Source: an uncultured Gemmatimonadales bacterium
Lineage (GTDB): Bacteria; Gemmatimonadota; Gemmatimonadetes; Gemmatimonadales; Gemmatimonadaceae
Assembly (NCBI GenBank): GCA_963851265.1
Contig: CAWKNZ010000002.1
Coordinates: forward strand, 224,001 to 288,000
Direction: 5' to 3'
DNA: 64,000 nucleotides
Of this stretch, positions 1 to 64,000 are shown piece by piece. Below the pieces are notes generated by a model. That model saw only the letters and a program-made list of their open reading frames with translations, was not told the DNA's origin and searched no databases. Position 1 is the first letter of the stretch. Every line of letters begins with the position of its first letter. Position numbers and translations under genes: made by a program.

Positions 1-349
1 CGAGCGCGATCCGCGAGTACCGGGCGACCACCTCGGTCGCGAGCGGCGTCGCGCCGGTCACCTCCAACGCGCTCTCCTCGTCGATGAGCCGCCACGCGAC
101 CACTACCGACGCGTTCAACTCGCGCAACGTCAGCTCGACGAGCGACACGGCGCGCTCCTCGGCCGTCGGATAGCTCGCCGCCATGCGCCGCAGCCTGCCT
201 TGCAGGGCGCGCGCGGTCGCCATCGCCCGCGTCGCCGCGTCGCGCACCTCGTCGTGGCGCGACGCCGACTCCGCCGCGTCCCCCTCGGGGTCGGGCGGCG
301 CGGTGGAGTGACCGGCGGGGTGGGGGACGGCATCCACGCCATGCATCAT
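1..349 (-). CDS. N-terminal part of a probable GAF-domain sensor protein, running off the window edge
   Basis: Not in the ORF track. Read by hand from ATG 349: MMHGVDAVPHP...VELTLRELNASVVVAWRLIDEESALEVTGATPLATEVVARYSRIAL, open to base 1. It resembles the start of a GAF domain and lies next to signalling genes. Confidence 0.5.
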   Translation of the reverse strand, partial: MMHGVDAVPHPAGHSTAPPDPEGDAAESASRHDEVRDAATRAMATARALQGRLRRMAASYPTAEERAVSLVELTLRELNASVVVAWRLIDEESALEVTGATPLATEVVARYSRIAL

Positions 350-383
350 GGCAAGAATCGGACGCCGAACAACGTCAGCGCTG

Positions 384-818
384 CTACGAGAAATCCATGT
401 GCCGGCGCGCACACGCCGGGCACGCGCCGTGAGAGAAGACGACGCGAAACTTCGGGTCGGCGATCCGGCCGCGTACCCACGGGGGCACGGCGCGCCACGC
501 CTCGTCCGCCTCGGCGAGGCCGCGCGCGAGCGGCAGCGCCACGTACACCCGCTCGCAGAACATGCAGACGCGGAGGACCGCCGGCAGCCGCGGACGCGCG
601 GCGCCCGCGTCGCACACGGCCGCGCGCGACGGATGCAGCACGACGCGCCGCCACAGCCGGTGCCAGCCGCGCCATGACCGGGCCTGGGCCGACAGGAGGG
701 ACTGCAACTCGCGCGAACGGGTCGCCTCGGTGGTCGCGCGCGCGCAGAGCCGCTCGCTCGCCTGGCAGGCGAGCGTTGCGCGTGCGCGCGACTCGCGAAG
801 CCGTGCGCTGACCGGCAC
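384..818 (-). CDS. Small protein with a CxxC...SHGxCPxC putative zinc-binding module
   Basis: VLRVCMFCERV...W...VFSHGACPAC matches the 'ICxxCKKIR...W...SHGICPxC' tail seen on many PAS and response-regulator proteins. Confidence 0.6.
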   Translation of the reverse strand: MPVSARLRESRARATLACQASERLCARATTEATRSRELQSLLSAQARSWRGWHRLWRRVVLHPSRAAVCDAGAARPRLPAVLRVCMFCERVYVALPLARGLAEADEAWRAVPPWVRGRIADPKFRVVFSHGACPACARRHMDFS

Positions 819-858
819 GGCGGCGCCCGCTGTCGTGTACGGAGCTGTTACGCCGCTG

Positions 859-1443
859 TTATACGGGGCCGTCCAGCTCGCCCGCCGTGCCCGGGTCGCC
901 GCCGACCTCGGCCTGCAGCGGCGACCCGTCTGCGGTCATTCCGTCGCGGTCGAGCGCGAGACGCCCGGCCACCTCGGCGAGCTGGCGCGCGAGATCGTGC
1001 AGCGCGGCGGCGTCGAGGGGCCCCGCCGCGCGCGCCACGCGCGCGTGCGCCGGCTCGGGCGCACGTCGCAGCAGCTGGCGGCCGGCCGGGGTGATCGCGA
1101 TCGGCGTGCGGCGGCGGTCGTCCGGGGCGACGCTCCGCGTGACGAGGTCGCGCTCGACCAGCCCGCGCACGACCACGCTCGCGGTGCTCGGATCGGTCTG
1201 CGTGCGGACGGCCAACTCGGCGAGCGACGCGCAGGGCGCGTCGACCAGCTTGCGCAGGACGAGCAGCTCGGCGCCGTGCACACCGATCTCCTGCTCGGCG
1301 GCGCGCGACGCGCCGCGCAGGGCGTGAACGACGGCGCGCACCGCGTCGACGAGGGCAGCAGCGCCCACCTCGACGTCGGGCGCGGGGGCGGGAGGGGCCG
1401 CGAGGGCGGTCCGCGCGCGGGCGAAGGCAGGCGTGGTAGTCAA
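859..1443 (-). CDS. MarR-family winged-helix regulator
   Basis: ELLVLRKL...SLAELAVRTQTDPSTASVVVRGLVERDLVTRSVAPDDRRRTPIAITPAGR; the TTG start overlaps the upstream TGA (TTGA). Confidence 0.85.
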   Translation of the reverse strand: MTTTPAFARARTALAAPPAPAPDVEVGAAALVDAVRAVVHALRGASRAAEQEIGVHGAELLVLRKLVDAPCASLAELAVRTQTDPSTASVVVRGLVERDLVTRSVAPDDRRRTPIAITPAGRQLLRRAPEPAHARVARAAGPLDAAALHDLARQLAEVAGRLALDRDGMTADGSPLQAEVGGDPGTAGELDGPV

Positions 1444-2084
1444 ACCAGGTCGTCGCTGGAGTGGGGGAGTTCTTCGGTGATCACCCAGTGTAGTACGGCA
1501 TCGGCGCAGGGCGCCGAACCGCTGCAGACTGAGCGCAGCGCGCGCGTGCGCACCCGGCACTCGATCGGGTCACCGTACTTGGGGGTCAACCGGACCGGCC
1601 ACGTCTCGACGCGCGAGCTCTGCTTCGAACGATAGAGCGCGATGCGGAACGCGGCGCGGTCGGCGATCGCGACGTACGCCGCGAGCGGCTTGCCGACCAC
1701 GGCGTTGGCCGGGCGAATCAGCAATTCGAGCGCCGCCTGATTGATCCGCACGATCTGCCCGACGCCGTTGGTCACCAGCGACGCCGTCGGCGCGAGGTCG
1801 AACAGGTCGCGAAACACCTGCTGCTCGAGTTCGAGCTCGGTCTGCGCCGCGAACAGCGCCTCGTTCTGCGCGCGCAATTCCTCCTCGGCCCGGCCAAGAT
1901 CGGCCAGGGCGTCGGCGATCAGGTCGGAGGTCGCGTGGACGGTCGCGATCGACGCCCCCGACTCGCCCCCGGTCCGAGCGACGGCGCCGAGTGCTCGCAG
2001 CAGCGGCGAGCTGATCTCCTGCGCGCGCCGCCGGCGCTCTCCGAACTCGTCCGTGAATTCCGCGAAATCCGGATGCATGACCAT
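1440..2084 (-). CDS. Coiled-coil plus PAS domain protein with no output domain
   Basis: AEEELRAQNEAL heptads, then FRDLFDLAPTASLVTNGVGQIVRINQAA...VVGKPL (PAS); AAGGAG RBS before ATG 2084. Confidence 0.85.
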   Translation of the reverse strand: MVMHPDFAEFTDEFGERRRRAQEISSPLLRALGAVARTGGESGASIATVHATSDLIADALADLGRAEEELRAQNEALFAAQTELELEQQVFRDLFDLAPTASLVTNGVGQIVRINQAALELLIRPANAVVGKPLAAYVAIADRAAFRIALYRSKQSSRVETWPVRLTPKYGDPIECRVRTRALRSVCSGSAPCADAVLHWVITEELPHSSDDLV

Positions 2085-2162
2085 TCGCCGCTCCTTGGTA
2101 CCAACGACCGTGGGAACAACGGCCGTGCGCGTGCGTCTGCCGGGCAATACTGTTACTGCCAT

Positions 2163-3401
2163 ATGGATGCCACAACAACCTCGGATGCGACACCGCAATC
2201 CGCCACCCCACAGACTCGGCACCTACGGCGCGACATCGTCGTGATCGGTGCTTCGGCCGGCGGGGTCGAGGCCCTCAAGGCTGTCGTCGCCGCACTCCCG
2301 GCGGACTACCCCGGGTCCGTTTTTGTGGTCCTGCACATCCCGCCGAGCGTGCCGAGCGTGCTCGCCGGCATCCTCGGCCGGGCGGCATCCCTTCCGTGCG
2401 TCAACGCCACGGACGGAGCGCCCGTGCAGCCGGGCAGGATCTACGTCGCGCCTTCCGACCGCCACCTGTTGCTCGAGCCGGGCCGCATGCGCCTGGTGCC
2501 CGGCCCGCGCGAGAACGGCCACCGCCCCGCGGTCGATCCGCTCTTCCGTTCCGCGAGCGCCGCGTACGGCCCGCGCGTGGTCGGGGTGGTGCTCACCGGC
2601 AACCTCGACGACGGCACGCGCGGGCTGTTGGCCATCACCCAACAGGGCGGGCTCGCCGTGGTGCAGAGTCCGGACGAGGCCAACTTCCCCGGCATGCCGT
2701 TGAGCGCGATCGCGAACGTGCCCGTGGACTACGTGCTGCCGATGACGGACATCGCCCCGCTCCTCACGGCCGAGGCCGATCCCGCGCGCGACGCGATCGC
2801 CGCCGACGGGGCGCCATCGGATTCGAACGACACGGCGCCTCACGCGACGACGCCCAACGGGACGGCCCCGAATGGCCGGAGTGAGACGAGACCCAGTGTG
2901 CCGCCTCCGATGCGGACGACCCCCAACGGCGCCATACCGAACGGACTTCCGGTCGCGCCCGCGCCCACGCCCGCGCCCGCGCCCACGCCCGAGCGCGTCG
3001 CGGAGCTCGAAACGGGCATCGGCGTCGTCAACGGCGGCAGCCTGATGAACAAGGCACTCGGCGGGACGGTGTCGGAGTTCACCTGCCCCGACTGCCACGG
3101 CGCCTTGTGGGAGTTGCGCGACGGGGCGCTCGTGCGCTACCGCTGCCGCGTCGGCCACTCGTACACCGACCAGGGCCTCGTCGACAACAAGGCGCGATCG
3201 GTCGAGGACGCGCTCTGGACCGCGCTCACGGCCCTCGAAGAGAGCGCCGCGATCGCCGCCCGGGTGGCCGAACGGGCCGCCGAGCAGGGGCGCTCGCGCA
3301 GCGCCGCGGTGTTCCGGCTTCGCGCCGAGTACCTCGAACAGCGCGGCGCCCTGCTGCGCGACGTGCTGAACGACCTCCCCGCCCACGTGGACGGCATTTG
3401 A
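2163..3401 (+). CDS. cheB: CheB-type methylesterase (no receiver domain) with a C-terminal Cys/His zinc-ribbon-like domain
   Basis: IGASAGG, VLHIP, RPAVDPLFRS, LTGNLDDG catalytic motifs; C-terminal FTCPDCHGALWE...RYRCRVGH. Confidence 0.92.
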   Translation: MDATTTSDATPQSATPQTRHLRRDIVVIGASAGGVEALKAVVAALPADYPGSVFVVLHIPPSVPSVLAGILGRAASLPCVNATDGAPVQPGRIYVAPSDRHLLLEPGRMRLVPGPRENGHRPAVDPLFRSASAAYGPRVVGVVLTGNLDDGTRGLLAITQQGGLAVVQSPDEANFPGMPLSAIANVPVDYVLPMTDIAPLLTAEADPARDAIAADGAPSDSNDTAPHATTPNGTAPNGRSETRPSVPPPMRTTPNGAIPNGLPVAPAPTPAPAPTPERVAELETGIGVVNGGSLMNKALGGTVSEFTCPDCHGALWELRDGALVRYRCRVGHSYTDQGLVDNKARSVEDALWTALTALEESAAIAARVAERAAEQGRSRSAAVFRLRAEYLEQRGALLRDVLNDLPAHVDGI

Positions 3402-5422
3402 GCGACCCCGATCCGCCGCGCGCCGTGACGTTTCCGCCCGATCCCGGGCTCGATTTCGACCTGCTGCTGGCCTATTTGCGGGCGACCCGCAGTTTCGAGT
3501 TCAGCGGCTACAAACGTGTGGGACTCGCGCGCCGGATCGGCAAGCGGATGCGGGCCACCGGCTCCGCGACGTACGCCGCGTACCAGGAGTACCTCGACGC
3601 GCATCCGTCCGAGTTCGCCGAACTGTTCGACACGATCCTCATCAACGTGACCGCCTTCTTCCGCGACGAGTCGCTCTGGGAGCACCTCCGCGCCGAGGTC
3701 GTGCCGCAGCTGCTCGCGGCGCGCGGCGGGTCCGACCCGATTCGCGTGTGGTGCGCCGGATGCGCGACGGGGCAGGAGGCATACACGCTCGCCATCGTGC
3801 TCGCCGAGGCGATGGGCGACGACAAGTTCCGCGAGCGCGTGAAGCTCTACGCGACCGACCTCGACGAGGACGCGCTCGCCACGGCGCGGCAGGGCGTCTA
3901 CCAGGAGCGGGACGTCGCCGCGCTGCCGCCCGACCTCGTCGAGCGCTACTTCGAGCGTGACGGGCAGCGCTACGTCTTCCGCAAGGACCTGCGGCGCCTG
4001 CTGATTTTCGGGCGGAACGACCTCATGCAGGACGCGCCGATCTCGCGCATCGACCTGCTGACGTGTCGCAACACGCTGATGTACTTCGACGCGCCCACGC
4101 AGGCGCGCGTGCTGGCGCGCTTCCAGTTCGCGCTCAACGACGGCGGCGTCCTCGTGCTCGGGCGCGCCGAGACGCTGCTCACCCACACCAACCTGTTCGT
4201 CCCCGTCGACCTCAAGCGACGCGTGTTCGTCAAGGTGCCGCGCTACAACGCGGTGTCCGGGGCGTCCGGCGTGGTCGCCAGCCCATTCCGGTGGCGCGAC
4301 CGGTCCTCGGGCGCGACATACGGTCCCGGCGAGGGGCCCGACCGTGGGCTCGACGGCGAACTGCGCGACGCGGCGTTCGACGCGGGGCCGATCGCGCAGC
4401 TCGCGATTGACCGCACCGGGCGCCTCCTCGCCATAAACGAGCGCGCCCGCGCCCTCTTCCAGCTGGGCCAGCCCGACCTCGGTCGCCCGCTGCAGGACCT
4501 CGAAGTCTCGTACCGCCCGTTCGAGCTGCGTTCGCTCATCGACCAGGCGTTGAGCGAGGGGCGCCCCATCGTGAACGGCGAGGTGCCGTGGCGTGCGCCC
4601 GGCGGCGAGATGCGCTGGTTCGACATCCGCGTCGTGCCGCTCATCGCGCCCGCCGAATTCGGCGCCACCCCAGCGCCGGCCGGCGCGGGGGTGAGTGCGA
4701 CGTTCATCGAGGTCACGCGCTACAAGCAGCTGCAGCATCAGGTGCAGGAGGCGCAGGCGGAGCTGGAGGCCGCGTACCAGGAGCTGCAGAGCACGAACGA
4801 GGAGCTCGAGACCACGAACGAGGAGCTGCACTCGACCGTCGAGGAGTTGGAGACGACGAACGAGGAGCTGCAGAGCACGAACGAGGAGCTCGAGACGATG
4901 AACGAGGAGCTCCAGAGCACGAACGAGGAGCTGCAGACCATCAACGACGAGTTGCGCCAGCGGAGCGAGGACCTCAACCGGGCCAACGCGTTCCTCGAGT
5001 CGGTGTTCGCGAGCATGCGCGCGGGGGTGGCCGTGATCGACCGCGACCTGCGCGTGCTGTCGTGGAGCAACCTCGCCGAAGATCAGTGGGGCGTGCGGGC
5101 CGGCGAGGTGGTCGGCACGAGCTTCTTCAACCTCGACATCGGCCTGCCGGTCGAGCGGCTGGCCGAGGCGATCCGCGCGTGCCTGGCCGGCACCGCCGAC
5201 GCGCAGGAGCTGGTCCTCGGCGCGACCAACCGGCGCGGCCGCGCCACGCAGTGTCGCGTCAGCGTCCGGGCGCTCGCCGACCCGGGCGAGAAGCGCCCGC
5301 GCGGCGCGCTGATCCTCATGGAAGAGCTGCCTAACGAAGTGGGGGCGGGCGCCGCACCGCGGGGGGAGCCGGCCGCCGCGGCCCCGGCGGGCGCGGACGG
5401 GGCCGCGGCCCCCGAGGGCTGA
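3398..5422 (+). CDS. cheR: CheR-type methyltransferase fused to PAS - coiled coil - PAS
   Basis: INVTAFFRD, RVWCAGCATGQEAYT, YATDLD, CRNTLMYFD; (ELQSTNE)n coil; two PAS-like segments; TTGA overlap with cheB. Confidence 0.93.
   Translation: MSDPDPPRAVTFPPDPGLDFDLLLAYLRATRSFEFSGYKRVGLARRIGKRMRATGSATYAAYQEYLDAHPSEFAELFDTILINVTAFFRDESLWEHLRAEVVPQLLAARGGSDPIRVWCAGCATGQEAYTLAIVLAEAMGDDKFRERVKLYATDLDEDALATARQGVYQERDVAALPPDLVERYFERDGQRYVFRKDLRRLLIFGRNDLMQDAPISRIDLLTCRNTLMYFDAPTQARVLARFQFALNDGGVLVLGRAETLLTHTNLFVPVDLKRRVFVKVPRYNAVSGASGVVASPFRWRDRSSGATYGPGEGPDRGLDGELRDAAFDAGPIAQLAIDRTGRLLAINERARALFQLGQPDLGRPLQDLEVSYRPFELRSLIDQALSEGRPIVNGEVPWRAPGGEMRWFDIRVVPLIAPAEFGATPAPAGAGVSATFIEVTRYKQLQHQVQEAQAELEAAYQELQSTNEELETTNEELHSTVEELETTNEELQSTNEELETMNEELQSTNEELQTINDELRQRSEDLNRANAFLESVFASMRAGVAVIDRDLRVLSWSNLAEDQWGVRAGEVVGTSFFNLDIGLPVERLAEAIRACLAGTADAQELVLGATNRRGRATQCRVSVRALADPGEKRPRGALILMEELPNEVGAGAAPRGEPAAAAPAGADGAAAPEG
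4781..4950 (+). repeat. 21-bp heptad repeat encoding ELQSTNE/ELETTNE
   Basis: Repeated GAGCT(G/C)(C/G)AGA(G/C)(C/G)ACGAACGAG units. Confidence 0.9.
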
Positions 5423-5490
5423 CGCCTAACGGTACGCGTCGTGAGGGCGCCCGACGTCAGGCCGTCCCCGCGGTCGGCCGGTCCCCGCGG

Positions 5491-5922
5491 TCAGGCCGTC
5501 GCGTAGTACGCGTCGATTCCCCAGCGCACGGCGTCGCTCATCACGACGCGGGAGTCGGCCGCGTCGGCCGCGGTCGGGGCCGCGGCGCCGCGCACGGCGT
5601 CCTTCACGACCACGAGCATGCGCTCCGGCGGGACGCCGCCGCGGCGGAGGTGGGCGGCGAGGACGCTCACGGCGTCGCACAACTGCGTGCGGGACGCGTC
5701 GAACTCCGCGAACGTCGCGTCCGCCACGTCGAGCGCGGGGTGCACGCGCGCGGACGTGTGCCAGCGGCCGGCCGCGACGACCGCGCGCGCCGCCGTATCG
5801 CGCACGCGGCCGGTCAGGGCTCCGAGCACGTCGCCCGGAGCGGCGCCGCCGGCTGCCGCGAGGATGTCGGCCGCCGCGGCGTCGCGCGCGACCGACGGCG
5901 GAACCTGCGAGACGTCGCTCAT
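5491..5922 (-). CDS. Hypothetical helical protein (LRRGGVPPERMLVVVK...VRWGIDAYY)
   Basis: Typical codon usage and a protein-like C-terminal motif; no family recognised. Confidence 0.7.
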   Translation of the reverse strand: MSDVSQVPPSVARDAAAADILAAAGGAAPGDVLGALTGRVRDTAARAVVAAGRWHTSARVHPALDVADATFAEFDASRTQLCDAVSVLAAHLRRGGVPPERMLVVVKDAVRGAAAPTAADAADSRVVMSDAVRWGIDAYYATA

Positions 5923-6031
5923 GGCCAGAGAGGCTGGCAAGGTGGGGGAGCGGCGGAAACCAGGACCAGAGCACCGCGAAACAATCTGTGCTACCAACTG
6001 TTTCGCAGCGTAGGTTCGGGTACCTCGGGAG

Positions 6032-7168
6032 TCAAGGTCGCAACGGCGGAGCGGCGGTTCGCGTTCCCCGCGCCGGTTCGGCCGGCGTGCTCACGATGCT
6101 GAATACGCCACCCACGCCGCGCGGCGTGGTGGGATCGAGCACTGCACTGTACGACGAAACCGTCATGAATTCGTCGCCCTGCGCGTCGAGGTCGGTGCCG
6201 TCATGGTGTTCGGCCCACACGGTTTGGCGCGTCCGCGCGACGCGCTCGCACGTCGCCACCGCGACCCGCCCCGCACGCGAGCGCGTCTGCCGTGCCGAGC
6301 GCCCGAGATGTGTTTGACGCGCGGTCCCACCGCGTCGGGAGAACGCCGCGTCGTTGGAGATCTCGACGAGTTGGGCGCCCCAGTAGATCGACATCGGCAC
6401 GTGCGACGTGAGCGCGACGCGCACCACCGTCTGCAGCGCGACCGACCACCCCAGCACGGGGCCGAGGGGTGTGGCCGCCCAGTCGACGTCGGCCAGCAGC
6501 GGGCCGACCCGTGCCGCCCCCGGGCCGGTGAACAGGGCCGCGCCCGCGGCGAGCTCCGCCCCTGACCGGGGCAGCCGCCCGCCGCCCGCGACGAGCACGA
6601 GCACCGCACCGATCTGCGCGAGCGGCAACACGAGATCGATCGCGCCCGTCGCCGTCGCCGCGAGCGGCATCGACGGGTAGCGCGACGACTCGGCCGATTG
6701 CGCGAGGACCGTCGCCCCGGCGCGGCTGAGGGCCTGTACGCCCGCCGCGCCGTCGCGCCCCATCCCCGTGAGCACCACGGCGAGCGCCCGCGCGCCGAAC
6801 GCGGCGGCGAGACTCTCGAACAGCAGGTCGATCGGCAGGTCCGTTGCGCGCCGCACGCCCTCGCGCACCGCGCACGTGCCGTCGCGGCGCACCTCGACCT
6901 GGCGCTGCGGCGGGCACACGAACACGCACCCCGGCGTCAGCTTGGTCCCGTCGGCGACCCACGTCACCGACAGCCGGCTGTGCGCGGCGAGCATCTCGAC
7001 GAGCGCACTTCCGTAGCGCCCCAGATGCTGCATGACGACCACCGCCGCGGGGAAATCGGCAGGAAGCGCCTCCAGCACGGCGCGCAGCGCCTCGAGGCCG
7101 CCGGCGGAGGTGCCCACGGCGACGACGTCGTACCGAGAGGAGGGTCGCGTTGCCGTCACGGTAGGCAC
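6032..7168 (-). CDS. cheB: CheB methylesterase fused to a divergent PAS-like domain, possibly truncated
   Basis: VGTSAGG, VMQHL, PIDLLFES, LTGMGRDG, then DWAATPLGP..W..AL...PMSIYWG...ND, the module that usually begins PAS kinases. Confidence 0.8.
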   Translation of the reverse strand: MPTVTATRPSSRYDVVAVGTSAGGLEALRAVLEALPADFPAAVVVMQHLGRYGSALVEMLAAHSRLSVTWVADGTKLTPGCVFVCPPQRQVEVRRDGTCAVREGVRRATDLPIDLLFESLAAAFGARALAVVLTGMGRDGAAGVQALSRAGATVLAQSAESSRYPSMPLAATATGAIDLVLPLAQIGAVLVLVAGGGRLPRSGAELAAGAALFTGPGAARVGPLLADVDWAATPLGPVLGWSVALQTVVRVALTSHVPMSIYWGAQLVEISNDAAFSRRGGTARQTHLGRSARQTRSRAGRVAVATCERVARTRQTVWAEHHDGTDLDAQGDEFMTVSSYSAVLDPTTPRGVGGVFSIVSTPAEPARGTRTAAPPLRP

Positions 7169-7220
7169 TCCTGCAATGTCGGGCCCGCTACGCGAGCGCG
7201 CCCCGGCGAGCTGCCGCGTC

Positions 7221-7268
7221 GGGCGCGAGAGGCCGGGCGCGAGAGGCCGGGCGCGAGAGGCCGGGCGC
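7221..7268. repeat. Tandem repeat GGGCGCGAGAGGCC x3.4
   Basis: Read directly; sits just past the aminotransferase stop codon. Confidence 0.9.
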
Positions 7269-8404
7269 TAGCGCCCGGTCAACTCGGCGAGCGCGTCGTC
7301 GCACGCGGCCAGACAGCCGGCGAGCGTGTCGGGCGTGTGGTCCCCCATGTGGCCGACGCGGAACGTGGTAGCCCGAAGGCGCCCGTATCCCGCGCCGATC
7401 GTGTAGCCGCGCGCGGCGACCGCGCGCACGACGGGGCCGCTCTCGAGCCCCGTCGGAAGCGTCACGGCGGTGACCGTGGGCGATCGCGAGCCGGCCGGCG
7501 CGAGCAGGCCCACGCCGAAGCGTTCGGCGCGGGCCTCCACCCACGCCCACATGCGCGCCGCCATCGCGCCGTGCCGCGCCCAGCGCGCCTCGATCGGCTC
7601 GCACGTCGCCATGGCGGCGAGCTGGGCGTCCAGCGCGTAGAACAACGACAGGGCCGGCGTGTTGGGCGTCTGGTGCTTGGTCGCGTACGCCTCGAACTCG
7701 GCCAGGTCGAGGTAGCGCCCGCGCGCCGCCTCGCCCGCCGGCCGGGCGGCCGCGCCCGCGATGAAGTCGGCCGACGCGACGCCGAAGGCCAGTCCCGGCG
7801 GCAGGGCGAGCGCCTTCTGCGAACCCGTGAGCACGAAGTCGAGCCCCCAGGCGTCCGCGTGCAGCTCCGCACCGCCAATTCCGGTCACGCTGTCGACGAG
7901 GCAGGCCGCCCCGTCCGCGCGTGCCGCGGCGGCCACCGCCCGCACGTCGGTGAGCGCGCCCGTCGAGGTTTCGGAGTGCACGACGGTGACCGCGGCGAAG
8001 CGCCCGCCCGTCGATGGCCCGGCCCGCAGCGCGCGCGCGACGTCGTCCGGGTCGGCCGGGCATCCCCAGACCACGTCGAGCGTCTGCACCTCGCGCCCGC
8101 AGGCCCGGGCGATGTCGGCAAAGCGCTCCGAAAACGCGCCGTTGACCACCGCGAGGATCGGCCCCGGAGCCGCGGCGCGCACCGCGCCTTCCATCAGCCC
8201 GGTGGCCGACGACGACGAGAGATAGACCGGCCGCTCGGTGCGGAACACCTGTCGGAGTCCCGCGTCGCACCGCGCATGGAGCGCCTCGAATTCCGCACCG
8301 CGGTGCGGGATCATGGGGCGCACCATCGCCGCGAGCACCGCGGGTCGCACCTCGGTGGGACCCGGAAGAAAGAACGTGCCGAAACCCGCGTCAGGAGTCG
8401 TCAT
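7268..8404 (-). CDS. Class V PLP aminotransferase (serine-pyruvate/alanine-glyoxylate family)
   Basis: FLPGPTEV, VHSETSTG, LVDSVTG, TGSQKALALPPGL, FRVGHMG. Confidence 0.92.
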   Translation of the reverse strand: MTTPDAGFGTFFLPGPTEVRPAVLAAMVRPMIPHRGAEFEALHARCDAGLRQVFRTERPVYLSSSSATGLMEGAVRAAAPGPILAVVNGAFSERFADIARACGREVQTLDVVWGCPADPDDVARALRAGPSTGGRFAAVTVVHSETSTGALTDVRAVAAAARADGAACLVDSVTGIGGAELHADAWGLDFVLTGSQKALALPPGLAFGVASADFIAGAAARPAGEAARGRYLDLAEFEAYATKHQTPNTPALSLFYALDAQLAAMATCEPIEARWARHGAMAARMWAWVEARAERFGVGLLAPAGSRSPTVTAVTLPTGLESGPVVRAVAARGYTIGAGYGRLRATTFRVGHMGDHTPDTLAGCLAACDDALAELTGR

Positions 8405-8430
8405 ACCGTGTAAGCTGCCGTGACCGGCGG

Positions 8431-9105
8431 TCACGCGACAGCGCCCAGCACGAGCCCGGCGAGCGCGTCGAAGTTGTCGACCACGTGGTCGGCCGCGGCG
8501 ACCACCGCGTCGCGTCGTGCGAAGCCGGTGAACGCGGCGAGCGCGTCGCACGCGCCGGCCCCGCGCAGCGCGAGGTCGGTACTGCCGTCGCCGCAGCCGA
8601 GCGCCGGACGGGCCGCCACGCCCCAGGCGGCGAGCACGCCGCGCGCGACGTCGCCCTTGCCGCCCTGCGTCGCGAGCAGCGACCCGGCGTCGTAGGCGAA
8701 GTACGCGCCGCCCATGTCGAACACCACGTCCACCGCGTACACGTCGGCCGGGGCGAAGCCGAGGCTGCGGGCGAGTGGAAGGATGGCCTGGCGGAGCCCG
8801 CCGCTGACGAGGGCGATGCGCACTCCCCCCGCGCGCATGCGCTCGAGCGCGTCGGCCGCACCGGGCGCGAGCGCCGCCTGGTACGCGGCGGCCAGCGCCT
8901 CGCAGTCGCCGCGGTCGGGGCGAACGCGCGCGAGCCGCTCGCCGTACACGGCGTCGAGGGCGAGATCGCCGCGCATCGCGCGCTCGGTCGCCTCCGCGAC
9001 CGCGGCGGCCGTCGCGGCGCCGCGCCGTGCGGCAAGCCAGTCGATCCCTTCGACGCCGGCGAGGGTCGAGTCGACGTCGAGCAGGAGCGAGGGGTAGCGC
9101 GGCAT
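8431..9105 (-). CDS. serB: HAD-IB phosphatase, phosphoserine phosphatase-like
   Basis: DVDST motif I, EGID, TERAMRG, VSGG, K, GDGSTD. Confidence 0.85.
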   Translation of the reverse strand: MPRYPSLLLDVDSTLAGVEGIDWLAARRGAATAAAVAEATERAMRGDLALDAVYGERLARVRPDRGDCEALAAAYQAALAPGAADALERMRAGGVRIALVSGGLRQAILPLARSLGFAPADVYAVDVVFDMGGAYFAYDAGSLLATQGGKGDVARGVLAAWGVAARPALGCGDGSTDLALRGAGACDALAAFTGFARRDAVVAAADHVVDNFDALAGLVLGAVA

Positions 9106-9228
9106 GCGGTCGGGAGGCGGTGGGGAGGAGCGTCGGAACGAACCGTCCCCGGGACGGCCGCGCAACGCCGACGCGGGCGACCCCGCCGCGCGCCCCGCGC
9201 CGGAGCAACACTTTCGGGAACTCGCGCG

Positions 9229-9257
9229 TTTACTGGCGAGTAAGCCTGCGTAACGAT
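9229..9257 (+). promoter_or_regulatory. Candidate promoter overlapping a palindromic TetR operator (TTACT-ggcg-AGTAA, 9230-9243)
   Basis: AT-rich inverted repeat in the divergent intergenic region; TTTACT-17 bp-AACGAT spacing. Confidence 0.5.
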
Positions 9258-9356
9258 GGCGCAAACTCCGGCCACTCGCGGGTTGGATGCCGTTTTCATA
9301 CCGACTGGCCGCCGCGCCTCGACCGGCCGCTCTTCTCGAGTCCGACTATTCGACCG

Positions 9357-11954
9357 ATGGACCTTTCCCGCCCGGACGGGCGATCCGACGCGCTGCCCTG
9401 GCAGGAACGGCAGCGCCGGATGCGCGAGACGGCGATCCTCGATGCCGCCGCCACCCTGCTCGCCGAACGCGGGTACGCGGCCACGAGCATGGACGAGATC
9501 GCCGCGCACGTCGGCATTTCGAAGCCGACGCTCTACCAGCACTTCCCGAGCAAGGACGCGGTCGCGGTGGCCGTGATGCTGCACCGGCTCGGCCACACGG
9601 CGGCGGACATCGCGTCCGCCGAGCAGGCCGTGGCCGAGGGCGAGCGCGCCCGCCCCCAACTGGAGCGGGTGCTGCGCGACGCGCTCGCGCGCCGGGCGGG
9701 CGCGTGGTCCACGCGTGTGGAGCTGCCACGCTCCGTGGTCGACTCGGCGCCCGAGGTGGGCATCGCGCGTCGCGACGTGTGGGCCCGCATCGGCGCCCTC
9801 GTCGACCGTGCCAAGGCCGAAGGGGACTGCCGCGCCGACGCACCCACGCCGGTGATCGCGCGGCACCTCGCGGGGCTGTTCCGTGGTGATTACTCCGATC
9901 TCGTCGATCAGGGCGCACCGTCCGAAGCGCTCGCGGCGACGCTCGTCTCGCTCGTCTTCGACGGCCTCGCGCCGCGCCAGCCCGCGGCCGATCCGCACGG
10001 CGCCGACCCGCACCTTGCCGAGGCGTCGGCCGCGGGCGCGCGCCTCGGCGTGCGGCGGGTCGCCCGGCGCGCGTCGGTGCTGTTCGGAATCGTCGCCGGC
10101 GCGTACGCGCTGACGCCCGGCGCGGTGCGCGCCCAGCAGGCGCCGGTGCTCCCCGCCAGCGTTCCGGCGTCCGCCGGGGCACCCACGCCGGCGCCGCTGC
10201 CCGTTCCCGGGGCGACCCGCTCGGCTGACGATCCGCCGGCGTCGGGCCCGCTCCCCGTGCCGCCGCTCGACAGCAGGGCGCCCATCGGCGCGCCGAGCAC
10301 CGCCGCGCGCGTGATCGGGCCGCAGCCGTTGTTCCCGCAACAGGTGCCGAGTCAGACCGAGATCGTGCCCGGCGTCCCGACGCAGGCCGGCGGCCGTGCG
10401 CCGGGCGCACCGGCCACGCCCGCGGGACTCGCCGGCCGTGCGCTGACGCTGGCCGACGTGCTCGATGCCGCCCTGCGCGCCAACCCGTCGACGTTCGCCG
10501 CGTTCGCCAGCGCACAATCGTCGCGCGCGCAGTTCCTGTCGGCGCGGGCGGCCTCGTTCCCGGTGCTCTCGTTCAACCCGGGCATCACGCGCTCCCAGTC
10601 GCTCGGCATCGCGGGTGGCGGGATCTCCACGGGGACGCTTCCCGGGAACGGCACCGGCTCCGGCACCACCGGGACCGGCACGACCGGGACGGGCGGCGCG
10701 GGCACGGGCACGACCGGCACCGGCACCGGGGGCAGCGGGACGGGCACCACCGGCACCGGCACGGGCACGACCACGGCGACCACCGTGGTCGGTTCGGCGG
10801 TGACGCAGCGGACGTCGTTCACGCCCGCCATCGGGCTCACCTTCCTCGCCTTCGATTTCGGGGGGCGCGCCGGACAGATCGGCAGTGCGCGTGAGACGGC
10901 CAACGCCGCGGGCGCGACGCTCGACGCGACCATCGTCAACACGCTGCTGCAGGCCGAACAGGCGTACTTCGGCTATCAGAGCGCGCGGGACGTCGTGGTC
11001 GCGTCGGAGCAGAACGTGCGCACGGCGACGTCCAGCCGCGACGCGTCGGTCGCGCTCTTTCGGGCCGGCCTCGCCACCGTGGGTGACACCCTTCAGGCCG
11101 CGACGGCGCTCGCCCAGGCGCGCGTCAACCTGCTCAACGCCCGCCAGAGCCTCTCGCAGTCGCGCGACACGCTGGCCACGGTGATCAACGCCCGGGCGGA
11201 CGTGCCGTTCGCGGTGGCCGCCGAGCGTGCGCCCACGGGCACCGCGGCGACGTCGGTGACCTCGCTGCTCACGGCCCGCGTCGACACCCTCGTCGCGCAC
11301 GCCGTGCGCACGCGCCCCGACGTGGACGCGATGCGCGACCAGGCGCTCGCGGCGCAGCAGCAGGTGCGCACGGCGCGCTCGGCGCTGCTGCCCGCCGTCA
11401 CCGTCACCGGCACCGCCGGCTACAACCAGATCTACGGCGGCGTGGCGCCCATCAACGGGATGACCTACAACATCCAGCTCGGCCTCTCGGTCCCCGTGTT
11501 CGACGGCGGGGCGCGGCGCGCGTCGCTGCAGGCGGCCAACGCCACCGCCGACGCCGCGCGCGCGCGGGCCGACGCGATGACGACGCAGGCCGTCAACCAG
11601 GTGGTCGCGTCGGCGGAGGTGCTCAAGGAGAGCGCGGACCGCCTCGCGGCCAACGAGACGCTGCTCGCGACGGCCGAACGCAACGCCGAGGTGGCCGCGG
11701 GCCGGTACCAGGAGGGCGTCGGCACGATCGTCGACCTCCTGAACGCGCAGACCACGCTCGCCACCGCGCGTTCGCAGCTCGCCCAGGCGCGCTGGGCGTG
11801 GACCACGTCGCTGGCCCAGCTCGCGCGCAACGCCGGCATCCTCGGCCTCCGCGGGGAGCTCCCGGCGGTCGTGGCTCCGGCCGTCCCGACCTCGACCCCG
11901 CTCTCGGCCCCGCCCGCGGCCGCGCGCGCCTCCAATTCCGATCCGTCCCGGTAA
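9357..11954 (+). CDS. TetR regulator fused in frame to a TolC-family outer-membrane efflux protein
   Basis: ILDAAATLLAERGYAATSMDEIAAHVGISKPTLYQHFPSKD (TetR HTH), no stop, an internal signal-peptide-like stretch, then LTLADVLDAALRANP...RPDV...VPVFDGG...RYQEGVGTIVDLLNAQ (OEP/TolC). Confidence 0.85.
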   Translation: MDLSRPDGRSDALPWQERQRRMRETAILDAAATLLAERGYAATSMDEIAAHVGISKPTLYQHFPSKDAVAVAVMLHRLGHTAADIASAEQAVAEGERARPQLERVLRDALARRAGAWSTRVELPRSVVDSAPEVGIARRDVWARIGALVDRAKAEGDCRADAPTPVIARHLAGLFRGDYSDLVDQGAPSEALAATLVSLVFDGLAPRQPAADPHGADPHLAEASAAGARLGVRRVARRASVLFGIVAGAYALTPGAVRAQQAPVLPASVPASAGAPTPAPLPVPGATRSADDPPASGPLPVPPLDSRAPIGAPSTAARVIGPQPLFPQQVPSQTEIVPGVPTQAGGRAPGAPATPAGLAGRALTLADVLDAALRANPSTFAAFASAQSSRAQFLSARAASFPVLSFNPGITRSQSLGIAGGGISTGTLPGNGTGSGTTGTGTTGTGGAGTGTTGTGTGGSGTGTTGTGTGTTTATTVVGSAVTQRTSFTPAIGLTFLAFDFGGRAGQIGSARETANAAGATLDATIVNTLLQAEQAYFGYQSARDVVVASEQNVRTATSSRDASVALFRAGLATVGDTLQAATALAQARVNLLNARQSLSQSRDTLATVINARADVPFAVAAERAPTGTAATSVTSLLTARVDTLVAHAVRTRPDVDAMRDQALAAQQQVRTARSALLPAVTVTGTAGYNQIYGGVAPINGMTYNIQLGLSVPVFDGGARRASLQAANATADAARARADAMTTQAVNQVVASAEVLKESADRLAANETLLATAERNAEVAAGRYQEGVGTIVDLLNAQTTLATARSQLAQARWAWTTSLAQLARNAGILGLRGELPAVVAPAVPTSTPLSAPPAAARASNSDPSR
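10647..10785 (+). repeat. Gly/Thr-rich low-complexity repeat (GTGTT)n inside TolC
   Basis: GTGSGTTGTGTTGTGGAGTGTTGTGTGGSGTGTTGTGTGTTT. Confidence 0.85.
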
Positions 11955-13222
11955 TGCGCCCGTTCGATCGTTCGTTTCGTCGTACCACGTTCGCGGCCCT
12001 GCTCGCCGCGGTCGCCGCGAGCGGCTGCCGCAAGGAACCGCCGCCGCGGCCCAAACCCGCCGTGCCGGTGACCATCGCCCAGGCGATCAGCGGGAGCCTG
12101 CCGATCACCTTCGCCACCAACGGCACCGTCGAGCCGACGCAGACCGTGGCCATCCAGCCGCAGGTCGCGGGGCCGATCACCGAGGTGCGCTTCCAGGAAG
12201 GCGACGAGGTGCGCGCGGGACAGGTGCTCTTCGTCATCGACCCCCGGCCGTATCAGGCGGCGCTCGCGCAGGCCCAGGCGGTGCTCGCCCGCGACCGCGC
12301 GACCGCCACGGCCACCCGCGCCGACTCGGCGCGGTACGCGTCCCTCGTCAGCAAGGGGTTCGTGACGCAGTCGCAGGCCGGACAGTTCGCCGCCAACGCG
12401 ACGGCCGCCGGCGCGACCATCGCCTCCGACCAGGCGCAGGTCGACGCGGCACGCCTCAACTTGAGCTACGCGACCATCCGCGCGCCGATCAGCGGGAAGA
12501 CCGGTAACCTCAACGTGCGGCTCGGGAATCAGGTGCGCGTGCCCAACACCGTGCCGCTCGTGACGATCAACGCGGTCGCGCCGGTGCTCGTCCGCTTCCC
12601 GGTGCCCGACCGCGTGCTGCCCCAGGTGCGCGCGGCCCAGCGCGAGAAGCGCCAGCTCGACGTGACCATCGCCGGCGCGGTCGTGAACGGCGCCGTGGAG
12701 CGCGGCACCGTCGACTTCATCGACAACGCCGTCGACACCACCACCGGTTCGGTCACGCTCAAGGCGCGCTTCCCGAACACCGACCGCCGGCTGTGGCCGG
12801 GCGCCTTCCTCCCGCTTACCCTCGGGCTCGGCCAGACCCCGACGGGCGTGCTCGTCCCGACCGTGGCCGTGCAGGCCGGGCCGCAGGGCGATTACGTGTT
12901 CATGCCCGACTCGGCCGGGAAGACGCGGCAGGTGTCCGTTGTCACCGCGCAGTCGGCAGGAAGCGTCACCCTCGTGACGAAAGGCGTGGCGGTAGGCGAG
13001 CGCGTCGTCGTCGACGGGCAGTCGCGCCTCACGCCGGGCGCCGTCATGAAGATTGCGCGCACGGTGGCCACGCAGCCGCCGGGCAGCGCGCCCACACCGA
13101 ATGCCGTGCCCGGAAGCGCCGGGCAGGGCCCGTCCGGGCAGCCGACCGGTGCCGCGCCCGAGCGCGTCGCGGCCAATGGCGCCAACGGCACGGGCACGTC
13201 GAGCAGCACCGGCACCCCCTGA
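11954..13222 (+). CDS. RND periplasmic adaptor (MdtA-like lipoprotein)
   Basis: Lipobox AASGC; FQEGDEVRAGQVLFVIDPRPY; IRAPISG; FIDNAVDTTTG; LWPG; TAATG overlap. Confidence 0.93.
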   Translation: MRPFDRSFRRTTFAALLAAVAASGCRKEPPPRPKPAVPVTIAQAISGSLPITFATNGTVEPTQTVAIQPQVAGPITEVRFQEGDEVRAGQVLFVIDPRPYQAALAQAQAVLARDRATATATRADSARYASLVSKGFVTQSQAGQFAANATAAGATIASDQAQVDAARLNLSYATIRAPISGKTGNLNVRLGNQVRVPNTVPLVTINAVAPVLVRFPVPDRVLPQVRAAQREKRQLDVTIAGAVVNGAVERGTVDFIDNAVDTTTGSVTLKARFPNTDRRLWPGAFLPLTLGLGQTPTGVLVPTVAVQAGPQGDYVFMPDSAGKTRQVSVVTAQSAGSVTLVTKGVAVGERVVVDGQSRLTPGAVMKIARTVATQPPGSAPTPNAVPGSAGQGPSGQPTGAAPERVAANGANGTGTSSSTGTP

Positions 13223-13232
13223 GGACTTCGCC

Positions 13233-16200
13233 ATGAATTTCGTCGCGCCGTTCATCAAGCGGCCCGTGATGACCACGCTGTTCCTGCTGTCGCTGCTCGT
13301 GGCAGGGTTCTTCGCGTGGCAGTCGCTGCCGGTGAGCGACCTGCCCAACGTCGACTATCCGACGGTCACCGTGAACGCGTCGCTCCCCGGCGCCAGCCCC
13401 GAGACGATGGCCGCCTCGGTGGCCACGGTGCTCGAGAAGCAGTTCTCGACCATCGCGGGCATCGACAACATGACCTCGTCGAGCACGCTCGGGTCGACCA
13501 GCATCACCCTGCAGTTCTCACTCGACCGCGACGTGGACGCGGCCGCGCAGGACGTGCAGGCGGCCATCAGCGCCACGCTCCGCACGCTGCCCCAAGGGAT
13601 CATCCCGCCGAGCTACCAGAAGGTGAACCCGGCGAACAGTCCCATCCTCTACGTCGCGCTGACGTCGACGACCAACCCGCTGGCCGACGTCGACGAGATC
13701 GCCGAGACGAACCTGGCGCAGCAGATCTCGACGATCAACGGCGTCGCCCAGGTGCAGGTGTACGGCGCCCAGAAGCGCGCGGTGCGCGTGCAGATGGACC
13801 CGCGCAAGCTCGCCCAGCTGCAGCTCGGCACGAGCGACGTCGCCACCGCGGTCGCGTCGCAGAGCCCCAACCTGCCGAGCGGCACGCTCTGGGGAACGAG
13901 CCGCGCGTACGTGGTGCAGGCGAACGGGCAGCTGCAGCAGGCCACCGAGTTCTCCAACCTCGTCGTCACGTACCGCAACGGCGCCCCCGTGCGCCTCGGT
14001 GACCTCGCGACCGTCGTCGAGGGCGTCCAGAACGACAAGACGGCCGCCTGGTTCGGCTCGCCCGAGCTCAACCAGCCGATGCGCCGCTCGATCACGCTCG
14101 CCATCCAGCGGCAGCCCGGGACCAACACCGTCGAGGTGGCCGACAACGTCAAGGCCATCCTGCCCAAGCTCACGGCCAACATCCCGGCCGGGATCAGCAT
14201 GAACATCATGTACGACCGCTCGCAGACCATCCGCGAGAGCGTGCGCGACGTCGAGCTGACCCTGCTGCTGACGCTCGTACTCGTCGTCGGCGTGGTGTTC
14301 CTGTTCCTCCGCTCGCCGCGCGCGACGGCCATCCCGTCGCTCGCGCTGCCGCTCTCGGTGGCCGGCACCTTCGCCATCATGAAGGTGCTCGGCTACTCGC
14401 TCGACAACCTCTCGCTGATGGCGCTCACGCTCGCCGTGGGCTTCGTCGTCGACGACGCGATCGTGGTGCTCGAGAACATCGTGCGCCACCGCGAGATGGG
14501 GAAGACGGCCATGCAGGCGTCGTTCGACGGGGCCCAGGAGGTCGCGTTCACGGTGCTCTCGATGACGCTCTCGCTCTCGGCGGTGTTCCTGCCGCTGCTC
14601 TTCATGAGCGGGATCATCGGGCGCCTGTTCCGCGAGTTCTCGGTGACGATCGCGGTCTCGATCCTCGTGTCGGGCGTCGTCTCGCTCACGATCACGCCGA
14701 TGCTCGCTTCGCGCTTCCTCAGGGACGCGCCCCCCGACGCGGCCGGCGCCGAAGGCGTGCGCACCACGGACCCCAAGACCGGCGAGCAGGCCGGCAATCT
14801 CGCGGCACCGCAGCTCGCCTCGCAGCAGCACGCGCCACAGCCGGAGCCGACGGCGACGCTCGCGCACGCGTCCAACCCGCACGCGTCGGCCGAGCACAAG
14901 GACTCGCTGCACGACGAGGCGCCGCGCCTGCTCCGCCCCATCCTCGACCTGTTCGAGCGCGGCTACGAGGCGGTGCACCGGCTCTACGAGACGACGCTCC
15001 GCTGGACGATGTTCCACCGCCCGGTGGTGCTCCTCGGCTCGGTCGGCGTGCTCGTCGGCACGTATTTCCTCTTCAAGGCAGTGCCGACGAGCTTCATCCC
15101 GAGCGACGACACGAGCTTCCTCGTCACGAGCACGCTCGCGGCGCAGGGCACCAGCTTCGAGGACATGGTGCGCCACCAGCAGCAGGCGGCGGAGCTCGTG
15201 CAGAAGGACCCCAACGTCGCGGCCTTTTCCAGCTCCGTGGGCAACGGGGGCGGCGGCAGCAACCAGGGGCGCATCACGATCCGCCTGAAGTCGCCGGCCA
15301 ACCGCGCCCTCGACGCGGACGCGGTCGCGCGCGAGTTGACGCAGAAGCTCAACCGCATCCCCGGGCTGCAGAGCTTCGTGCAGAACCCGCCGACCATCCA
15401 GATCGGCGGCCGGCAGAGCGCGGCGCTCTACCAGTTCACGCTGCAGGGCACCAACCTGTCCACGCTCTACAGCGTGTCCAACCAGCTCCAGCTGCAGCTG
15501 CAGAAGTCGCCGCTCCTGAGCGACGTGACGAGCGACCTCTTCCTGTCGAACCCGACGGCCGCCCTGGTCATCGACCGCGACCGCGCCGGAGCGTTGGGCG
15601 TCAGCGCGCAGGCCATCGAGCAGACGCTCTACGACGCGTACGGCTCGCGGCAGGTCGGCACCATCTACACGCCCACCAACCAGTACTGGGTCGTCCTCGA
15701 GCTGCAGCCGGGCGCGCAACGCGACCCGAGCGCCCTCGGCCTGCTGTACGTCAAGAGCAGCCGCGGGACGTCGGTCCCGCTCTCGTCGGTGACGACCGTC
15801 CAGGACACGGTGAGCCCGCTCTCCGTGAACCACTCGGGCCAGGTGCCGTCGGTGACCATCTCGTTCAACCTGCCCGCGGGCGTCGCGCTCGGCACGGCGA
15901 CGCAGTTCGTCCAGCGGCAGGCGGACGCGCTCATCCCCGCGTCGTCGAGCATCATCACGAGCTTCGGCGGCACGGCGCAGGCGTTCCAGTCGAGCCAGGC
16001 CGGGCTGCTCGGGCTGCTCGTGCTCGCGATCCTGGTCATCTACCTGATCCTGGGCGTGCTCTACGAGAGCTTCATCCACCCGATCACGATTCTGTCGGGG
16101 CTGCCGTTCGCCGTGTTCGGCGCTCTCCTCGCGCTCTGGATCTTCAACCAGGAGCTGTCGGTGTACGCGTTCATCGGCCTCGTGCTCCTCATCGGCCTGG

Positions 16201-16652
16201 TGAAGAAGAACGCGATCATGATGGTCGACTTCGCGGTCGAGGCCGAGCGCACGCGAAACCTCGACCCCAAGGAGTCGATCTTCGAAGCGTGTCTGGTGCG
16301 CTTCCGCCCGATCACGATGACGACGCTCGCCGCGCTCGTCGGCACGCTGCCCATCGCGCTCGGCCTCGGCGCCGGCGCGAAGAGCCGCCAGCCGTTAGGC
16401 ATCGCGGTCGTCGGCGGCCTTCTCTTCTCGCAGGTCGTCACCCTCTACGTCACGCCGGTGCTCTACACCTACTTCGACGGGCTGCAGCAGCGCTTCGCAC
16501 ACCGCAAGGCCAAGGGCACGGTCGCCCGGCCGGGCACGGAACGCGCGGACGACGACGAGCAGGGCGGGCGTGGGACGCCGACGCCGGCCCCGGCGCCGCG
16601 TCCGCAGGCTCCCAAGCAGCCGCTCCCCGCGGCGGCGGCGGTGCGCGCATGA
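13233..16652 (+). CDS. RND efflux permease (MdtB/MdtC-like, HAE1)
   Basis: FIKRPV, LPVSDLPNVDYPT, GFVVDDAIVVLENI, GLVKKNAIM, RFRPITMTT; extra Pro/Ala/His-rich linker between the two halves. Confidence 0.96.
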   Translation: MNFVAPFIKRPVMTTLFLLSLLVAGFFAWQSLPVSDLPNVDYPTVTVNASLPGASPETMAASVATVLEKQFSTIAGIDNMTSSSTLGSTSITLQFSLDRDVDAAAQDVQAAISATLRTLPQGIIPPSYQKVNPANSPILYVALTSTTNPLADVDEIAETNLAQQISTINGVAQVQVYGAQKRAVRVQMDPRKLAQLQLGTSDVATAVASQSPNLPSGTLWGTSRAYVVQANGQLQQATEFSNLVVTYRNGAPVRLGDLATVVEGVQNDKTAAWFGSPELNQPMRRSITLAIQRQPGTNTVEVADNVKAILPKLTANIPAGISMNIMYDRSQTIRESVRDVELTLLLTLVLVVGVVFLFLRSPRATAIPSLALPLSVAGTFAIMKVLGYSLDNLSLMALTLAVGFVVDDAIVVLENIVRHREMGKTAMQASFDGAQEVAFTVLSMTLSLSAVFLPLLFMSGIIGRLFREFSVTIAVSILVSGVVSLTITPMLASRFLRDAPPDAAGAEGVRTTDPKTGEQAGNLAAPQLASQQHAPQPEPTATLAHASNPHASAEHKDSLHDEAPRLLRPILDLFERGYEAVHRLYETTLRWTMFHRPVVLLGSVGVLVGTYFLFKAVPTSFIPSDDTSFLVTSTLAAQGTSFEDMVRHQQQAAELVQKDPNVAAFSSSVGNGGGGSNQGRITIRLKSPANRALDADAVARELTQKLNRIPGLQSFVQNPPTIQIGGRQSAALYQFTLQGTNLSTLYSVSNQLQLQLQKSPLLSDVTSDLFLSNPTAALVIDRDRAGALGVSAQAIEQTLYDAYGSRQVGTIYTPTNQYWVVLELQPGAQRDPSALGLLYVKSSRGTSVPLSSVTTVQDTVSPLSVNHSGQVPSVTISFNLPAGVALGTATQFVQRQADALIPASSSIITSFGGTAQAFQSSQAGLLGLLVLAILVIYLILGVLYESFIHPITILSGLPFAVFGALLALWIFNQELSVYAFIGLVLLIGLVKKNAIMMVDFAVEAERTRNLDPKESIFEACLVRFRPITMTTLAALVGTLPIALGLGAGAKSRQPLGIAVVGGLLFSQVVTLYVTPVLYTYFDGLQQRFAHRKAKGTVARPGTERADDDEQGGRGTPTPAPAPRPQAPKQPLPAAAAVRA

Positions 16653-17404
16653 GCGGCTACCCGCCCATCCCGCAGCAGGTCACCCCGACGCCGGTCGTCC
16701 CCGGCGTCTGGGACCTGCCGCTCGGCATCGTCCACGCGTACCTCGTCGCCGACGGCGAGGCGCCGGACGCGCCACTCGCGCTCGTCGACACGGGCCTCCC
16801 CGGCAGCGCACCGGCCATCCTCGGCGCGGTCGCGGCCCTCGGGCGGCGTCCCGCGGACGTGCGCTGGATCGTCGCGACGCACCTGCACGTGGACCACACG
16901 GGCACCCTGGCCGAGCTGAAGCGGGCGAGCGGCGCGGAGGTGCTGATGCACCCGACCGACGCGGCGATGGTGGCCGAGGGCGCCGCGGGGCGCACGATGC
17001 ACGAATCGCCGGCGCCCGGGTCGGCGGCGTTCGTCGCGGGGTTCGACCCGCGCACGCGGCGCGTGGAGCCGTGCGCGACCGACCGCCTCCTCGCCGACGG
17101 CGACGAGTTGCCCTTCGCCGGGGGCGCGCGCGTGGTGCACGCGCCGGGGCACGCCGCCGGGCAGGTGGTGCTGCTGCTGCCGGGCCACGGCGGCGTGCTC
17201 GTCGCCGCCGACGCGTTAGGCAATCCCGGCGGCCGGCTCGGCTGGAGCGTCGGCTACGAGGACCTCGCGCTCGGTGCCGACACGGTCGAGCGTCTCGCGG
17301 GGCTCACGTTCGAGCACGCGGTGTTCGGCCACGGCGACCCGATCGTCGGCGGGGCGGACGCGCGGTTCCGACGGGCGGTGGACGAGGTGTTCCGGGCCGC
17401 GTAG
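16649..17404 (+). CDS. Metallo-beta-lactamase-fold hydrolase
   Basis: LVDTG, THLHVDHTG, APGHAAG, ADA, FGHG; ATGA overlap with the RND gene. Confidence 0.9.
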   Translation: MSGYPPIPQQVTPTPVVPGVWDLPLGIVHAYLVADGEAPDAPLALVDTGLPGSAPAILGAVAALGRRPADVRWIVATHLHVDHTGTLAELKRASGAEVLMHPTDAAMVAEGAAGRTMHESPAPGSAAFVAGFDPRTRRVEPCATDRLLADGDELPFAGGARVVHAPGHAAGQVVLLLPGHGGVLVAADALGNPGGRLGWSVGYEDLALGADTVERLAGLTFEHAVFGHGDPIVGGADARFRRAVDEVFRAA

Positions 17405-17548
17405 CGCCGTCGCTGCGCGCGCGCCGTAGCACCAGCGCCCGCCCGACCGGCGTCGCGCCGGGCGGCATCACTGTTGCCCCTCCGTCCGGGCCCGCGCTCG
17501 TCGTCGCGGACGCGACGACGCATGCGCGGGCCAGACCCGGAGTGTCAG

Positions 17549-18022
17549 ATGCCCGTCCTCACGTTAGGCCGCCGCGCGCTCGGGGCCGCGGCCGCCCTGT
17601 CCACCGCGGCCGCGGCGCTGCCCGGCGCCGCCGCGACCGCCCACGCCCAGCCGCGCGGCGCGCAGCTGCTCTACGAGTGGCAGGGGCGCGTCGACCACGA
17701 GGTGCAGATCTTTCCGGGGCGCGGCGGCTTCGACGTGCGCGGCATCGGCGGCGCCGAGAACCCGGGCCGATTCCGAAACACCGGCGGCCCGCCGCGCGGG
17801 TCGGGGCAGATCAGCGTCCAGCGCCTCAGCGGCCGCGGCCCCGTCGACGTGCTCGGCAGCAACGTCGTGCGCATCCGCGACCCGCAAGGCGGGGCGGACT
17901 TCTACCGCATCCGCGTGTACTGGCAGCCCAGCGGCGGGCAGTACGGGCGCGGCGACGGCGACGGCCGGAACGACCGCGGCCGCGACGACCGCCGCGGGCG
18001 CGACGACCGCCGGCCGTTCTGA
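17549..18022 (+). CDS. Secreted hypothetical protein
   Basis: Signal peptide ending ATAHA|Q; WQGRVD...GRGPVDV...VVRIRDPQGGADFY; R/D-rich tail. Confidence 0.75.
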   Translation: MPVLTLGRRALGAAAALSTAAAALPGAAATAHAQPRGAQLLYEWQGRVDHEVQIFPGRGGFDVRGIGGAENPGRFRNTGGPPRGSGQISVQRLSGRGPVDVLGSNVVRIRDPQGGADFYRIRVYWQPSGGQYGRGDGDGRNDRGRDDRRGRDDRRPF

Positions 18023-18122
18023 AGCCGGCCCGCGGCGCCGCGCGCACTCACGGGTGCGTGCGGAACGCCCGCACCGCCGCGACCGAGAGCGCGACCGCGT
18101 ACGCCATCGCCTACGCCATCGC

Positions 18123-19484
18123 CTACGCCATCTCGTCCTGCGGCGGCGGCCCCCGGAACGCGTCCTTGCCGGCCGTCGGCGCGAACGTGACCGGCCGCCC
18201 CGTGCGCGCCGCCTCGTAGATCGCCGCCTGGATGCGGTGATCCTGGACGCCCTCCTCGCCGGGCGTGTACGGCTGACGGTTCTCCCGCACGCACTGCGAG
18301 AAGTGGTCGGCCTCGCGCGCGAACTGGCTCTTCTGCGCCATCGGCAGCTCGGCGATCCGCTCCTGCCCGTTCTCCGCGCGCGCCGCGCGCATCCGCAGCC
18401 CCTCGTAGCTGAACGCCGGGTCGAGCTCGACCCAGCCGTCTTCGCCGGTCACGCGGTAGCGCCGCGACTGGTGCGTGCCGTAGCTCGACCCGCAGTTGGC
18501 GAGCGTCCCCGACGGGAAGCGCATCGACCAGAGCACCGTCTCCTCGACCTCGCGGAAGCGCGGGTCGTCCTTGGGGTCCAGCAGCTGCGCGCGGATCTCG
18601 ACGGGCTCCTCGCCGGTGAGGAAGCGGGCGGTGTTGAAGCAGTAGATCCCCACGTCCGGCAGCGAGCCGCCGCCCGAGAGCGCCAGCCGCTGGCGCCACT
18701 GCGTCGGGTCGCCCTGCGCCTGGCCGTTGAACATCTCGACCACGGTGACCTTGCCTAACGGACCGCGCCCCGGGCCCGAATCGCGCACCATCTTCATCGC
18801 CGCGCGGTTGTGCGGCTCGTACTGGATGCGGTAGGCGACCATCAACTTGCGCCCCGCCGCCGCGCACGCGCGCACCATCCGCTCCGCGTCGGCGACGTTG
18901 GTCGCCATCGGCTTCTCGCACAGCACGTGCTTCCCGGCGCCCGCCGCGCGCACCACCTGCTCGGCGTGCAGCGCGTTGGGCGTGGCGACGTACACGGCCT
19001 CGACCGCGCGGTCGTCGCGCAGGCGGTCCCACTCGTTGTAGCCGTACACCCGCCGCGGGTCGAGCCCGAACTGCTGCGCGATCGCCCGCCCCTTGTTGGG
19101 GTCGCCCGTCATCACCGCGACGAGCTTCGAGCGCTTGCTCTGCTGCATCCCCGGAATCATCTCGGTGAGCGCGATGCGCCCGAGCCCGATGACGCAGTAG
19201 CCGACCCGCATCTCGGGCGGCTCCGGGTTGGGCGGCTGGCCCTCCTGGCGCTCCGTCGACTTCTCGGTGGGCGGAAAGTGCACCGCGGGCGGCTGCGCGC
19301 CCGGGCCGGTGCCGCTCCCCGGCGTGGTCTGCCCGCGGTCGACCGGCGCCTGCGCGCGCGCGACGTCGCCGTCCAGCAACGAGACCACCCCACCGGCGAG
19401 CGACAGGGCGCCGAGCCCGGCGCCCGCGCGGGCGAGGAAATCGCGGCGGGTCGGGCCCGCCTGGTCGAGCGCATTCTTCGTCAT
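18123..19484 (-). CDS. Tat-exported Gfo/Idh/MocA oxidoreductase (glucose-fructose oxidoreductase-like)
   Basis: TRRDFL twin-arginine signal; IGLGRI, VYVATPNALH, HVLCEKPMA, AYRIQY, GGGSLPDVGIY. Confidence 0.92.
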   Translation of the reverse strand: MTKNALDQAGPTRRDFLARAGAGLGALSLAGGVVSLLDGDVARAQAPVDRGQTTPGSGTGPGAQPPAVHFPPTEKSTERQEGQPPNPEPPEMRVGYCVIGLGRIALTEMIPGMQQSKRSKLVAVMTGDPNKGRAIAQQFGLDPRRVYGYNEWDRLRDDRAVEAVYVATPNALHAEQVVRAAGAGKHVLCEKPMATNVADAERMVRACAAAGRKLMVAYRIQYEPHNRAAMKMVRDSGPGRGPLGKVTVVEMFNGQAQGDPTQWRQRLALSGGGSLPDVGIYCFNTARFLTGEEPVEIRAQLLDPKDDPRFREVEETVLWSMRFPSGTLANCGSSYGTHQSRRYRVTGEDGWVELDPAFSYEGLRMRAARAENGQERIAELPMAQKSQFAREADHFSQCVRENRQPYTPGEEGVQDHRIQAAIYEAARTGRPVTFAPTAGKDAFRGPPPQDEMA

Positions 19485-19772
19485 CCGTCCCATCCCCCCG
19501 TCCGCCAACCCGGCGGCGCCTCGCGTTAGACCCCCGACGCCGGCCCCGGCCCGGGTGACGGCGGCGGTCGCACCCGCGGCCGCCGCGCGCGCCCACGTGC
19601 GCAGGGCGTGCGCCATCAGCCCCGCGCGACGTCGGGGCGCACGCCCGGCGTGAACCGTTTCACGGTCCTTGCGTGCGGTCGGGTGTGTCGACCTGGACAG
19701 TGGCGTGACCTCCACGCTACCGTGCCGCGTCGTCGCGCCCCATACCCAACCCCTCCAGAGGAGACCATCGGT

Positions 19773-20849
19773 ATGCCCACCGCCCGTGTCGCCGTCCGCG
19801 GCGCCTACCTCGGCCTCGCGCTGTGCGCCGCACTCGCGCCGGCCGCGGCCATCGCGCAGAGCCCGATGCAGAGCGCCTTCACGTCGCTCACCGTCTTTGG
19901 CGACAGCTACTCCGACACGGGCAACGTCTTCCGGTTCACGACGTCCCTCGGGATTCCGACGCCACCGTCGCCGCCGTACTACAACGGGCGTTTCTCCAAC
20001 GGCCCCGTCTGGGTGGACTACTTCGCGCAGGCGATCGGACGGCCGAACGACGCCATTGCGGTGTACCTCACGCCGCAGGCGCCGAACGCCGCCGCGGGCA
20101 ACTACGCCATCGGCGGGGCGCGCACGTACGACACCCAGGTGACCATCGGCACCAACACGATCACGCTGCCGGGCACGGGCTCGCAGATCGCCGACTACTT
20201 CTCCCGCGCCGGCGTCGGGCGCGCGGACCCGACCGGTTTGTACGCGCTCTTCGTCGGCGGCGACGACCTGCGGGACATCGCCGCGCTCACCGACCCGGCG
20301 GCGCGTCAGGCCCAGGCCGCCGCGACGGCGAACAACGTGATCACGCAGGCCAGCGCCCTCGCCGCGAACGGTGCGCGCAACGTCCTGCTCTTCACCCTGC
20401 CGAGCATCGGCGTCCTCCCGGAGCAGCAGGCGATCCCCGGGCGCGGCGCCATCGACGACGCGATCACGAGCACGTTCAACAGCACGCTCGCGGCCGGCAT
20501 CCTCGGCCTGCAGGCCAACCTGCCCGGCAGCACGTTCTTCGACCTGCGGCTCGACAACCTCTTCGGCAATATCGAGAGCGACGCGCTGGCCGGCGGCGCG
20601 CGCTACGGGATCACCAACCTCGGCACGCCCTGCTTCTTCCCGGGCGCGCCGTCGTGCGCCTCGAGCCTGTTCACCGACGACATGCACCCCACCACGCAGG
20701 CGCAGCAGCTCATCGCGCAGGCCGCGTACACGTACGTGACCACCGGCGCGAACGTCGCGGCCGTCCCCGAGCCGGCGACGGTCGCGCTCGTCGGCGGCGG
20801 GCTCGGCGTCGTCGCGGTGCTGCGGACGCGCAGGCGGCGCGCCGCCTGA
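19773..20849 (+). CDS. SGNH/GDSL lipase-esterase with a PEP-CTERM sorting signal
   Basis: Signal peptide; VFGDSYSD, GRFSNGPVW, NYAIGGA, DDMHPT; C-terminal VPEP-TM-RRRR. Confidence 0.93.
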   Translation: MPTARVAVRGAYLGLALCAALAPAAAIAQSPMQSAFTSLTVFGDSYSDTGNVFRFTTSLGIPTPPSPPYYNGRFSNGPVWVDYFAQAIGRPNDAIAVYLTPQAPNAAAGNYAIGGARTYDTQVTIGTNTITLPGTGSQIADYFSRAGVGRADPTGLYALFVGGDDLRDIAALTDPAARQAQAAATANNVITQASALAANGARNVLLFTLPSIGVLPEQQAIPGRGAIDDAITSTFNSTLAAGILGLQANLPGSTFFDLRLDNLFGNIESDALAGGARYGITNLGTPCFFPGAPSCASSLFTDDMHPTTQAQQLIAQAAYTYVTTGANVAAVPEPATVALVGGGLGVVAVLRTRRRRAA

Positions 20850-20855
20850 CGCGGC

Positions 20856-22307
20856 CTAACGCGTCGCCGGCACCGCGTCCGCCGCGTCGGGCCCGGCCGG
20901 GGCGAACACGTTCCCCCGGCCGAGGATCCCCTGCGGGTCGAGCGCCCGCTTGAGCGCACCCATCGCGGCGAGTTGCGCCGGTGTCAGCTGCAACGGCAGC
21001 CACCGGCGCTTCAGCTTGCCGACGCCGTGCTCCGCGGCCACCGTGCCCCCCATCGCGAGCACGCGCCGCAACGTCGCGTCCACCACCGCCTCGATCCGCT
21101 CCAGCTCCGCCGCGTCGCGCGCGACGAAGTGCTGGTGCGGGTGGCCGTTGCCGGCGTGACCGAACACCGCCGCCACCTCGACCCCGTGCGCGGCCGCGAT
21201 CGACGCCGACTCGCCTAACGCCTCGGCGAGCCGCGGGTAGGGCACCGCCCAGTCGGTCGACACCTTGCGCCCGCCGGCCGGCCGGTAGCGCGCCGCGCGC
21301 TCGTTGAGCGTGGCCGGCACGGCGTGCCGCATGCCGCGCGCGTTGCGCAGCGGCCCCTCGCCCTCGAACACCTGCACGTCGTCGGCGAGCACGCCGTGCC
21401 GCTCGGCCAGCTCCAGCCACGCGTCGAGCGCGGCCTCGCCCGCGTGCTCCTCCTCGAGGTACACGTACGCCGCCGCGCCCTCCCCCCACGAACCACCGAA
21501 CAGGCCGCGCGCATGGTCGCGGGCGATCGTGAACGCCCGCGCGTCGAGGTACTCCAGACAGCGCGGGTTGAGCCGCCCCGCGTCACGCAGCGCCCGCGCC
21601 TCCGCGACGAAGGCGAGCGCGCCGGACTCGGTGCGGAACGGGACGCCGAGGCCCGTCACGGCGTCGGGGAGCGGCAGGAGTGAGAACTCGACGTCGAGCA
21701 CCACGCCCAGCGTCCCCTCGCTCCCGACGAACCAGTCCACCGGGTCGTGTGCCATCGCGTAGCCCGCGGTGTTCTTTTCGAGCCGCGGCCGGCGGAACTC
21801 GTGCACCGAGCCGTCGGCGAGGGCGACCCGGAGCGCCGCGACGTGCTCGCGCGTGGCGCCGTACTTGAGCGACCGCCCGCCGCTCGCGTTCGCCGCCACC
21901 GCGCCCCCCACGGAGCATTCCTCCTCGCTCGTCGGGTCGGGGGCGAGGAGGAAGCCCGCCGCGGCGGCGGCACGCTTCACGTCGCCGAGCAGCGCGCCCG
22001 GCTCCGCGCGGATCGTGCGGCGCGCGGGGTCCAGGTCGAGAATCCGGTCCATCGCCCGCAGCGAGAGCACCGCTCCGCGGTCCGTCACCGCCCCGCCCGA
22101 GTACCCCGTGAGCGCCCCCGCCGGCGTCACCGCGGTCCCCGTCGCTGAGGCGGCGCGCAGCACCTCGACCACCTCCGCGGCCGACGTCGGCCGTGCCACC
22201 GCTTCGGGGGTGAGCACGAGGCCCGACGCGTCGGCGGCGAACGCGGTGCGCACGCCGAGGTCGTCGGTGGAGTAGGGGAGGGCGGGCGCTGGCGCGAGGA
22301 GGGACAT
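20856..22307 (-). CDS. FAD-linked oxidoreductase (D-lactate dehydrogenase/GlcD family)
   Basis: PDPTS, GGAVAANASG, KYGATRE, GSEGTLG, FGHAGNGHPH, AEHGVG. Confidence 0.92.
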   Translation of the reverse strand: MSLLAPAPALPYSTDDLGVRTAFAADASGLVLTPEAVARPTSAAEVVEVLRAASATGTAVTPAGALTGYSGGAVTDRGAVLSLRAMDRILDLDPARRTIRAEPGALLGDVKRAAAAAGFLLAPDPTSEEECSVGGAVAANASGGRSLKYGATREHVAALRVALADGSVHEFRRPRLEKNTAGYAMAHDPVDWFVGSEGTLGVVLDVEFSLLPLPDAVTGLGVPFRTESGALAFVAEARALRDAGRLNPRCLEYLDARAFTIARDHARGLFGGSWGEGAAAYVYLEEEHAGEAALDAWLELAERHGVLADDVQVFEGEGPLRNARGMRHAVPATLNERAARYRPAGGRKVSTDWAVPYPRLAEALGESASIAAAHGVEVAAVFGHAGNGHPHQHFVARDAAELERIEAVVDATLRRVLAMGGTVAAEHGVGKLKRRWLPLQLTPAQLAAMGALKRALDPQGILGRGNVFAPAGPDAADAVPATR

Positions 22308-22408
22308 GGGAACGGAAGATAGATTCGGCCGCGGCAACCGACGCGAGTCGGAACTCGCGTCCGTACCCCACTTCCTCCGCGTCGTCCCGCTCGCATGGTG
22401 TCGTTCGC

Positions 22409-23749
22409 ATGACCGTCCTCGACCCCGCCGCCACGCCGGCCGGCTCGCCAGCCGGTGCCCCGGTCGGCGGCCGGTCCGGCGACCCGATCCCGCCCGCCGT
22501 CTCGCAGATGGCCGCGGCCCTCGTCGGCTCCGAGATCCTCAAGATCGCCGGCGAGATCCGCGCGATGCGCGCCGCGGGCGCGACCGTCTGCAACCTCACG
22601 GTCGGCGACTTCGACCCCGCGCAGTTCCGCATTCCGCAACCGCTCGAGGACGGGATCGTCGCCGCGCTCCGCGCCGGCGAGACCAACTACCCGCCGTCGA
22701 GCGGGATCGACCCGCTCCGCGCCGCGATCTCGGGGTTCTGGCAGCGCCGGCTCGGGCTCGACTACCCGGCGAGTGCGATCCTCGTCACCGGCGGCTCGCG
22801 CCCGGGCATCTACGGCACCTACCGCACGCTCGTCGACGCGGGCGACCGGGTCGTCTACCCGGTGCCGTCGTGGAACAACAACCACTACGTCCACATCGTC
22901 GACGCGGTGGGCGTCCCGCTCGTCTGCGGCCCCGAGAGCGGGTTCCTCCCCACCGCCGACGCGCTCGCCCCGCTCGTCCGCGACGCCCGCGTGCGGCTGG
23001 TCACGGTCAACTCCCCGCTGAACCCGGCGGGTACGTGCTTCACGGCGGAGCAGCTGGGTGCGCTCTGCGACGTGATCCTCGAGGAGAACCGCCGCCGCGG
23101 CGCGCACGATCGGCCGCTCTACTTGCTCTACGACCAGGTCTACTGGACGCTGACCTTCGGCGGCACGCGCCACGTCGACCCGGTCTCGCTGCGCCCCGCC
23201 ATGCGCGACTACACGGTCTACGTCGACGGCATCTCGAAGGCGTTCGCCGCGACGGGGGTGCGCGTCGGGTGGGTCGGCGGGCCGGAACGCGTGGTGCGCG
23301 CGATGAGCGACGTGTTGGGGCACGTCGGCGCGTGGGCGCCGCGGGCCGAGCAGGCCGCCACCGCGCGGTTCATCGCGGACGACGCGGCGGTGGACGCCTA
23401 CCAGACCGAGTTCGTCGCCGGGGTGCGCGCGCGACTCGACGCCCTCTACGACGGACTCGACGCGATGCGACGCGACGGACTGCCGGTCGAAGCGTTCGCG
23501 CCGGCGGGGGCGATCTATCTCTCGGTCCGCTTCGACCTCGTCGGCCGCCGCACGCCCACCGGGCAGGTGCTCGACACGAACGAGGCCATCCGCCGCTGGC
23601 TGCTCGATGCCGCGGGGCTGGCGCTCGTCCCGTTCCAGGCCTTCGGGACCCGCACCGAAGACGGGTGGTTCCGCGCGTCGGTCGGCGCGACGTCGGTCGA
23701 GGAGATCGCGGGGGTGCTCCCGCGGGTGAGGGACGCGGTGTCGCTGTGA
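22409..23749 (+). CDS. Class I/II PLP aminotransferase (aspartate aminotransferase-like)
   Basis: NSPLNPAG, YDQVY, DGISKAFAATGVRVGW, WFRAS. Confidence 0.92.
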   Translation: MTVLDPAATPAGSPAGAPVGGRSGDPIPPAVSQMAAALVGSEILKIAGEIRAMRAAGATVCNLTVGDFDPAQFRIPQPLEDGIVAALRAGETNYPPSSGIDPLRAAISGFWQRRLGLDYPASAILVTGGSRPGIYGTYRTLVDAGDRVVYPVPSWNNNHYVHIVDAVGVPLVCGPESGFLPTADALAPLVRDARVRLVTVNSPLNPAGTCFTAEQLGALCDVILEENRRRGAHDRPLYLLYDQVYWTLTFGGTRHVDPVSLRPAMRDYTVYVDGISKAFAATGVRVGWVGGPERVVRAMSDVLGHVGAWAPRAEQAATARFIADDAAVDAYQTEFVAGVRARLDALYDGLDAMRRDGLPVEAFAPAGAIYLSVRFDLVGRRTPTGQVLDTNEAIRRWLLDAAGLALVPFQAFGTRTEDGWFRASVGATSVEEIAGVLPRVRDAVSL

Positions 23750-23772
23750 GGCGGTCGCCGTGCGGCGGGGCG

Positions 23773-24693
23773 CTAGATGCTGAAGTCCTCCACCCCGTCC
23801 CACCCCCCCGCCCGCGGCGCCACCTGACTCTGGTGCGTCACCACACTGCCCGCCGGCACGCTCCGCGTCAGCCAGACGTTCCCCCCGATCACGCTCCCCT
23901 CCCCCACCACCGTCTCCCCCCCGAGGATCGTCGCGTTCGCGTACACCACGACGTCGTCCCCCAACGTCGGGTGCCGCTTGACCCTCGCCAGATGCTTCGC
24001 CACCGCGAGCGCGCCTAACGTCACGCCCTGGTACAGCCGCACGCGGTCGCCCAGCACGGCCGTCTCGCCGATCACCACCCCCGTCCCGTGGTCGATCGCG
24101 AACGCGCGCCCGATCTGCGCCCCCGGGTGAATGTCGATTCCCGTCTCGCGGTGCGCGAACTCCGTGACGAGCCGCGGCACGAGGGGAACCTCGTGGCGGT
24201 GGAGGACGTGGGCGATCCGGTAGCACGCCGTCGCGTAGAACCCGGGGTACGCCGCGATCACCTCGTCCACGCTCGCCGCCGCCGGGTCGCCGTCGTGCGT
24301 GGCGCGCGCGTCGGCGAGGAGCGCGTCGTACACGGCCGGCAGTTCCGACACCGCGGCCGCCTCGAGCGACTCCGCCGGACGGCCGAGGATCGCGGCGACC
24401 GGCTCGAGCACCACCCGAAGCGCGCGGCGCACCGCCGCGAGTTCGTCGCCCATCTCGCGCGCCGCGCAGGGCGCCCCGCACGCGGGGCCCATCTCGCGGT
24501 CCGGCAGCTCGTTGGCGAGCGGCGGAAAGAGGAGGGCGAGCAGCGCGCGCACCGCGTGCTCCGTGTTCGCCCGCAGGCGCGGCGGGAGCGCGAACGCCTC
24601 CCGAGCGGCCGCGAGCCGCGTCAGGAATGCGAGTTGGGACGGGGCCGCGTCGGGCGGCGCGAGGTCGGGCGCGTGGTGGGACACGCCCGACAA
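23773..24693 (-). CDS. cysE: Serine O-acetyltransferase
   Basis: [45 protein letters not shown]. Confidence 0.93.
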
Positions 24694-24742
24694 GCTCGCC
24701 CGCGCCGTTCCGCGCCGCTACGCCCGGCGCCCGGTTCGCTCG

Positions 24743-26593
24743 TCAGGCCGCGAGCGCGCTTCTCGGCGGACGGTGCGCCGGCGGCAGCGCGACGTCCCGC
24801 GCCAACCACGGTCGCGGCAGCCCGACGTCCGCGCGCAGCAGTTCGATCGCCGCGTCCGCCGCCATCGGCCGCCCGAACAGGAAGCCCTGCACCACGTCGC
24901 ACGCGCGCTCGGAGAGGTAGGCCAGCTGTTCCGGCGTCTCCACCCCTTCGGCCACCACTTCGAGCCCGAGCGAGTGGCCGAGCGCGATGATCGCCTCGGT
25001 GATCGCGCCGCTCTGCCGGTCGGTGACCGCGTCGCGCACGAAGCTCTTGTCGAGCTTGATGCAGTCGATCGGGAAGCGCTTCAGGTAGCCGAGCGAGGAG
25101 TAGCCGGTGCCGAAGTCGTCGAGCGCGATGCCGACGCCGGCGCCGCGGAGCCCCTGCAGCACCGCGACCGTGTGCGCGGTGTCGTCCATGAGCAGCGACT
25201 CGGTGACTTCGAGTTCGAGCAGTGCGGGGTCGACGTCGTGGTCGGCGAGCGCGGCGTGCACCACCGAGACGAGGTCGGCGTGCTTGAACTGGCGCGCGGA
25301 GAGGTTGACCGCCACCGCCGCGAGCGGCAGCCCCTCCGCGCGCCACGCGGCGAGCTGCGCGCACGCGGTGCGCAGCACCCACTCGCCGATCGGCACGATG
25401 AGCCCCGTCGACTCCGCCACCGGGATGAAGTCGACCGGCGAGACGAGTCCGCGGTCGGGGTGCTGCCAGCGGAGGAGTGCCTCGAAGCCGCGCACGCGCC
25501 CCGTCGCGACGTCCATCTTCGGCTGGTAGTGCAGGAACAGCTGTCCGCGGTCGAGCGCGTGGCGCAGGTCGGCCTCGATCGCCATGCGCAGGTGCAGCCG
25601 CGCGTTGAGGTCGGACGAGTAGAAGCGGTGCGCGTTGCCGCCCGCGCCCTGCACGGCGTAGAGCGCCGTGGTCGCGTTGCCGATCAGCTCGTCGACGCCG
25701 CCGGGGTCGTTGGGCGAGGTGGTCACGCCGACGCTCGCGCCGACGGTGACCTCGCGCCCGTGGACGACGAACGGGCGGCGGAGCGCGTCGACCACGCGGC
25801 GCGCGAGCGCGTCGAGTCCCTCGACGGTCGCGCCGTCGGCGCAGAGGATGGCGTACTCGTCCCCGTCGAACCGCGCGAGCACGTCGGTGCCGCGGACCAC
25901 GCCCTGCAGGCGCTGCGCGGCCGCGGCGAGCAGCGCGTCGCCGCCCGCGTGGCCTAACGACAGGTTGATCGCCTGGAAGCCGTCGAGGTCGAGCACGAGC
26001 ACGCCGACCGCGCGGCCGTCGCGGCGCGACTGGGCGAGGGCGTGCCGCAGCTGGTCGCGGAAGAGCGCGCGGTTGGGCAGCCCGGTGACGCGGTCGTACG
26101 TCGACACGTGGCCGACGATCTCCTCGAGGCGCTCGACCGCGTGCTGCGCGTCGGCCATGAGCGCGCCGGCCTCGTCGACCTCGGCGAACTCGGCGGGGAG
26201 TGCGGGCGCGGTGCGGCGCGCCAGGTAGGCGCGCAGCGCGGCCGCCGTGAGCGTCACCGGCGCGAGCAGGGCGCCGACCAGCCAGGCCGCCCCGGCGGCG
26301 CCGACGAGGCCGCCCACCGCGGCAGCGGCGAGTGCGGCGCGTGCCACCACGCTCGCCGCGTGCGGCGCGGGAGTGCCGATCCACCCCGGCGCCGCGCCGC
26401 CCACCAGGCGGACGACGCACGCGACCGCGACCGCCGGAACGACCGCGCCGAGCGCGGCGGCGGTCATCAGCTTGGCGCGGTAGCTCGCGCGGCCCGCGGC
26501 GCGCACCCACGACGGCCCGGACGTGCTGCGCGGCGCGCAGATCCGGCGCGCCGCGCGGGCGAGCGTGACGTAGGCGTGCAAGGAGGGAGGCAT
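24743..26593 (-). CDS. Membrane-anchored GGDEF-EAL protein, probably a c-di-GMP phosphodiesterase
   Basis: Two hydrophobic segments; DRVTGLPNR; degenerate DGDEY; intact [32 protein letters not shown]. Confidence 0.92.
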
Positions 26594-26724
26594 TGCGGGG
26601 GGGCGGGCGGGGAGATCGGGGGTGAGTCTCGTCTCGGCCGGAACGCCACTTGAGCCGCGGCGCGACGGCGTCGGGGCGCGGGCGGGCCTTGTTCCCCGCC
26701 GCGTCGGGCGTTCCTTTCGCCGCC

Positions 26725-26937
26725 ATGACCGACTCCATGCCCGGACCCACCGCCGGCGGACGCCCGCCCGAGCGCCGCCGCAACGCCGCCCTCCGCGAAC
26801 TCATCGACGAGATGCTCGCCTCGATCCGCACGGCCGTGAACCGCGAGCTGTGGACGCCGGGCGAGCGCGAGCAGTACGAGCGCGAGCTGGCCGCGATCAT
26901 GGCGCGGGTGCGCAGCGAGGCCGTGCAGCGTTCGTAG
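26725..26937 (+). CDS. Small hypothetical helical protein (70 aa)
   Basis: [20 protein letters not shown]...[22 protein letters not shown]; typical codon usage. Confidence 0.7.
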
Positions 26938-27005
26938 GCGGGCGCGGCCGCGGCCGCACCCGCGCGCCGCCCGCCGCGGCTGCGCGGTCCGACGTCCGAG
27001 GCTGA

Positions 27006-28583
27006 CTAACGTTCCAGCTTGAAGCCCGCGTCGACGGCCGGCCGCGCGTCGCGCTCGGCGACGGCCCAGCCGGTCGCGTACATCCAGCGCGCCATCCGCG
27101 TGAGCTTGGCGTAGTCGATGCGCGACGGTTCGTCCCGGACCGTGTGATAGTCCGGGTGCAGGAGCGTGGTGAACATCACCGCGGGCACGCCGAGGCGCGC
27201 GTAAGGCAGGTGGTCGCTGCGGAAGTACCAGCCTTCGGGGTGCGACGGGCGGTCCCAGGCGGAGTCGAGCGCGAAGTGGCCGACCATCCGGTTCGCGGCG
27301 AGCGCGATCGCGACGAGGTCGGAGGAGTTGCGGTGCGGCGGTTGCGCGCCGAGGAGCGCCGCCGAGTCGGGGCTGTTGCGGCCGATCATGTCGCCGTTGA
27401 GCACGGCGACCATCGACGCGCGCGGTACCGTGGGGTGTGCCGAGAACCAGCGCGAGCCTAACAGGCCGCGCTCCTCCGCGCCGTGCCAGACGAAGAGCGC
27501 CGAGCGGCGCCCGGGGTGCTGCACGAAGGCGCGCCCCGCGGCGAGGATCGCGACGTCGACGCTCGCGTTGTCGTCGGCGCCGTTGCTGATGCTGTCGAGG
27601 CGCCCGCCGCCCACGTCGATGGGCGTGCGCACGCCGTCGTGGTCGTGGTGCCCGCTGAACACGACGTACTCGTGGCGAAGGCGCGGGTCGCGCCCGGGCG
27701 CGACCGCGACGACGTTCGCGCTCGGGTACACGAAGCTCTCGGCGACGAGCGACAGCGCGAGCCGGCCGCCCGCGGCCGCCGCGCCGCGGAGCCCCGGCCC
27801 CGCCGCCGCGCGCACCCAGAGCACCGGCGCGCCCGTCGGGATCGCGGCCGCGCCGGTCGTGTCGACGTTGTACCGCCCGCGGAGCAGCCCGGCGCCGCCG
27901 AAGGCCCACCCGGCCTCAGCGGTCGAGTCCCCGACGAGCACGATCGCGGCCGCGCCGCGGCGCACGAGGGCGGTGCTCTGCTCGCGGATCGCGGCGAGCA
28001 CGTAGCGGAACGGCCGCAGGCTCACGCCCTCGGGAGGGAGCGCGCGCGGCGCGTGCATCTCGACGACCACGGCGCGGCCGCGCACGTCGCTCGTGCTGTC
28101 GCCCGCGGCGAGTGCGACGAGCGGCAGCTCGCCGCGAAACTCGACGGGAGCGGCGGGCACGACGTCGCGGTCCCACGCGAGCGGGGCGCCGCCGGCGACG
28201 CCGACGGTGCTCCGCTCCGGGACGAGGCGCACGCGCCGCATGGGCCACCACTGGAAGTAGGTGCCGTCGTCACCGGCGGGTTTGAGGCCGGCTTCGCGGG
28301 CGCGCTCGGCAGTCCACACGGCGGCGCGCAGCTCGTCGAGGGTCCCGGCCTCGCGGCCGCGCATCGAGTCCCCGGCCATCGCGTAGAGGTCGCGCCGGAG
28401 GTCCGATTCGCGGATCGCGCCGAGCGCGGGGGGGAGGGCGGCAGCGGACTGCGCCGCAGAGACTGCGGGGCGCGAGGCGACCAGCGACACGGCGGCGAGC
28501 GTCGCGACGGCGAGCCGCGCGACGGCGCGTGTCGCGACGGCGCGGGTCGCGACCGAGGCGCGGGGGAGGGCGGAGCGGAACAT
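27006..28583 (-). CDS. Secreted M28-family metallopeptidase
   Basis: Signal peptide; SGHHDHDG, NGADDNAS, GAEERGLLGS, DMIGRN, RSDH, HPDYHT. Confidence 0.92.
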   Translation of the reverse strand: MFRSALPRASVATRAVATRAVARLAVATLAAVSLVASRPAVSAAQSAAALPPALGAIRESDLRRDLYAMAGDSMRGREAGTLDELRAAVWTAERAREAGLKPAGDDGTYFQWWPMRRVRLVPERSTVGVAGGAPLAWDRDVVPAAPVEFRGELPLVALAAGDSTSDVRGRAVVVEMHAPRALPPEGVSLRPFRYVLAAIREQSTALVRRGAAAIVLVGDSTAEAGWAFGGAGLLRGRYNVDTTGAAAIPTGAPVLWVRAAAGPGLRGAAAAGGRLALSLVAESFVYPSANVVAVAPGRDPRLRHEYVVFSGHHDHDGVRTPIDVGGGRLDSISNGADDNASVDVAILAAGRAFVQHPGRRSALFVWHGAEERGLLGSRWFSAHPTVPRASMVAVLNGDMIGRNSPDSAALLGAQPPHRNSSDLVAIALAANRMVGHFALDSAWDRPSHPEGWYFRSDHLPYARLGVPAVMFTTLLHPDYHTVRDEPSRIDYAKLTRMARWMYATGWAVAERDARPAVDAGFKLER

Positions 28584-29003
28584 GATCGATGACGGAGGGG
28601 ACGCGTGCGGCCGTCGCGCGGGACGTGCTCGCGGGCCGGACCTACGGGAGATAACGGGAGATGCAACGAAGGGGAGGGCGGGGCGCTACGCGCGACCATC
28701 CCGGTCGTCGCGCCCGCGTCGTCCGCCCCGCACGTCCCGCCGCGACTCGTTAGGCACTCGGCGGGCGTCGGGAGAGGCGGCCCGGTCCGCGTCCGCGGCG
28801 CCCGCACGCGCGATCGTGCGGCGCCGTCGCGTTCCCCGACTGTGCAACACCGAATCTGCCAGCGTCCAGCCCCGCCGGCCCGGCCCTGGGGTGTCTTCCG
28901 GTCCCGCGCGTTTCTCCAGAATGAAGACACGAGCCCGGTCGCGCGGGTCGCAGCTCCCAGACAACTCGGCACGAGTCCGTCGCGCCTCCACTACCTTCCG
29001 ACC

Positions 29004-30548
29004 GTGCCCGCCCCCCTCGTCTGCTTCTCGATCGACTACGAGCCCGACTGCCCTCCGTACCTCTCGAGCACCTTCCGCGGAGTCGAGGAGGCCACCACTC
29101 CCCTGCTCGCCATGCTCGCCGACCTCGGCGTCCCCGCGACCTGGTTCTCGACCGGTGACGTGGCAGAGCGCTACCCCGACGCCGTGCGCGCCATCGTCTC
29201 CGCCCCGGAGGGGCACGAACTCGGCTCCCACGGACACACGCACCGGCGGTTCGACGCACTCGGCGCCGACGACGCCCGCGACGAGATCGACCGCTCGAGC
29301 GCCGTCCTGCGTCGTTTCGCGCCGGTCGACTCGTTTCGCGCGCCCAACCTGACGTTCCCCGACGCATACCTGCCGCTGCTGGAGCGGGCCGGATATGCGC
29401 TCGACTCGTCGCACGCCAAGTACAAGGCGCCGTACTGGCGTGACCGCCGCCACCCCGCGCCGACCCGGCTGCGTCGGATCGCGGCGTCGGTGACGTCGAG
29501 CGTGCTGCGCCTGCCGCGCCCGGTGCGTGCCGCCTACTTCGCCGCGCTCGGCTCGCCGGTGGTGCTGTTCGTGCACCCGTGGGAGTTCGTGGACCTCACC
29601 CACACGGACCTGCGGCTCGATTGTCGGTTCAATACCGGCCCGGTCGCGTTCGCCCGGGTGCGGCAGGTGCTCGAGAGCTTCGCGCGGCGGGGCGCGCGCT
29701 TCGTGACCATGCGCGACGCGGCCCGCCTCACGGCGGGCGGCCGCACCGCACCGGCCCGAGGGCGTGAGCTCCGCGGACAGGGGCGGGCGCGTGGCCGCGG
29801 CGACCCCGAGCGCGGGCGACCCCGAGCGCGGGCGCCCCGGGCGCCGCCGTACCGGGCGCGGAGGCCCGCCGGGGGAGGCGACTCTCGCCTCGCGTGCGGT
29901 TCGCGCTCTCCGCGGCCGCGTGGCTCGCCGGCACGGCGCTCGTCGTCCTCGCGCTCCGCGCCGTCGGATGGTCGGCGGCGATCGCCGCGGTCCGCCGCGC
30001 CCACCCACTCTGGCTCGCGCTGGCCGTGTGTTGCCACGGCTCGATCGTCTTCCTGTGGGCGTGGCAGACGTATGTGCTCCTGCCGCGCGGCGCCGACGGG
30101 CGCGCCGCGCCCGCGGCCGACGGCAGCCGCGTCACGTACGCGCGCTGCGCCGAGGTGCAGGCCCTCACTGCGACCGCGTCCAACACCGTGCCCGCCTTCC
30201 TCGGGCAGGCGACCGGCGTGGCGCTCCTCTCCGAGCGCGCCGGGATCGGCACCGCGGGCGCGCTCTCGGTGTTCGCGCAGCACAACCTCGTCGAGGGCTT
30301 CGCGAAGATCGGCGTGCTGTTCGCGGCGGCGCAGGTCGCCCCGCTGCCGCACTGGATGCGGGAGGCGCTCGTCGCGCTCGCGGGCGGGATGGTGCTGCTC
30401 ACCGCCGCGCTCGGCACCGCCGCCTGGTACGCGCGGCAGCACACGGCGCGGGCGGCCGCCTCGGGCGGCGCGCCCGTGCCTAACATCCCGCCCGAGGCCG
30501 ACCGGCGGCGCCGCGACCCGCTCGCCCGCTTCCGCGCCTTCGTGGTGA
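29004..30548 (+). CDS. Polysaccharide deacetylase (NodB/CE4); the domain ends near 29730 and the ORF then reads through in a non-coding-looking frame
   Basis: FSIDYE, ATWFSTG, HELGSHGHTH, FRAP, YALDSS, FVHPWE; the tail after about 29750 is R/P/A-rich and overlaps the next gene. Confidence 0.8.
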   Translation: MPAPLVCFSIDYEPDCPPYLSSTFRGVEEATTPLLAMLADLGVPATWFSTGDVAERYPDAVRAIVSAPEGHELGSHGHTHRRFDALGADDARDEIDRSSAVLRRFAPVDSFRAPNLTFPDAYLPLLERAGYALDSSHAKYKAPYWRDRRHPAPTRLRRIAASVTSSVLRLPRPVRAAYFAALGSPVVLFVHPWEFVDLTHTDLRLDCRFNTGPVAFARVRQVLESFARRGARFVTMRDAARLTAGGRTAPARGRELRGQGRARGRGDPERGRPRARAPRAPPYRARRPAGGGDSRLACGSRSPRPRGSPARRSSSSRSAPSDGRRRSPRSAAPTHSGSRWPCVATARSSSCGRGRRMCSCRAAPTGAPRPRPTAAASRTRAAPRCRPSLRPRPTPCPPSSGRRPAWRSSPSAPGSAPRARSRCSRSTTSSRASRRSACCSRRRRSPRCRTGCGRRSSRSRAGWCCSPPRSAPPPGTRGSTRRGRPPRAARPCLTSRPRPTGGAATRSPASAPSW

Positions 30549-30958
30549 GTTGGGCGGCCACGCTCGACGCGCTCCGGCACCCGGGGCAGCTCGCGGCCGC
30601 GTTGGCGCTCGCCGCGTCCATGAAGCTCGCCGAGGCGGGCGGGTGGTGGGCCATCGAGCGCGCGTTCGACGTCGCGCCGCGGCGCGGCAGTCCGATCCTC
30701 GCGCTCGCGGCGACCAACCTCGCCTCCGCGATTCCGGCCTCCCCCGGCAACCTCGGCGTGTACGAAGGGGCCGCGTTCTCCGCGTACCACCTCCTGCTCG
30801 GGGTGCCGCGCGAGACGGCGATCGCGCTCGCCCTGCTGGGGCACGTGTGCTACCTCATTCCGCTCGTCGGGATCGGGTGGGCCATTCTGTCGGTGCGCCA
30901 GCTTGTCGCGTTCCGCGCCCGGCGCCACGGCCGCGCAGGCGCGCGGCCCACGCCTTGA
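29894..30958 (+). CDS. Lysylphosphatidylglycerol-synthase-TM / flippase-like membrane protein
   Basis: Multiple TM helices; NTVPA, IPASPGNLGVYE signature. Confidence 0.85.
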   Translation: MRFALSAAAWLAGTALVVLALRAVGWSAAIAAVRRAHPLWLALAVCCHGSIVFLWAWQTYVLLPRGADGRAAPAADGSRVTYARCAEVQALTATASNTVPAFLGQATGVALLSERAGIGTAGALSVFAQHNLVEGFAKIGVLFAAAQVAPLPHWMREALVALAGGMVLLTAALGTAAWYARQHTARAAASGGAPVPNIPPEADRRRRDPLARFRAFVVSWAATLDALRHPGQLAAALALAASMKLAEAGGWWAIERAFDVAPRRGSPILALAATNLASAIPASPGNLGVYEGAAFSAYHLLLGVPRETAIALALLGHVCYLIPLVGIGWAILSVRQLVAFRARRHGRAGARPTP

Positions 30959-31102
30959 GCGCACCCTAGGGCGCGTACGGCCGTAAGGCGCCCGGGTATG
31001 CGTAGGGCACCCGACCGCGGAGGTGCAGGTGCGGGGTCGGCTTCGGTATATATTCGGGTGACAGCGCGTAGCAACCGCGACGCGTCCTCACCCCGCCGTC
31101 CC

Positions 31103-31708
31103 ATGTCTGACGCCACTGTTGCCGCCGTCGCCTCGGTAGCCGTCGCCATCATCACGGCGGTCGTGGGTCCCGCCGTCCTCGCCCGGTACAAGGCGCGCCG
31201 CGCGGCCGCGCTGGGGCACGGGCGCCGCGGGCGGCCGCTCATTCCGGCGCGCCCGGGCGCGGCGGCCGCGACGGCGCGGCCGCCGCTGCACGCGCGCGGG
31301 ATGGGTCTAACGTTGCGCGCCGACGCGGGCGCGCTGCGCGGCGCGCCGCGCAGCGTCCTCCGCGAGGGTGGGCCGCGTGCGGTGCTGGCGCGGCTGGCCG
31401 AGATCCCGCCGCTGAGCCGGCGCGCGGTCGCACACGAACTGTTCGTCGGCCGTTGGGCCGACGAGTGGATGGGCGTCGTGCGCGACGTCCGCGAGAGCGA
31501 CTCGGGCTACTCCGTGCACGTGGTCGACCCGGACGACGGCGGCGCGGCGCTCCTCGACTTCGGCGCCGACGAGCGGCCGATGCTCGAATCGCTGCGCGAG
31601 GGCGACCGCGTGCGCTACGTGGGGCGGGTGACCGGGGCCGAGGACGGTTTCGTTATCCTCGACTCGCCCACCATCACGCGGGCGGGGTGGGTGTCGGGGG
31701 AGTGGTGA
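31103..31708 (+). CDS. Membrane-anchored hypothetical protein with an OB-fold-like C-terminus
   Basis: N-terminal TM helix; WMGVVRDV...LREGDRVRYVGRVTG. Confidence 0.65.
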   Translation: MSDATVAAVASVAVAIITAVVGPAVLARYKARRAAALGHGRRGRPLIPARPGAAAATARPPLHARGMGLTLRADAGALRGAPRSVLREGGPRAVLARLAEIPPLSRRAVAHELFVGRWADEWMGVVRDVRESDSGYSVHVVDPDDGGAALLDFGADERPMLESLREGDRVRYVGRVTGAEDGFVILDSPTITRAGWVSGEW

Positions 31709-32363
31709 GCGCCCCGCCGTTCGCGGCCGCGCGCCGCGCGATCACGCCGTACAGCGGATCGCCGCGGCGCGGCGCGTGCGCGCGCACCTCGGCCGCGTCG
31801 AATCCTCCCGCGGCGCGTGCGTACTCGGCGACGAGCTGCGTGTGCCCGCGGTCGTCGAGCGCCTGCCACGCGGCCACGGCCTTGGTCGGAAAGCAGCGGT
31901 TGGAGAACGTGACGACGAACGGCGCGCCCGGGCGGAGCACGCGTGCCACCTCCCGAAACACATCGACCGGGCGCACGAGGTACTGCACCGACACGCAGCA
32001 CCCCGCGCCGTCGAACGAGGCGTCGTCGTAGGGCAACGTCGGCGTCGCGTTCAGGTCCTGTACGCGCCACTCCGTGAGGCGCGGGTTCGCCGCGAGCTCG
32101 TCGGCGTTCATCCCGAGCCCCGCGACGCGGCCGTACGCGACGTCGTCCGGCAGGTGGCTCACCCAGCTCGACATGAGATCGAGGACGTCGCCGCCGGCCG
32201 GCAGCACGTCGCGGTAGAGCGCGGTCACGGCCGCGATCGCGCCGTCGTCGATGTGCGTGACGAAGCGCGGCGCCACGTAGAACGACGTGTCGGGCGACTC
32301 GTCGGCGCGGCGAAACGCGGCGGCCGGAAACCCGTCTGCGGTGCGGTCGCGCTGCGTGCTCAC
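31674..32363 (-). CDS. Class I SAM-dependent methyltransferase
   Basis: DESPDTSFYVAPRFVTHID, LDLMSSWVSH, VSVQYL, FSNRCFPTKA; GTGA overlap. Confidence 0.9.
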   Translation of the reverse strand: MSTQRDRTADGFPAAAFRRADESPDTSFYVAPRFVTHIDDGAIAAVTALYRDVLPAGGDVLDLMSSWVSHLPDDVAYGRVAGLGMNADELAANPRLTEWRVQDLNATPTLPYDDASFDGAGCCVSVQYLVRPVDVFREVARVLRPGAPFVVTFSNRCFPTKAVAAWQALDDRGHTQLVAEYARAAGGFDAAEVRAHAPRRGDPLYGVIARRAAANGGALTTPPTPTPPA

Positions 32364-33034
32364 CGACGGGGCCGCTTGGCGGCCGTGCGCCGTGCGGCGG
32401 CACCCTTGGCCGCGGTACCCGTCGCGGCCGGCCGCTTGGCCGCGGGTCGCTTGGCCGCAGGTTGCTTCGCCGTGGGCCGCTTCGCGGCCGGCTGCTTGGT
32501 AGCGGCTCGCTCGGGCGCCGTCGGCGCCTCGCTCTGGTGCTCGGTGGCGTGGCGCCGCGCCGTCGCCGCGCGCTCGGTGTTCGCGACGAACTGCTGCCCC
32601 GTCTTCGATCCCGCACGCTTCTTCTTGTCGGTCGCGCGGCGTTCGGCGGGGCTCAGCTCCTCCCACGCCTTCTCGGGGAGGTAGCGCGCCGTCGTCTCGC
32701 CGCGCTGGGCGGGCTTGCCGTCGGCGGTGGTCCACGCTTCGTGCGTCCACTCGTCGAGGTGCCGCTGCGCGGGCGCCTTGCCTCCGACATACCCGCCGCC
32801 CGCGGCCTCGTACTGGTGCGCGAGGAGTTGCGCCTTCCGCGCACTCCACTGCCCCGGGTGGCCGCCCTTGTCGCCGGCGAGGACCTCGTCCTTGAGCCGG
32901 TCGCGCAGCTCGGGGTCGGTGTAGTGGCTCGGGTCGGACCCGTGCTTCGCCCCGGTCTTCCCCGCGCGCGTTGGTGCTGCGCTCTTCTTTGCCCGAGGCT
33001 TCTTTGCCGCAGACTTCGTCGTCGCCGCCATCAT
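32360..33034 (-). CDS. Conserved hydrophilic protein (DUF5872-like) with basic tails
   Basis: YTDPELRDRLKDEV..GDKGG.PGQWSARKAQL...YEAAGGGY; RYLPEKAW; (AKR/QPA)n tail. Confidence 0.8.
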   Translation of the reverse strand: MMAATTKSAAKKPRAKKSAAPTRAGKTGAKHGSDPSHYTDPELRDRLKDEVLAGDKGGHPGQWSARKAQLLAHQYEAAGGGYVGGKAPAQRHLDEWTHEAWTTADGKPAQRGETTARYLPEKAWEELSPAERRATDKKKRAGSKTGQQFVANTERAATARRHATEHQSEAPTAPERAATKQPAAKRPTAKQPAAKRPAAKRPAATGTAAKGAAARRTAAKRPRR

Positions 33035-33089
33035 CCCCCCGTTGCGGAAATTTGGTTGCGGTAGGGCAAGAACTGTGACCGGCGCGCGC

Positions 33090-33620
33090 TCAGAACGCGC
33101 GCACGACCGCCGTCGCCCGTATCGTGTCGGGAGGCTTCACGCCTCGACGCGCGCCGGGACGTCCGCCGCGCGCGATCGCGAGCGCGAACGGCACCGAATC
33201 GCCCACGCCGATCGGGCGCCGCAGTCCGTCGAGCATCGCGTGCCGGCCGAGCGGGGCGAAGACGACCGAATCGCCCGGTGCCACCGCGATGCGGTCGAGA
33301 GGCGTCATGTGCACCATCGCTCCGGCGCCCTCGCCCGTCCGCATCGATTCGTGGAGCGACGTCGACGCCGCGACGCCCGACCGCGCCCCCACCACCAGCA
33401 GCGTGTCGCGCCCGGGGTTGGCGAGCGTGAAGTAGAGCGCCCCGTCGGTGCCGGCCGCGGCAGGGCGTGCCCACGCGTCGTGCACCTCGGGCGTGGCCGC
33501 GGAGCCCGCGCGGCGCTCGCCCGCGCAGCCTGCGGCCCACACGAGGGCGGCGCACGCCGCCGCACGGTACGCCGGGGCGGGGCGCGCGCGCGGGCGCGCC
33601 GTTCCCGCCGTCACGCGCAT
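33090..33620 (-). CDS. Copper chaperone PCu(A)C lipoprotein
   Basis: Lipobox WAAGC; DAWAR, YFTLAN, LHES...M...HAML copper motif. Confidence 0.85.
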   Translation of the reverse strand: MRVTAGTARPRARPAPAYRAAACAALVWAAGCAGERRAGSAATPEVHDAWARPAAAGTDGALYFTLANPGRDTLLVVGARSGVAASTSLHESMRTGEGAGAMVHMTPLDRIAVAPGDSVVFAPLGRHAMLDGLRRPIGVGDSVPFALAIARGGRPGARRGVKPPDTIRATAVVRAF

Positions 33621-33788
33621 GCGCCTAACCGCCAGCGCCGTACGCGTCGCCGCCGCACGCGTCGCCCGCCGCCGAGCTCGTCTCGTGAGGCGCACGCCGG
33701 CAAACCAGTCCGCCGGGGCCCGACGGTTGCACGCGCGTGACGCGCCCGCCGCGCACCACCGTCGGTCTCGCATCCCATCCCGTTCGCC

Positions 33789-34244
33789 ATGCAAGCGCTG
33801 CTCCTCGTGTTCACCGTGGTTGCGGGCGTGCTCAACACGCTCCAGTCCGGGAGTAACTCCACCCTCAACAAGCGCCTCGACCACCCGCTCGCGAGCGCCA
33901 CCGTCGTCTATCTCGGCGGACTCGTGCTGCTCCTCCTCGGCTGGCTCGGCGCGCAGCTCGTCGGTAAAGGCGGATTTCCGGCGGCGGACCGCGTCGCGCA
34001 GGTGCCGTGGTGGGGGTGGATCGGCGGGACGCTCGGCCTCGCGTTCGTGTTCGGCACGCTGCTGGTCGCGCCGAAGCTCGGGGCCGCGCTGTACACCACG
34101 GTCTCGGTCACCGCGGCGATCGTCACCTCGCTCGCACTCGACCACTTCGGGTGGATGGGCTTCGAGGTGCACCACGCGGGCGCCGGGCGCATCGTGGGGG
34201 CGCTGCTCATCATCGGGGGCCTGGGGCTGATCGCGAAATTCTGA
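33789..34244 (+). CDS. DMT-superfamily transporter (YdcZ/DUF606)
   Basis: Q...N..L, PWWGWIGG.LG, PKLGA, LDHFGW.G. Confidence 0.9.
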   Translation: MQALLLVFTVVAGVLNTLQSGSNSTLNKRLDHPLASATVVYLGGLVLLLLGWLGAQLVGKGGFPAADRVAQVPWWGWIGGTLGLAFVFGTLLVAPKLGAALYTTVSVTAAIVTSLALDHFGWMGFEVHHAGAGRIVGALLIIGGLGLIAKF

Positions 34245-34268
34245 GTGCTTCCGCTGGCCGGCTACCCT

Positions 34269-35930
34269 TCACGCCTCCGGAAGTACGTCGAGCCCCGCCG
34301 TGCCCGCACCGCGCGCCGGCCCGCGGTCGCGCGGCGCGTGCCGTTCCGCGGAGGGTGCGGGCGCGTCGCCGCGCTTGTTCCCGGCCGGCCGTGCCGGGCG
34401 CGGGCCATCGGCCGGCAGCGCCGCCGTGTAGCGCGCGATGTACTCCGTCACGCGCACCTTGCGCGCGGTCGCCTCGCTCGACATCGGCCGCACCTTGCCC
34501 AGCACCGGGCGCTCCTGCCAGGCGTGGTCGTAGCGGCCTAACACCCACGTGACGCCGCTCGTCGAGTTCGGGTTGCGCCCGTCGAGCGCCCAGCGGTTGT
34601 TCACGTGCAGCATGAACGCGAGCGCCTCCTCCCCCGAGCGCGTCCACTCGAGGAACTTCTTCCCCCAGAGGATGCGCAGGTAGTTGTGGATGCGCCCGTC
34701 GGCGCGGAGCTGCCCCTGCGTCGCGTTCCACAGCGCGTCGTACGTCGCGCCCGCCTCGAGCTCGTCGCGCGAGAACAGCTCCGCGCGGCGGTCGCCGGCG
34801 TGCGCCTCGAGCGTCGCGCGCGCCCAGTCGGGCAGCGAGCCGTACGTGTCGTGCGCCGGGAGAAACCGCGCGGTGTTGTACGACAGTTCGCGCCACGTCA
34901 CGAACTCGTCGAGGAACGCCTCCCCGTTGGGCGACATCCCCCACCACCCCTCGCGCTTGCCGGTGGGGCGCGGCGCGAGCCGCTCGAGCGACCACCCCTC
35001 GCGCTCGGCGAGGCCGGCGAACACCTCGTGCGCGCTCACGAACCCCCAGTGCAGGTATGGCGAGAGCCCGCTGTTGCTCGGGTCCTCGGCCTCGTTCCGC
35101 CGGGTCGCGTACGTGCCGAGCTTGCGGTCGAGGAAGTCGGCGAGGACGACGGCGCCCTTGACCGAGCCGCCGCTGAACGCCACCGGCGGCACCGAGTGGT
35201 CGATGGGCAGCGCGCCGAGCGCGGCGCGGCCGGCCTCGCCCCGGTCGAGCAGGGCCGGCGACGCGCCCGGCCAGCGCCGGCGCACCGCCTCCACCTGCGC
35301 GAGCGCCCCGCCCGCGAGCGCGGGAAGCCCGCGTGCCATGCCTAACGGCTCGGCGCGTGGGAACGCGCCGAGCCGCGCGGGGAGCTCGCGCTGCAGGTGG
35401 CGGCGGAAGTGCGGGGCCGCCGTCCAGGCCTTCTCGCCCGATCGCAGCGGCAGCAGTCCGTTCCCGTCGACCGCCTCGAGCCGCACGCCGCGCGCGGCGA
35501 GCTTCTCGCCCGCGGCGGCGAGCATGCGCGGCAGGAAAAACTCGGGGAACTCGTCGGTCACGACGAGGCACGCGCGCTCGGCAAGTGTCTCGAGCAGCCC
35601 GCGCCCGGCGCCGGGCGCGGGCTCCACGTAGGGCAGGTGCGCCACGCGCGCCGCGGCGTACGCGGCCGCGTCGTCGGCCATGCCGTCGAGCGCGAAGCGG
35701 TGCAGCCGGTCGCTCGCAAACGGGTAGCCCGCGCGCAACGCCTCGAGCACGACGAGCGGACGCTGCCACGCGTGCGCCCGGTCCAACGCGTACTCGAGCG
35801 CGAAGTTGTGCCGCGTGCGGCGCGCCATCACGCACCAGTACAGCACGTAGTCGCGCGTGGGCTCGGCGGGCACGTCGTTGCGCGCGCTCAGACGCTCGGC
35901 GGGGACGGTGGACGCGGTGGCGGCAGGCAT
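34269..35930 (-). CDS. phr: Class II CPD DNA photolyase
   Basis: VLYW...R..HNFAL, SGLSPYLHWG, WRELS, IHNYLRILWGKKFLEW, NNRWALDGRNPN. Confidence 0.9.
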   Translation of the reverse strand: MPAATASTVPAERLSARNDVPAEPTRDYVLYWCVMARRTRHNFALEYALDRAHAWQRPLVVLEALRAGYPFASDRLHRFALDGMADDAAAYAAARVAHLPYVEPAPGAGRGLLETLAERACLVVTDEFPEFFLPRMLAAAGEKLAARGVRLEAVDGNGLLPLRSGEKAWTAAPHFRRHLQRELPARLGAFPRAEPLGMARGLPALAGGALAQVEAVRRRWPGASPALLDRGEAGRAALGALPIDHSVPPVAFSGGSVKGAVVLADFLDRKLGTYATRRNEAEDPSNSGLSPYLHWGFVSAHEVFAGLAEREGWSLERLAPRPTGKREGWWGMSPNGEAFLDEFVTWRELSYNTARFLPAHDTYGSLPDWARATLEAHAGDRRAELFSRDELEAGATYDALWNATQGQLRADGRIHNYLRILWGKKFLEWTRSGEEALAFMLHVNNRWALDGRNPNSTSGVTWVLGRYDHAWQERPVLGKVRPMSSEATARKVRVTEYIARYTAALPADGPRPARPAGNKRGDAPAPSAERHAPRDRGPARGAGTAGLDVLPEA

Positions 35931-36131
35931 TCGGGCGGAACGGTGGGCCAGGATCGTCCCGTCAAACGGTCGTCCGCTCTGCGGGGTTCCGCTCGGGGCG
36001 CGTTCCCGACGCCGCCGCGATATCCCGCGGGCGCAATCAAGTGCTCGCCCACGCCGGCCGACACTGCATCTCCGGGCTCGCCGCCGCCGGCGTTCGCGGA
36101 GCCCTTCCTTTTCTCCACCCACACGACGCAC

Positions 36132-36857
36132 ATGTCGACACTGCGCAACATCGCCGCCCACCTGTGGCGCGGCAGCCGCGTTCGGAAAGCCAACGTCATC
36201 CTCGGAGTGACGGGCGCGGCGCTCTCCGCCGCGTGCGCGGCGGACAACGTCGTCGCGCCCGCCGCGACGCCCACCGCACAGCGTGTTCCGACGCCGGCGT
36301 TCGACGGCGCCGCCGCGAAGCCCACGCCCGTCGCCAAGAACGTTCAGGACTCGATCAAGCAGTACAACAAGGCGCAGATGGACTCGCTGAAGGCGGACTG
36401 GCAGGCGTACAAGCACGCCGTGCAGTCCGGAGTCGTCGACGCCGAGTTCTTGCGCTGCGAGCCGAAGCCGCAGCTGATCGCCACGAAGGTGATCGGTCCC
36501 AAGGGCGGGACCATCAACGTCGGCCCGCACCGGTTCGAGGTGCCTGCGGGCGCGCTCGACTCGAACGTGACCATCATGGCCATCGCACCGCTGAGTCCGC
36601 GGGCGGAGCTGCGTTTCGAACCGCACGGGCTGCAGTTCAACAAGCCCGTCGAGATGACGATCAACTACAAGGGTTGCGTGGTGCCCGACAACGTCAAGCT
36701 CGGGGTCACGTACGTCGCGCATCCGATGCAGTCGAGCAGCGCGCTGAAGGCCAAGGGCGATCAGCAGATGCCGACGCACGACGACAAGAGCTCGTCGAGC
36801 GTGTCCGCGCTGACGGACCATTTCTCGGGCTACACGGTGTCCTGGACGCGCAACTAA
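36132..36857 (+). CDS. Lipoprotein with a ZU5-like domain and a C-terminal HFS motif
   Basis: Lipobox LSAAC; IGPKGGTI...VPAGAL...FEPHGLQFNKPVEMTINY...LTDHFSGY. Confidence 0.8.
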   Translation: MSTLRNIAAHLWRGSRVRKANVILGVTGAALSAACAADNVVAPAATPTAQRVPTPAFDGAAAKPTPVAKNVQDSIKQYNKAQMDSLKADWQAYKHAVQSGVVDAEFLRCEPKPQLIATKVIGPKGGTINVGPHRFEVPAGALDSNVTIMAIAPLSPRAELRFEPHGLQFNKPVEMTINYKGCVVPDNVKLGVTYVAHPMQSSSALKAKGDQQMPTHDDKSSSSVSALTDHFSGYTVSWTRN

Positions 36858-36877
36858 CCGCTCTTGACCGCGGTGAG

Positions 36878-36930
36878 CGCACGACGGCGGCGGGGCTTCG
36901 CGACTGCGAGCCCCGCCGCCGTCGTGCGTT
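36878..36930 (+). terminator. Long GC-rich hairpin between the lipoprotein and TPR-HD-GYP genes
   Basis: CGCACGACGGCGGCGGGGCT...AGCCCCGCCGCCGTCGTGCG; only a TT tail. Confidence 0.6.
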
Positions 36931-36972
36931 CGCGCGTGACGGCCGGCGCGCATCGCGCGTCGGTCGGGAGCC

Positions 36973-39162
36973 GTGGATCCCGCCACTCCCCTCCCGCCGC
37001 ACGACATTCTCGTCGACCTCGCCGCCGCACTGGCGCACGGCGCGACGAACGACGTTCGCGCGCGCTGCCGCGCGGCGTACCTCGCGCTCCGGAACGCGAC
37101 CGACCCGGCGAAGCTGGCGGCGGGCCTGGCGCGCGCGGAGGCTCGTGCGAACGTGCTCGACGGAGACCTCGGCGGCGCGCTCGACGCGCTCGCGGCGGCG
37201 CTCGCGATCGCAGAGGCGGGGTGCGACGAACTCGGCGCGGCCCAGGCGCTGAACAGCACCGCGATCGTCCACTTTCAGCGCGGTGACCTCGACCGGGCGG
37301 AGGAGCTGTACGCCGCGGCGCGCGCGCGCGCGGCACGCGTCGGAAAGCGCGACGTGATCGCCTCGACGACGCTCAACCTGGGCATCGTCGCCAACGTGCG
37401 CGGCGACTTCCCGCGTGCGCTCTCGCACTACCAGCGCGCGCTGGTCGAGTTCCGCGCGCTCAAGGCGACACGCGACGTGCTGGTCACGCTCAACTGCCTC
37501 GGCATGGTACACGCGGACGTCGGCCGGTGGGATGCCGCCGAGGCGGCGTACACCGAGGCGCTCGCGGTGTGTGAGGAGGTCGGCGACCGCGACGTCCTCG
37601 CGCGCCTGCACAGCAACCTGGCCGAGGCCTGGCTCGCACGGGGCGATCTCGCGCGTGCGCGGGCGGCCTGCGCGAAGGCCGTGGCCGTGTGCGACGGGAC
37701 GGAGCACGGCGGTCCGCGGGGCGAGGTGTACAAGATGCTGGGCATCGTCGCGCGCGAGTCCGGCGAGCTCGGCGCATCGGACGCGCACCTCGCCGCGGCC
37801 GAACGCTTCGCGGTCGACCGTCAAGACCTGTTGCTGCTGGCCGAAGTCGCGCGCGAGCAGGGCGACCTCTACCGCCGCCAGGGCCGGAACCGCGACACGC
37901 TCTCGGCGCTCAATCGCTCGCACCAGCTCTTCCGGCAGCTGCGCGCCCAACGCGACATCGCCGACGTCACCCGCCGCATGGGGCGCCTCGAGGGCGAGTT
38001 CGTCGAGGTGGCACGGCGCTGGGGCGAATCGATCGACGCGAAGGACTGTTACACGCAGGGCCACTGCCAGCGCGTCGCCGACCTCTCGTGCCGCATCGCC
38101 GAGCACGCGGGCGCGGCGTACGGGTTCGACGCGCAGACGATGTTCTGGTACCGGATCGGCGCGCTGCTGCACGATGTCGGCAAGCTCGACGTGCCCGCCG
38201 AAGTGCTGAACAAGCCGGGCAAGCTGAGCGACGCCGAGTGGGCGATGATGCGCGGGCACGCCGAGGCCGGGGTCGCGCTGTTGGGCGACATCGAGTTCCC
38301 GTGGGACATCCGCCCGATCGTGCTCTCGCACCACGAGCGGTGGGACGGCAAGGGCTACCCGCACGGGCTCGCGGGCGAGGCGATTCCGCTGTCGGCGCGC
38401 GTGCTCGCCGTGGCCGACGTCTACGACGCGCTGACCTCGGTGCGGAGCTACAAGCGCGCGATGACGCACGACGACGCGCTGCGCATCCTGCGGCAGGATG
38501 CCGGGACCGCGTTCGACCCGCAAGTCGTGGCCTGGTTCGAGGCGGTCGCCCCGGCGTGGCGCGCGACGTTGGCCGCCGCCGACGGTGCGCCGGAGGTGGA
38601 CGGGTCGATGGGGGGAGACGCGCGCCTCGCGCCCGACGTGCGCGACCAGCGCCGGGCGGCGGGGCTCGACGAGGTGACCGGGTTGCCCGGGCGCCAGACC
38701 TTCTTCGACGAGTGCGCGCGGGTGCTCGCGGCGCGCGTGGGCGACGGCCGGCCGACGGTACTGCTTCTCGTCTCGCTCACGCCGCCGGCCGTCGCGGGCG
38801 CTATCGGCACGTCCGGGTTGAGCGAGGCCGCACTCGCGGCCGTGGGCGAGGCGATCAGCCGCAACACGCGCGGCGGCGACTTCGTGGGGCGCTACTCGGA
38901 ACGCGAATTCGTGGTCATGCTCCCCGACACGAACGTCGAGGACGGCGCGGCGACCCTCGTGCGGTTACGCGACGTGATTGGAACCGCGCTTCGGAACGTC
39001 ACGTCGGACGCCGCAGCTCCGATGGTCGACATGGCCGCCAGCGTCGCGCCCGAGCACGGCACCACGTCGGGTGCACTGCTCGCGGCGGCGGACGCCACCC
39101 TGCGGCGCGGTCGCGGCATCGCGAACCCGATGGGGACGCGCGTGCTGCAGGCCGCGGCCTGA
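36973..39162 (+). CDS. TPR - HD-GYP phosphodiesterase - degenerate GGDEF protein
   Basis: About 6 TPR-like repeats (ALNSTAIVHFQRGD, TLNLGIVANVRGD, LNCLGMVH); YTQGHCQRV, LLHDVGK, HHERWDGKGYP, VADVYDAL; DEVTGLPGR...RYSEREF. Confidence 0.92.
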   Translation: MDPATPLPPHDILVDLAAALAHGATNDVRARCRAAYLALRNATDPAKLAAGLARAEARANVLDGDLGGALDALAAALAIAEAGCDELGAAQALNSTAIVHFQRGDLDRAEELYAAARARAARVGKRDVIASTTLNLGIVANVRGDFPRALSHYQRALVEFRALKATRDVLVTLNCLGMVHADVGRWDAAEAAYTEALAVCEEVGDRDVLARLHSNLAEAWLARGDLARARAACAKAVAVCDGTEHGGPRGEVYKMLGIVARESGELGASDAHLAAAERFAVDRQDLLLLAEVAREQGDLYRRQGRNRDTLSALNRSHQLFRQLRAQRDIADVTRRMGRLEGEFVEVARRWGESIDAKDCYTQGHCQRVADLSCRIAEHAGAAYGFDAQTMFWYRIGALLHDVGKLDVPAEVLNKPGKLSDAEWAMMRGHAEAGVALLGDIEFPWDIRPIVLSHHERWDGKGYPHGLAGEAIPLSARVLAVADVYDALTSVRSYKRAMTHDDALRILRQDAGTAFDPQVVAWFEAVAPAWRATLAAADGAPEVDGSMGGDARLAPDVRDQRRAAGLDEVTGLPGRQTFFDECARVLAARVGDGRPTVLLLVSLTPPAVAGAIGTSGLSEAALAAVGEAISRNTRGGDFVGRYSEREFVVMLPDTNVEDGAATLVRLRDVIGTALRNVTSDAAAPMVDMAASVAPEHGTTSGALLAAADATLRRGRGIANPMGTRVLQAAA

Positions 39163-39254
39163 CGCAGCGCGCGAGCGGTCCGACGCCGCCCGGGAACCGA
39201 CGGGCGCGGCCGGGGCTATGTGAGGGAGTTCCTTCGCCCTTTATCGGCCCAATC

Positions 39255-39905
39255 ATGACCCGAATCCTTGCCCGTTCGCTCGGCGCGCTCGCGCTCGTGC
39301 CTACCCTTGCCGCCGCGCGCCCGACCCGCCCCACCGGTGCTCCGCCGAGTGCGCCCCTGCGTGCCGCCGCACTCGACACCGCGGTGTTCGCGGGTGGATG
39401 CTTCTGGGGCGTCGAGGGCGTGTTCGAGCACGTGCGCGGGGTGCGTTCCGCGACGGCCGGCTACGCCGGCGGGACGGTCCCGTCGCCGTCGTACGATCAG
39501 GTGAGTACGGGTTCCACGGGGCACGCCGAGTCGGTGCGCGTCGTCTACGACCCGTCGCGCGTGTCGTACGACCAGTTGCTGCAGGTGTTCTTCACCGTCG
39601 CGCACGACCCGACCGAGCTCAATCGGCAGGGGCCGGACGTCGGGACGCAGTACCGCTCGGCCGTGTTCTACCGCACGCCGGCGCAAAAGGCCGCGGTCGA
39701 GGCGTACGTCGCGCGCCTGCGCGCGTCGCACGCGTTCGCGCAGCCCATCGTGACCCAGATCGCGCCGCTCGCGCGCTTCAACGAGGCCGAGGCGTACCAC
39801 CAGCGGTACATGGCGCAGCACCCCGACGCGCCGTACATCATGTACAACGACGCGCCGAAGGTGGCGGAGCTCAAGAAGCGGTTCGCCCCACTGTACCAGG
39901 GTTAG
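39255..39905 (+). CDS. msrA: Peptide-methionine (S)-S-oxide reductase with a signal peptide
   Basis: FAGGCFWG, GYAGG, GHAESV, HDPT, QGPDVGTQYRS, AEAYHQ. Confidence 0.95.
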   Translation: MTRILARSLGALALVPTLAAARPTRPTGAPPSAPLRAAALDTAVFAGGCFWGVEGVFEHVRGVRSATAGYAGGTVPSPSYDQVSTGSTGHAESVRVVYDPSRVSYDQLLQVFFTVAHDPTELNRQGPDVGTQYRSAVFYRTPAQKAAVEAYVARLRASHAFAQPIVTQIAPLARFNEAEAYHQRYMAQHPDAPYIMYNDAPKVAELKKRFAPLYQG

Positions 39906-39938
39906 GCCGGGCGCGCGCGGGTCGGCCGGGGGGTCGGG

Positions 39939-40877
39939 TCAGATCCCGCCGGCGAAGGTGTCACAGCTGCGGATGTCGCCGCTCTGGAAGCCGCGCTGGA
40001 ACCAGCTCGCGCGCTGCGCCGAGGTGCCGTGCGTGAAGGTGTCGGGGCGCACCTGCCCGGTCTCCTCGCGTTGGAGGCGGTCGTCGCCGACGGCACTCGC
40101 GGCCTGCAACGCCGCCTGCGTGTCGCCGGGATCGAGGAGCTGCTCGTTGCGCACGACGGAACCCCAGACGCCGGCGTAGCAATCGGCCTGAAGCTCGACG
40201 CGCACCGAGAGGGCGTTCCGCAGTTGCGGGCGTTGCGCGACCGCCTGCCGCACGCGGGCCTCGGTGCCGAGGATCTTCTGCAGGTGGTGTCCCATCTCGT
40301 GCGCGACGACGTAGGCCTGGGCGAAATCGCCCGGCGCGCCGAACCGCTTCGCCAACTCGTCGAAGAACGAGAGGTCGAGGTAGACCTTCTCGTCCGCCGG
40401 ACAGTAGAACGGCCCCACCGCGCTCGGCGCGTCGCCGCAGCCCGTCTGGATGGCGTCACGGAAGAGGACGAGTCGTGCGGGGCGGTACTGCACGCCACTC
40501 TGACGAGGCAGGAGCGTGTCCCACGTGTGCTGCGTGTTGTTGAACACCGCACGCGCGCGGGACAGATCAGCGTGCTCCGCCGCACTCTCGCGCAGCGGGG
40601 CGATGCCAGAGGGGTTCCCGCCCTGGCCGCTACCGCCCGGCCCGTAGGTGCTCGGCGCGCTGCGCGGTGGGCCTCTGTCGTCGACGGCCGGCCCGCCGCC
40701 GACGAAGTTGCGCCCGAAGACGAGGCTGAGCACGAGCAGCAGGACCGTACCGCCGAGACCCATGCGGCCGATCGGGATCGGGAAGCCGCCCCCGCCGAAG
40801 CCACCGCCACCGCCTCCCTCGGTCTCGGCGCGGCGGTCTTCGATGTACGAGTTGTCGTTGTCGTCGGTCAGGCGCAT
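39939..40877 (-). CDS. Neutral zinc metallopeptidase (YpfJ family)
   Basis: EDRR, GPFYCPAD, GDFAQAYVVAHEMGHHLQ, ELQADC, FTHGTS. Confidence 0.93.
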   Translation of the reverse strand: MRLTDDNDNSYIEDRRAETEGGGGGGFGGGGFPIPIGRMGLGGTVLLLVLSLVFGRNFVGGGPAVDDRGPPRSAPSTYGPGGSGQGGNPSGIAPLRESAAEHADLSRARAVFNNTQHTWDTLLPRQSGVQYRPARLVLFRDAIQTGCGDAPSAVGPFYCPADEKVYLDLSFFDELAKRFGAPGDFAQAYVVAHEMGHHLQKILGTEARVRQAVAQRPQLRNALSVRVELQADCYAGVWGSVVRNEQLLDPGDTQAALQAASAVGDDRLQREETGQVRPDTFTHGTSAQRASWFQRGFQSGDIRSCDTFAGGI

Positions 40878-41032
40878 GGCGGCTCTCTGGCACTCCACTT
40901 CGTCATGCCCGCCGACGGGAAGTCGGCGAGCGCGGCGTGGAGGGCAGAAAGCGGACCGTCGCCAGGGGTGCCGATGCTACGCTGCCACGGATAGTGCCGC
41001 GTGGAGTCGAAACGCGCCGGAGGCGCCGCGGT

Positions 41033-42370
41033 CTACCGGCGGGGGCCTGCCACCGACCGGGAAACGCGCCCCGCGCGGCCGACCCGCCCAAAGAGGCGGC
41101 GGTCGGGGAGGACCTGCTCCGCCTCGGACGTGTGCAGCGAGAGTCCGTGCGCCAGGCGCCGCGCGTCGGCGTACACGGCTTCATGCCGCGCGAGGACGGC
41201 GTCCCACGTTTCGGCGGGGCGGGTCGTCCGGTTGTGTCGGGCGATGCTCGCGCGCAGGCGGTCGTCGGTGGCGAGGCGGAGCAGCTGGCCGGCCATGCCG
41301 TCGTCGTCGTCTGCGAGGAGGCCTTCGACGCCGTCGCGGATGAACGCCGCCGGGCCGGCGTGGCGGAGCGCGACCACGGGCAGCCCGGCGCAGCGGGCCT
41401 CGAGCGCGGCGATCCCGAACGACTCGAGGATGGACGGCAGCACGAACGCGTCACTCTCGGCATACAGCGCGCGGATGGCCTCGCGCGGTTGCCACCCGAG
41501 AAGCTCGACGGTGTTGCCGAGGCCGAGCCGGCGGATGTCGCGCTCGACGGCGGCCCGCTCGGGTCCGTCGCCGGCGATGCGGAGCCGGAAGCGCATGCCC
41601 TCGGGCAGCCGCTGTCGGAGCATCGCGGCAATTTCGACGAGCGCGCGCGGGCGTTTACGGCTCGCGAGGCGCATCACCGACGCCAGGTGCAGTTCGCCGG
41701 GCGTGCCGGGCGCGCGACGTGCGACGGCCCACGCGCGCGGGTGGATGCCATTGGGCAGCACCTGCGTTTCGATCACCCGGCCGGCGCGTGCGGCGGCGTC
41801 GCGCACCTCGTCGGCGACGAACGGGCTCACGGCCGTGTGCAGCACGCGCCAGCGCGTCCACCCGAGCAGGCGGTCGGCTGCGGCGCAGAGCGGCACCGCG
41901 CGGCCGAGCACCGAGTGCTGCGTGAGCACCGCCGGGAGGCCGAGCCGGTCGGCGGCCGCCATGCCGGCGAACGCGAGTGGCGAGAGCACGCTCGCGTGCG
42001 AGTGCACGAGGTCGTACTCGCCCTCCCCCAGCACGTCCGTCATCACAGAGCCGAGCCGCAGTGAGGCGGCGATGGCGAAGTGCGGGATGCAGGGGACCCG
42101 CAGCCGGCGCACACGCACGAGATCGGCGCCGTGCGCCATGGCGACCCGCCGGGCCTTTCCCTTACGCTCGGCACCCGGCGCCCGCATCCGGGCCAGGCCG
42201 GCGCCCTCACCGCGGCAGCCCGCCGCGGTCGTGATCACGTCGACGTTGTGTCCCGCGGCGACCAGCTGTTCTGCCAGCGCGCGCACGTGCGTCTCGATGC
42301 CGCCGACCCGGGGCGGATACCAGTCGCAGACCAGCGCGAGGCGGAGCGGGCGGAAGAGGGAAGGACTCAC
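41033..42370 (-). CDS. GT4 glycosyltransferase with a PIG-A/PimA-like N-terminus
   Basis: LALVCDWYPPRVGGIE, LPNGI, RK, AGDGPER, ESFGIAALEA. Confidence 0.9.
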   Translation of the reverse strand: MSPSLFRPLRLALVCDWYPPRVGGIETHVRALAEQLVAAGHNVDVITTAAGCRGEGAGLARMRAPGAERKGKARRVAMAHGADLVRVRRLRVPCIPHFAIAASLRLGSVMTDVLGEGEYDLVHSHASVLSPLAFAGMAAADRLGLPAVLTQHSVLGRAVPLCAAADRLLGWTRWRVLHTAVSPFVADEVRDAAARAGRVIETQVLPNGIHPRAWAVARRAPGTPGELHLASVMRLASRKRPRALVEIAAMLRQRLPEGMRFRLRIAGDGPERAAVERDIRRLGLGNTVELLGWQPREAIRALYAESDAFVLPSILESFGIAALEARCAGLPVVALRHAGPAAFIRDGVEGLLADDDDGMAGQLLRLATDDRLRASIARHNRTTRPAETWDAVLARHEAVYADARRLAHGLSLHTSEAEQVLPDRRLFGRVGRAGRVSRSVAGPRR

Positions 42371-42624
42371 GGAGTTGGCGGCGGGACCGGGGGCGCGGCG
42401 TGAGGGCCGCTTGCCGGCGAGTGGGGGCGGGCGTGGTGCTCGGGGAGCAACACGAACCGCACCGTGCCGGCGCGATAGTCGGAATAGCGGGCAGAACGGA
42501 CCACCACAAGAGTAACGCCGTCGTGACGCCCTGCTGGAATACACCCCTGGCGCATTCCTGTCCCCGCGTTCACGTTCGTCCCCGTTCGACACCACCGTTC
42601 GCCATTCGACACCCGGAGCACCCC

Positions 42625-43125
42625 ATGCCGACCGTCCGCGATCTCCTCGCCCGCAAGAAGTCACATGTCGAGAGCACGGCTGCTACCGCATCGGCTTCCG
42701 CGCCTGCTGCCGCGTCAACGGCCGACCGCGTGGTGATGGTCGACGCGAGGGCGACCGTGCTCGAGGCGGCGCGGCTCATGACCGCACGCGGCATCGGCGG
42801 TCTGATGGTCCGGGACGCGAGCGGCGCGATGGCCGGCATCTTCACCGAGCGCGACGTGCTACGGCGCGTGGTGAACGACGGGCTCGATCCGCGGGAGACT
42901 GCGGTTGCCGACGTGATGACGGCACCCGTCCTCACCGTCACGCCCGACACGACGGTCGACGAGTGCCGGCAACTCTTCACGGGGCGTCGCATCCGCCACC
43001 TGCCGGTGATGGAGCGCGGCGAGCTCTGCGGCGTGGTGACGAGCGGTGACGTGCTCGCGTTCGAAGTCGACGACGCGAAGGCGACGATCGAGCACCTCGA
43101 GGGGTACGTCTTTTCGAACCGCTGA
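42625..43125 (+). CDS. CBS-domain pair protein
   Basis: TVLEAARLM...GIFTERDV...VMT...RIRHLPV...GVVTSGD. Confidence 0.92.
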   Translation: MPTVRDLLARKKSHVESTAATASASAPAAASTADRVVMVDARATVLEAARLMTARGIGGLMVRDASGAMAGIFTERDVLRRVVNDGLDPRETAVADVMTAPVLTVTPDTTVDECRQLFTGRRIRHLPVMERGELCGVVTSGDVLAFEVDDAKATIEHLEGYVFSNR

Positions 43126-43142
43126 CCGACGGACCTACAGAC

Positions 43143-44651
43143 CTACAACGCAGGCGCGCCGGCGACGCGCTGCACGAGCGCGTACAGGAAGTCGAGCCCC
43201 TCGTAGAAGCTCTTGACGCGCAACTTCTCGTCGCGGCCGTGCGCGTTGCTCTCGCCGGGCGCGCTGAAGAGCCCGCTCACCCCGTACGTCGGCACGCCCA
43301 CGGCGCGCAGGAAGCGCCCGTCGGTGGCGCCGGTGCTCATGGTCGGGATGACGGGGATGTCGCCCCACGTGCGGTGCGTCAGGTCGGTGACGGCCGCCAT
43401 GAGCCCGGGGTCGATCGCGCTCGGCGGCGCGCCGAACTTGTCGGTGGGCGGGATGGTGTAGGTCACGCGCACCCCCGTGTCGGCGACCATCCGCGCGAGC
43501 CCGGCGCGCACCTCTTCGGCGTTGGACGTGGGCACGATGCGACAGTTCACGTTGGCCGTGGCCGACTGCGGCAGCGCGTTGTACGCGTGCCCCCCTCCGA
43601 GCCGCGTGGCGACGCACGTGGTGCGGAGCACCGAGTGGTAGCGCGGGTCGCGCGAGAGGGTGGCCGCGGCGGCCGCGACCGCCGCCGAGTCGGCGCCGTC
43701 GGCGACCAGCGCGCGCATGGCGGCGGCCATGTCGGGGCGCGGCTCGACCGCCGCGGTGCTGGCGAAGTAGGCGCGCGTCACCGGGTTGAGGGCGACCGGG
43801 AAGTCGCTCCGGGCGAGATGGCCTAACGCGTCGGCGAGCTCGTAGATGGCGTTGTCGGGGCGCGGCACGCTCGAGTGGCCGCCGGGGTTGGTGGCGGTGA
43901 GGGTGTAATTCACCGGGACCTTCTCCGCCGCCTGTACGGCGTGCATCAGCGGCCGCGCGCCCGCGACCCCGCCCGCCTCGGTGAGCGTCCCGCCGCCGCC
44001 CTCGTTGAGGGCGTAGGCGGCGTCGAGCAGGTCGCGGTGCGTGCGCGTGAGCCACTCGACGCCGTTCGCGTCGCCCCCTTCCTCGTCGGCCGTGAGCGCG
44101 AGGATCAGGTCGCGCGACGGCGTCCACCCCTCGCGCTTGTAGCGCAGCAGGTTGGCCGTGAAGATCGCGGCCATCGCCTTGTCGTCCGCCGTGCCGCGAC
44201 CGAGGAAGTAGCCGCCCTCCTCGTGCAGCGTGAACGGGTCGCGCGGCCAGTCGGCGCGGTTCGCGGCGACGACGTCGAGGTGCGCGAGGAGCAGGATCGG
44301 TTTCGCGGCGGCGCCCCCCGCGGGCGGCCGGCCGCGGTAGCGGACGATGAGGTTGGCCTTGGTCGGCTTCCCCGGCGGGGTGAGGATCTGGACGTCGGCG
44401 GCGGGAAAACCGGCGGCGCGGAAGCGGGCGGCCATCGCGTCCACGGCGCGCGTGACCGACCCGACGGAATCGACCGTGTTGATCTCGACCAGTTCGCGGT
44501 AGATCGCGCGGGCGGCCTGCTGGTCGGGCGTACGCTGCGCGGCGGCGGTCCGGGCGGTCAGGGCCGTGGCGGCGGCGAGCGAGGCCGCGACAGCCGAGCG
44601 CGCGGCACGGCGGGCGGGGCGGGATGCGGAGTCGTGCGGTGGGCGGCGCAT
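43143..44651 (-). CDS. Secreted M20/M25/M40 metallo-hydrolase
   Basis: LLAHLDVV, GRGTADDK, ADEEGG, NEGG, GGHSS, GATDG, HGRDE. Confidence 0.92.
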   Translation of the reverse strand: MRRPPHDSASRPARRAARSAVAASLAAATALTARTAAAQRTPDQQAARAIYRELVEINTVDSVGSVTRAVDAMAARFRAAGFPAADVQILTPPGKPTKANLIVRYRGRPPAGGAAAKPILLLAHLDVVAANRADWPRDPFTLHEEGGYFLGRGTADDKAMAAIFTANLLRYKREGWTPSRDLILALTADEEGGDANGVEWLTRTHRDLLDAAYALNEGGGGTLTEAGGVAGARPLMHAVQAAEKVPVNYTLTATNPGGHSSVPRPDNAIYELADALGHLARSDFPVALNPVTRAYFASTAAVEPRPDMAAAMRALVADGADSAAVAAAAATLSRDPRYHSVLRTTCVATRLGGGHAYNALPQSATANVNCRIVPTSNAEEVRAGLARMVADTGVRVTYTIPPTDKFGAPPSAIDPGLMAAVTDLTHRTWGDIPVIPTMSTGATDGRFLRAVGVPTYGVSGLFSAPGESNAHGRDEKLRVKSFYEGLDFLYALVQRVAGAPAL

Positions 44652-44706
44652 GATCCGGCAGATGAGGGTGGGGGAGGGGGTACGACCAACCTACTGCGTT
44701 CGGAGG

Positions 44707-45918
44707 TCAGTCGCCGCGCAGGGCCGCGGCGGCGTACGCGTCGAGGTGCGAGCCGACGACCGCGTCCCAGCCGAAGGCGTTCGGCACGTCGGCGGCGCTC
44801 GCGGCCTGCATGGCCGCGAGCGCCGCCGGGTCACGCACCCAAGCCGCGGCCTGTTGGGCGAGCACGGCGTCGGACGGGGCGAGCCACCCGTCGATGCCGG
44901 GGCTGACGAAGTCGGCCACGCCCGAGCCCGCGCGGGCGAGCACGGCCAGGCCCGCCGCGCGCGCCTCGAGCGCGGCTATCCCGAACGATTCGCGCACGGT
45001 GGGGAGCACGAACGCGTGCGCCGTTCGGTAGAGCGCGCGCAACTCCGCGCGCGACTGCCAGCCAACGGTCGTGATGACGTCGCCGACGCCGGCGCGCCGC
45101 GCGGCGCGCTCGAGGCGCGCGCGCTCGGGCCCCTCGCCGGCGACGAACACGCGCACGCGCGTACCCGCGGGCGCGGCGTCGCGCATCGCCACCGCGACGG
45201 GCACGAGGGCGAGCGGGCGCTTCTTGCGGACGAGGCGCATCGCGGTGACGAGGCGGATCTCGGGCGCGCTGGCCTCCGTCGCGTTCGCGGTCGCACTCGC
45301 ATCCTGCCCGTCCCGTGGCAGGGCGCGCCACCACGCGAGGTCGGCGCCGTTGGGCAGCACGCGGACGGTCGCGCCCGGTAAGCCGCGCTGCAGTTGGCGG
45401 GCGACGAGTCGGCTCACGCCCGTGAGCACCACGCCCGGGTCGCGGGCCCATCCGGTGAGCGCGTCGGCGGCGCCGAGGACGCGCGCGGCGGCGCGGAGCA
45501 CGGAGTGAAAGGTCACCACGCACGGCAGGTCGCGCCGCCGCGCGGCGGCGACGGCGGCGAACGCGGCGGGCGAGATCACGCTCGCGTGGGCGTGCACGAC
45601 GTCGTACGCGCCGGCGTCGAGCGCGTCGCCGAGGGCGCGGCCCAACGCGGGCGTGTAGGCGACCCCGGCGGCCGGCAGGCGCGGCACGTCGAGGCGGATG
45701 ACGCCGGCGTCCGACTGGTCTGCCGTCTCGCCCGGCGTGGGCGTGAGCACGTCGACGAGGTGCCCGGCGGCCGTGAGGTGGGCGGCGAGCCCGGCGAGTT
45801 GGATCTCGACGCCGCCGCGGCGTGGGAGAAACCAGTCGGACACGAGGGCGATACGCAGTGCGGCCCGGCGCGTGGATCCGCCGGGCCGCGTCTGGCGTAC
45901 GGGTGCGACACCCGTCAC
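44707..45918 (-). CDS. GT4 glycosyltransferase, paralogue of 41033-42370
   Basis: IALVSDWFLPRRGGVE, HAHASVISP, LPNG, MRLVRKKRP, ESFGIAALEA; starts 10 bp after the SPT-like gene ends. Confidence 0.92.
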   Translation of the reverse strand: MTGVAPVRQTRPGGSTRRAALRIALVSDWFLPRRGGVEIQLAGLAAHLTAAGHLVDVLTPTPGETADQSDAGVIRLDVPRLPAAGVAYTPALGRALGDALDAGAYDVVHAHASVISPAAFAAVAAARRRDLPCVVTFHSVLRAAARVLGAADALTGWARDPGVVLTGVSRLVARQLQRGLPGATVRVLPNGADLAWWRALPRDGQDASATANATEASAPEIRLVTAMRLVRKKRPLALVPVAVAMRDAAPAGTRVRVFVAGEGPERARLERAARRAGVGDVITTVGWQSRAELRALYRTAHAFVLPTVRESFGIAALEARAAGLAVLARAGSGVADFVSPGIDGWLAPSDAVLAQQAAAWVRDPAALAAMQAASAADVPNAFGWDAVVGSHLDAYAAAALRGD

Positions 45919-45928
45919 GGAACCGGGC

Positions 45929-47581
45929 TCACCCGAGGGCGTTGCGCTCCAGCGCTTCGGGCGCGTGCCGGCGGACGGCGCGGCCGAGCGCCTCGACGAC
46001 GCGGTCGATCTGTTCGTCGGTGTGTTCGGCGGTCATCGAGAGCCGAAGGCGGCAGCCGTTGGGCGGCACCGCGGGCGGGGGCACCGGCTGGACGAAGATG
46101 TGGTCTTCTTCGAACAGCGTGCGCCAGACCTTGAGCGTGACGTCGAACGTGCCGACGACGACGGGCAGGATGGGCGTCTGCGTCGCGATCGGGGGGAGGC
46201 CGACGCTCGTGAGGCCCTCGGCCATGCGGCGCGAGTTGGCGCGCAGGCGCTCGCGGCGCTCGGGCTCGTCGAGCATGACGTCGAGGGCGGCGAGGGTGCC
46301 GGCCACCGAGGCGGGGGGCATGGCGGCGGTGAACATGAGCGCCCGCGCGTTGTGCCGCACGTAGTGGATGACCTCCTCCGATCCGGCGAGCACGCCGCCG
46401 ACCGAGGCGAGCGACTTGGAGAACGTCGCCATGATGAGGTCGACCTCGTCGTCGAGGCCGAAGTGCCGCGCCGTGCCCGCGCCGTCCTCGCCGAGCACGC
46501 CGAGCGCGTGGGCGTCGTCGAGGAGGAGCGCCGCACCGCGCTCGCGGCAGAGGGCGACGAGGCCGGGCACGTCGGCGATGACGCCGTCCATCGAGAACAC
46601 GCCGTCGGTGACGACGAGCTTGCCGGCGCCTTCGGGGGCCCGGTCCATCTGCCGCGCGAGGTGCTGCAGGTCGTTGTGCGCGTAGCGCACCGTGTGCCCC
46701 ATCGAGAGTCGCGCGCCGTCGACGATGCAGGCGTGGTCGAGCTTGTCGAGGTAGGCGATGTCGTCGCGGCCGACGAGGGCGGCGATGGTGCCCAGGCTCG
46801 CCTGGTAGCCGGTGGTGAAGACGAGCGCCGCCTCCTTGCGGTAGAACGCCGCCAGGCGGGCCTCGAGCGTCTCGTGCAGGTCGAGCGTGCCGTTGAGCAG
46901 GCGACTGCCGGTCGCCCCGGAGCCGTACCGCTGGGCCGCGGCCGCGCCGGCCTCGAGCACCTTGGGGTGGTGCGTGAGGCCGAGGTAGTTGTTGGAGCCG
47001 AGCATGATCTTCCAGCGCCCGTCGATGCGCGCCTCGCTCGGCGTGGTTTCCTCGATCGCGCGGAAGTAGGCGTAGACGCCGCGGGCGATCAGGTCGCGCG
47101 CGCGCGTGTCGGCCGCCGCCTTGGCGAACAGCGGGTTGTGCGCGGCGCCCGTGCGGGCCGTGCCCGTGCGGGCCGTGTCCGTCTGGGCGGCACCGTGGGT
47201 CGCGTTGCCCGGGACTCCGCTGCCGGGGAGCCCGTTGCCGAGCAGGCCACTGCCGGGGGCGCCGTTGCCGTGGGCGCCGTTGCCGGGGGCGCCGTTGCCG
47301 TGCACGCCGTTGCCGTGCACGCCGTTGCCGTGCACGCCGGCAGCTGGCGCGGTGTAGGCGTGGATGGCGGGCAGGCCCGTGGGCGGCGTGACCGTGGCCG
47401 TCGCGCCGTTCGCGTAGGCGCCGTTGCCCGAAGCGCCGTTGGCATGCGTGCCGTTGGCATGCGTGCCGTTGGCGTGCGCACGATCGGGGTGTGCGCCACC
47501 GGGATGGGCGCCATCGGGGTGCGCGCCGTTGCTGAGCGCACCGTTCGACAGAGCGCCGGTGGCCTTGGACGGCCGGTTCAT
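45929..47581 (-). CDS. spt: Alpha-oxoamine synthase, most like bacterial serine palmitoyltransferase, with a repetitive N-terminal extension
   Basis: GVYAYFRAI, GSNNYLGL, GSRLLNGTLDLH, TGYQASLG, DHAC, DGVFSMDG, DDAH, ATFSKSLASVGG (PLP lysine). Confidence 0.75.
   Translation of the reverse strand: MNRPSKATGALSNGALSNGAHPDGAHPGGAHPDRAHANGTHANGTHANGASGNGAYANGATATVTPPTGLPAIHAYTAPAAGVHGNGVHGNGVHGNGAPGNGAHGNGAPGSGLLGNGLPGSGVPGNATHGAAQTDTARTGTARTGAAHNPLFAKAAADTRARDLIARGVYAYFRAIEETTPSEARIDGRWKIMLGSNNYLGLTHHPKVLEAGAAAAQRYGSGATGSRLLNGTLDLHETLEARLAAFYRKEAALVFTTGYQASLGTIAALVGRDDIAYLDKLDHACIVDGARLSMGHTVRYAHNDLQHLARQMDRAPEGAGKLVVTDGVFSMDGVIADVPGLVALCRERGAALLLDDAHALGVLGEDGAGTARHFGLDDEVDLIMATFSKSLASVGGVLAGSEEVIHYVRHNARALMFTAAMPPASVAGTLAALDVMLDEPERRERLRANSRRMAEGLTSVGLPPIATQTPILPVVVGTFDVTLKVWRTLFEEDHIFVQPVPPPAVPPNGCRLRLSMTAEHTDEQIDRVVEALGRAVRRHAPEALERNALG
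47140..47560 (-). repeat. Degenerate 15-bp (pentapeptide) repeats GxxxN/G in the SPT N-terminus
   Basis: GALSN GALSN GAHPD GAHPG...GTHAN GTHAN...GVHGN x3 GAPGN GAHGN. Confidence 0.9.
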
Positions 47582-47819
47582 CAGAATGGTGTCCGCGGGG
47601 AATCTCTGGGCGCCTCGGCGCACGCTACTGGCGCGCAAGGTAACCGACCTGTGACGGCGACTCTACGATCCTCCAGTCATTCCCCGTCATTTAGCGTGCG
47701 CAAGACGCTTCGGCCGCGGCCGTCCGACGACCTCGGGCGTGAGATCGGACCTCGACTGCCCTCCGGCCGAGCGTTCCGGACCGGTCGGGCTCGGGCTCGG
47801 TCCCGCCTACATTGCGACC

Positions 47820-48890
47820 GTGCAAAGCCTTGCCTCCGCCGCGCCGGTCGCCGGCGCGTCCGACCTGTCCGTCCGCCCAGCCCTCGGGCTACTCGCCGGC
47901 TGGCTGCTGATCACCGCGTTGCCGCTCGCGGGTACGATCGCCGACCCGGGCGTGTCGTTCGGGCGCGCGCGGCACCTCGTACTGTTCGCCGCCGCCCTGC
48001 TCGCGCTGGCGCTCGCGCCGCGTGTTCCGCCCCGCCGGGTACCGCCGGCGCGGGACGATGCGCCGTCGCGCGCGGCGGACGTGGCGGGCGAATCGTGGAC
48101 GCTGTTCCTGGCGTGGCTGCCGCTCGCGGCCGTGCCCGCGCTCTACGCCGAGCTTCCTCTCGTCGCGGCCGGGATCGCCGGACACGGCGCGAGTCTCGCG
48201 GCGATGCACGACGCCACGGTCGTTCGTTGGGAACTCGCCCTGTTCGGTCCGTCTCTGGGTGCGAGCCCCGCGCTCGTCCTGGCGCGCGCCGCGCCCTGGA
48301 CGCCGCTCAGCGAACTGCTTCACCTCGCGTACCTCTCGTACTACGTCATCATCTACGTGCCCCCCGCGCTGCTGTGGTGGGAAGCGCGGCGCCGGCGCGC
48401 GAGCGCGTCGCTCACCGGGGCGCCCGACCCGCAGGCGGCGTTCGAGACGAGCGCGTTCACCGTGCTGTTGGCGTTCCTGCTCTGCTACTCCGTGTTCGTG
48501 GTGTTCCCGGTGCAGGGGCCGTGGTACACGTGGCAGACGGGCGGCCCGGGCGGGCTTCCGCTCACGGGTGTGGTGCGCGGGTTCGTGCAGAGCCTGCTGC
48601 TCGCGGGCTCGGCGCGGGGCACGGCGTTCCCGTCGTCGCACGTGGCCGTGAGCGTGGCCCAGACGGTCGTGCTCGCGCGCGTGGCACCGCGGCTGGCCTG
48701 GATCGCCGCGCCGGCGACGGTGCTGCTCGCGCTCGGCGCGGTGTACGGCGGGTACCACTACGGCGTCGACGCGCTCGCCGGGGCGGCGTTCGGTGCGGTG
48801 GCGGGGCTCGCGGGGCCGTGGCTGCTCGGGCTCGCGGAGCGGCGGAGTGCGCGCGGGGCCGAGACCTCGGCGGTGGCGGCGTGGCAGTAG
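47820..48890 (+). CDS. PAP2-superfamily membrane phosphotransferase (AUR1/IPC-synthase-like)
   Basis: Multiple TM helices; AYLSYY, FPVQGP, AFPSSH, YHYGVD catalytic motifs. Confidence 0.85.
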   Translation: MQSLASAAPVAGASDLSVRPALGLLAGWLLITALPLAGTIADPGVSFGRARHLVLFAAALLALALAPRVPPRRVPPARDDAPSRAADVAGESWTLFLAWLPLAAVPALYAELPLVAAGIAGHGASLAAMHDATVVRWELALFGPSLGASPALVLARAAPWTPLSELLHLAYLSYYVIIYVPPALLWWEARRRRASASLTGAPDPQAAFETSAFTVLLAFLLCYSVFVVFPVQGPWYTWQTGGPGGLPLTGVVRGFVQSLLLAGSARGTAFPSSHVAVSVAQTVVLARVAPRLAWIAAPATVLLALGAVYGGYHYGVDALAGAAFGAVAGLAGPWLLGLAERRSARGAETSAVAAWQ

Positions 48891-48956
48891 GGCGCTTCGG
48901 GTAGGCGTTCCGGAGGGGGCCGTCGTGGGGCGCGCCGGACGCGTCGCTACAAGTCG

Positions 48957-49976
48957 CTACAACAGGCCCTGGGTGTGGTACCAGGCGTGCGTGCGCCTGG
49001 CACCCTCCACGAGGCCGACGGCCGGGACCCAGCCCAGTTCGAGTCGCGCGCGCGCGGCCGAACAGCACCACCAGCGCGGACGCCCGAGTCGCAGCTTCTC
49101 GCGGGTGACGAGCACCTCGCGGTGGGTGAGCGCGGCCCAGGCGTCGCCGGCGATCCCGGCCGCGGCGAGCACGAAGGCTGGCGCGTCGAGGCCCCAGCGC
49201 ACGCGGCAGCCTGCGGCGGCGGCGGCGGCGTCGTACACCGCGGGCCACGGCACACGTTCGTCGCCGGCGACGAAGTAGGTACCGCCGACGGCTTGCGGGG
49301 CCGTCGCGGCGAGCACGAGCGCCCGCGCGAGGTCGCCCACGTAGACCATCGACAGCCACGCGTCGCGGGTGCCGGGGTAGAGCGCCATGCCGCGCGCGGC
49401 GTGGCGGAAGACGGGGAGAAAGTCGACGTCGCGCGGGCCGTACACGGCGGACGGGCGCACGATCGTCCACGGGACGCCGCCGGGGTGCGCGGCGACGAGC
49501 CGCTCCGCCTCGCGCTTGCTGTGGCCGTAGGCGCCCACCGGTTCGGCGGCGTCGCGCTCGGTGCGCGGGCGGTCGAGCGCGTGCGCGGCGCCCGCGGCGG
49601 CCTGCGACGAGACGAGGACGAAGCGCGGCGGCGGGTCGCCGGACGACGCCGCACGCGCCGCGAGCGCGTCGAGCAGGGCCGCGGTGGGCGCGACGTTGCC
49701 CGCGCGGAACTCCGCGAGCGTGCGACGCCTGGTCACGCCCGCGACGTGGAGGACGGCGTCGACGCCGTCGAACGCGGGCGAGCGGCGGAGCGCGTCGGCG
49801 TCGGTGAGCGGCGCGGCGTGGGTCTCGACGCGCCGCGCGAGCGCGTCGGGGAGGGCGAGCGGCACCGGCGCGCTCTCGGGGCGCACGAGGCGCCGCACGG
49901 TCCACCCCGCGCCCGCGAGCGCCTCGACGAGGTGCGAGCCGACGAACCCCGAGCTCCCGGTGACGAGGGCGAGCAC
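48957..49976 (-). CDS. Extended SDR / NAD-dependent epimerase-dehydratase-reductase
   Basis: VTGSSGFVG, HVAG, SSQAA, YGHSK, RPSAVYGP. Confidence 0.92.
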   Translation of the reverse strand: MLALVTGSSGFVGSHLVEALAGAGWTVRRLVRPESAPVPLALPDALARRVETHAAPLTDADALRRSPAFDGVDAVLHVAGVTRRRTLAEFRAGNVAPTAALLDALAARAASSGDPPPRFVLVSSQAAAGAAHALDRPRTERDAAEPVGAYGHSKREAERLVAAHPGGVPWTIVRPSAVYGPRDVDFLPVFRHAARGMALYPGTRDAWLSMVYVGDLARALVLAATAPQAVGGTYFVAGDERVPWPAVYDAAAAAAGCRVRWGLDAPAFVLAAAGIAGDAWAALTHREVLVTREKLRLGRPRWWCCSAARARLELGWVPAVGLVEGARRTHAWYHTQGLL

Positions 49977-49983
49977 GCCGCGC

Positions 49984-50553
49984 CTAACGCCGCGCCGCGC
50001 GGCGGGCCGGTCCGGGGCGCGCCGGCGCCCGGCGCTCGTCGGCCGCGAGGCGCTTCACGAACAGGAACTTCTTCCCGATCGACAGCTCCGAGCGCGAGAT
50101 CGCCGCGTAGCGCGCGATCTTCTCCGGGTAGCGCGCGAGGCTCGACTGGCGGAAACCCGCGGCCGTGAACAGGGTGTCGGCGAGCGAGACGGCGAACAGC
50201 TCGGGGTAGCCGCGCTGCCGCGCGAGCGCCTCGGCGGCCGCGATCAGGCGCCGCCCGAGTCCGCGCCCCTGCGCCTCGGGCGCGACGGCGAGCGAGACGA
50301 GTTCGGCGAGCGACGGCGCGTACTCGTCGATCGCGACGCAGCCTAACAGCGGGGCGTCGTGGCCCGCCGGGGCGCCGTCCGCGCCGCGAGGGGCGTCGCC
50401 TCGCGCCACGCGGTAGCCCTCGATGCGCGCCGCGACGAAGGCCGGCGTGCGCGGCAGCGTGAGCCCGTCGGGCGCGTAGCGGTTGTTGAGCGCGGCGATC
50501 GCTTCGGCGTCCTCCGGGCGCGCGGGGACGATGGCCGGGGCGGCGTCCGTCAC
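49984..50553 (-). CDS. GNAT N-acyltransferase (short, ArgA-like)
   Basis: LAELVSLAVAPEAQGRGLGRRLI; GTGA overlap with the upstream peptidase. Confidence 0.88.
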   Translation of the reverse strand: MTDAAPAIVPARPEDAEAIAALNNRYAPDGLTLPRTPAFVAARIEGYRVARGDAPRGADGAPAGHDAPLLGCVAIDEYAPSLAELVSLAVAPEAQGRGLGRRLIAAAEALARQRGYPELFAVSLADTLFTAAGFRQSSLARYPEKIARYAAISRSELSIGKKFLFVKRLAADERRAPARPGPARRAARR

Positions 50554-52238
50554 CGCCCGGCCCCCATGGCCCCGTGCGGTGCCGGGAGCGGCGCGCGCGG
50601 CAGCAGCGCGGGCAGGTTGGCCGCGCCGTAGAGCACCGTCGCGGTCACGACGGCGGCCTGGCGCAGGTCGTCGGGGGCGAGGTTGGCCGCGACGTCCGCG
50701 CTGGTGTGGTGCGTGCGCGTCTCGTAGTCGAGCGGGTCCTGCAGGAAGGTGAATGCGGGAACGCCCACGCTCGCGAACGGCATGTGGTCGGTGCTGCCCG
50801 TGTTGGCGATGGTCAGCGTCGTGGGACCCAGGTCGGCGACGGGCGCGAGCAGCTGCCGGAAGACGGGCCGCGCCGCCGCGTTCCCCTGCAGCCACACGCC
50901 GCGGATGCGCCCGGTGCCGTTGTCGAAGTTGAGGTACGTGCTGAGGCGCGCCTGCTCCGGCTTGAGTCGCATCGTCTCGGGGTCGCCGAGGTGCGCGCGC
51001 ACCCAGCCTAACGAGCCGAAGTAGTCCTCGTGCTCCTCGCCGTCCCAGAGCGCGACGCGGACGGTGCGGCGCGGGTGCGCGCCGGCGGCCGTCAGCAGGC
51101 GCAGGGCTTCGATCGCCACCGCCGCGCCGGCCGCGTTGTCGGTGGCGCCGGTGCCAGCGGTCCACGAGTCGAAGTGCCCGCCGACCATCACGACCTCGGC
51201 CTCGAGCGCGGGGTCGCTCCCGGGCAACTCGGCGATCACGTCGGAGCCGGTCGAATCGGCGCGCGTACGCGGCGCGTCGAGGCGCGCGCGGACGTCCAGC
51301 GTGACCTCGGGCGCGGGGCGCCCCGCGCGCGCGGCCAGGCGCACGAGGTTGGCGAGCCGCCCGTAGTCGTCGCGCGAGACGACCATCGCCGGGGGCGCGG
51401 CGCGCAGGTCGGTGTCGTACGCCTGGTACGCGCCGACCATGGGCACGAGCGGGTTGCGGCTCGGCGCGAGCACGGCCACCGCGCCGGCCCGCGCGAGCGC
51501 GAGGTACACGCCCTGTCGCCGCGCCACGTTCGCCGGGTAGTCGCCCGCGTCCTCCCAGTAGTCGCGCGGCGAGCCCGGCGCGGTGAGCCGGGCGAGCGAG
51601 TCGAGCTGCGCGTCGGTCCACCGCGTCGTGAGCGGCTCGGCGTGCTCGTCGCGGAGCGACAGTCCGGGCACCTCGCCGAGCATCACGATGCGCCCGCGCA
51701 CGCGTGCGGCCAGGCGGCCACTGTCGGCGCGGGCGACGTCGCCCGCCGAGTCGAGGCGCTCGGTGACGAGCACCGGCGTGCCACGCACCGCGGCCCCGTT
51801 GCCCGCGGGTCCGGTGGCCGGGCTCCACGCGAACGGGTACGCGACGAGGCGCGCGTAGTACGGCGCGTTCAGCTCGAGCGAGTAGCTCTCGAGGGTCCAG
51901 CGGTTGCCGCGCCGCGTACCCCACGGCTCGAGGTGCGCGGTGAGCCCGTAGCCCGCGAGCGTGCGCCGCGCCCACTCGGCCGCCTCGCCCCACGCGCGTG
52001 ACCCCGCCAGTCGCGGGCCGAAGACGTCGGAGAGGATGGTCGCCGTCTCGGCCACGCGCGAGTGGGTCATCCCCTCCTCGCGGACGCGGGCGAGCACCGC
52101 CGCGTCGGCGGCCGAGTCGGGCGCGCGCGCGGGTTGCGCGTGCACCGACGCGCCAGCGACCGGCGTGCCGGCGAGCAACGCGCCGAGGAGGACGGCCAGG
52201 CGGCGGGTGGGCGTGGAAGTCGACGGACGGCGTGGCAT
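50550..52238 (-). CDS. Secreted M28 peptidase (carboxypeptidase Q-like)
   Basis: Signal peptide; GPRLAGS, GGHFDSW, GATDN, WDGEE, STDH, THHT. Confidence 0.92.
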   Translation of the reverse strand: MPRRPSTSTPTRRLAVLLGALLAGTPVAGASVHAQPARAPDSAADAAVLARVREEGMTHSRVAETATILSDVFGPRLAGSRAWGEAAEWARRTLAGYGLTAHLEPWGTRRGNRWTLESYSLELNAPYYARLVAYPFAWSPATGPAGNGAAVRGTPVLVTERLDSAGDVARADSGRLAARVRGRIVMLGEVPGLSLRDEHAEPLTTRWTDAQLDSLARLTAPGSPRDYWEDAGDYPANVARRQGVYLALARAGAVAVLAPSRNPLVPMVGAYQAYDTDLRAAPPAMVVSRDDYGRLANLVRLAARAGRPAPEVTLDVRARLDAPRTRADSTGSDVIAELPGSDPALEAEVVMVGGHFDSWTAGTGATDNAAGAAVAIEALRLLTAAGAHPRRTVRVALWDGEEHEDYFGSLGWVRAHLGDPETMRLKPEQARLSTYLNFDNGTGRIRGVWLQGNAAARPVFRQLLAPVADLGPTTLTIANTGSTDHMPFASVGVPAFTFLQDPLDYETRTHHTSADVAANLAPDDLRQAAVVTATVLYGAANLPALLPRAPLPAPHGAMGAGR

Positions 52239-52289
52239 CAACCGGTGGTGAAGGATCGCCCCGGCGCGACCGCCCGCGAGCGCGGCGGA

Positions 52290-53297
52290 TCATACACCCG
52301 CACGCGGCTCGAGGGCGACCACCCCGACGAGCGGCGCGGCGCGGGCGCGCTCGTAGGCGACGCTCACGAGCACCGCGTACGCGGCCGCGGCGACCGCGAT
52401 GCCCGCGTTGAGGTAGGGCGGCGCGGTGAGCGCGAGGCGGATCATGACCGTGGCCGCCGCGTAGCCCGAGTTGCGGAACACCACGCGGTAGTCGGCGCTC
52501 GCCGCGAGCGAGAGGAGCACGAGCAGCACGTCGCTGAAAATCAGCACCGTGAAGCACACCTCGAAGAACGTCGGCTGCTCGGCGCCGGGGAGCATCGCGG
52601 CGGCGTCGACCGCGCCGACGCAGAGCGCGGCCAGCAGGCCGAGTGCGACGAACTTCTTGGCCGCGATGAACGCGTCCTGGTCGTTGCCGTTGGCGATGGC
52701 GCGGTGGCGCTGCGCGTGCGCGTGCAGCTCCGCGAGTACGAACACGGCGAGCGCGCCGGCCATGTCGGCGAGGGCGACCGGCACGTGCGCCGCGGCGCCG
52801 CGCCATGCGATCGGCTCGCCCACGTGCGCGAACTCCAGGATCGCCTTGCGAAGCAGGATGAGTGCGAGGAGTTCGAACTGTTTGCCGACGGATTCCGCCA
52901 CCGACCGCGCGAGGGCGATGACGAGCGCGACGAGTTCGAGCACGAGCAGCAGGGTGAACGCGACGTCGACCGCCCAGAAGTGCGAGTGCGGCAGGCGCGC
53001 GGCCACGTCGCCCGGCAGCCACCCGCGGCGTGCGAGCTCGACGACGACGAGCGCGACGAGGAACGCGAACACGAGGCAGAGCCCCATCGCGTGTTGCGTG
53101 CGGGGCCGCTCCCACGCGCGTTCGATGAGGTCGAACAGCCGCGCCGGAGGGCCGAGGGCGCGCCAGAGCAGGCGGCGCGTGCGCGCGTGCGACACGTCCT
53201 CGGGCGCGCCGAGTCCGCCGACGAGACCGGGGGGGTGAGGCGCGGCGGCGGTGGGCGGTGCGGCCGACGGCGGGGCGGCGCGGGCGGGCTCGGGCAT
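52290..53297 (-). CDS. Polytopic membrane protein of unknown function
   Basis: About 8 hydrophobic segments; VGKQFE, FRNSG; two similar halves (FTLLLVLEL / FTVLIFSDV). Confidence 0.8.
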   Translation of the reverse strand: MPEPARAAPPSAAPPTAAAPHPPGLVGGLGAPEDVSHARTRRLLWRALGPPARLFDLIERAWERPRTQHAMGLCLVFAFLVALVVVELARRGWLPGDVAARLPHSHFWAVDVAFTLLLVLELVALVIALARSVAESVGKQFELLALILLRKAILEFAHVGEPIAWRGAAAHVPVALADMAGALAVFVLAELHAHAQRHRAIANGNDQDAFIAAKKFVALGLLAALCVGAVDAAAMLPGAEQPTFFEVCFTVLIFSDVLLVLLSLAASADYRVVFRNSGYAAATVMIRLALTAPPYLNAGIAVAAAAYAVLVSVAYERARAAPLVGVVALEPRAGV

Positions 53298-53427
53298 GGC
53301 ACACACCCTCCGGCGCTATCAGGGCGCCCGTGCGGGAACACGGGCTCTGCGGCGCGGCCCGGATGCTGCCCTAATGTGCGGGCCGAGTTCGCTTTGCGCA
53401 TCACCTCGACCCCAGCCGGCACACGCC

Positions 53428-53766
53428 GTGACCCCCATCTCCGCCCTCACCCGACTCACTTCGCTCGCGCCGACGCCGCGCCCGGCGGGCCGCGGCGCAC
53501 CGGAACGGGTCGTGGCCGACCGGAGCCGGTTCGATGCGCGAGCAGCCGGTCGGTCGGCCGACCGGCTGCTCGCGGACGGCCGCCCCGGGGTGCCGCTCTA
53601 CGGGGCGGCCGCCTACCTCGGCGTGGCGCGCGCCCTCGCCGACCGCCCCGCGCCCGACGCGCGCTTGGAGCTGTCGGCTCGCGTGCTGGCCGACGGCGAG
53701 CGGGTGAGCGTGGCGCGCCGACTCGAAGGCGCGCGCACGGTCGGGATCGAGGCAGTCGTCGGCTGA
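53428..53766 (+). CDS. Hypothetical protein
   Basis: GC3-rich codons (PLYGAAAYL); its 3' end overlaps the tail of the opposite-strand M61 ORF. Confidence 0.4.
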   Translation: MTPISALTRLTSLAPTPRPAGRGAPERVVADRSRFDARAAGRSADRLLADGRPGVPLYGAAAYLGVARALADRPAPDARLELSARVLADGERVSVARRLEGARTVGIEAVVG

Positions 53767-55799
53767 TCGGGGCCGGCCGGCGTCTCGGCCAGCGTGGCGA
53801 GCGCCTCGGCGCCCGCGCCCTCCGGGCCGCGGAGCCACACGCGCCGGAGCGCCTGCTGCCGTTCGGTGGGCGCGTCGACGTCGGTGAGGCGCACGCGCAA
53901 CACTTCGTAGCCCGTGATCGGCACCACGACGTGCACCGGCGTGGGGTCGGCGGCGCCGGGCGCGGGGCGCAGCACGTCGACCGCGACCGAGTCATCGATC
54001 TTGGCACCCGCGATGGCGCGCGTGAACGCGGCCGCGTCGTTGACCGGCGCGTCGTTCACCGAGACGACGAGGTCGCCGCCGCGGAGCCCGGCCTGGTACC
54101 AGGCGCCCGTGAGCAGCGGCGCGGCCAGCCGCGGGCGCGTGCCCGCCGCGCCCCCCGCGCTGCCGATGCCGCCGAAGGGCAGCACGCTCACGCGCAGGTC
54201 CGGCCGCGGGCGGCCGAGCGAGTCGGCGGCCGCCTCGCGCACGGTGTCGAGTTGCCACCCGGCCGTCGCGAGCCGCGGCGCCCAGTTGATCGGCTGCGCG
54301 GCGTGCACGTACGCGGCGAAGAAGGGCGTCATGTTGCAGCCGCAGACGGCGCTCGCGGTCGCCTCGAGGTCGGCGGGGACGAAGCCGGCGGGGCCGGAGA
54401 AGCGGTCGTAGAGCGAACGCATCATGTCGTCGACGCCGCGCCGCCCCGCGCTCGCCGAGCGCAGGCGCAGCTCGAGCAGCTCGCCTAACAGCCTGCCCTG
54501 CAGGTAGTACGTGATGCTGTAGCCGCCGTTGACCGACGCCTGGTCCCAGGCCGTGAGGCTGGACCGCTCCGGGCTGACGCGCGCGCCCGCCGGGTTGTTG
54601 AGGTAGTCGCCGACCGCACTCTCGAAGTCGCGCACGGCGGCGGCGGAGTCGCGCAGGCCCGAGCGGCGCAGGAGTTCGGCGGCCATGTAATCGGTCACGC
54701 CCTCGCTCCACCAGAGGGAGGGCGTGCGCGTGGTGCGCACGTAGTCGAACGGTCCGAGCTCGCGGGGGCGCAGGCGCTTGACGTTCCAGAGGTGGAAGTA
54801 CTCGTGCGCGGTCACCGCCGCGGCCGCGGCCGGGTCGCGGGCGAGGCGCGCCGCGGGGATGCCGATGGTGGTCGAGTTGAGGTGTTCGAGCCCGCCGCCC
54901 GCGCCGTCGACGTAGAGGAACGCGTACTCGCGGTAGGGCAGCTCGCCCATCACGCGGCGCGCGGCGCGGACGGCCACGGCGGTCGTGTGGGTGAAGCGGC
55001 TCGTGTCGAACGACGGCGCGGCGGACGAGCGCCAGTAGGCGACGCGGTGGGGGGCGCCGTCGACGTCGAAGCGCGCGACGCGGAGCGACGACGGGGGCCC
55101 GGCGAGGATCGGGCTGTCGAGCAGCACGTCGAGGCTCGGCGCGAAGAAGTTGCGCGGCTCGGACGTGGGGACGAGCCCGGTGACCACCTGCCAGCCCGCG
55201 GGCGCGTCGACGTGGACGCGCGCGGGGAGGCGCTCGGAGCCGGTGATGAAGGCCCAGGTGAGCGGCCCGTCGACGAGCGCGCCGTCGCGGCGGAGAAAGC
55301 TGCGGTCGTTAGGCGTGGCCGCCGCGGCGGCGGACGGGAACGTGACGTGGTACGAGATGCGGAGCGCGCTCGTGTCCTCGGGGAGGCGCCGGGCCGAGTC
55401 GGGGGTGACGTCGTCGGGCAGCGGCGGGGCGGTGACGATGCGCCACGTGCTGTCCGGCTGCTTGGACGGCCCGATGGTGCGGCCGCCGCGCGAGGCGGTG
55501 ACGTTCTCGGCGTACTGGCCGAACTCGGCGATGCGGTAGGCGCCGGGCGCCCACCGCGCGAAGCCGAGGCGCACGGCGGGGAGGGGCGGGCGGCGGATGA
55601 CGAGCGTGACGTCCCACCCCGTGAGGTCGGTGGTGTCGAGGCGGACGGTGTAGTCGAGCTGCGGGTCGGTGCGCGCGCGGCGGACCTCGAACGCGTCGGA
55701 GTAGGCGCGGGGGGCGACCTGGGCGCGGGCGGCCGGGGCGACGACGGCCGCGCAGACGGCGAGCGCGGCCCGAGCGAAGCGGCGGGAGCGGTTCGGCAT
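53613..55799 (-). CDS. M61 glycyl aminopeptidase with a PDZ domain
   Basis: Signal peptide; WAPGAY, LLDSP, GGLEHLNS, HEYFHLWNVKR, LWWSEG.T.Y, AGLRGGDLVVSVND. Confidence 0.93.
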   Translation of the reverse strand: MPNRSRRFARAALAVCAAVVAPAARAQVAPRAYSDAFEVRRARTDPQLDYTVRLDTTDLTGWDVTLVIRRPPLPAVRLGFARWAPGAYRIAEFGQYAENVTASRGGRTIGPSKQPDSTWRIVTAPPLPDDVTPDSARRLPEDTSALRISYHVTFPSAAAAATPNDRSFLRRDGALVDGPLTWAFITGSERLPARVHVDAPAGWQVVTGLVPTSEPRNFFAPSLDVLLDSPILAGPPSSLRVARFDVDGAPHRVAYWRSSAAPSFDTSRFTHTTAVAVRAARRVMGELPYREYAFLYVDGAGGGLEHLNSTTIGIPAARLARDPAAAAAVTAHEYFHLWNVKRLRPRELGPFDYVRTTRTPSLWWSEGVTDYMAAELLRRSGLRDSAAAVRDFESAVGDYLNNPAGARVSPERSSLTAWDQASVNGGYSITYYLQGRLLGELLELRLRSASAGRRGVDDMMRSLYDRFSGPAGFVPADLEATASAVCGCNMTPFFAAYVHAAQPINWAPRLATAGWQLDTVREAAADSLGRPRPDLRVSVLPFGGIGSAGGAAGTRPRLAAPLLTGAWYQAGLRGGDLVVSVNDAPVNDAAAFTRAIAGAKIDDSVAVDVLRPAPGAADPTPVHVVVPITGYEVLRVRLTDVDAPTERQQALRRVWLRGPEGAGAEALATLAETPAGPDQPTTASIPTVRAPSSRRATLTRSPSASTRADSSKRASGAGRSARARATPR

Positions 55800-55868
55800 C
55801 CGGGCCAATCTACGGACGCGACGTCCCGACCGCCCGCCGCGTCCGCGGCGTGGCCGTACGTTAGGCGC

Positions 55869-56060
55869 TCAGAACTCGCGCCGCTTCATCTCCTTGAACA
55901 TCTGCTCGCGCTCGACGCCGGCGTCGTCGGTGTGCGGGTCGCCGGCCGAGCGCGTGGCGTCGAGCGTCGGATCGAAGCCCTTGGGCCTGCGCGCCTTGGC
56001 CGCCTGTTCCGCCTTCTGCTGCGTCTGCTTCATCAGCTTCGCGAACTGCTTGTCGTTCAT
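55869..56060 (-). CDS. Small hypothetical protein (63 aa)
   Basis: GGAG RBS; K-rich protein with strong codon bias; FKEMKRREF C-terminus. Confidence 0.8.
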   Translation of the reverse strand: MNDKQFAKLMKQTQQKAEQAAKARRPKGFDPTLDATRSAGDPHTDDAGVEREQMFKEMKRREF

Positions 56061-56090
56061 CGCGGTCTCCGGGGAGGGGTTACGGGCTCG

Positions 56091-57122
56091 TCACGACCAC
56101 TCGTGCGGGCGCTTCCACAGCTGGCGGCCGAGCTGCCAGGAGCGCTTCGACACCTCGCCCCCTTCGGCCCAGAGGTCGGCGTCGTCGAGCGCGTCGAGGA
56201 AGTCGGTGGCCTTGGCGCTCGCGTCGTCGGCGTGGTGGACGATCTGGGCCTCGACGGTCATGGGCACGACGGGCGAGCCGTACTCCAGCTTGCCGTGGTG
56301 CGAGAGGATCATGTGCCGCAGCTCGAGCAGCTGGCCCTCGCTGCACGGCATCTCGCCTAACGCCTGGAGGCAGCGCTCGAGGTGGAGGACGCCGAGCACG
56401 ACGTGGCCGACGAGCAGGCCGCACGGCGTCGCGGAGAAGCCGGCCGGCGACACCTCGTACGCCTCGACCTTGCCGATGTCGTGCAGCAGCGCGCCGGCGA
56501 CGACGAGGTCCTCGTTCACCCGGCGCACGGCCTTGGCCGACATCTTCGCGATGTTCGCCACCTCGACCGTGTGCTGCAGCAGGCCACCGATCTTCGCGTG
56601 GTGCCCCTTGGTCGACCCCGGCGCGCGCTCGAACTGGACGCGGAAGGCGTCGTCGCCGAACACGGCGTGCAGCACGGCGCCGAGCGCCTCGGACTGCACC
56701 GCGCCGCGCGCCCGGTCGAGGCGGTCCCAGAGCTTCTCGACGTCCTCGTCGACGTGCGGAAGGAAGTCGGCGGGGGAGAACTGCGAGTCGGGGAGCACGC
56801 GCAGCGGCGCGGTCACGGTCAGCTGCCGCTTGGCCGCGCCGTTGAAGGCGGCGAGCTTCACGTCCCCGATCACCTGCACCACGCGCCCCTGGTCGGCGCC
56901 GTCCACCCAGTCGAGGCGCTCGAACCAGAACGGCGCGCACTCGATCACGCCCGAGCGGTTGCCGAGGACGAGCACGACGTACGGTTTGCCGTCTTTCGTG
57001 ACTTTTTCGGCGCGCTCGCGCACGAGCAGCTCGTGCTGCACGCGGGCCCCCGGCGCGAGCCCGGGCAGGTGGAGCGGCGCGGGGCCGCCGGACGAGGGAC
57101 CGCCGGTCGCGGTGGCGCTCAT
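56091..57122 (-). CDS. OB-fold plus HD nuclease (YhaM/Cbf1-like 3'-5' exoribonuclease)
   Basis: TKDGKPY, HHAKIGGLLQHT, GALLHDIGK, LVGH, SHHGKLEYGSP, HHAD. Confidence 0.9.
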   Translation of the reverse strand: MSATATGGPSSGGPAPLHLPGLAPGARVQHELLVRERAEKVTKDGKPYVVLVLGNRSGVIECAPFWFERLDWVDGADQGRVVQVIGDVKLAAFNGAAKRQLTVTAPLRVLPDSQFSPADFLPHVDEDVEKLWDRLDRARGAVQSEALGAVLHAVFGDDAFRVQFERAPGSTKGHHAKIGGLLQHTVEVANIAKMSAKAVRRVNEDLVVAGALLHDIGKVEAYEVSPAGFSATPCGLLVGHVVLGVLHLERCLQALGEMPCSEGQLLELRHMILSHHGKLEYGSPVVPMTVEAQIVHHADDASAKATDFLDALDDADLWAEGGEVSKRSWQLGRQLWKRPHEWS

Positions 57123-57132
57123 GCCGGGAAGC

Positions 57133-57759
57133 TCATGCCGGGAAACTCGGGCCGCGTGCCGCGTTGGGCAAGCCCCGCCGGGCTTCCGGTACCGTCCCGC
57201 CGGCCGCCGCGCCGTCCGCGGCCGCGCCTTCGGCCGCCGTCCCGTCGGCCGCCGTCCCGTCGAGCGGCGTCCCGTCGGCCGCCGAGCGGGCGAGGCCGAG
57301 CGCGAACTCGAGGCGCCCAACGAACGCGGCCTGCGCGGGATTCAGCTTCTCGCGCGCCGCGATCGGGGCGAACCACCCGTAGCGATCGATCTCGGGGTAG
57401 GTGAGCCATCGCCCCGACCCGCGCGGCCACTCGGCCCGCGTGGTGTTGCTCGTCGCGGTGTCGGGGTCGGCGTCGCCCTCCCACGCCCACGCGTGGACGC
57501 GCTTGCCCGCGCGCTGGCGCACGTGGCCGAGTGGGAGGTAGGGCGGGTGCGCCTCGACGCCGGTCTCCTCGCGGAACTCGCGGCACGCGGCCTCGAGCAG
57601 CTCCTCGCCGGGCTGGACGACGCCCTTGGGGATGGTCCACGCACCCGCGTCGCGCCCGCGCCAGAACGGGCCGCCGGGGTGGGCGAGGAAGAGGAACAGT
57701 CGCCCCGCGTCGCGCCGGAAGAGGACGAGCCCCGCACTCACCTGCGCCCGTCCGGTCAC
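57133..57759 (-). CDS. NUDIX hydrolase with an (AADGT)n tail
   Basis: SAG, AHPGGPFW, WTIPKG...AACREFREETG, PEIDR. Confidence 0.92.
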   Translation of the reverse strand: MTGRAQVSAGLVLFRRDAGRLFLFLAHPGGPFWRGRDAGAWTIPKGVVQPGEELLEAACREFREETGVEAHPPYLPLGHVRQRAGKRVHAWAWEGDADPDTATSNTTRAEWPRGSGRWLTYPEIDRYGWFAPIAAREKLNPAQAAFVGRLEFALGLARSAADGTPLDGTAADGTAAEGAAADGAAAGGTVPEARRGLPNAARGPSFPA

Positions 57760-58078
57760 GGCGTCGCGGGCGCTGGGTGCGCGGGGGCGCAGCGCTGGCG
57801 GCGGGCGGCGCCGAAGGCGGCGAGGAGTCGCATGACGGTCCGGAAGGAAGCGCGGCGCGGGAAGGCGCAGTGTATGAGGGCTCTGCCGGGAAGGCGACGG
57901 CCGGCGTCCGCAGGCGCGCGGCCGCGCGTGCGCCCGTGCACACGCGCAAGACGCGGGCGCGGCCGGTGGCGCGCGTCGGAAACCGCTCAGTTTGGTCCAT
58001 TGTAGGTCGGCCCGGACATTGCGCTACCGCGCGCCGTCTGTCTCTCTCGCCGTTTCGCAGCCCTTAGGAGCTGTTGTC

Positions 58079-58816
58079 GTGGAGTCCATCCGTCCTCTCG
58101 CGCGCCTGTCGGCCGACGTGCGCGCCATGATTGCCCCGTACGGCGCCAAGGCCACCTGGCCCGCCGGCTTCACCATCTACCAGCGCGGCGCCGCCGCCGA
58201 CGGGCTGTTCGTCGTGCTCACCGGGCGCGTCGTGCTGCGCAGCCGGGTCAAGGCGGGCCGGGGCTTCGTGCCCGCGGTCGCCGTGGCCGGCGAGACGTTC
58301 GGCGCGGAGGGGCTCGTGCCGCGCGGCGCCTACGCGACCGACGCCCGCGCCGAGGAGCCGAGCGAGACGCTGCACGTGCGCGGCCCGCAGTTGCGCACGT
58401 TCCTGCGCGAGCAGCCGCTCTACGGCCAGGCGTTGCTCGGCCAGGTGATGGCGGAGCGCACCGAGCTGCTCGACAAGTTGCGCGAGGTCGCGACGCTGTC
58501 GGTCGAGGACCGGCTGATCGCGGCGATGCTGCGCCTCGCGGCGCAGCGCCCGCGCGGGACGCCGGCGGGCGAGGCGCTCGTCCTCGGTCCCAACGAGTAC
58601 CGCCTGCTGTGCGAGCTGGTCGGGGCGACGCGCGAGAGCGTGTCGCTCGTCTTCAACCGGTTCGCGGCGAGCGGCCTCGTCGACCGCGACGGCGCGACCT
58701 ACACCGTCGCCGACGTCGGCGCCCTGGCCGAGCGGCTGGGGTCGACGTGGGCGGAGAACGACGCCCCGCTGGTCGTCGAGCGCGAGCCGGGCGTCGGGCG
58801 GGCGGTACGCGCCTAA
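58079..58816 (+). CDS. Crp/Fnr-family transcriptional regulator
   Basis: AGGAG RBS; cNMP domain (GETFGAE), SVEDRL, LVGATRESVS HTH. Confidence 0.9.
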   Translation: MESIRPLARLSADVRAMIAPYGAKATWPAGFTIYQRGAAADGLFVVLTGRVVLRSRVKAGRGFVPAVAVAGETFGAEGLVPRGAYATDARAEEPSETLHVRGPQLRTFLREQPLYGQALLGQVMAERTELLDKLREVATLSVEDRLIAAMLRLAAQRPRGTPAGEALVLGPNEYRLLCELVGATRESVSLVFNRFAASGLVDRDGATYTVADVGALAERLGSTWAENDAPLVVEREPGVGRAVRA

Positions 58817-58833
58817 CCGCGGCGCCCGCCCGC

Positions 58834-59733
58834 TCAGCCTAACGAATCGCCGGTGGGGCGGCACGCGAGGGTCTGCGTGCCGCCCCACCGCGCGCCCGGG
58901 GCCACCGCGACCGGCTCGGCCGCCGCGGCCTCGACGCACACGTAGCGCTGCCAGCCCCCGGGCTCGAGGTCGGCGAGGGCCGCCGCGCGCGCGGCACCCG
59001 GGTTCCACACGACGACGTCGCGGAACCCCGTCTGCGCGACGCGGGTCGCGCGGCGGAGGGCCGCGTCGTCGAGCGTGACCGGGCCGGGGACGTGGAAGTA
59101 GAGGTGGTCCACCTCGCCCGCGAGCCCGAGCGGCGCGCCCCGCGGCGCGAGCGGCGCCCCGCCCGCGGCCGTGTCGCGCCCGCCGACCGCCTCGAGCCCG
59201 CGGACCCGCGCCGCGCCGGCGTCTCCCACGCGCAGGTACGTGTGCAGCGCGCCGGTGAACGCGAACGGCGCGTCGCCCGGGTTCTCGACGGCGAGCGTGA
59301 GGGCGAGCGCGTCGCCGGCCACGCGAACGGTCAGCTCCAGACGGAACGCGTGCGGCCAGCGCGCCCGCGTCTCGGCGTCGAGGTCCGCGTCGGTGAGGGC
59401 GAGCACGGCTTCGGCCGCGCCGTCCGCGGTGCCGCCGACCATGCCGCTGCGGACCACGCGCCAGGGGCGGGTGCGCGCGAAGCCGTGGCGGATGGACGGG
59501 CCCGGGCCGGCGACGATGTCGCTGAACTGCGGAAAGATCACCGGCACCCCGCCGCGCACCGCGGCGCCCGCGCGGTACTCGGAGCGCTCGCTCACGAACA
59601 GGCGTTCGGCGGCGCCGCCCGGCGCGTCGGGCGCGGGCGTCCACGACACGACGTGGGCGCCGTAGGGCAGCACGGCGGCGCGTGCGCCGTCGGCGGCGGC
59701 GAGGACGAGGGGTGTGAACGGCGTGTCGGACAT
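58834..59733 (-). CDS. D-hexose-6-phosphate mutarotase (aldose epimerase family)
   Basis: GAHVVSW, RGGVPVIFPQF, HGFAR, ALHTY, VVWNP, YVCVE. Confidence 0.93.
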   Translation of the reverse strand: MSDTPFTPLVLAAADGARAAVLPYGAHVVSWTPAPDAPGGAAERLFVSERSEYRAGAAVRGGVPVIFPQFSDIVAGPGPSIRHGFARTRPWRVVRSGMVGGTADGAAEAVLALTDADLDAETRARWPHAFRLELTVRVAGDALALTLAVENPGDAPFAFTGALHTYLRVGDAGAARVRGLEAVGGRDTAAGGAPLAPRGAPLGLAGEVDHLYFHVPGPVTLDDAALRRATRVAQTGFRDVVVWNPGAARAAALADLEPGGWQRYVCVEAAAAEPVAVAPGARWGGTQTLACRPTGDSLG

Positions 59734-59782
59734 GGGCAGTGGGGCGCGTCGGGGGCGTGTGCGTGCGGCCGGCCGCCAGCCC

Positions 59783-59975
59783 TTGCGAGAGGCGTGCGCG
59801 CGACTAGCTTTCGGACTGCGACACATGCGCACCGCGCATCCACCGCCGACGGACAGGGGCCCTCGCTCTCGCGAGGGCCCTTCGTGTTTCGGAGGATCCG
59901 GACCGGTCTGCACGGCGCTCGCGTTGCGGCGCCCCGCGTTGGGGCGACGCGTTCATAACAGTACAGGATCAGCAC
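59783..59975 (+). promoter_or_regulatory. Candidate sigma70 promoter (TTGCGA-16 bp-TAGCTT) and long structured 5' UTR of the cold-shock gene
   Basis: Hairpins ATGCGC/GCGCAT (59825-59839) and GGGCCCTCGC/GCGAGGGCCC (59857-59880); csp genes typically have long leaders. Confidence 0.55.
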
Positions 59976-60182
59976 ATGCGTACGACCGGCACCGTCAAGT
60001 GGTTCAACGACACCAAGGGCTTCGGCTTCATCACGCCCGAGAACGGCACGAAGGATTGCTTCGTCCATCACTCGGCCATCCAGAAGCAGGGCTACAAGAG
60101 CCTCGCCGAGGGTGAGCGTGTGGAGTTCGACATCGTGCAGGGCCAGAAGGGCCCCGCCGCCGAGAACGTGGTCACGATCTGA
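59976..60182 (+). CDS. cspA: Cold-shock protein
   Basis: GTVKWFN..KGFGFI (RNP1), FVHHS (RNP2), [10 protein letters not shown]. Confidence 0.96.
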
Positions 60183-60220
60183 CCACGCCGCTCGGCTACC
60201 CCTTGGGGTAGTGGCCGTCA

Positions 60221-60258
60221 CGACGGGCCGGGTCGACGTACGTCGACCCGGCCCGTCG
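60221..60258. repeat. Perfect 38-bp palindrome, probably a terminator or stabilising hairpin of csp
   Basis: CGACGGGCCGGGTCGACGT|ACGTCGACCCGGCCCGTCG. Confidence 0.85.
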
Positions 60259-60309
60259 CGTCTCCGCCCCGCCCGTCCGCACGCCGCCCCTCACTCTTCC
60301 CACCCGCCC

Positions 60310-60690
60310 ATGTCCGACATGCTGCAGGAGTTCGCGTTCACCGACGGCGACCGCACGTTCACGTGCCGCGTCGAGGCCTCTCGCACGGTGCGCGCGGACG
60401 CGTGGTGGTGGTTCCACGTGTCGACCGAGCGGCACCAGCGCCACGCCCCCTTCCGCGCTGCCGCGACCGACACGTTCGACGACGTCGCGACGCGGATGGT
60501 CGCCTACTACGACGACCTGCTCGCGCGCCGCGCCGCGCCGCCGGCCACCCGCTGGCAGCGCCGGCCCGTGACGCCCGCCCCGGCTGCCGAACCCGACGCT
60601 GCCGGCCTCGCAGAGGCGGGCGTCGAGGCCGACGCGATCGCGGCCGACGCGGCCGCGTCGCTCGCGGCGGCGCACCACGACGCGGCGTAG
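60310..60690 (+). CDS. Hypothetical protein
   Basis: FAFTDGDRTFTCRVE...AWWWF...APFRA...VAYYDDLL; typical codon usage. Confidence 0.75.
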   Translation: MSDMLQEFAFTDGDRTFTCRVEASRTVRADAWWWFHVSTERHQRHAPFRAAATDTFDDVATRMVAYYDDLLARRAAPPATRWQRRPVTPAPAAEPDAAGLAEAGVEADAIAADAAASLAAAHHDAA

Positions 60691-60850
60691 CACGGCCGCT
60701 CCCGCGGGCCCGCGCACGCGGGCCCGCGCGCACAAAGACGACGGGACTTTCGTCCCGGATTGGTTGATTACCTCCGGGGCGCCTTCTACCGTACGGCACC
60801 GCCCGCCCCGCGGGCGGAGCGAACCCCGCCTCACCCGCACCTGAGTCGTA

Positions 60851-62449
60851 ATGCGTCGTCTGCGCGTCGGGATCCTGGATCTCGTGACTAACGGCCCCAC
60901 CCGGGCGCTGTACCCGCGGCTCATGAACGCCAACATGGCGAGCATCATGCCCCAGGTGCTCGCGGTCTGGTGCGAGCGCCTGGGGCACGACGTGAAGCTC
61001 GTGGTCTACACGGGCTTCGAGGACCTCGCGGCCGAACTGCCGGGCGACATGGACCTGCTGATGATCGGCGCGTTCAGCGAGACGGCGCAGCTGGCGTACG
61101 CGATCAGCAACATGTACCGCAAGCGCGGCGCGGTCACAGTGCTCGGCGGCCCGCACGCGCGCTGCTACCCCGAGGACGCGGCGCGCTACTTCGACTACGT
61201 GCTCGGGTTCACCGACGAGGCCCTGATCGGCGACGTGCTGGCCGAGTGCTCGCCGCACCGCCCCCAGGGCGTGCACCTGAGCGCGATCCGCCAGCCCGCG
61301 GGCCTGCCCGGCGTGCGCGAGCGCTGGCCGCACATCGCGGCCACGCTCAAGAAGGCGCCGACGATCAAGATCGTCCCGATGCTCGCGAGCCTCGGATGTC
61401 CGTACACGTGCGCGTTCTGCATCGACTCCACGGTCGAGCACCAGCCGTTCGGGCCCGAGCAGATGCGCGAGGACCTGACGTTCCTGCTGACGAAGATGAA
61501 GCGCCCGCGCGTCGCGTGGCACGACCCGAACTTCGCCGTGCGCTTCGACGAGACGATGGACGCGATCGAGGCGTCGGTGCCGGCCGGGCGCATCGACTTC
61601 ATCGCCGAGAGCTCGCTCTCGCTGCTGTCGGAGTCGCGCATGCCGCGGCTCGCGAAAAACGGGTTCCAGGCGCTGCTGCCGGGCGTGGAATCGTGGTTCT
61701 CGCTCGGCAACAAGTCGCGCACGGGCAAGAGCGAGGGCATCGACAAGGTGCGCCAGGTGGCCGACCACGTGAACATGGTCATGCGCCACGTGCCCTACCT
61801 GCAGGCCAACTTCGTGCTGGGCCTCGACACGGACGAGGGCGACGAGCCGTTCGAGTTGACGAAGCGCTTCGTCGATCTCGCGCCGGGCGCGTTCCCGGGC
61901 TACTCGCTGCTCTCGGCGTTCGGGCGCGCGGCGCCGCTCAACTTGGAGCTGCAGCGGGCGGGGCGCGTGCTCCCCTTCCCGCACCACTTCCTGAACAACA
62001 ACCTCGCGATGAACGTGCGGCCCAAGAACTACCAGTGGGCGCCGTTCTACGACCGCGTGGTCGACCTCGTGAAGTACACGTTCTCGAAGCGCGCCGTCGC
62101 GAAGCGCTTCGCGGCCAACCGCGGCGCGATTCCGAGCACGATGAACGTCGTGCGCGCGCTCTCGAGCGAGGGCACGGGGCGGCGGCACTACTACACGACC
62201 GTGCGCGGGCTGCTCGACACGGACGCGCAGGTGCGCGGCTACTTCGAGCAGGAGCACACGGAGCTGCCCGCGTTCTACCGCGACCGGGTCCGGCGCGACC
62301 TGGGGCCGCTGTGGGACGAGCTGCCCGCCGGCGCGCTCACGCACGATCCGACGGCGTACCTCAAGGCGGAAACGGCTCGCGCCGGCGCCGACGCCGCGGG
62401 AACGCCCGTCCTCCCCACGCCCCGCCGGCGCGTCCAGCCGGCCGCCTGA
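60851..62449 (+). CDS. B12-binding-domain radical SAM enzyme
   Basis: TVLGGPHA (cobalamin-binding-like), ASLGCPYTCAFC (CxxxCxxC), DPNF, GVES, FVLGLD. Confidence 0.9.
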   Translation: MRRLRVGILDLVTNGPTRALYPRLMNANMASIMPQVLAVWCERLGHDVKLVVYTGFEDLAAELPGDMDLLMIGAFSETAQLAYAISNMYRKRGAVTVLGGPHARCYPEDAARYFDYVLGFTDEALIGDVLAECSPHRPQGVHLSAIRQPAGLPGVRERWPHIAATLKKAPTIKIVPMLASLGCPYTCAFCIDSTVEHQPFGPEQMREDLTFLLTKMKRPRVAWHDPNFAVRFDETMDAIEASVPAGRIDFIAESSLSLLSESRMPRLAKNGFQALLPGVESWFSLGNKSRTGKSEGIDKVRQVADHVNMVMRHVPYLQANFVLGLDTDEGDEPFELTKRFVDLAPGAFPGYSLLSAFGRAAPLNLELQRAGRVLPFPHHFLNNNLAMNVRPKNYQWAPFYDRVVDLVKYTFSKRAVAKRFAANRGAIPSTMNVVRALSSEGTGRRHYYTTVRGLLDTDAQVRGYFEQEHTELPAFYRDRVRRDLGPLWDELPAGALTHDPTAYLKAETARAGADAAGTPVLPTPRRRVQPAA

Positions 62450-62484
62450 CCGGCATCTGACGGGTATCACACCCGTCCTACTCG

Positions 62485-62527
62485 CGACGCAGCCCCCGAA
62501 AGCGGTGATCTCTCGGGGGCTGCGTCG
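62485..62527. terminator. 15-bp perfect-stem hairpin between convergent genes
   Basis: CGACGCAGCCCCCGA-13 nt-TCGGGGGCTGCGTCG. Confidence 0.8.
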
Positions 62528-62557
62528 TACTCGTCGTCGGCGCGTATCAGCGCGTGA

Positions 62558-63391
62558 TCAGCGCGTGGCGACCTGCTCCGCCGTCAGGTCCTCGCCCGTG
62601 GCCTCGCCCATGGCGATGCGGAGCGGTTGCGTCACGCACGCATCGTAGCCCTCCGCACCGCACTGGACCGACGCGAACTGCTCGACCATCTGCCGCACCT
62701 TGTCGGGGTAGCTCTTGCAGCCGCGCGTGTTCGTGCCCCGCACGCACCCGTTGTAGCGCAGCAACCCCTTCACGACCGCGCTGTCGGCGGTGGCGACCTG
62801 CTCGGCGCTATCGTACAGGTAGTGGCTGAGGATGTGGATCCCGTACTGGATGTTCGTCTCGTCGCGCGTCAGGTTGCGGCCGAACAGCTTGCCGAGCGTG
62901 GGGAGCCAGACCCGCGGGACGATCTGCATCAGGCCGACGGCTCCGACGCTCGAACGCGCGTTCGACCGGAACGTGCGGTTTTCGGTGAGCAGCACGCCGA
63001 AGATGAGGGCCGGCGGCAGGCGGCGCCGGTACGCCTCGCGCACCGCGAAGGTGGCGACCGACTGCGCGCGGGTCGAATCGATGCGCCCGGTGTTCAGCAA
63101 GTCACGCACAAAGGCCAGGCGGTCGGTCTCGAACCGTGGCGACTGCATCGCCACGTCGGCGTCCTCGGTCGCGGCCCAGGGCGCTCGGGCGGAGGCGGAG
63201 TCGCGCCACGTCGCGGTGGACGCGACGAGGTGGGCCAGGGCGGGTTCGCGCCCCACGTAGACCGGGCGGACCGACGAAACCGCGGCGGCCATGGACACGA
63301 CGGCGCCGGCGGCGAGGGCGAGTTGCTGGGTCACGCGCGAGCTGCCAATGGAACGCAGGCGCGCGGTCAAACTAGGTAGTACGAAGGGCAA
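62558..63391 (-). CDS. Lytic transglycosylase (SLT domain), exported
   Basis: VLLTEN (catalytic E), SSVGAVGLMQI, NIQYG, RYNG; GAGGAG RBS before TTG 63391. Confidence 0.88.
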   Translation of the reverse strand: MPFVLPSLTARLRSIGSSRVTQQLALAAGAVVSMAAAVSSVRPVYVGREPALAHLVASTATWRDSASARAPWAATEDADVAMQSPRFETDRLAFVRDLLNTGRIDSTRAQSVATFAVREAYRRRLPPALIFGVLLTENRTFRSNARSSVGAVGLMQIVPRVWLPTLGKLFGRNLTRDETNIQYGIHILSHYLYDSAEQVATADSAVVKGLLRYNGCVRGTNTRGCKSYPDKVRQMVEQFASVQCGAEGYDACVTQPLRIAMGEATGEDLTAEQVATR

Positions 63392-64000
63392 GGGACGCGT
63401 CTCCTCACGCGGCTCGTCCGTTCGGAGCGCAAGGACCGGTCGCACGCACGGTCATCGCGCCCCGCCGGACGGGCGGGGTCGTCGGTCTGAAACGCGGCCG
63501 GCTGGACCACATCACGCGCGAGCACCGCCACCGGATGTGGCGTGCACGTGATGCGTATGCCGGCCGCGAGGGCCGATGCCGCAACCGACCTTCCGGGTCG
63601 GCGTCGCGCGGCGTGTCGTCGTTAATGCCGGTGCGCGGGTGGTCTCGCGCGCCGTGGACGACAGGGGTTGGGGGTGCGACCGTCCAGCGTCGGGGCGCGC
63701 GTCGCACGCAGCGCAGCCCCTCGGCGTTCAGGTCGCGTGGGCCTTATGTCACGTCGGCCCGCGTCGTTGATGTGGGGGTGAACCTAGTCCAGCCCGTTTT
63801 GGGGGGGACCGTCCGGCGTCCGCCGTTTCCACATACCCTTGACCGATCGGTCAGAACGGGCGCAAATGGTCGTGCGGCGACTGGTTGCGGGTACTTTGCA
63901 TGGCCCGACCAACCGGGACCGCCGCACCCCCGCTGCTCCGCCGTGATGTCGTTCCCCGCCGCGCGCCCGCTGACCGCCGACCGTCCGAGCGCTCCACCGG

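Follow-up and report, generated by a model that had tools for sequence, protein, structure and literature searches.

The closest described systems

HIP1 of cyanobacteria (GCGATCGC) is a hyper-abundant, lineage-specific octamer found in all frames of genes; it is a palindrome and is linked to resident methyltransferases. Chi, whose sites have a density range that takes in that of the word described here, and KOPS/architecture-imparting sequences are over-represented 7-8-mers across the chromosome that show polarity relative to replication and need RecBCD/AddAB or FtsK. The uptake sequences of Neisseriaceae (DUS) and Pasteurellaceae (USS) are short non-palindromic words that number hundreds to thousands of copies, occur in both orientations, and lie within genes and, at a higher density per kb, outside them. 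Their one-mismatch forms fall sharply (by 82-92 fold relative to exact copies), their spacing is cited as even, and they are lineage-specific and arise by point mutation in existing sequence (excerpts of PMC1939737). Dialects are the rule in the known uptake-sequence families (available part of PMC3630211). In integrons, the attC consensus is RYYYAAC / GTTRRRY, which GCCTAAC and GTTAGGC fit, and in attC(aadB) the R'' itself reads GCCTAAC (excerpts of PMC12901181).

The octamer CGTTAGGC occurs hundreds to thousands of times in the chromosomes of many soil-dwelling members of the Gemmatimonadaceae, contrary to the codon preferences of these bacteria, and is, dialects apart, like DUS and USS in each of the general properties listed for them above. 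Its DNA-level nature, specificity profile, spacing, turnover and phyletic pattern are demonstrated here. The initial annotation had thought the motif possibly undescribed for this lineage, and full-text literature searches indeed gave no description of it as a genomic motif.

Occurrence of the word in the window

The window is the whole 64,000-nucleotide stretch analysed, from a source genome (G000) that is 94% complete. The initial annotation counted 27 exact copies of the heptamer GTTAGGC/GCCTAAC in it, 7 on the + and 20 on the - strand, and all 27 were recovered at the positions given. The excess over chance that it claimed also stands: 100 dinucleotide-preserving shuffles gave a mean of 2.25 (sd 1.49, max 6), below its base-composition estimate of about 5, which it expected TA/TTA avoidance to lower. 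With our own crude gene calls the contexts were reproduced as 16 xxG-TTA-GGC (Leu-Gly), three antisense xxG-CCT-AAC (Pro-Asn), four overlapping a stop codon (3 TAG, 1 TAA) and four non-coding. The near variants GTTAGAC (19525, 31305) and GTTAGTC (27004, 60886) are likewise present, and the heptamer accounts for 27 of the window's 35 TTAG/CTAA words. The preceding base is C in 19/27 copies. All 27 are as follows.

5329..5335 (-), CGTTAGGC, antisense in CheR-PAS gene 3425-5422(+), xxG-CCT-AAC (Pro-Asn)
5424..5430 (-), CGTTAGGC, non-coding, 2 bases past the stop of gene 3425-5422
16394..16400 (+), CGTTAGGC, xxG-TTA-GGC (Leu-Gly), AcrB-type RND pump gene 13233-16652(+)
17215..17221 (+), CGTTAGGC, Leu-Gly, metallo-beta-lactamase-fold gene 16649-17404(+)
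17563..17569 (+), CGTTAGGC, Leu-Gly, gene 17549-18022(+)
18753..18759 (-), CGTTAGGC, Leu-Gly, GFO/IDH/MocA oxidoreductase gene 18123-19616(-)
20854..20860 (-), CGTTAGGC, contains TAG stop (GT-TAG-GC) of FAD-oxidase gene 20856-22307(-)
21213..21219 (-), CGTTAGGC, Leu-Gly, FAD-oxidase gene 20856-22307(-)
24013..24019 (-), CGTTAGGC, Leu-Gly, hexapeptide-transferase (cysE-like) gene 23773-24684(-)
25952..25958 (-), CGTTAGGC, Leu-Gly, GGDEF-EAL gene 24743-26581(-)
27456..27462 (-), TGTTAGGC, Leu-Gly, M28 peptidase gene 27006-28583(-)
28749..28755 (+), CGTTAGGC, non-coding
30478..30484 (-), TGTTAGGC, antisense (Pro-Asn), gene 29894-30958(+)
33623..33629 (-), GGTTAGGC, non-coding, immediately upstream of gene 33090-33620(-)
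34536..34542 (-), TGTTAGGC, Leu-Gly, gene 34269-35930(-)
35340..35346 (-), CGTTAGGC, Leu-Gly, gene 34269-35930(-)
39901..39907 (+), GGTTAGGC, contains TAG stop of msrA-type gene 39384-39905(+)
43821..43827 (-), CGTTAGGC, Leu-Gly, M20 peptidase gene 43143-44651(-)
49982..49988 (-), CGTTAGGC, contains TAG stop of GNAT gene 49984-50553(-)
50341..50347 (-), TGTTAGGC, Leu-Gly, GNAT gene 49984-50553(-)
51006..51012 (-), CGTTAGGC, Leu-Gly, M28 peptidase gene 50550-52145(-)
54483..54489 (-), TGTTAGGC, Leu-Gly, M61 peptidase gene 53613-55799(-)
55308..55314 (+), CGTTAGGC, antisense (Pro-Asn), M61 peptidase gene 53613-55799(-)
55860..55866 (+), CGTTAGGC, non-coding
56355..56361 (-), CGTTAGGC, Leu-Gly, HD-domain gene 56091-57122(-)
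58811..58817 (-), GGTTAGGC, contains TAA stop (GCC-TAA-C) of Crp-type gene 58079-58816(+)
58837..58843 (-), CGTTAGGC, final two sense codons (Leu-Gly) of aldose-epimerase gene 58834-59733(-)

Genome-wide enrichment and form of the word

Throughout G000 the heptamer occurs 1762 times against 96-160 expected from order-1 to order-3 Markov models (11-18x), ranking first among 7-mers by observed/expected at orders 1 and 2 and second at order 3. The enrichment survives synonymous-codon shuffling, with 1290 copies in called genes vs 73.6 +/- 9.3 (max 96 in 30 shuffles), and 998 of the 1287 TTA codons genome-wide lie in G-TTA-GGC. The 1762 copies are preceded by C in 79% of cases and by T in 14%, which makes the 8-mer CGTTAGGC the actual word. 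Specificity at -1 runs C>T>>A,G; the one-mismatch forms tolerated are a change of the last base to T, A or G and of the fifth base from G to T only, the remaining ones being at baseline. Such a profile appears protein-like, resembling that of a protein site. Carriers have roughly 1 copy per 0.7-2.6 kb; per 100 kb this is 49-142 copies vs 1-2.5 in low-copy relatives of equal GC, a 50-140x difference.

The annotation's view of a DNA-level signal, neither coding nor compositional, is borne out by enrichment in all four stop-free frames, on both strands, in stops and in spacers. Observed/null counts in the four open frames are 998/44 (Leu-Gly), 198/18.8 (Pro-Asn, antisense), 70/9.9 and 24/0.8; 124/432 TAA and 83/733 TAG stop codons lie inside the word, and copies per kb are higher outside genes than inside. 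The antisense Pro-Asn frame uses 13.7% of its synonymous opportunities vs 9.2% for the sense Leu-Gly frame, and genus g52 has 63 sense vs 53 antisense copies. Occupancy is 14-22% for NCG codons vs 0.4% for Gly, so that the preceding base is chosen at the nucleotide level. Enrichment of this word extends to genera of 62-64% GC, where all four frames are used, and of 73% GC.

Spacing, turnover and distribution

Coding copies keep apart: 10 lie <=200 bp from one another vs 69 +/- 7.5 (lowest of 200 simulations 50). Within 300 bp there are 17 pairs in the same orientation vs 75.9, and 8 in opposite orientation vs 25.7. This mutual repulsion reaches ~500 bp, and since both orientations repel equally, orientation is irrelevant to function. 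Spacing in G012 is likewise even. Unlike DUS/USS, inverted pairs are few (6 within 30 bp).

Between 33 and 60% of positions are shared with congeners (77-85% DNA identity), whose partner sequence at lost or gained sites is usually GCTCGGC, GCTGGGC or GTTGGGC; word positions are gained and lost between species by point, synonymous change. Flanks of copies are 84.2% identical to congeners vs 79.8% at unoccupied equivalent sites (p=3e-6), and occupancy climbs with codon typicality from 5.4% to 12.9%. The word thus sits in more conserved, more 'native' DNA, and the higher conservation may be nothing more than its accumulation in conserved genes.

A 45-kb stretch around gidA-parA-parB-mnmE in G000 holds none of the 13.9 coding copies expected. 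It is kept nearly word-free in the congeners G004 (2 copies in 35.2 kb aligned vs 26 in 43.3 kb outside) and G001 (1 copy, plus 2 at the edge, in 36.4 kb vs 13 in 37.6 kb outside). In two further high-copy genera, G052 and G189, the parB region has no such desert. This origin-proximal gap in one genus is a further difference from DUS/USS.

Carriers make up ~40% of Gemmatimonadaceae genera, the rest being at baseline; 28/71 genomes lie above a reversed-word control and 43/71 below. Genomes either have the trait or lack it, the pattern that gain or loss of a single specificity factor would give. All sampled high-copy genera use the same word, with no dialects seen; two low-copy genomes examined had no abundant word of their own, and none of the candidate reader genes tested tracks word abundance.

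Candidate functions

Among the functions proposed in the initial annotation, an uptake-type signal or a chromosomal-protein site remain. By analogy with DUS and USS, we tentatively favour CGTTAGGC as a DNA-uptake-sequence-like, genome-wide self tag, which would be read on double-stranded DNA in either orientation. It differs from them as another word in another phylum that has no linked ComP_DUS-type receptor, shows no dialects and is confined to part of one family's genera. Competence genes of G000 include comEA-pilB-pilT-pilC, a PilQ-like secretin, comEC and dprA. ComEC is found in 186/201 genomes, PilT in 71/71 and comEA beside pilBTC in 63/71, and since the tested competence genes occur in high-copy and low-copy genomes alike, nothing links the machinery to the word. 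Three genera (g25, g48, g67; 11 genomes), each of them low-copy, lack a ComEC match in every genome sampled. Across 71 genomes the known DUS receptor family, ComP_DUS, exceeded its cut-off once, in a low-copy genome; FimT/GspH-type minor pilins occur in 24/71 and do not follow word abundance. Literature searches found no transformation or uptake data for these organisms. The word-free 45-kb stretch is not predicted by the uptake model, and a chromosome-bound protein is its simpler explanation.

A putative nucleoid-associated or chromosome-organising protein, for which selection would keep sites at the observed density and exclude interfering ones, is a somewhat unlikely candidate. The protein-like, orientation-free specificity, the even spacing with repulsion below ~500 bp and the desert kept in congeners agree with it. 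The absence of that desert from G052 and G189 speaks against it, no candidate protein was found, and about half or more of the family's genera live without the word. Fast positional turnover would be odd for sites selected singly, and thousands of weakly selected sites against codon bias would need very strong selection or drive.

It is unlikely that the accumulation is linked to a modifying or restriction-like enzyme that acts at a non-palindromic site, a link of the kind suggested for HIP1. CGTTAGGC is like HIP1 a lineage-specific octamer hyper-abundant in all gene frames, but is asymmetric. Type IIG-class enzymes recognise asymmetric sequences of 6-8 bp, in which they methylate a single adenine; the penultimate base of CGTTAG is A, as it is in MmeI and BREX sites. 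G000 encodes one intact candidate, a conserved Type IIG-like N6-adenine methyltransferase of 1141 aa (C7:582086-585511; Pfam Eco57I, MmeI_Mtase; PADLOC REase_MTase_IIG, 134 bits, and DrmMI, 89 bits) beside a SNF2 helicase that matches DrmD; altered specificity of the methyltransferase's target-recognition part would turn the trait on or off. Yet orthologues occur in 69/71 genomes, high-copy and low-copy, with identity not linked to copy number, restriction sites are normally avoided rather than enriched, and a mutational or repair bias would not give short-range repulsion. Two Type-I-like N6_Mtase loci in G000 are split over several frames. The genome, at 94% completeness, gave no match for a C5 methylase, Vsr, N6_N4_Mtase (PF01555) or Dam-type enzyme. 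Compared with low-copy genomes, none of the one-mismatch neighbours is depleted, and hence no repair 'sink' is visible; a 5mC/Vsr explanation is rejected. The annotation's methylation-driven accumulation thus finds little support, with the IIG-like enzyme remaining a candidate.

The word is the R''/R' end sequence of the family's attC sites, but it is rather improbable that it is linked to integrons, with the integrase or a cassette-end factor also reading the chromosomal copies. The letters are identical, and seven attC-like elements of G000 fold as hairpins, six with CGTTAGGC at the R' end (four on C10, C6:1592-1708 and C9:56165-56285) and the seventh (C6:34252-34324) with TGTTAGGC. The match with the genome-wide consensus therefore includes the preceding C; the following G matches in 5 of the 6, extending the likeness up to CGTTAGGCG. 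Cassette arrays with the same ends are present in low-copy relatives. The chromosomal copies, unlike attC, are solitary, lie in conserved genes, lack a hairpin partner (9 GCCTAAC...(50-150 bp)...GTTAGGC pairs among 1762 copies vs 3 in control orientation) and were made by in-frame synonymous substitution, not insertion. Nor do they follow the integrase: TIGR02249 is over cut-off in 18/31 relatives irrespective of copy number, and is split in G000 and degraded in G001 and G012, yet many low-copy genomes have it intact.

A polar signal of the Chi or KOPS type, a possibility that the annotation had also entertained, serving RecBCD/AddAB or FtsK is very unlikely and largely refuted, despite the comparable density and a weak excess on the majority vs minority gene strand in the strongly polarised part of C2 (Leu-Gly 9.4% vs 6.8%, Pro-Asn 14.5% vs 9.0%). 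Strand skew on C2 tracks gene strand (r=0.74), not GC skew (r=0.09), and repulsion is equal in both orientations. RecC occurs in 6/71 genomes and AddAB-type PDDEXK_1 pairs in 20/71; G000 has such a pair, and neither was found in most carriers, the high-copy G001, G012, G052, G060 and G061 among them. A codon- or RNA-level effect (rare TTA as a regulatory or pausing codon) or a by-product of composition has a negligible chance of being correct, for although sense-strand G-TTA-GGC accounts for 16/27 window and 998/1290 genic copies, the frame, stop, spacer, preceding-base and same-GC comparisons refute it.

Under the tentatively favoured reading as an uptake-like self tag, we infer both uptake as a process and the existence of a receptor. 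A sequence-specific protein would read CGTTAGGC on duplex DNA in either orientation, and the competence apparatus would prefer fragments that carry it. Homologous recombination would then replace alleles without the word, whereby word-creating point mutations, mostly synonymous, would become fixed. Gain would stop near one copy per 0.7-2.6 kb, where a second copy nearby adds nothing, and an ongoing lineage-specific drive would keep the word abundant.

Abundance and null models

The heptamer GTTAGGC (reverse complement GCCTAAC; hereafter the word) is present in the window in 27 exact copies, 7 on the + strand and 20 on the - strand, between 5329 and 58843, just as counted and placed in the initial annotation, which had proposed a signal at the DNA level; 100 dinucleotide-preserving shuffles of the window gave 2.25 +/- 1.49 copies, with a maximum of 6. 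Our own gene calls reproduce the contexts assigned there: 16 copies read xxG-TTA-GGC (Leu-Gly), three are antisense xxG-CCT-AAC (Pro-Asn; 5329, 30478 and 55308), four hold a stop codon (20854, 39901, 49982 and 58811; three TAG and one TAA) and four are non-coding (5424, 28749, 33623 and 55860). The near variants GTTAGAC (19525 and 31305) and GTTAGTC (27004 and 60886) also lie where that annotation had put them, and its impression that most TTAG/CTAA words fall inside the heptamer corresponds to 27 of 35. The genes that carry copies are ordinary ones (an RND pump, peptidases, GGDEF/EAL proteins and transferases), and among the named relatives of a window protein the closest are Gemmatimonadaceae MAGs (49-52% identity). 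The region at 2241-7117 holds an ordinary chemotaxis-type module, in which two CheB genes lie either side of a fusion gene:

2241-3401, + strand, CheB methylesterase gene
3425-5422, + strand, CheR-PAS fusion gene
6032-7117, - strand, CheB methylesterase gene

In the whole source genome, G000 (4.60 Mb, 12 contigs, 73% GC), where the window spans C2:224001-288000, the word occurs 1762 times (885 +, 877 -) against Markov expectations of 396, 160, 96 and 126 at orders 0, 1, 2 and 3, respectively. By observed/expected ratio it ranks first of all 7-mers at orders 1 and 2 and second at order 3 (words with at least 200 copies), and 1762 of the 2470 TTAG words belong to it. Maximal-order Markov ranking fails to flag the word, whose sub-words already contain the signal, and the analysis therefore relied on orders 0-3 and on codon shuffles. 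Of the 1762 copies 79% are preceded by C and 14% by T, 54% are followed by G, and the fuller 8-mer CGTTAGGC has 1396 copies against 50-82 expected.

All gene-based numbers come from our own crude self-trained caller (3684 genes, 87.7% coverage) and from no curated annotation. In this gene set the word has 1290 genic copies, 17 times the 73.6 +/- 9.3 (maximum 96) left by 30 within-gene synonymous-codon shuffles, and each of the four stop-free frames is enriched (observed/null 998/44, 198/18.8, 70/9.9 and 24/0.8). It contains 998 of the 1287 TTA codons of called genes (78%), as well as 124 of 432 TAA (29%) and 83 of 733 TAG stop codons. The two doubts left by the initial annotation, that enrichment might vanish over a codon-preserving null and that TTA codons might not be concentrated in G-TTA-GGC, are therefore removed by the Markov, codon-shuffle and TTA-codon counts.

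Orientation, specificity and spacing

The signal acts at the DNA level, independently of orientation. Synonymous opportunities are filled in 13.7% of antisense Pro-Asn sites (198/1449) and 9.2% of sense Leu-Gly sites (998/10805), and spacer copies have no orientation preference. The preceding residue acts via the last bases of its codon: occupancy is 14-22% after Ala, Thr, Ser or Pro (NCG), 5-8% after Leu, Val or Met (NTG) and 0.4% after Gly. In the related genus g52 (64% GC) all four frames are in use, with 63 sense and 53 antisense copies. Apparent runs of + copies in g52 proved to be an artefact of listing order, the contig sequences giving 28 + and 28 - on one 96-kb contig (G150:C1) and 50 + and 33 - on another.

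Words with one mismatch stand at 0.1-0.7 of the order-1 expectation in G000, with the exceptions of GTTCGGC and of GTTGGGC, which differs by the synonymous codon TTG. Compared with relatives of equal GC in which the word is at baseline (low-copy, as opposed to the enriched, high-copy relatives), the word is 50-140 times commoner, and of its one-mismatch neighbours only last-base variants (mainly T) and GTTATGC depart from the low-copy baseline, none being depleted in this comparison. Such specificity looks like the profile of protein recognition, unlike a mutational or repair sink.

Copies avoid one another. Across the genome 46 are at most 200 bp apart, against 129 under a Poisson model. For coding copies the null was drawn from real synonymous opportunities, and the counts are 10 against 69 +/- 7.5 at up to 200 bp and 79 against 160 +/- 10 at up to 500 bp. 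Pairs within 300 bp are scarce both in the same orientation (17 vs 75.9) and in opposite orientation (8 vs 25.7), and the high-copy relative G012 has 17 copies at most 100 bp apart against 50. A single copy, whichever its orientation, seems to satisfy a local need.

Turnover between species and spread in the phylum

The window region is syntenic with three congeners at 77-85% DNA identity, and 13/39, 26/43 and 23/42 of the G000 positions are shared with the three respectively, where most control 7-mers give 20-40% (all control comparisons, 6-46%). Where a congener has no word, the partner sequence is mostly GCTCGGC, GCTGGGC or GTTGGGC, and copies are therefore gained and lost through synonymous point change. 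At [A/T/S/P]-Leu-Gly sites the +/-200 bp flanks are 84.2% identical to congeners when occupied (67 site-relative pairs) versus 79.8% when unoccupied (344 pairs), p=3e-6, a significance that is overstated because each site enters once per relative. Occupancy also rises across codon-typicality quintiles, from 5.4% to 12.9%.

Among 201 genomes of Gemmatimonadaceae the 8-mer count per strand runs from fewer than 30 to about 3900. Its ratio to control is bimodal in the 71 genomes tabulated, with 28 above the reversed-word control and 43 below, and the contrast between high and low is found even inside genera (g53, g23 and g44). In g53, G114 has 37/29 copies, whereas four of its congeners have about 1600-2000 per strand. 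Sampling 151 genomes across the phylum showed enrichment beyond the family only in genus g103 of family f2. The word is identical in the genus of G000 (g1), g9 and g52, and G012 differs only by a relaxed last base; no dialects were seen, and no abundant word takes its place in the low-copy genomes G006 and G015. The family and phylum tallies take in five unpublished genomes (G011, G047, G093, G254 and G281), all low-copy, and no claim depends on any single one.

Relation to integron attC sites

According to PMC12901181, attC(aadB) has GCCTAAC as its R'', and the word agrees with the consensus of attC core sites; the letters, flanking bases included, are the same. The integron of G000 lies at C6:1-6044 and C10:186000-206000, with its integrase gene split over C6:3005-6044 (matches at C6:5244-6044 and C6:3005-3166). 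Here there are attC-like hairpins of 97-121 bp, most with ends CGCCTAACG...CGTTAGGCG, beside many small same-strand ORFs in the manner of a cassette array. Seven attC-like elements, on C10, C6 and C9, have an inverted R''/R' pair and a hairpin fold, and five of the seven (four on C10, plus C6:1592-1708) start with GCCTAAC and end with CGTTAGGCG.

The bulk of chromosomal copies are not attC sites, since attC-type inverted pairs 50-150 bp apart number only 9 among 1762 copies, versus 3 in the control orientation. The integron integrase exceeds cut-off in 18 of 31 relatives, and its presence is unrelated to copy number. In four low-copy f2 genomes (G303, G248, G247 and G264) the few 8-mer copies are heavily biased towards one strand (6/62 and 71/20, for instance) and recur along it every 0.5-1 kb, a pattern characteristic of integron cassette arrays in which a single attC arm matches.

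Comparison with DNA uptake sequences

The uptake sequences of Neisseriaceae (DUS) and Pasteurellaceae (USS) are described in PMC1939737 as non-palindromic, with 35-65% of copies genic, an excess in spacers, significantly even spacing, an 82-92-fold drop from zero to one mismatch, and an origin by point mutation. Every one of these features is matched by the Gemmatimonadaceae word. It is also strongly over-represented in either orientation, and competence genes are encoded. Two features of known systems were looked for and not seen: a known specificity receptor that goes with the word (ComP of Neisseria, family ComP_DUS) and dialects. Because these features are matched but receptor and dialects are not, the word is filed as uptake-like and not as a proven member of the class; the favoured reading, at somewhat less than even odds, is that it would work like an uptake sequence.

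The competence genes of G000 comprise comEC, dprA (DprA over cut-off), pilT and a comEA-like gene immediately 5' of pilB-pilT-pilC, together with a PilQ-like secretin at 250 bits, below the 284-bit cut-off. Across the family ComEC is found in 186 of 201 genomes, PilT in 71/71 and the comEA neighbour of pilBTC in 63/71. Twelve of the 15 genomes without a ComEC match are low-copy, including every sampled member of g25, g48 and g67, and the other three, which are high-copy, are assemblies broken into 460-910 contigs. The ComP_DUS receptor family (PF16732) exceeds cut-off in a single low-copy genome out of 71 and has no match in G000, and GspH/FimT-like pilins occur in 24/71 without relation to the trait. 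None of the genes compared tracks the high/low pattern, these being integron integrase, ComEC, RecC, AddAB-type nuclease, PilT, the comEA neighbour of pilBTC, ComP_DUS, a IIG-like methyltransferase and GspH/FimT.

Alternative explanations

The main rival, to which we give a rather low probability, is that the word is the site of a putative chromosomal protein. The longest word-free stretch, C1:182876-227962 of G000 (45 kb), has no copy where 13.9 coding copies are expected, and it holds gidA/mnmG, parA, parB, mnmE and ordinary genes. In the congener DNA aligned to it (35-36 kb), G004 has 2 copies and G001 has 1 (plus 2 at the edge), against 26 and 13 in the aligned flanks. High-copy G052 and G189, of two other genera, have no such gap around parB, and an origin-proximal desert as a general rule is rejected, being found in g1 only. 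Throughout the G000 assembly, parAB being present, there was no canonical parS TGTTTCACGTGAAACA (up to 2 mismatches), no DnaA-box cluster and no repeated 12-mer usable as a local parS.

C2 of G000 has extreme gene-strand polarity at about 800-1830 kb, where 50-kb segments reach 46:0 and 47:1 genes in favour of +; it flips to - at about 1350 kb with GC skew near zero throughout, a change that could correspond to the terminus or origin of replication. In G001:C5:270001-410000 the k-mer ranking is dominated by a repeat with ATTGAAAC in about 52 copies, which is probably a CRISPR array.

A methylation-driven origin fares less well. HIP1 is palindromic and has been connected with resident methyltransferases, whereas the word is asymmetric and G000 (94% complete) has no match to PF00145, PF01555 or PF02086. 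Accumulation by 5mC and very-short-patch repair (Vsr) is rejected, as the same assembly has no C5 methylase or Vsr match (PF00145 and PF03852) and no deamination neighbour is depleted relative to low-copy genomes. Two Type-I-like N6_Mtase loci (C7:771474-772495 and C9:923-1858) lie at contig ends, both split over several frames; they could be damaged genes, or else a repeated element that was misassembled. An intact Type IIG-like N6-adenine methyltransferase (1141 aa; Eco57I/MmeI_Mtase, DrmMI-like) adjoins a DrmD-like SNF2 helicase at C7:579717-585511; its orthologues are present in 69 of 71 sampled Gemmatimonadaceae genomes, high-copy and low-copy alike, a conservation unusual for a restriction-modification-type gene.

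A Chi or KOPS signal is rejected, since polarity is absent and RecBCD/AddAB-type genes were not found in most genomes sampled: RecC is found in 6/71 and AddAB-type PDDEXK_1 pairs in 20/71, with neither in high-copy G001, G012, G052, G060 and G061, and strand skew along C2, an indirect polarity test with origin and terminus not located, correlates with gene strand (r=0.74) and not with GC skew (r=0.09), the majority-strand excess in the strongly polarised part of C2 being 1.4-1.6-fold once opportunity is controlled.

Implications

Full-text literature searches found the word nowhere described as a genomic motif, and no paper joining Gemmatimonad* with uptake sequence, or Gemmatimonas with bacterial natural transformation. 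To our knowledge, genome-wide self tags of the uptake type come from two proteobacterial families only. It is a bold proposal, and an improbable one, that the Gemmatimonadaceae hold a third, independently evolved uptake-sequence system, the first outside the Proteobacteria, whose word is the end of the family's integron cassettes. If it were true, competent cells would favour import of conspecific DNA and of integron gene cassettes, joining transformation to cassette capture, and presence or absence of the trait from genus to genus would reflect gain or loss of a putative receptor.

Should the word turn out not to be an uptake tag, it still marks a sequence-specific system powerful enough to prevail over codon bias at a thousand Leu-Gly sites. 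The word also matters for annotation and binning, because it separates native from foreign DNA. About 200 genomes with the trait on or off, even inside a genus, make an unusually good setting in which to find the reader by comparative genomics. A look-alike of the uptake tags in a genetically difficult soil phylum would point to natural transformation there, and would give a handle for genetics, the word being placed on transforming DNA.
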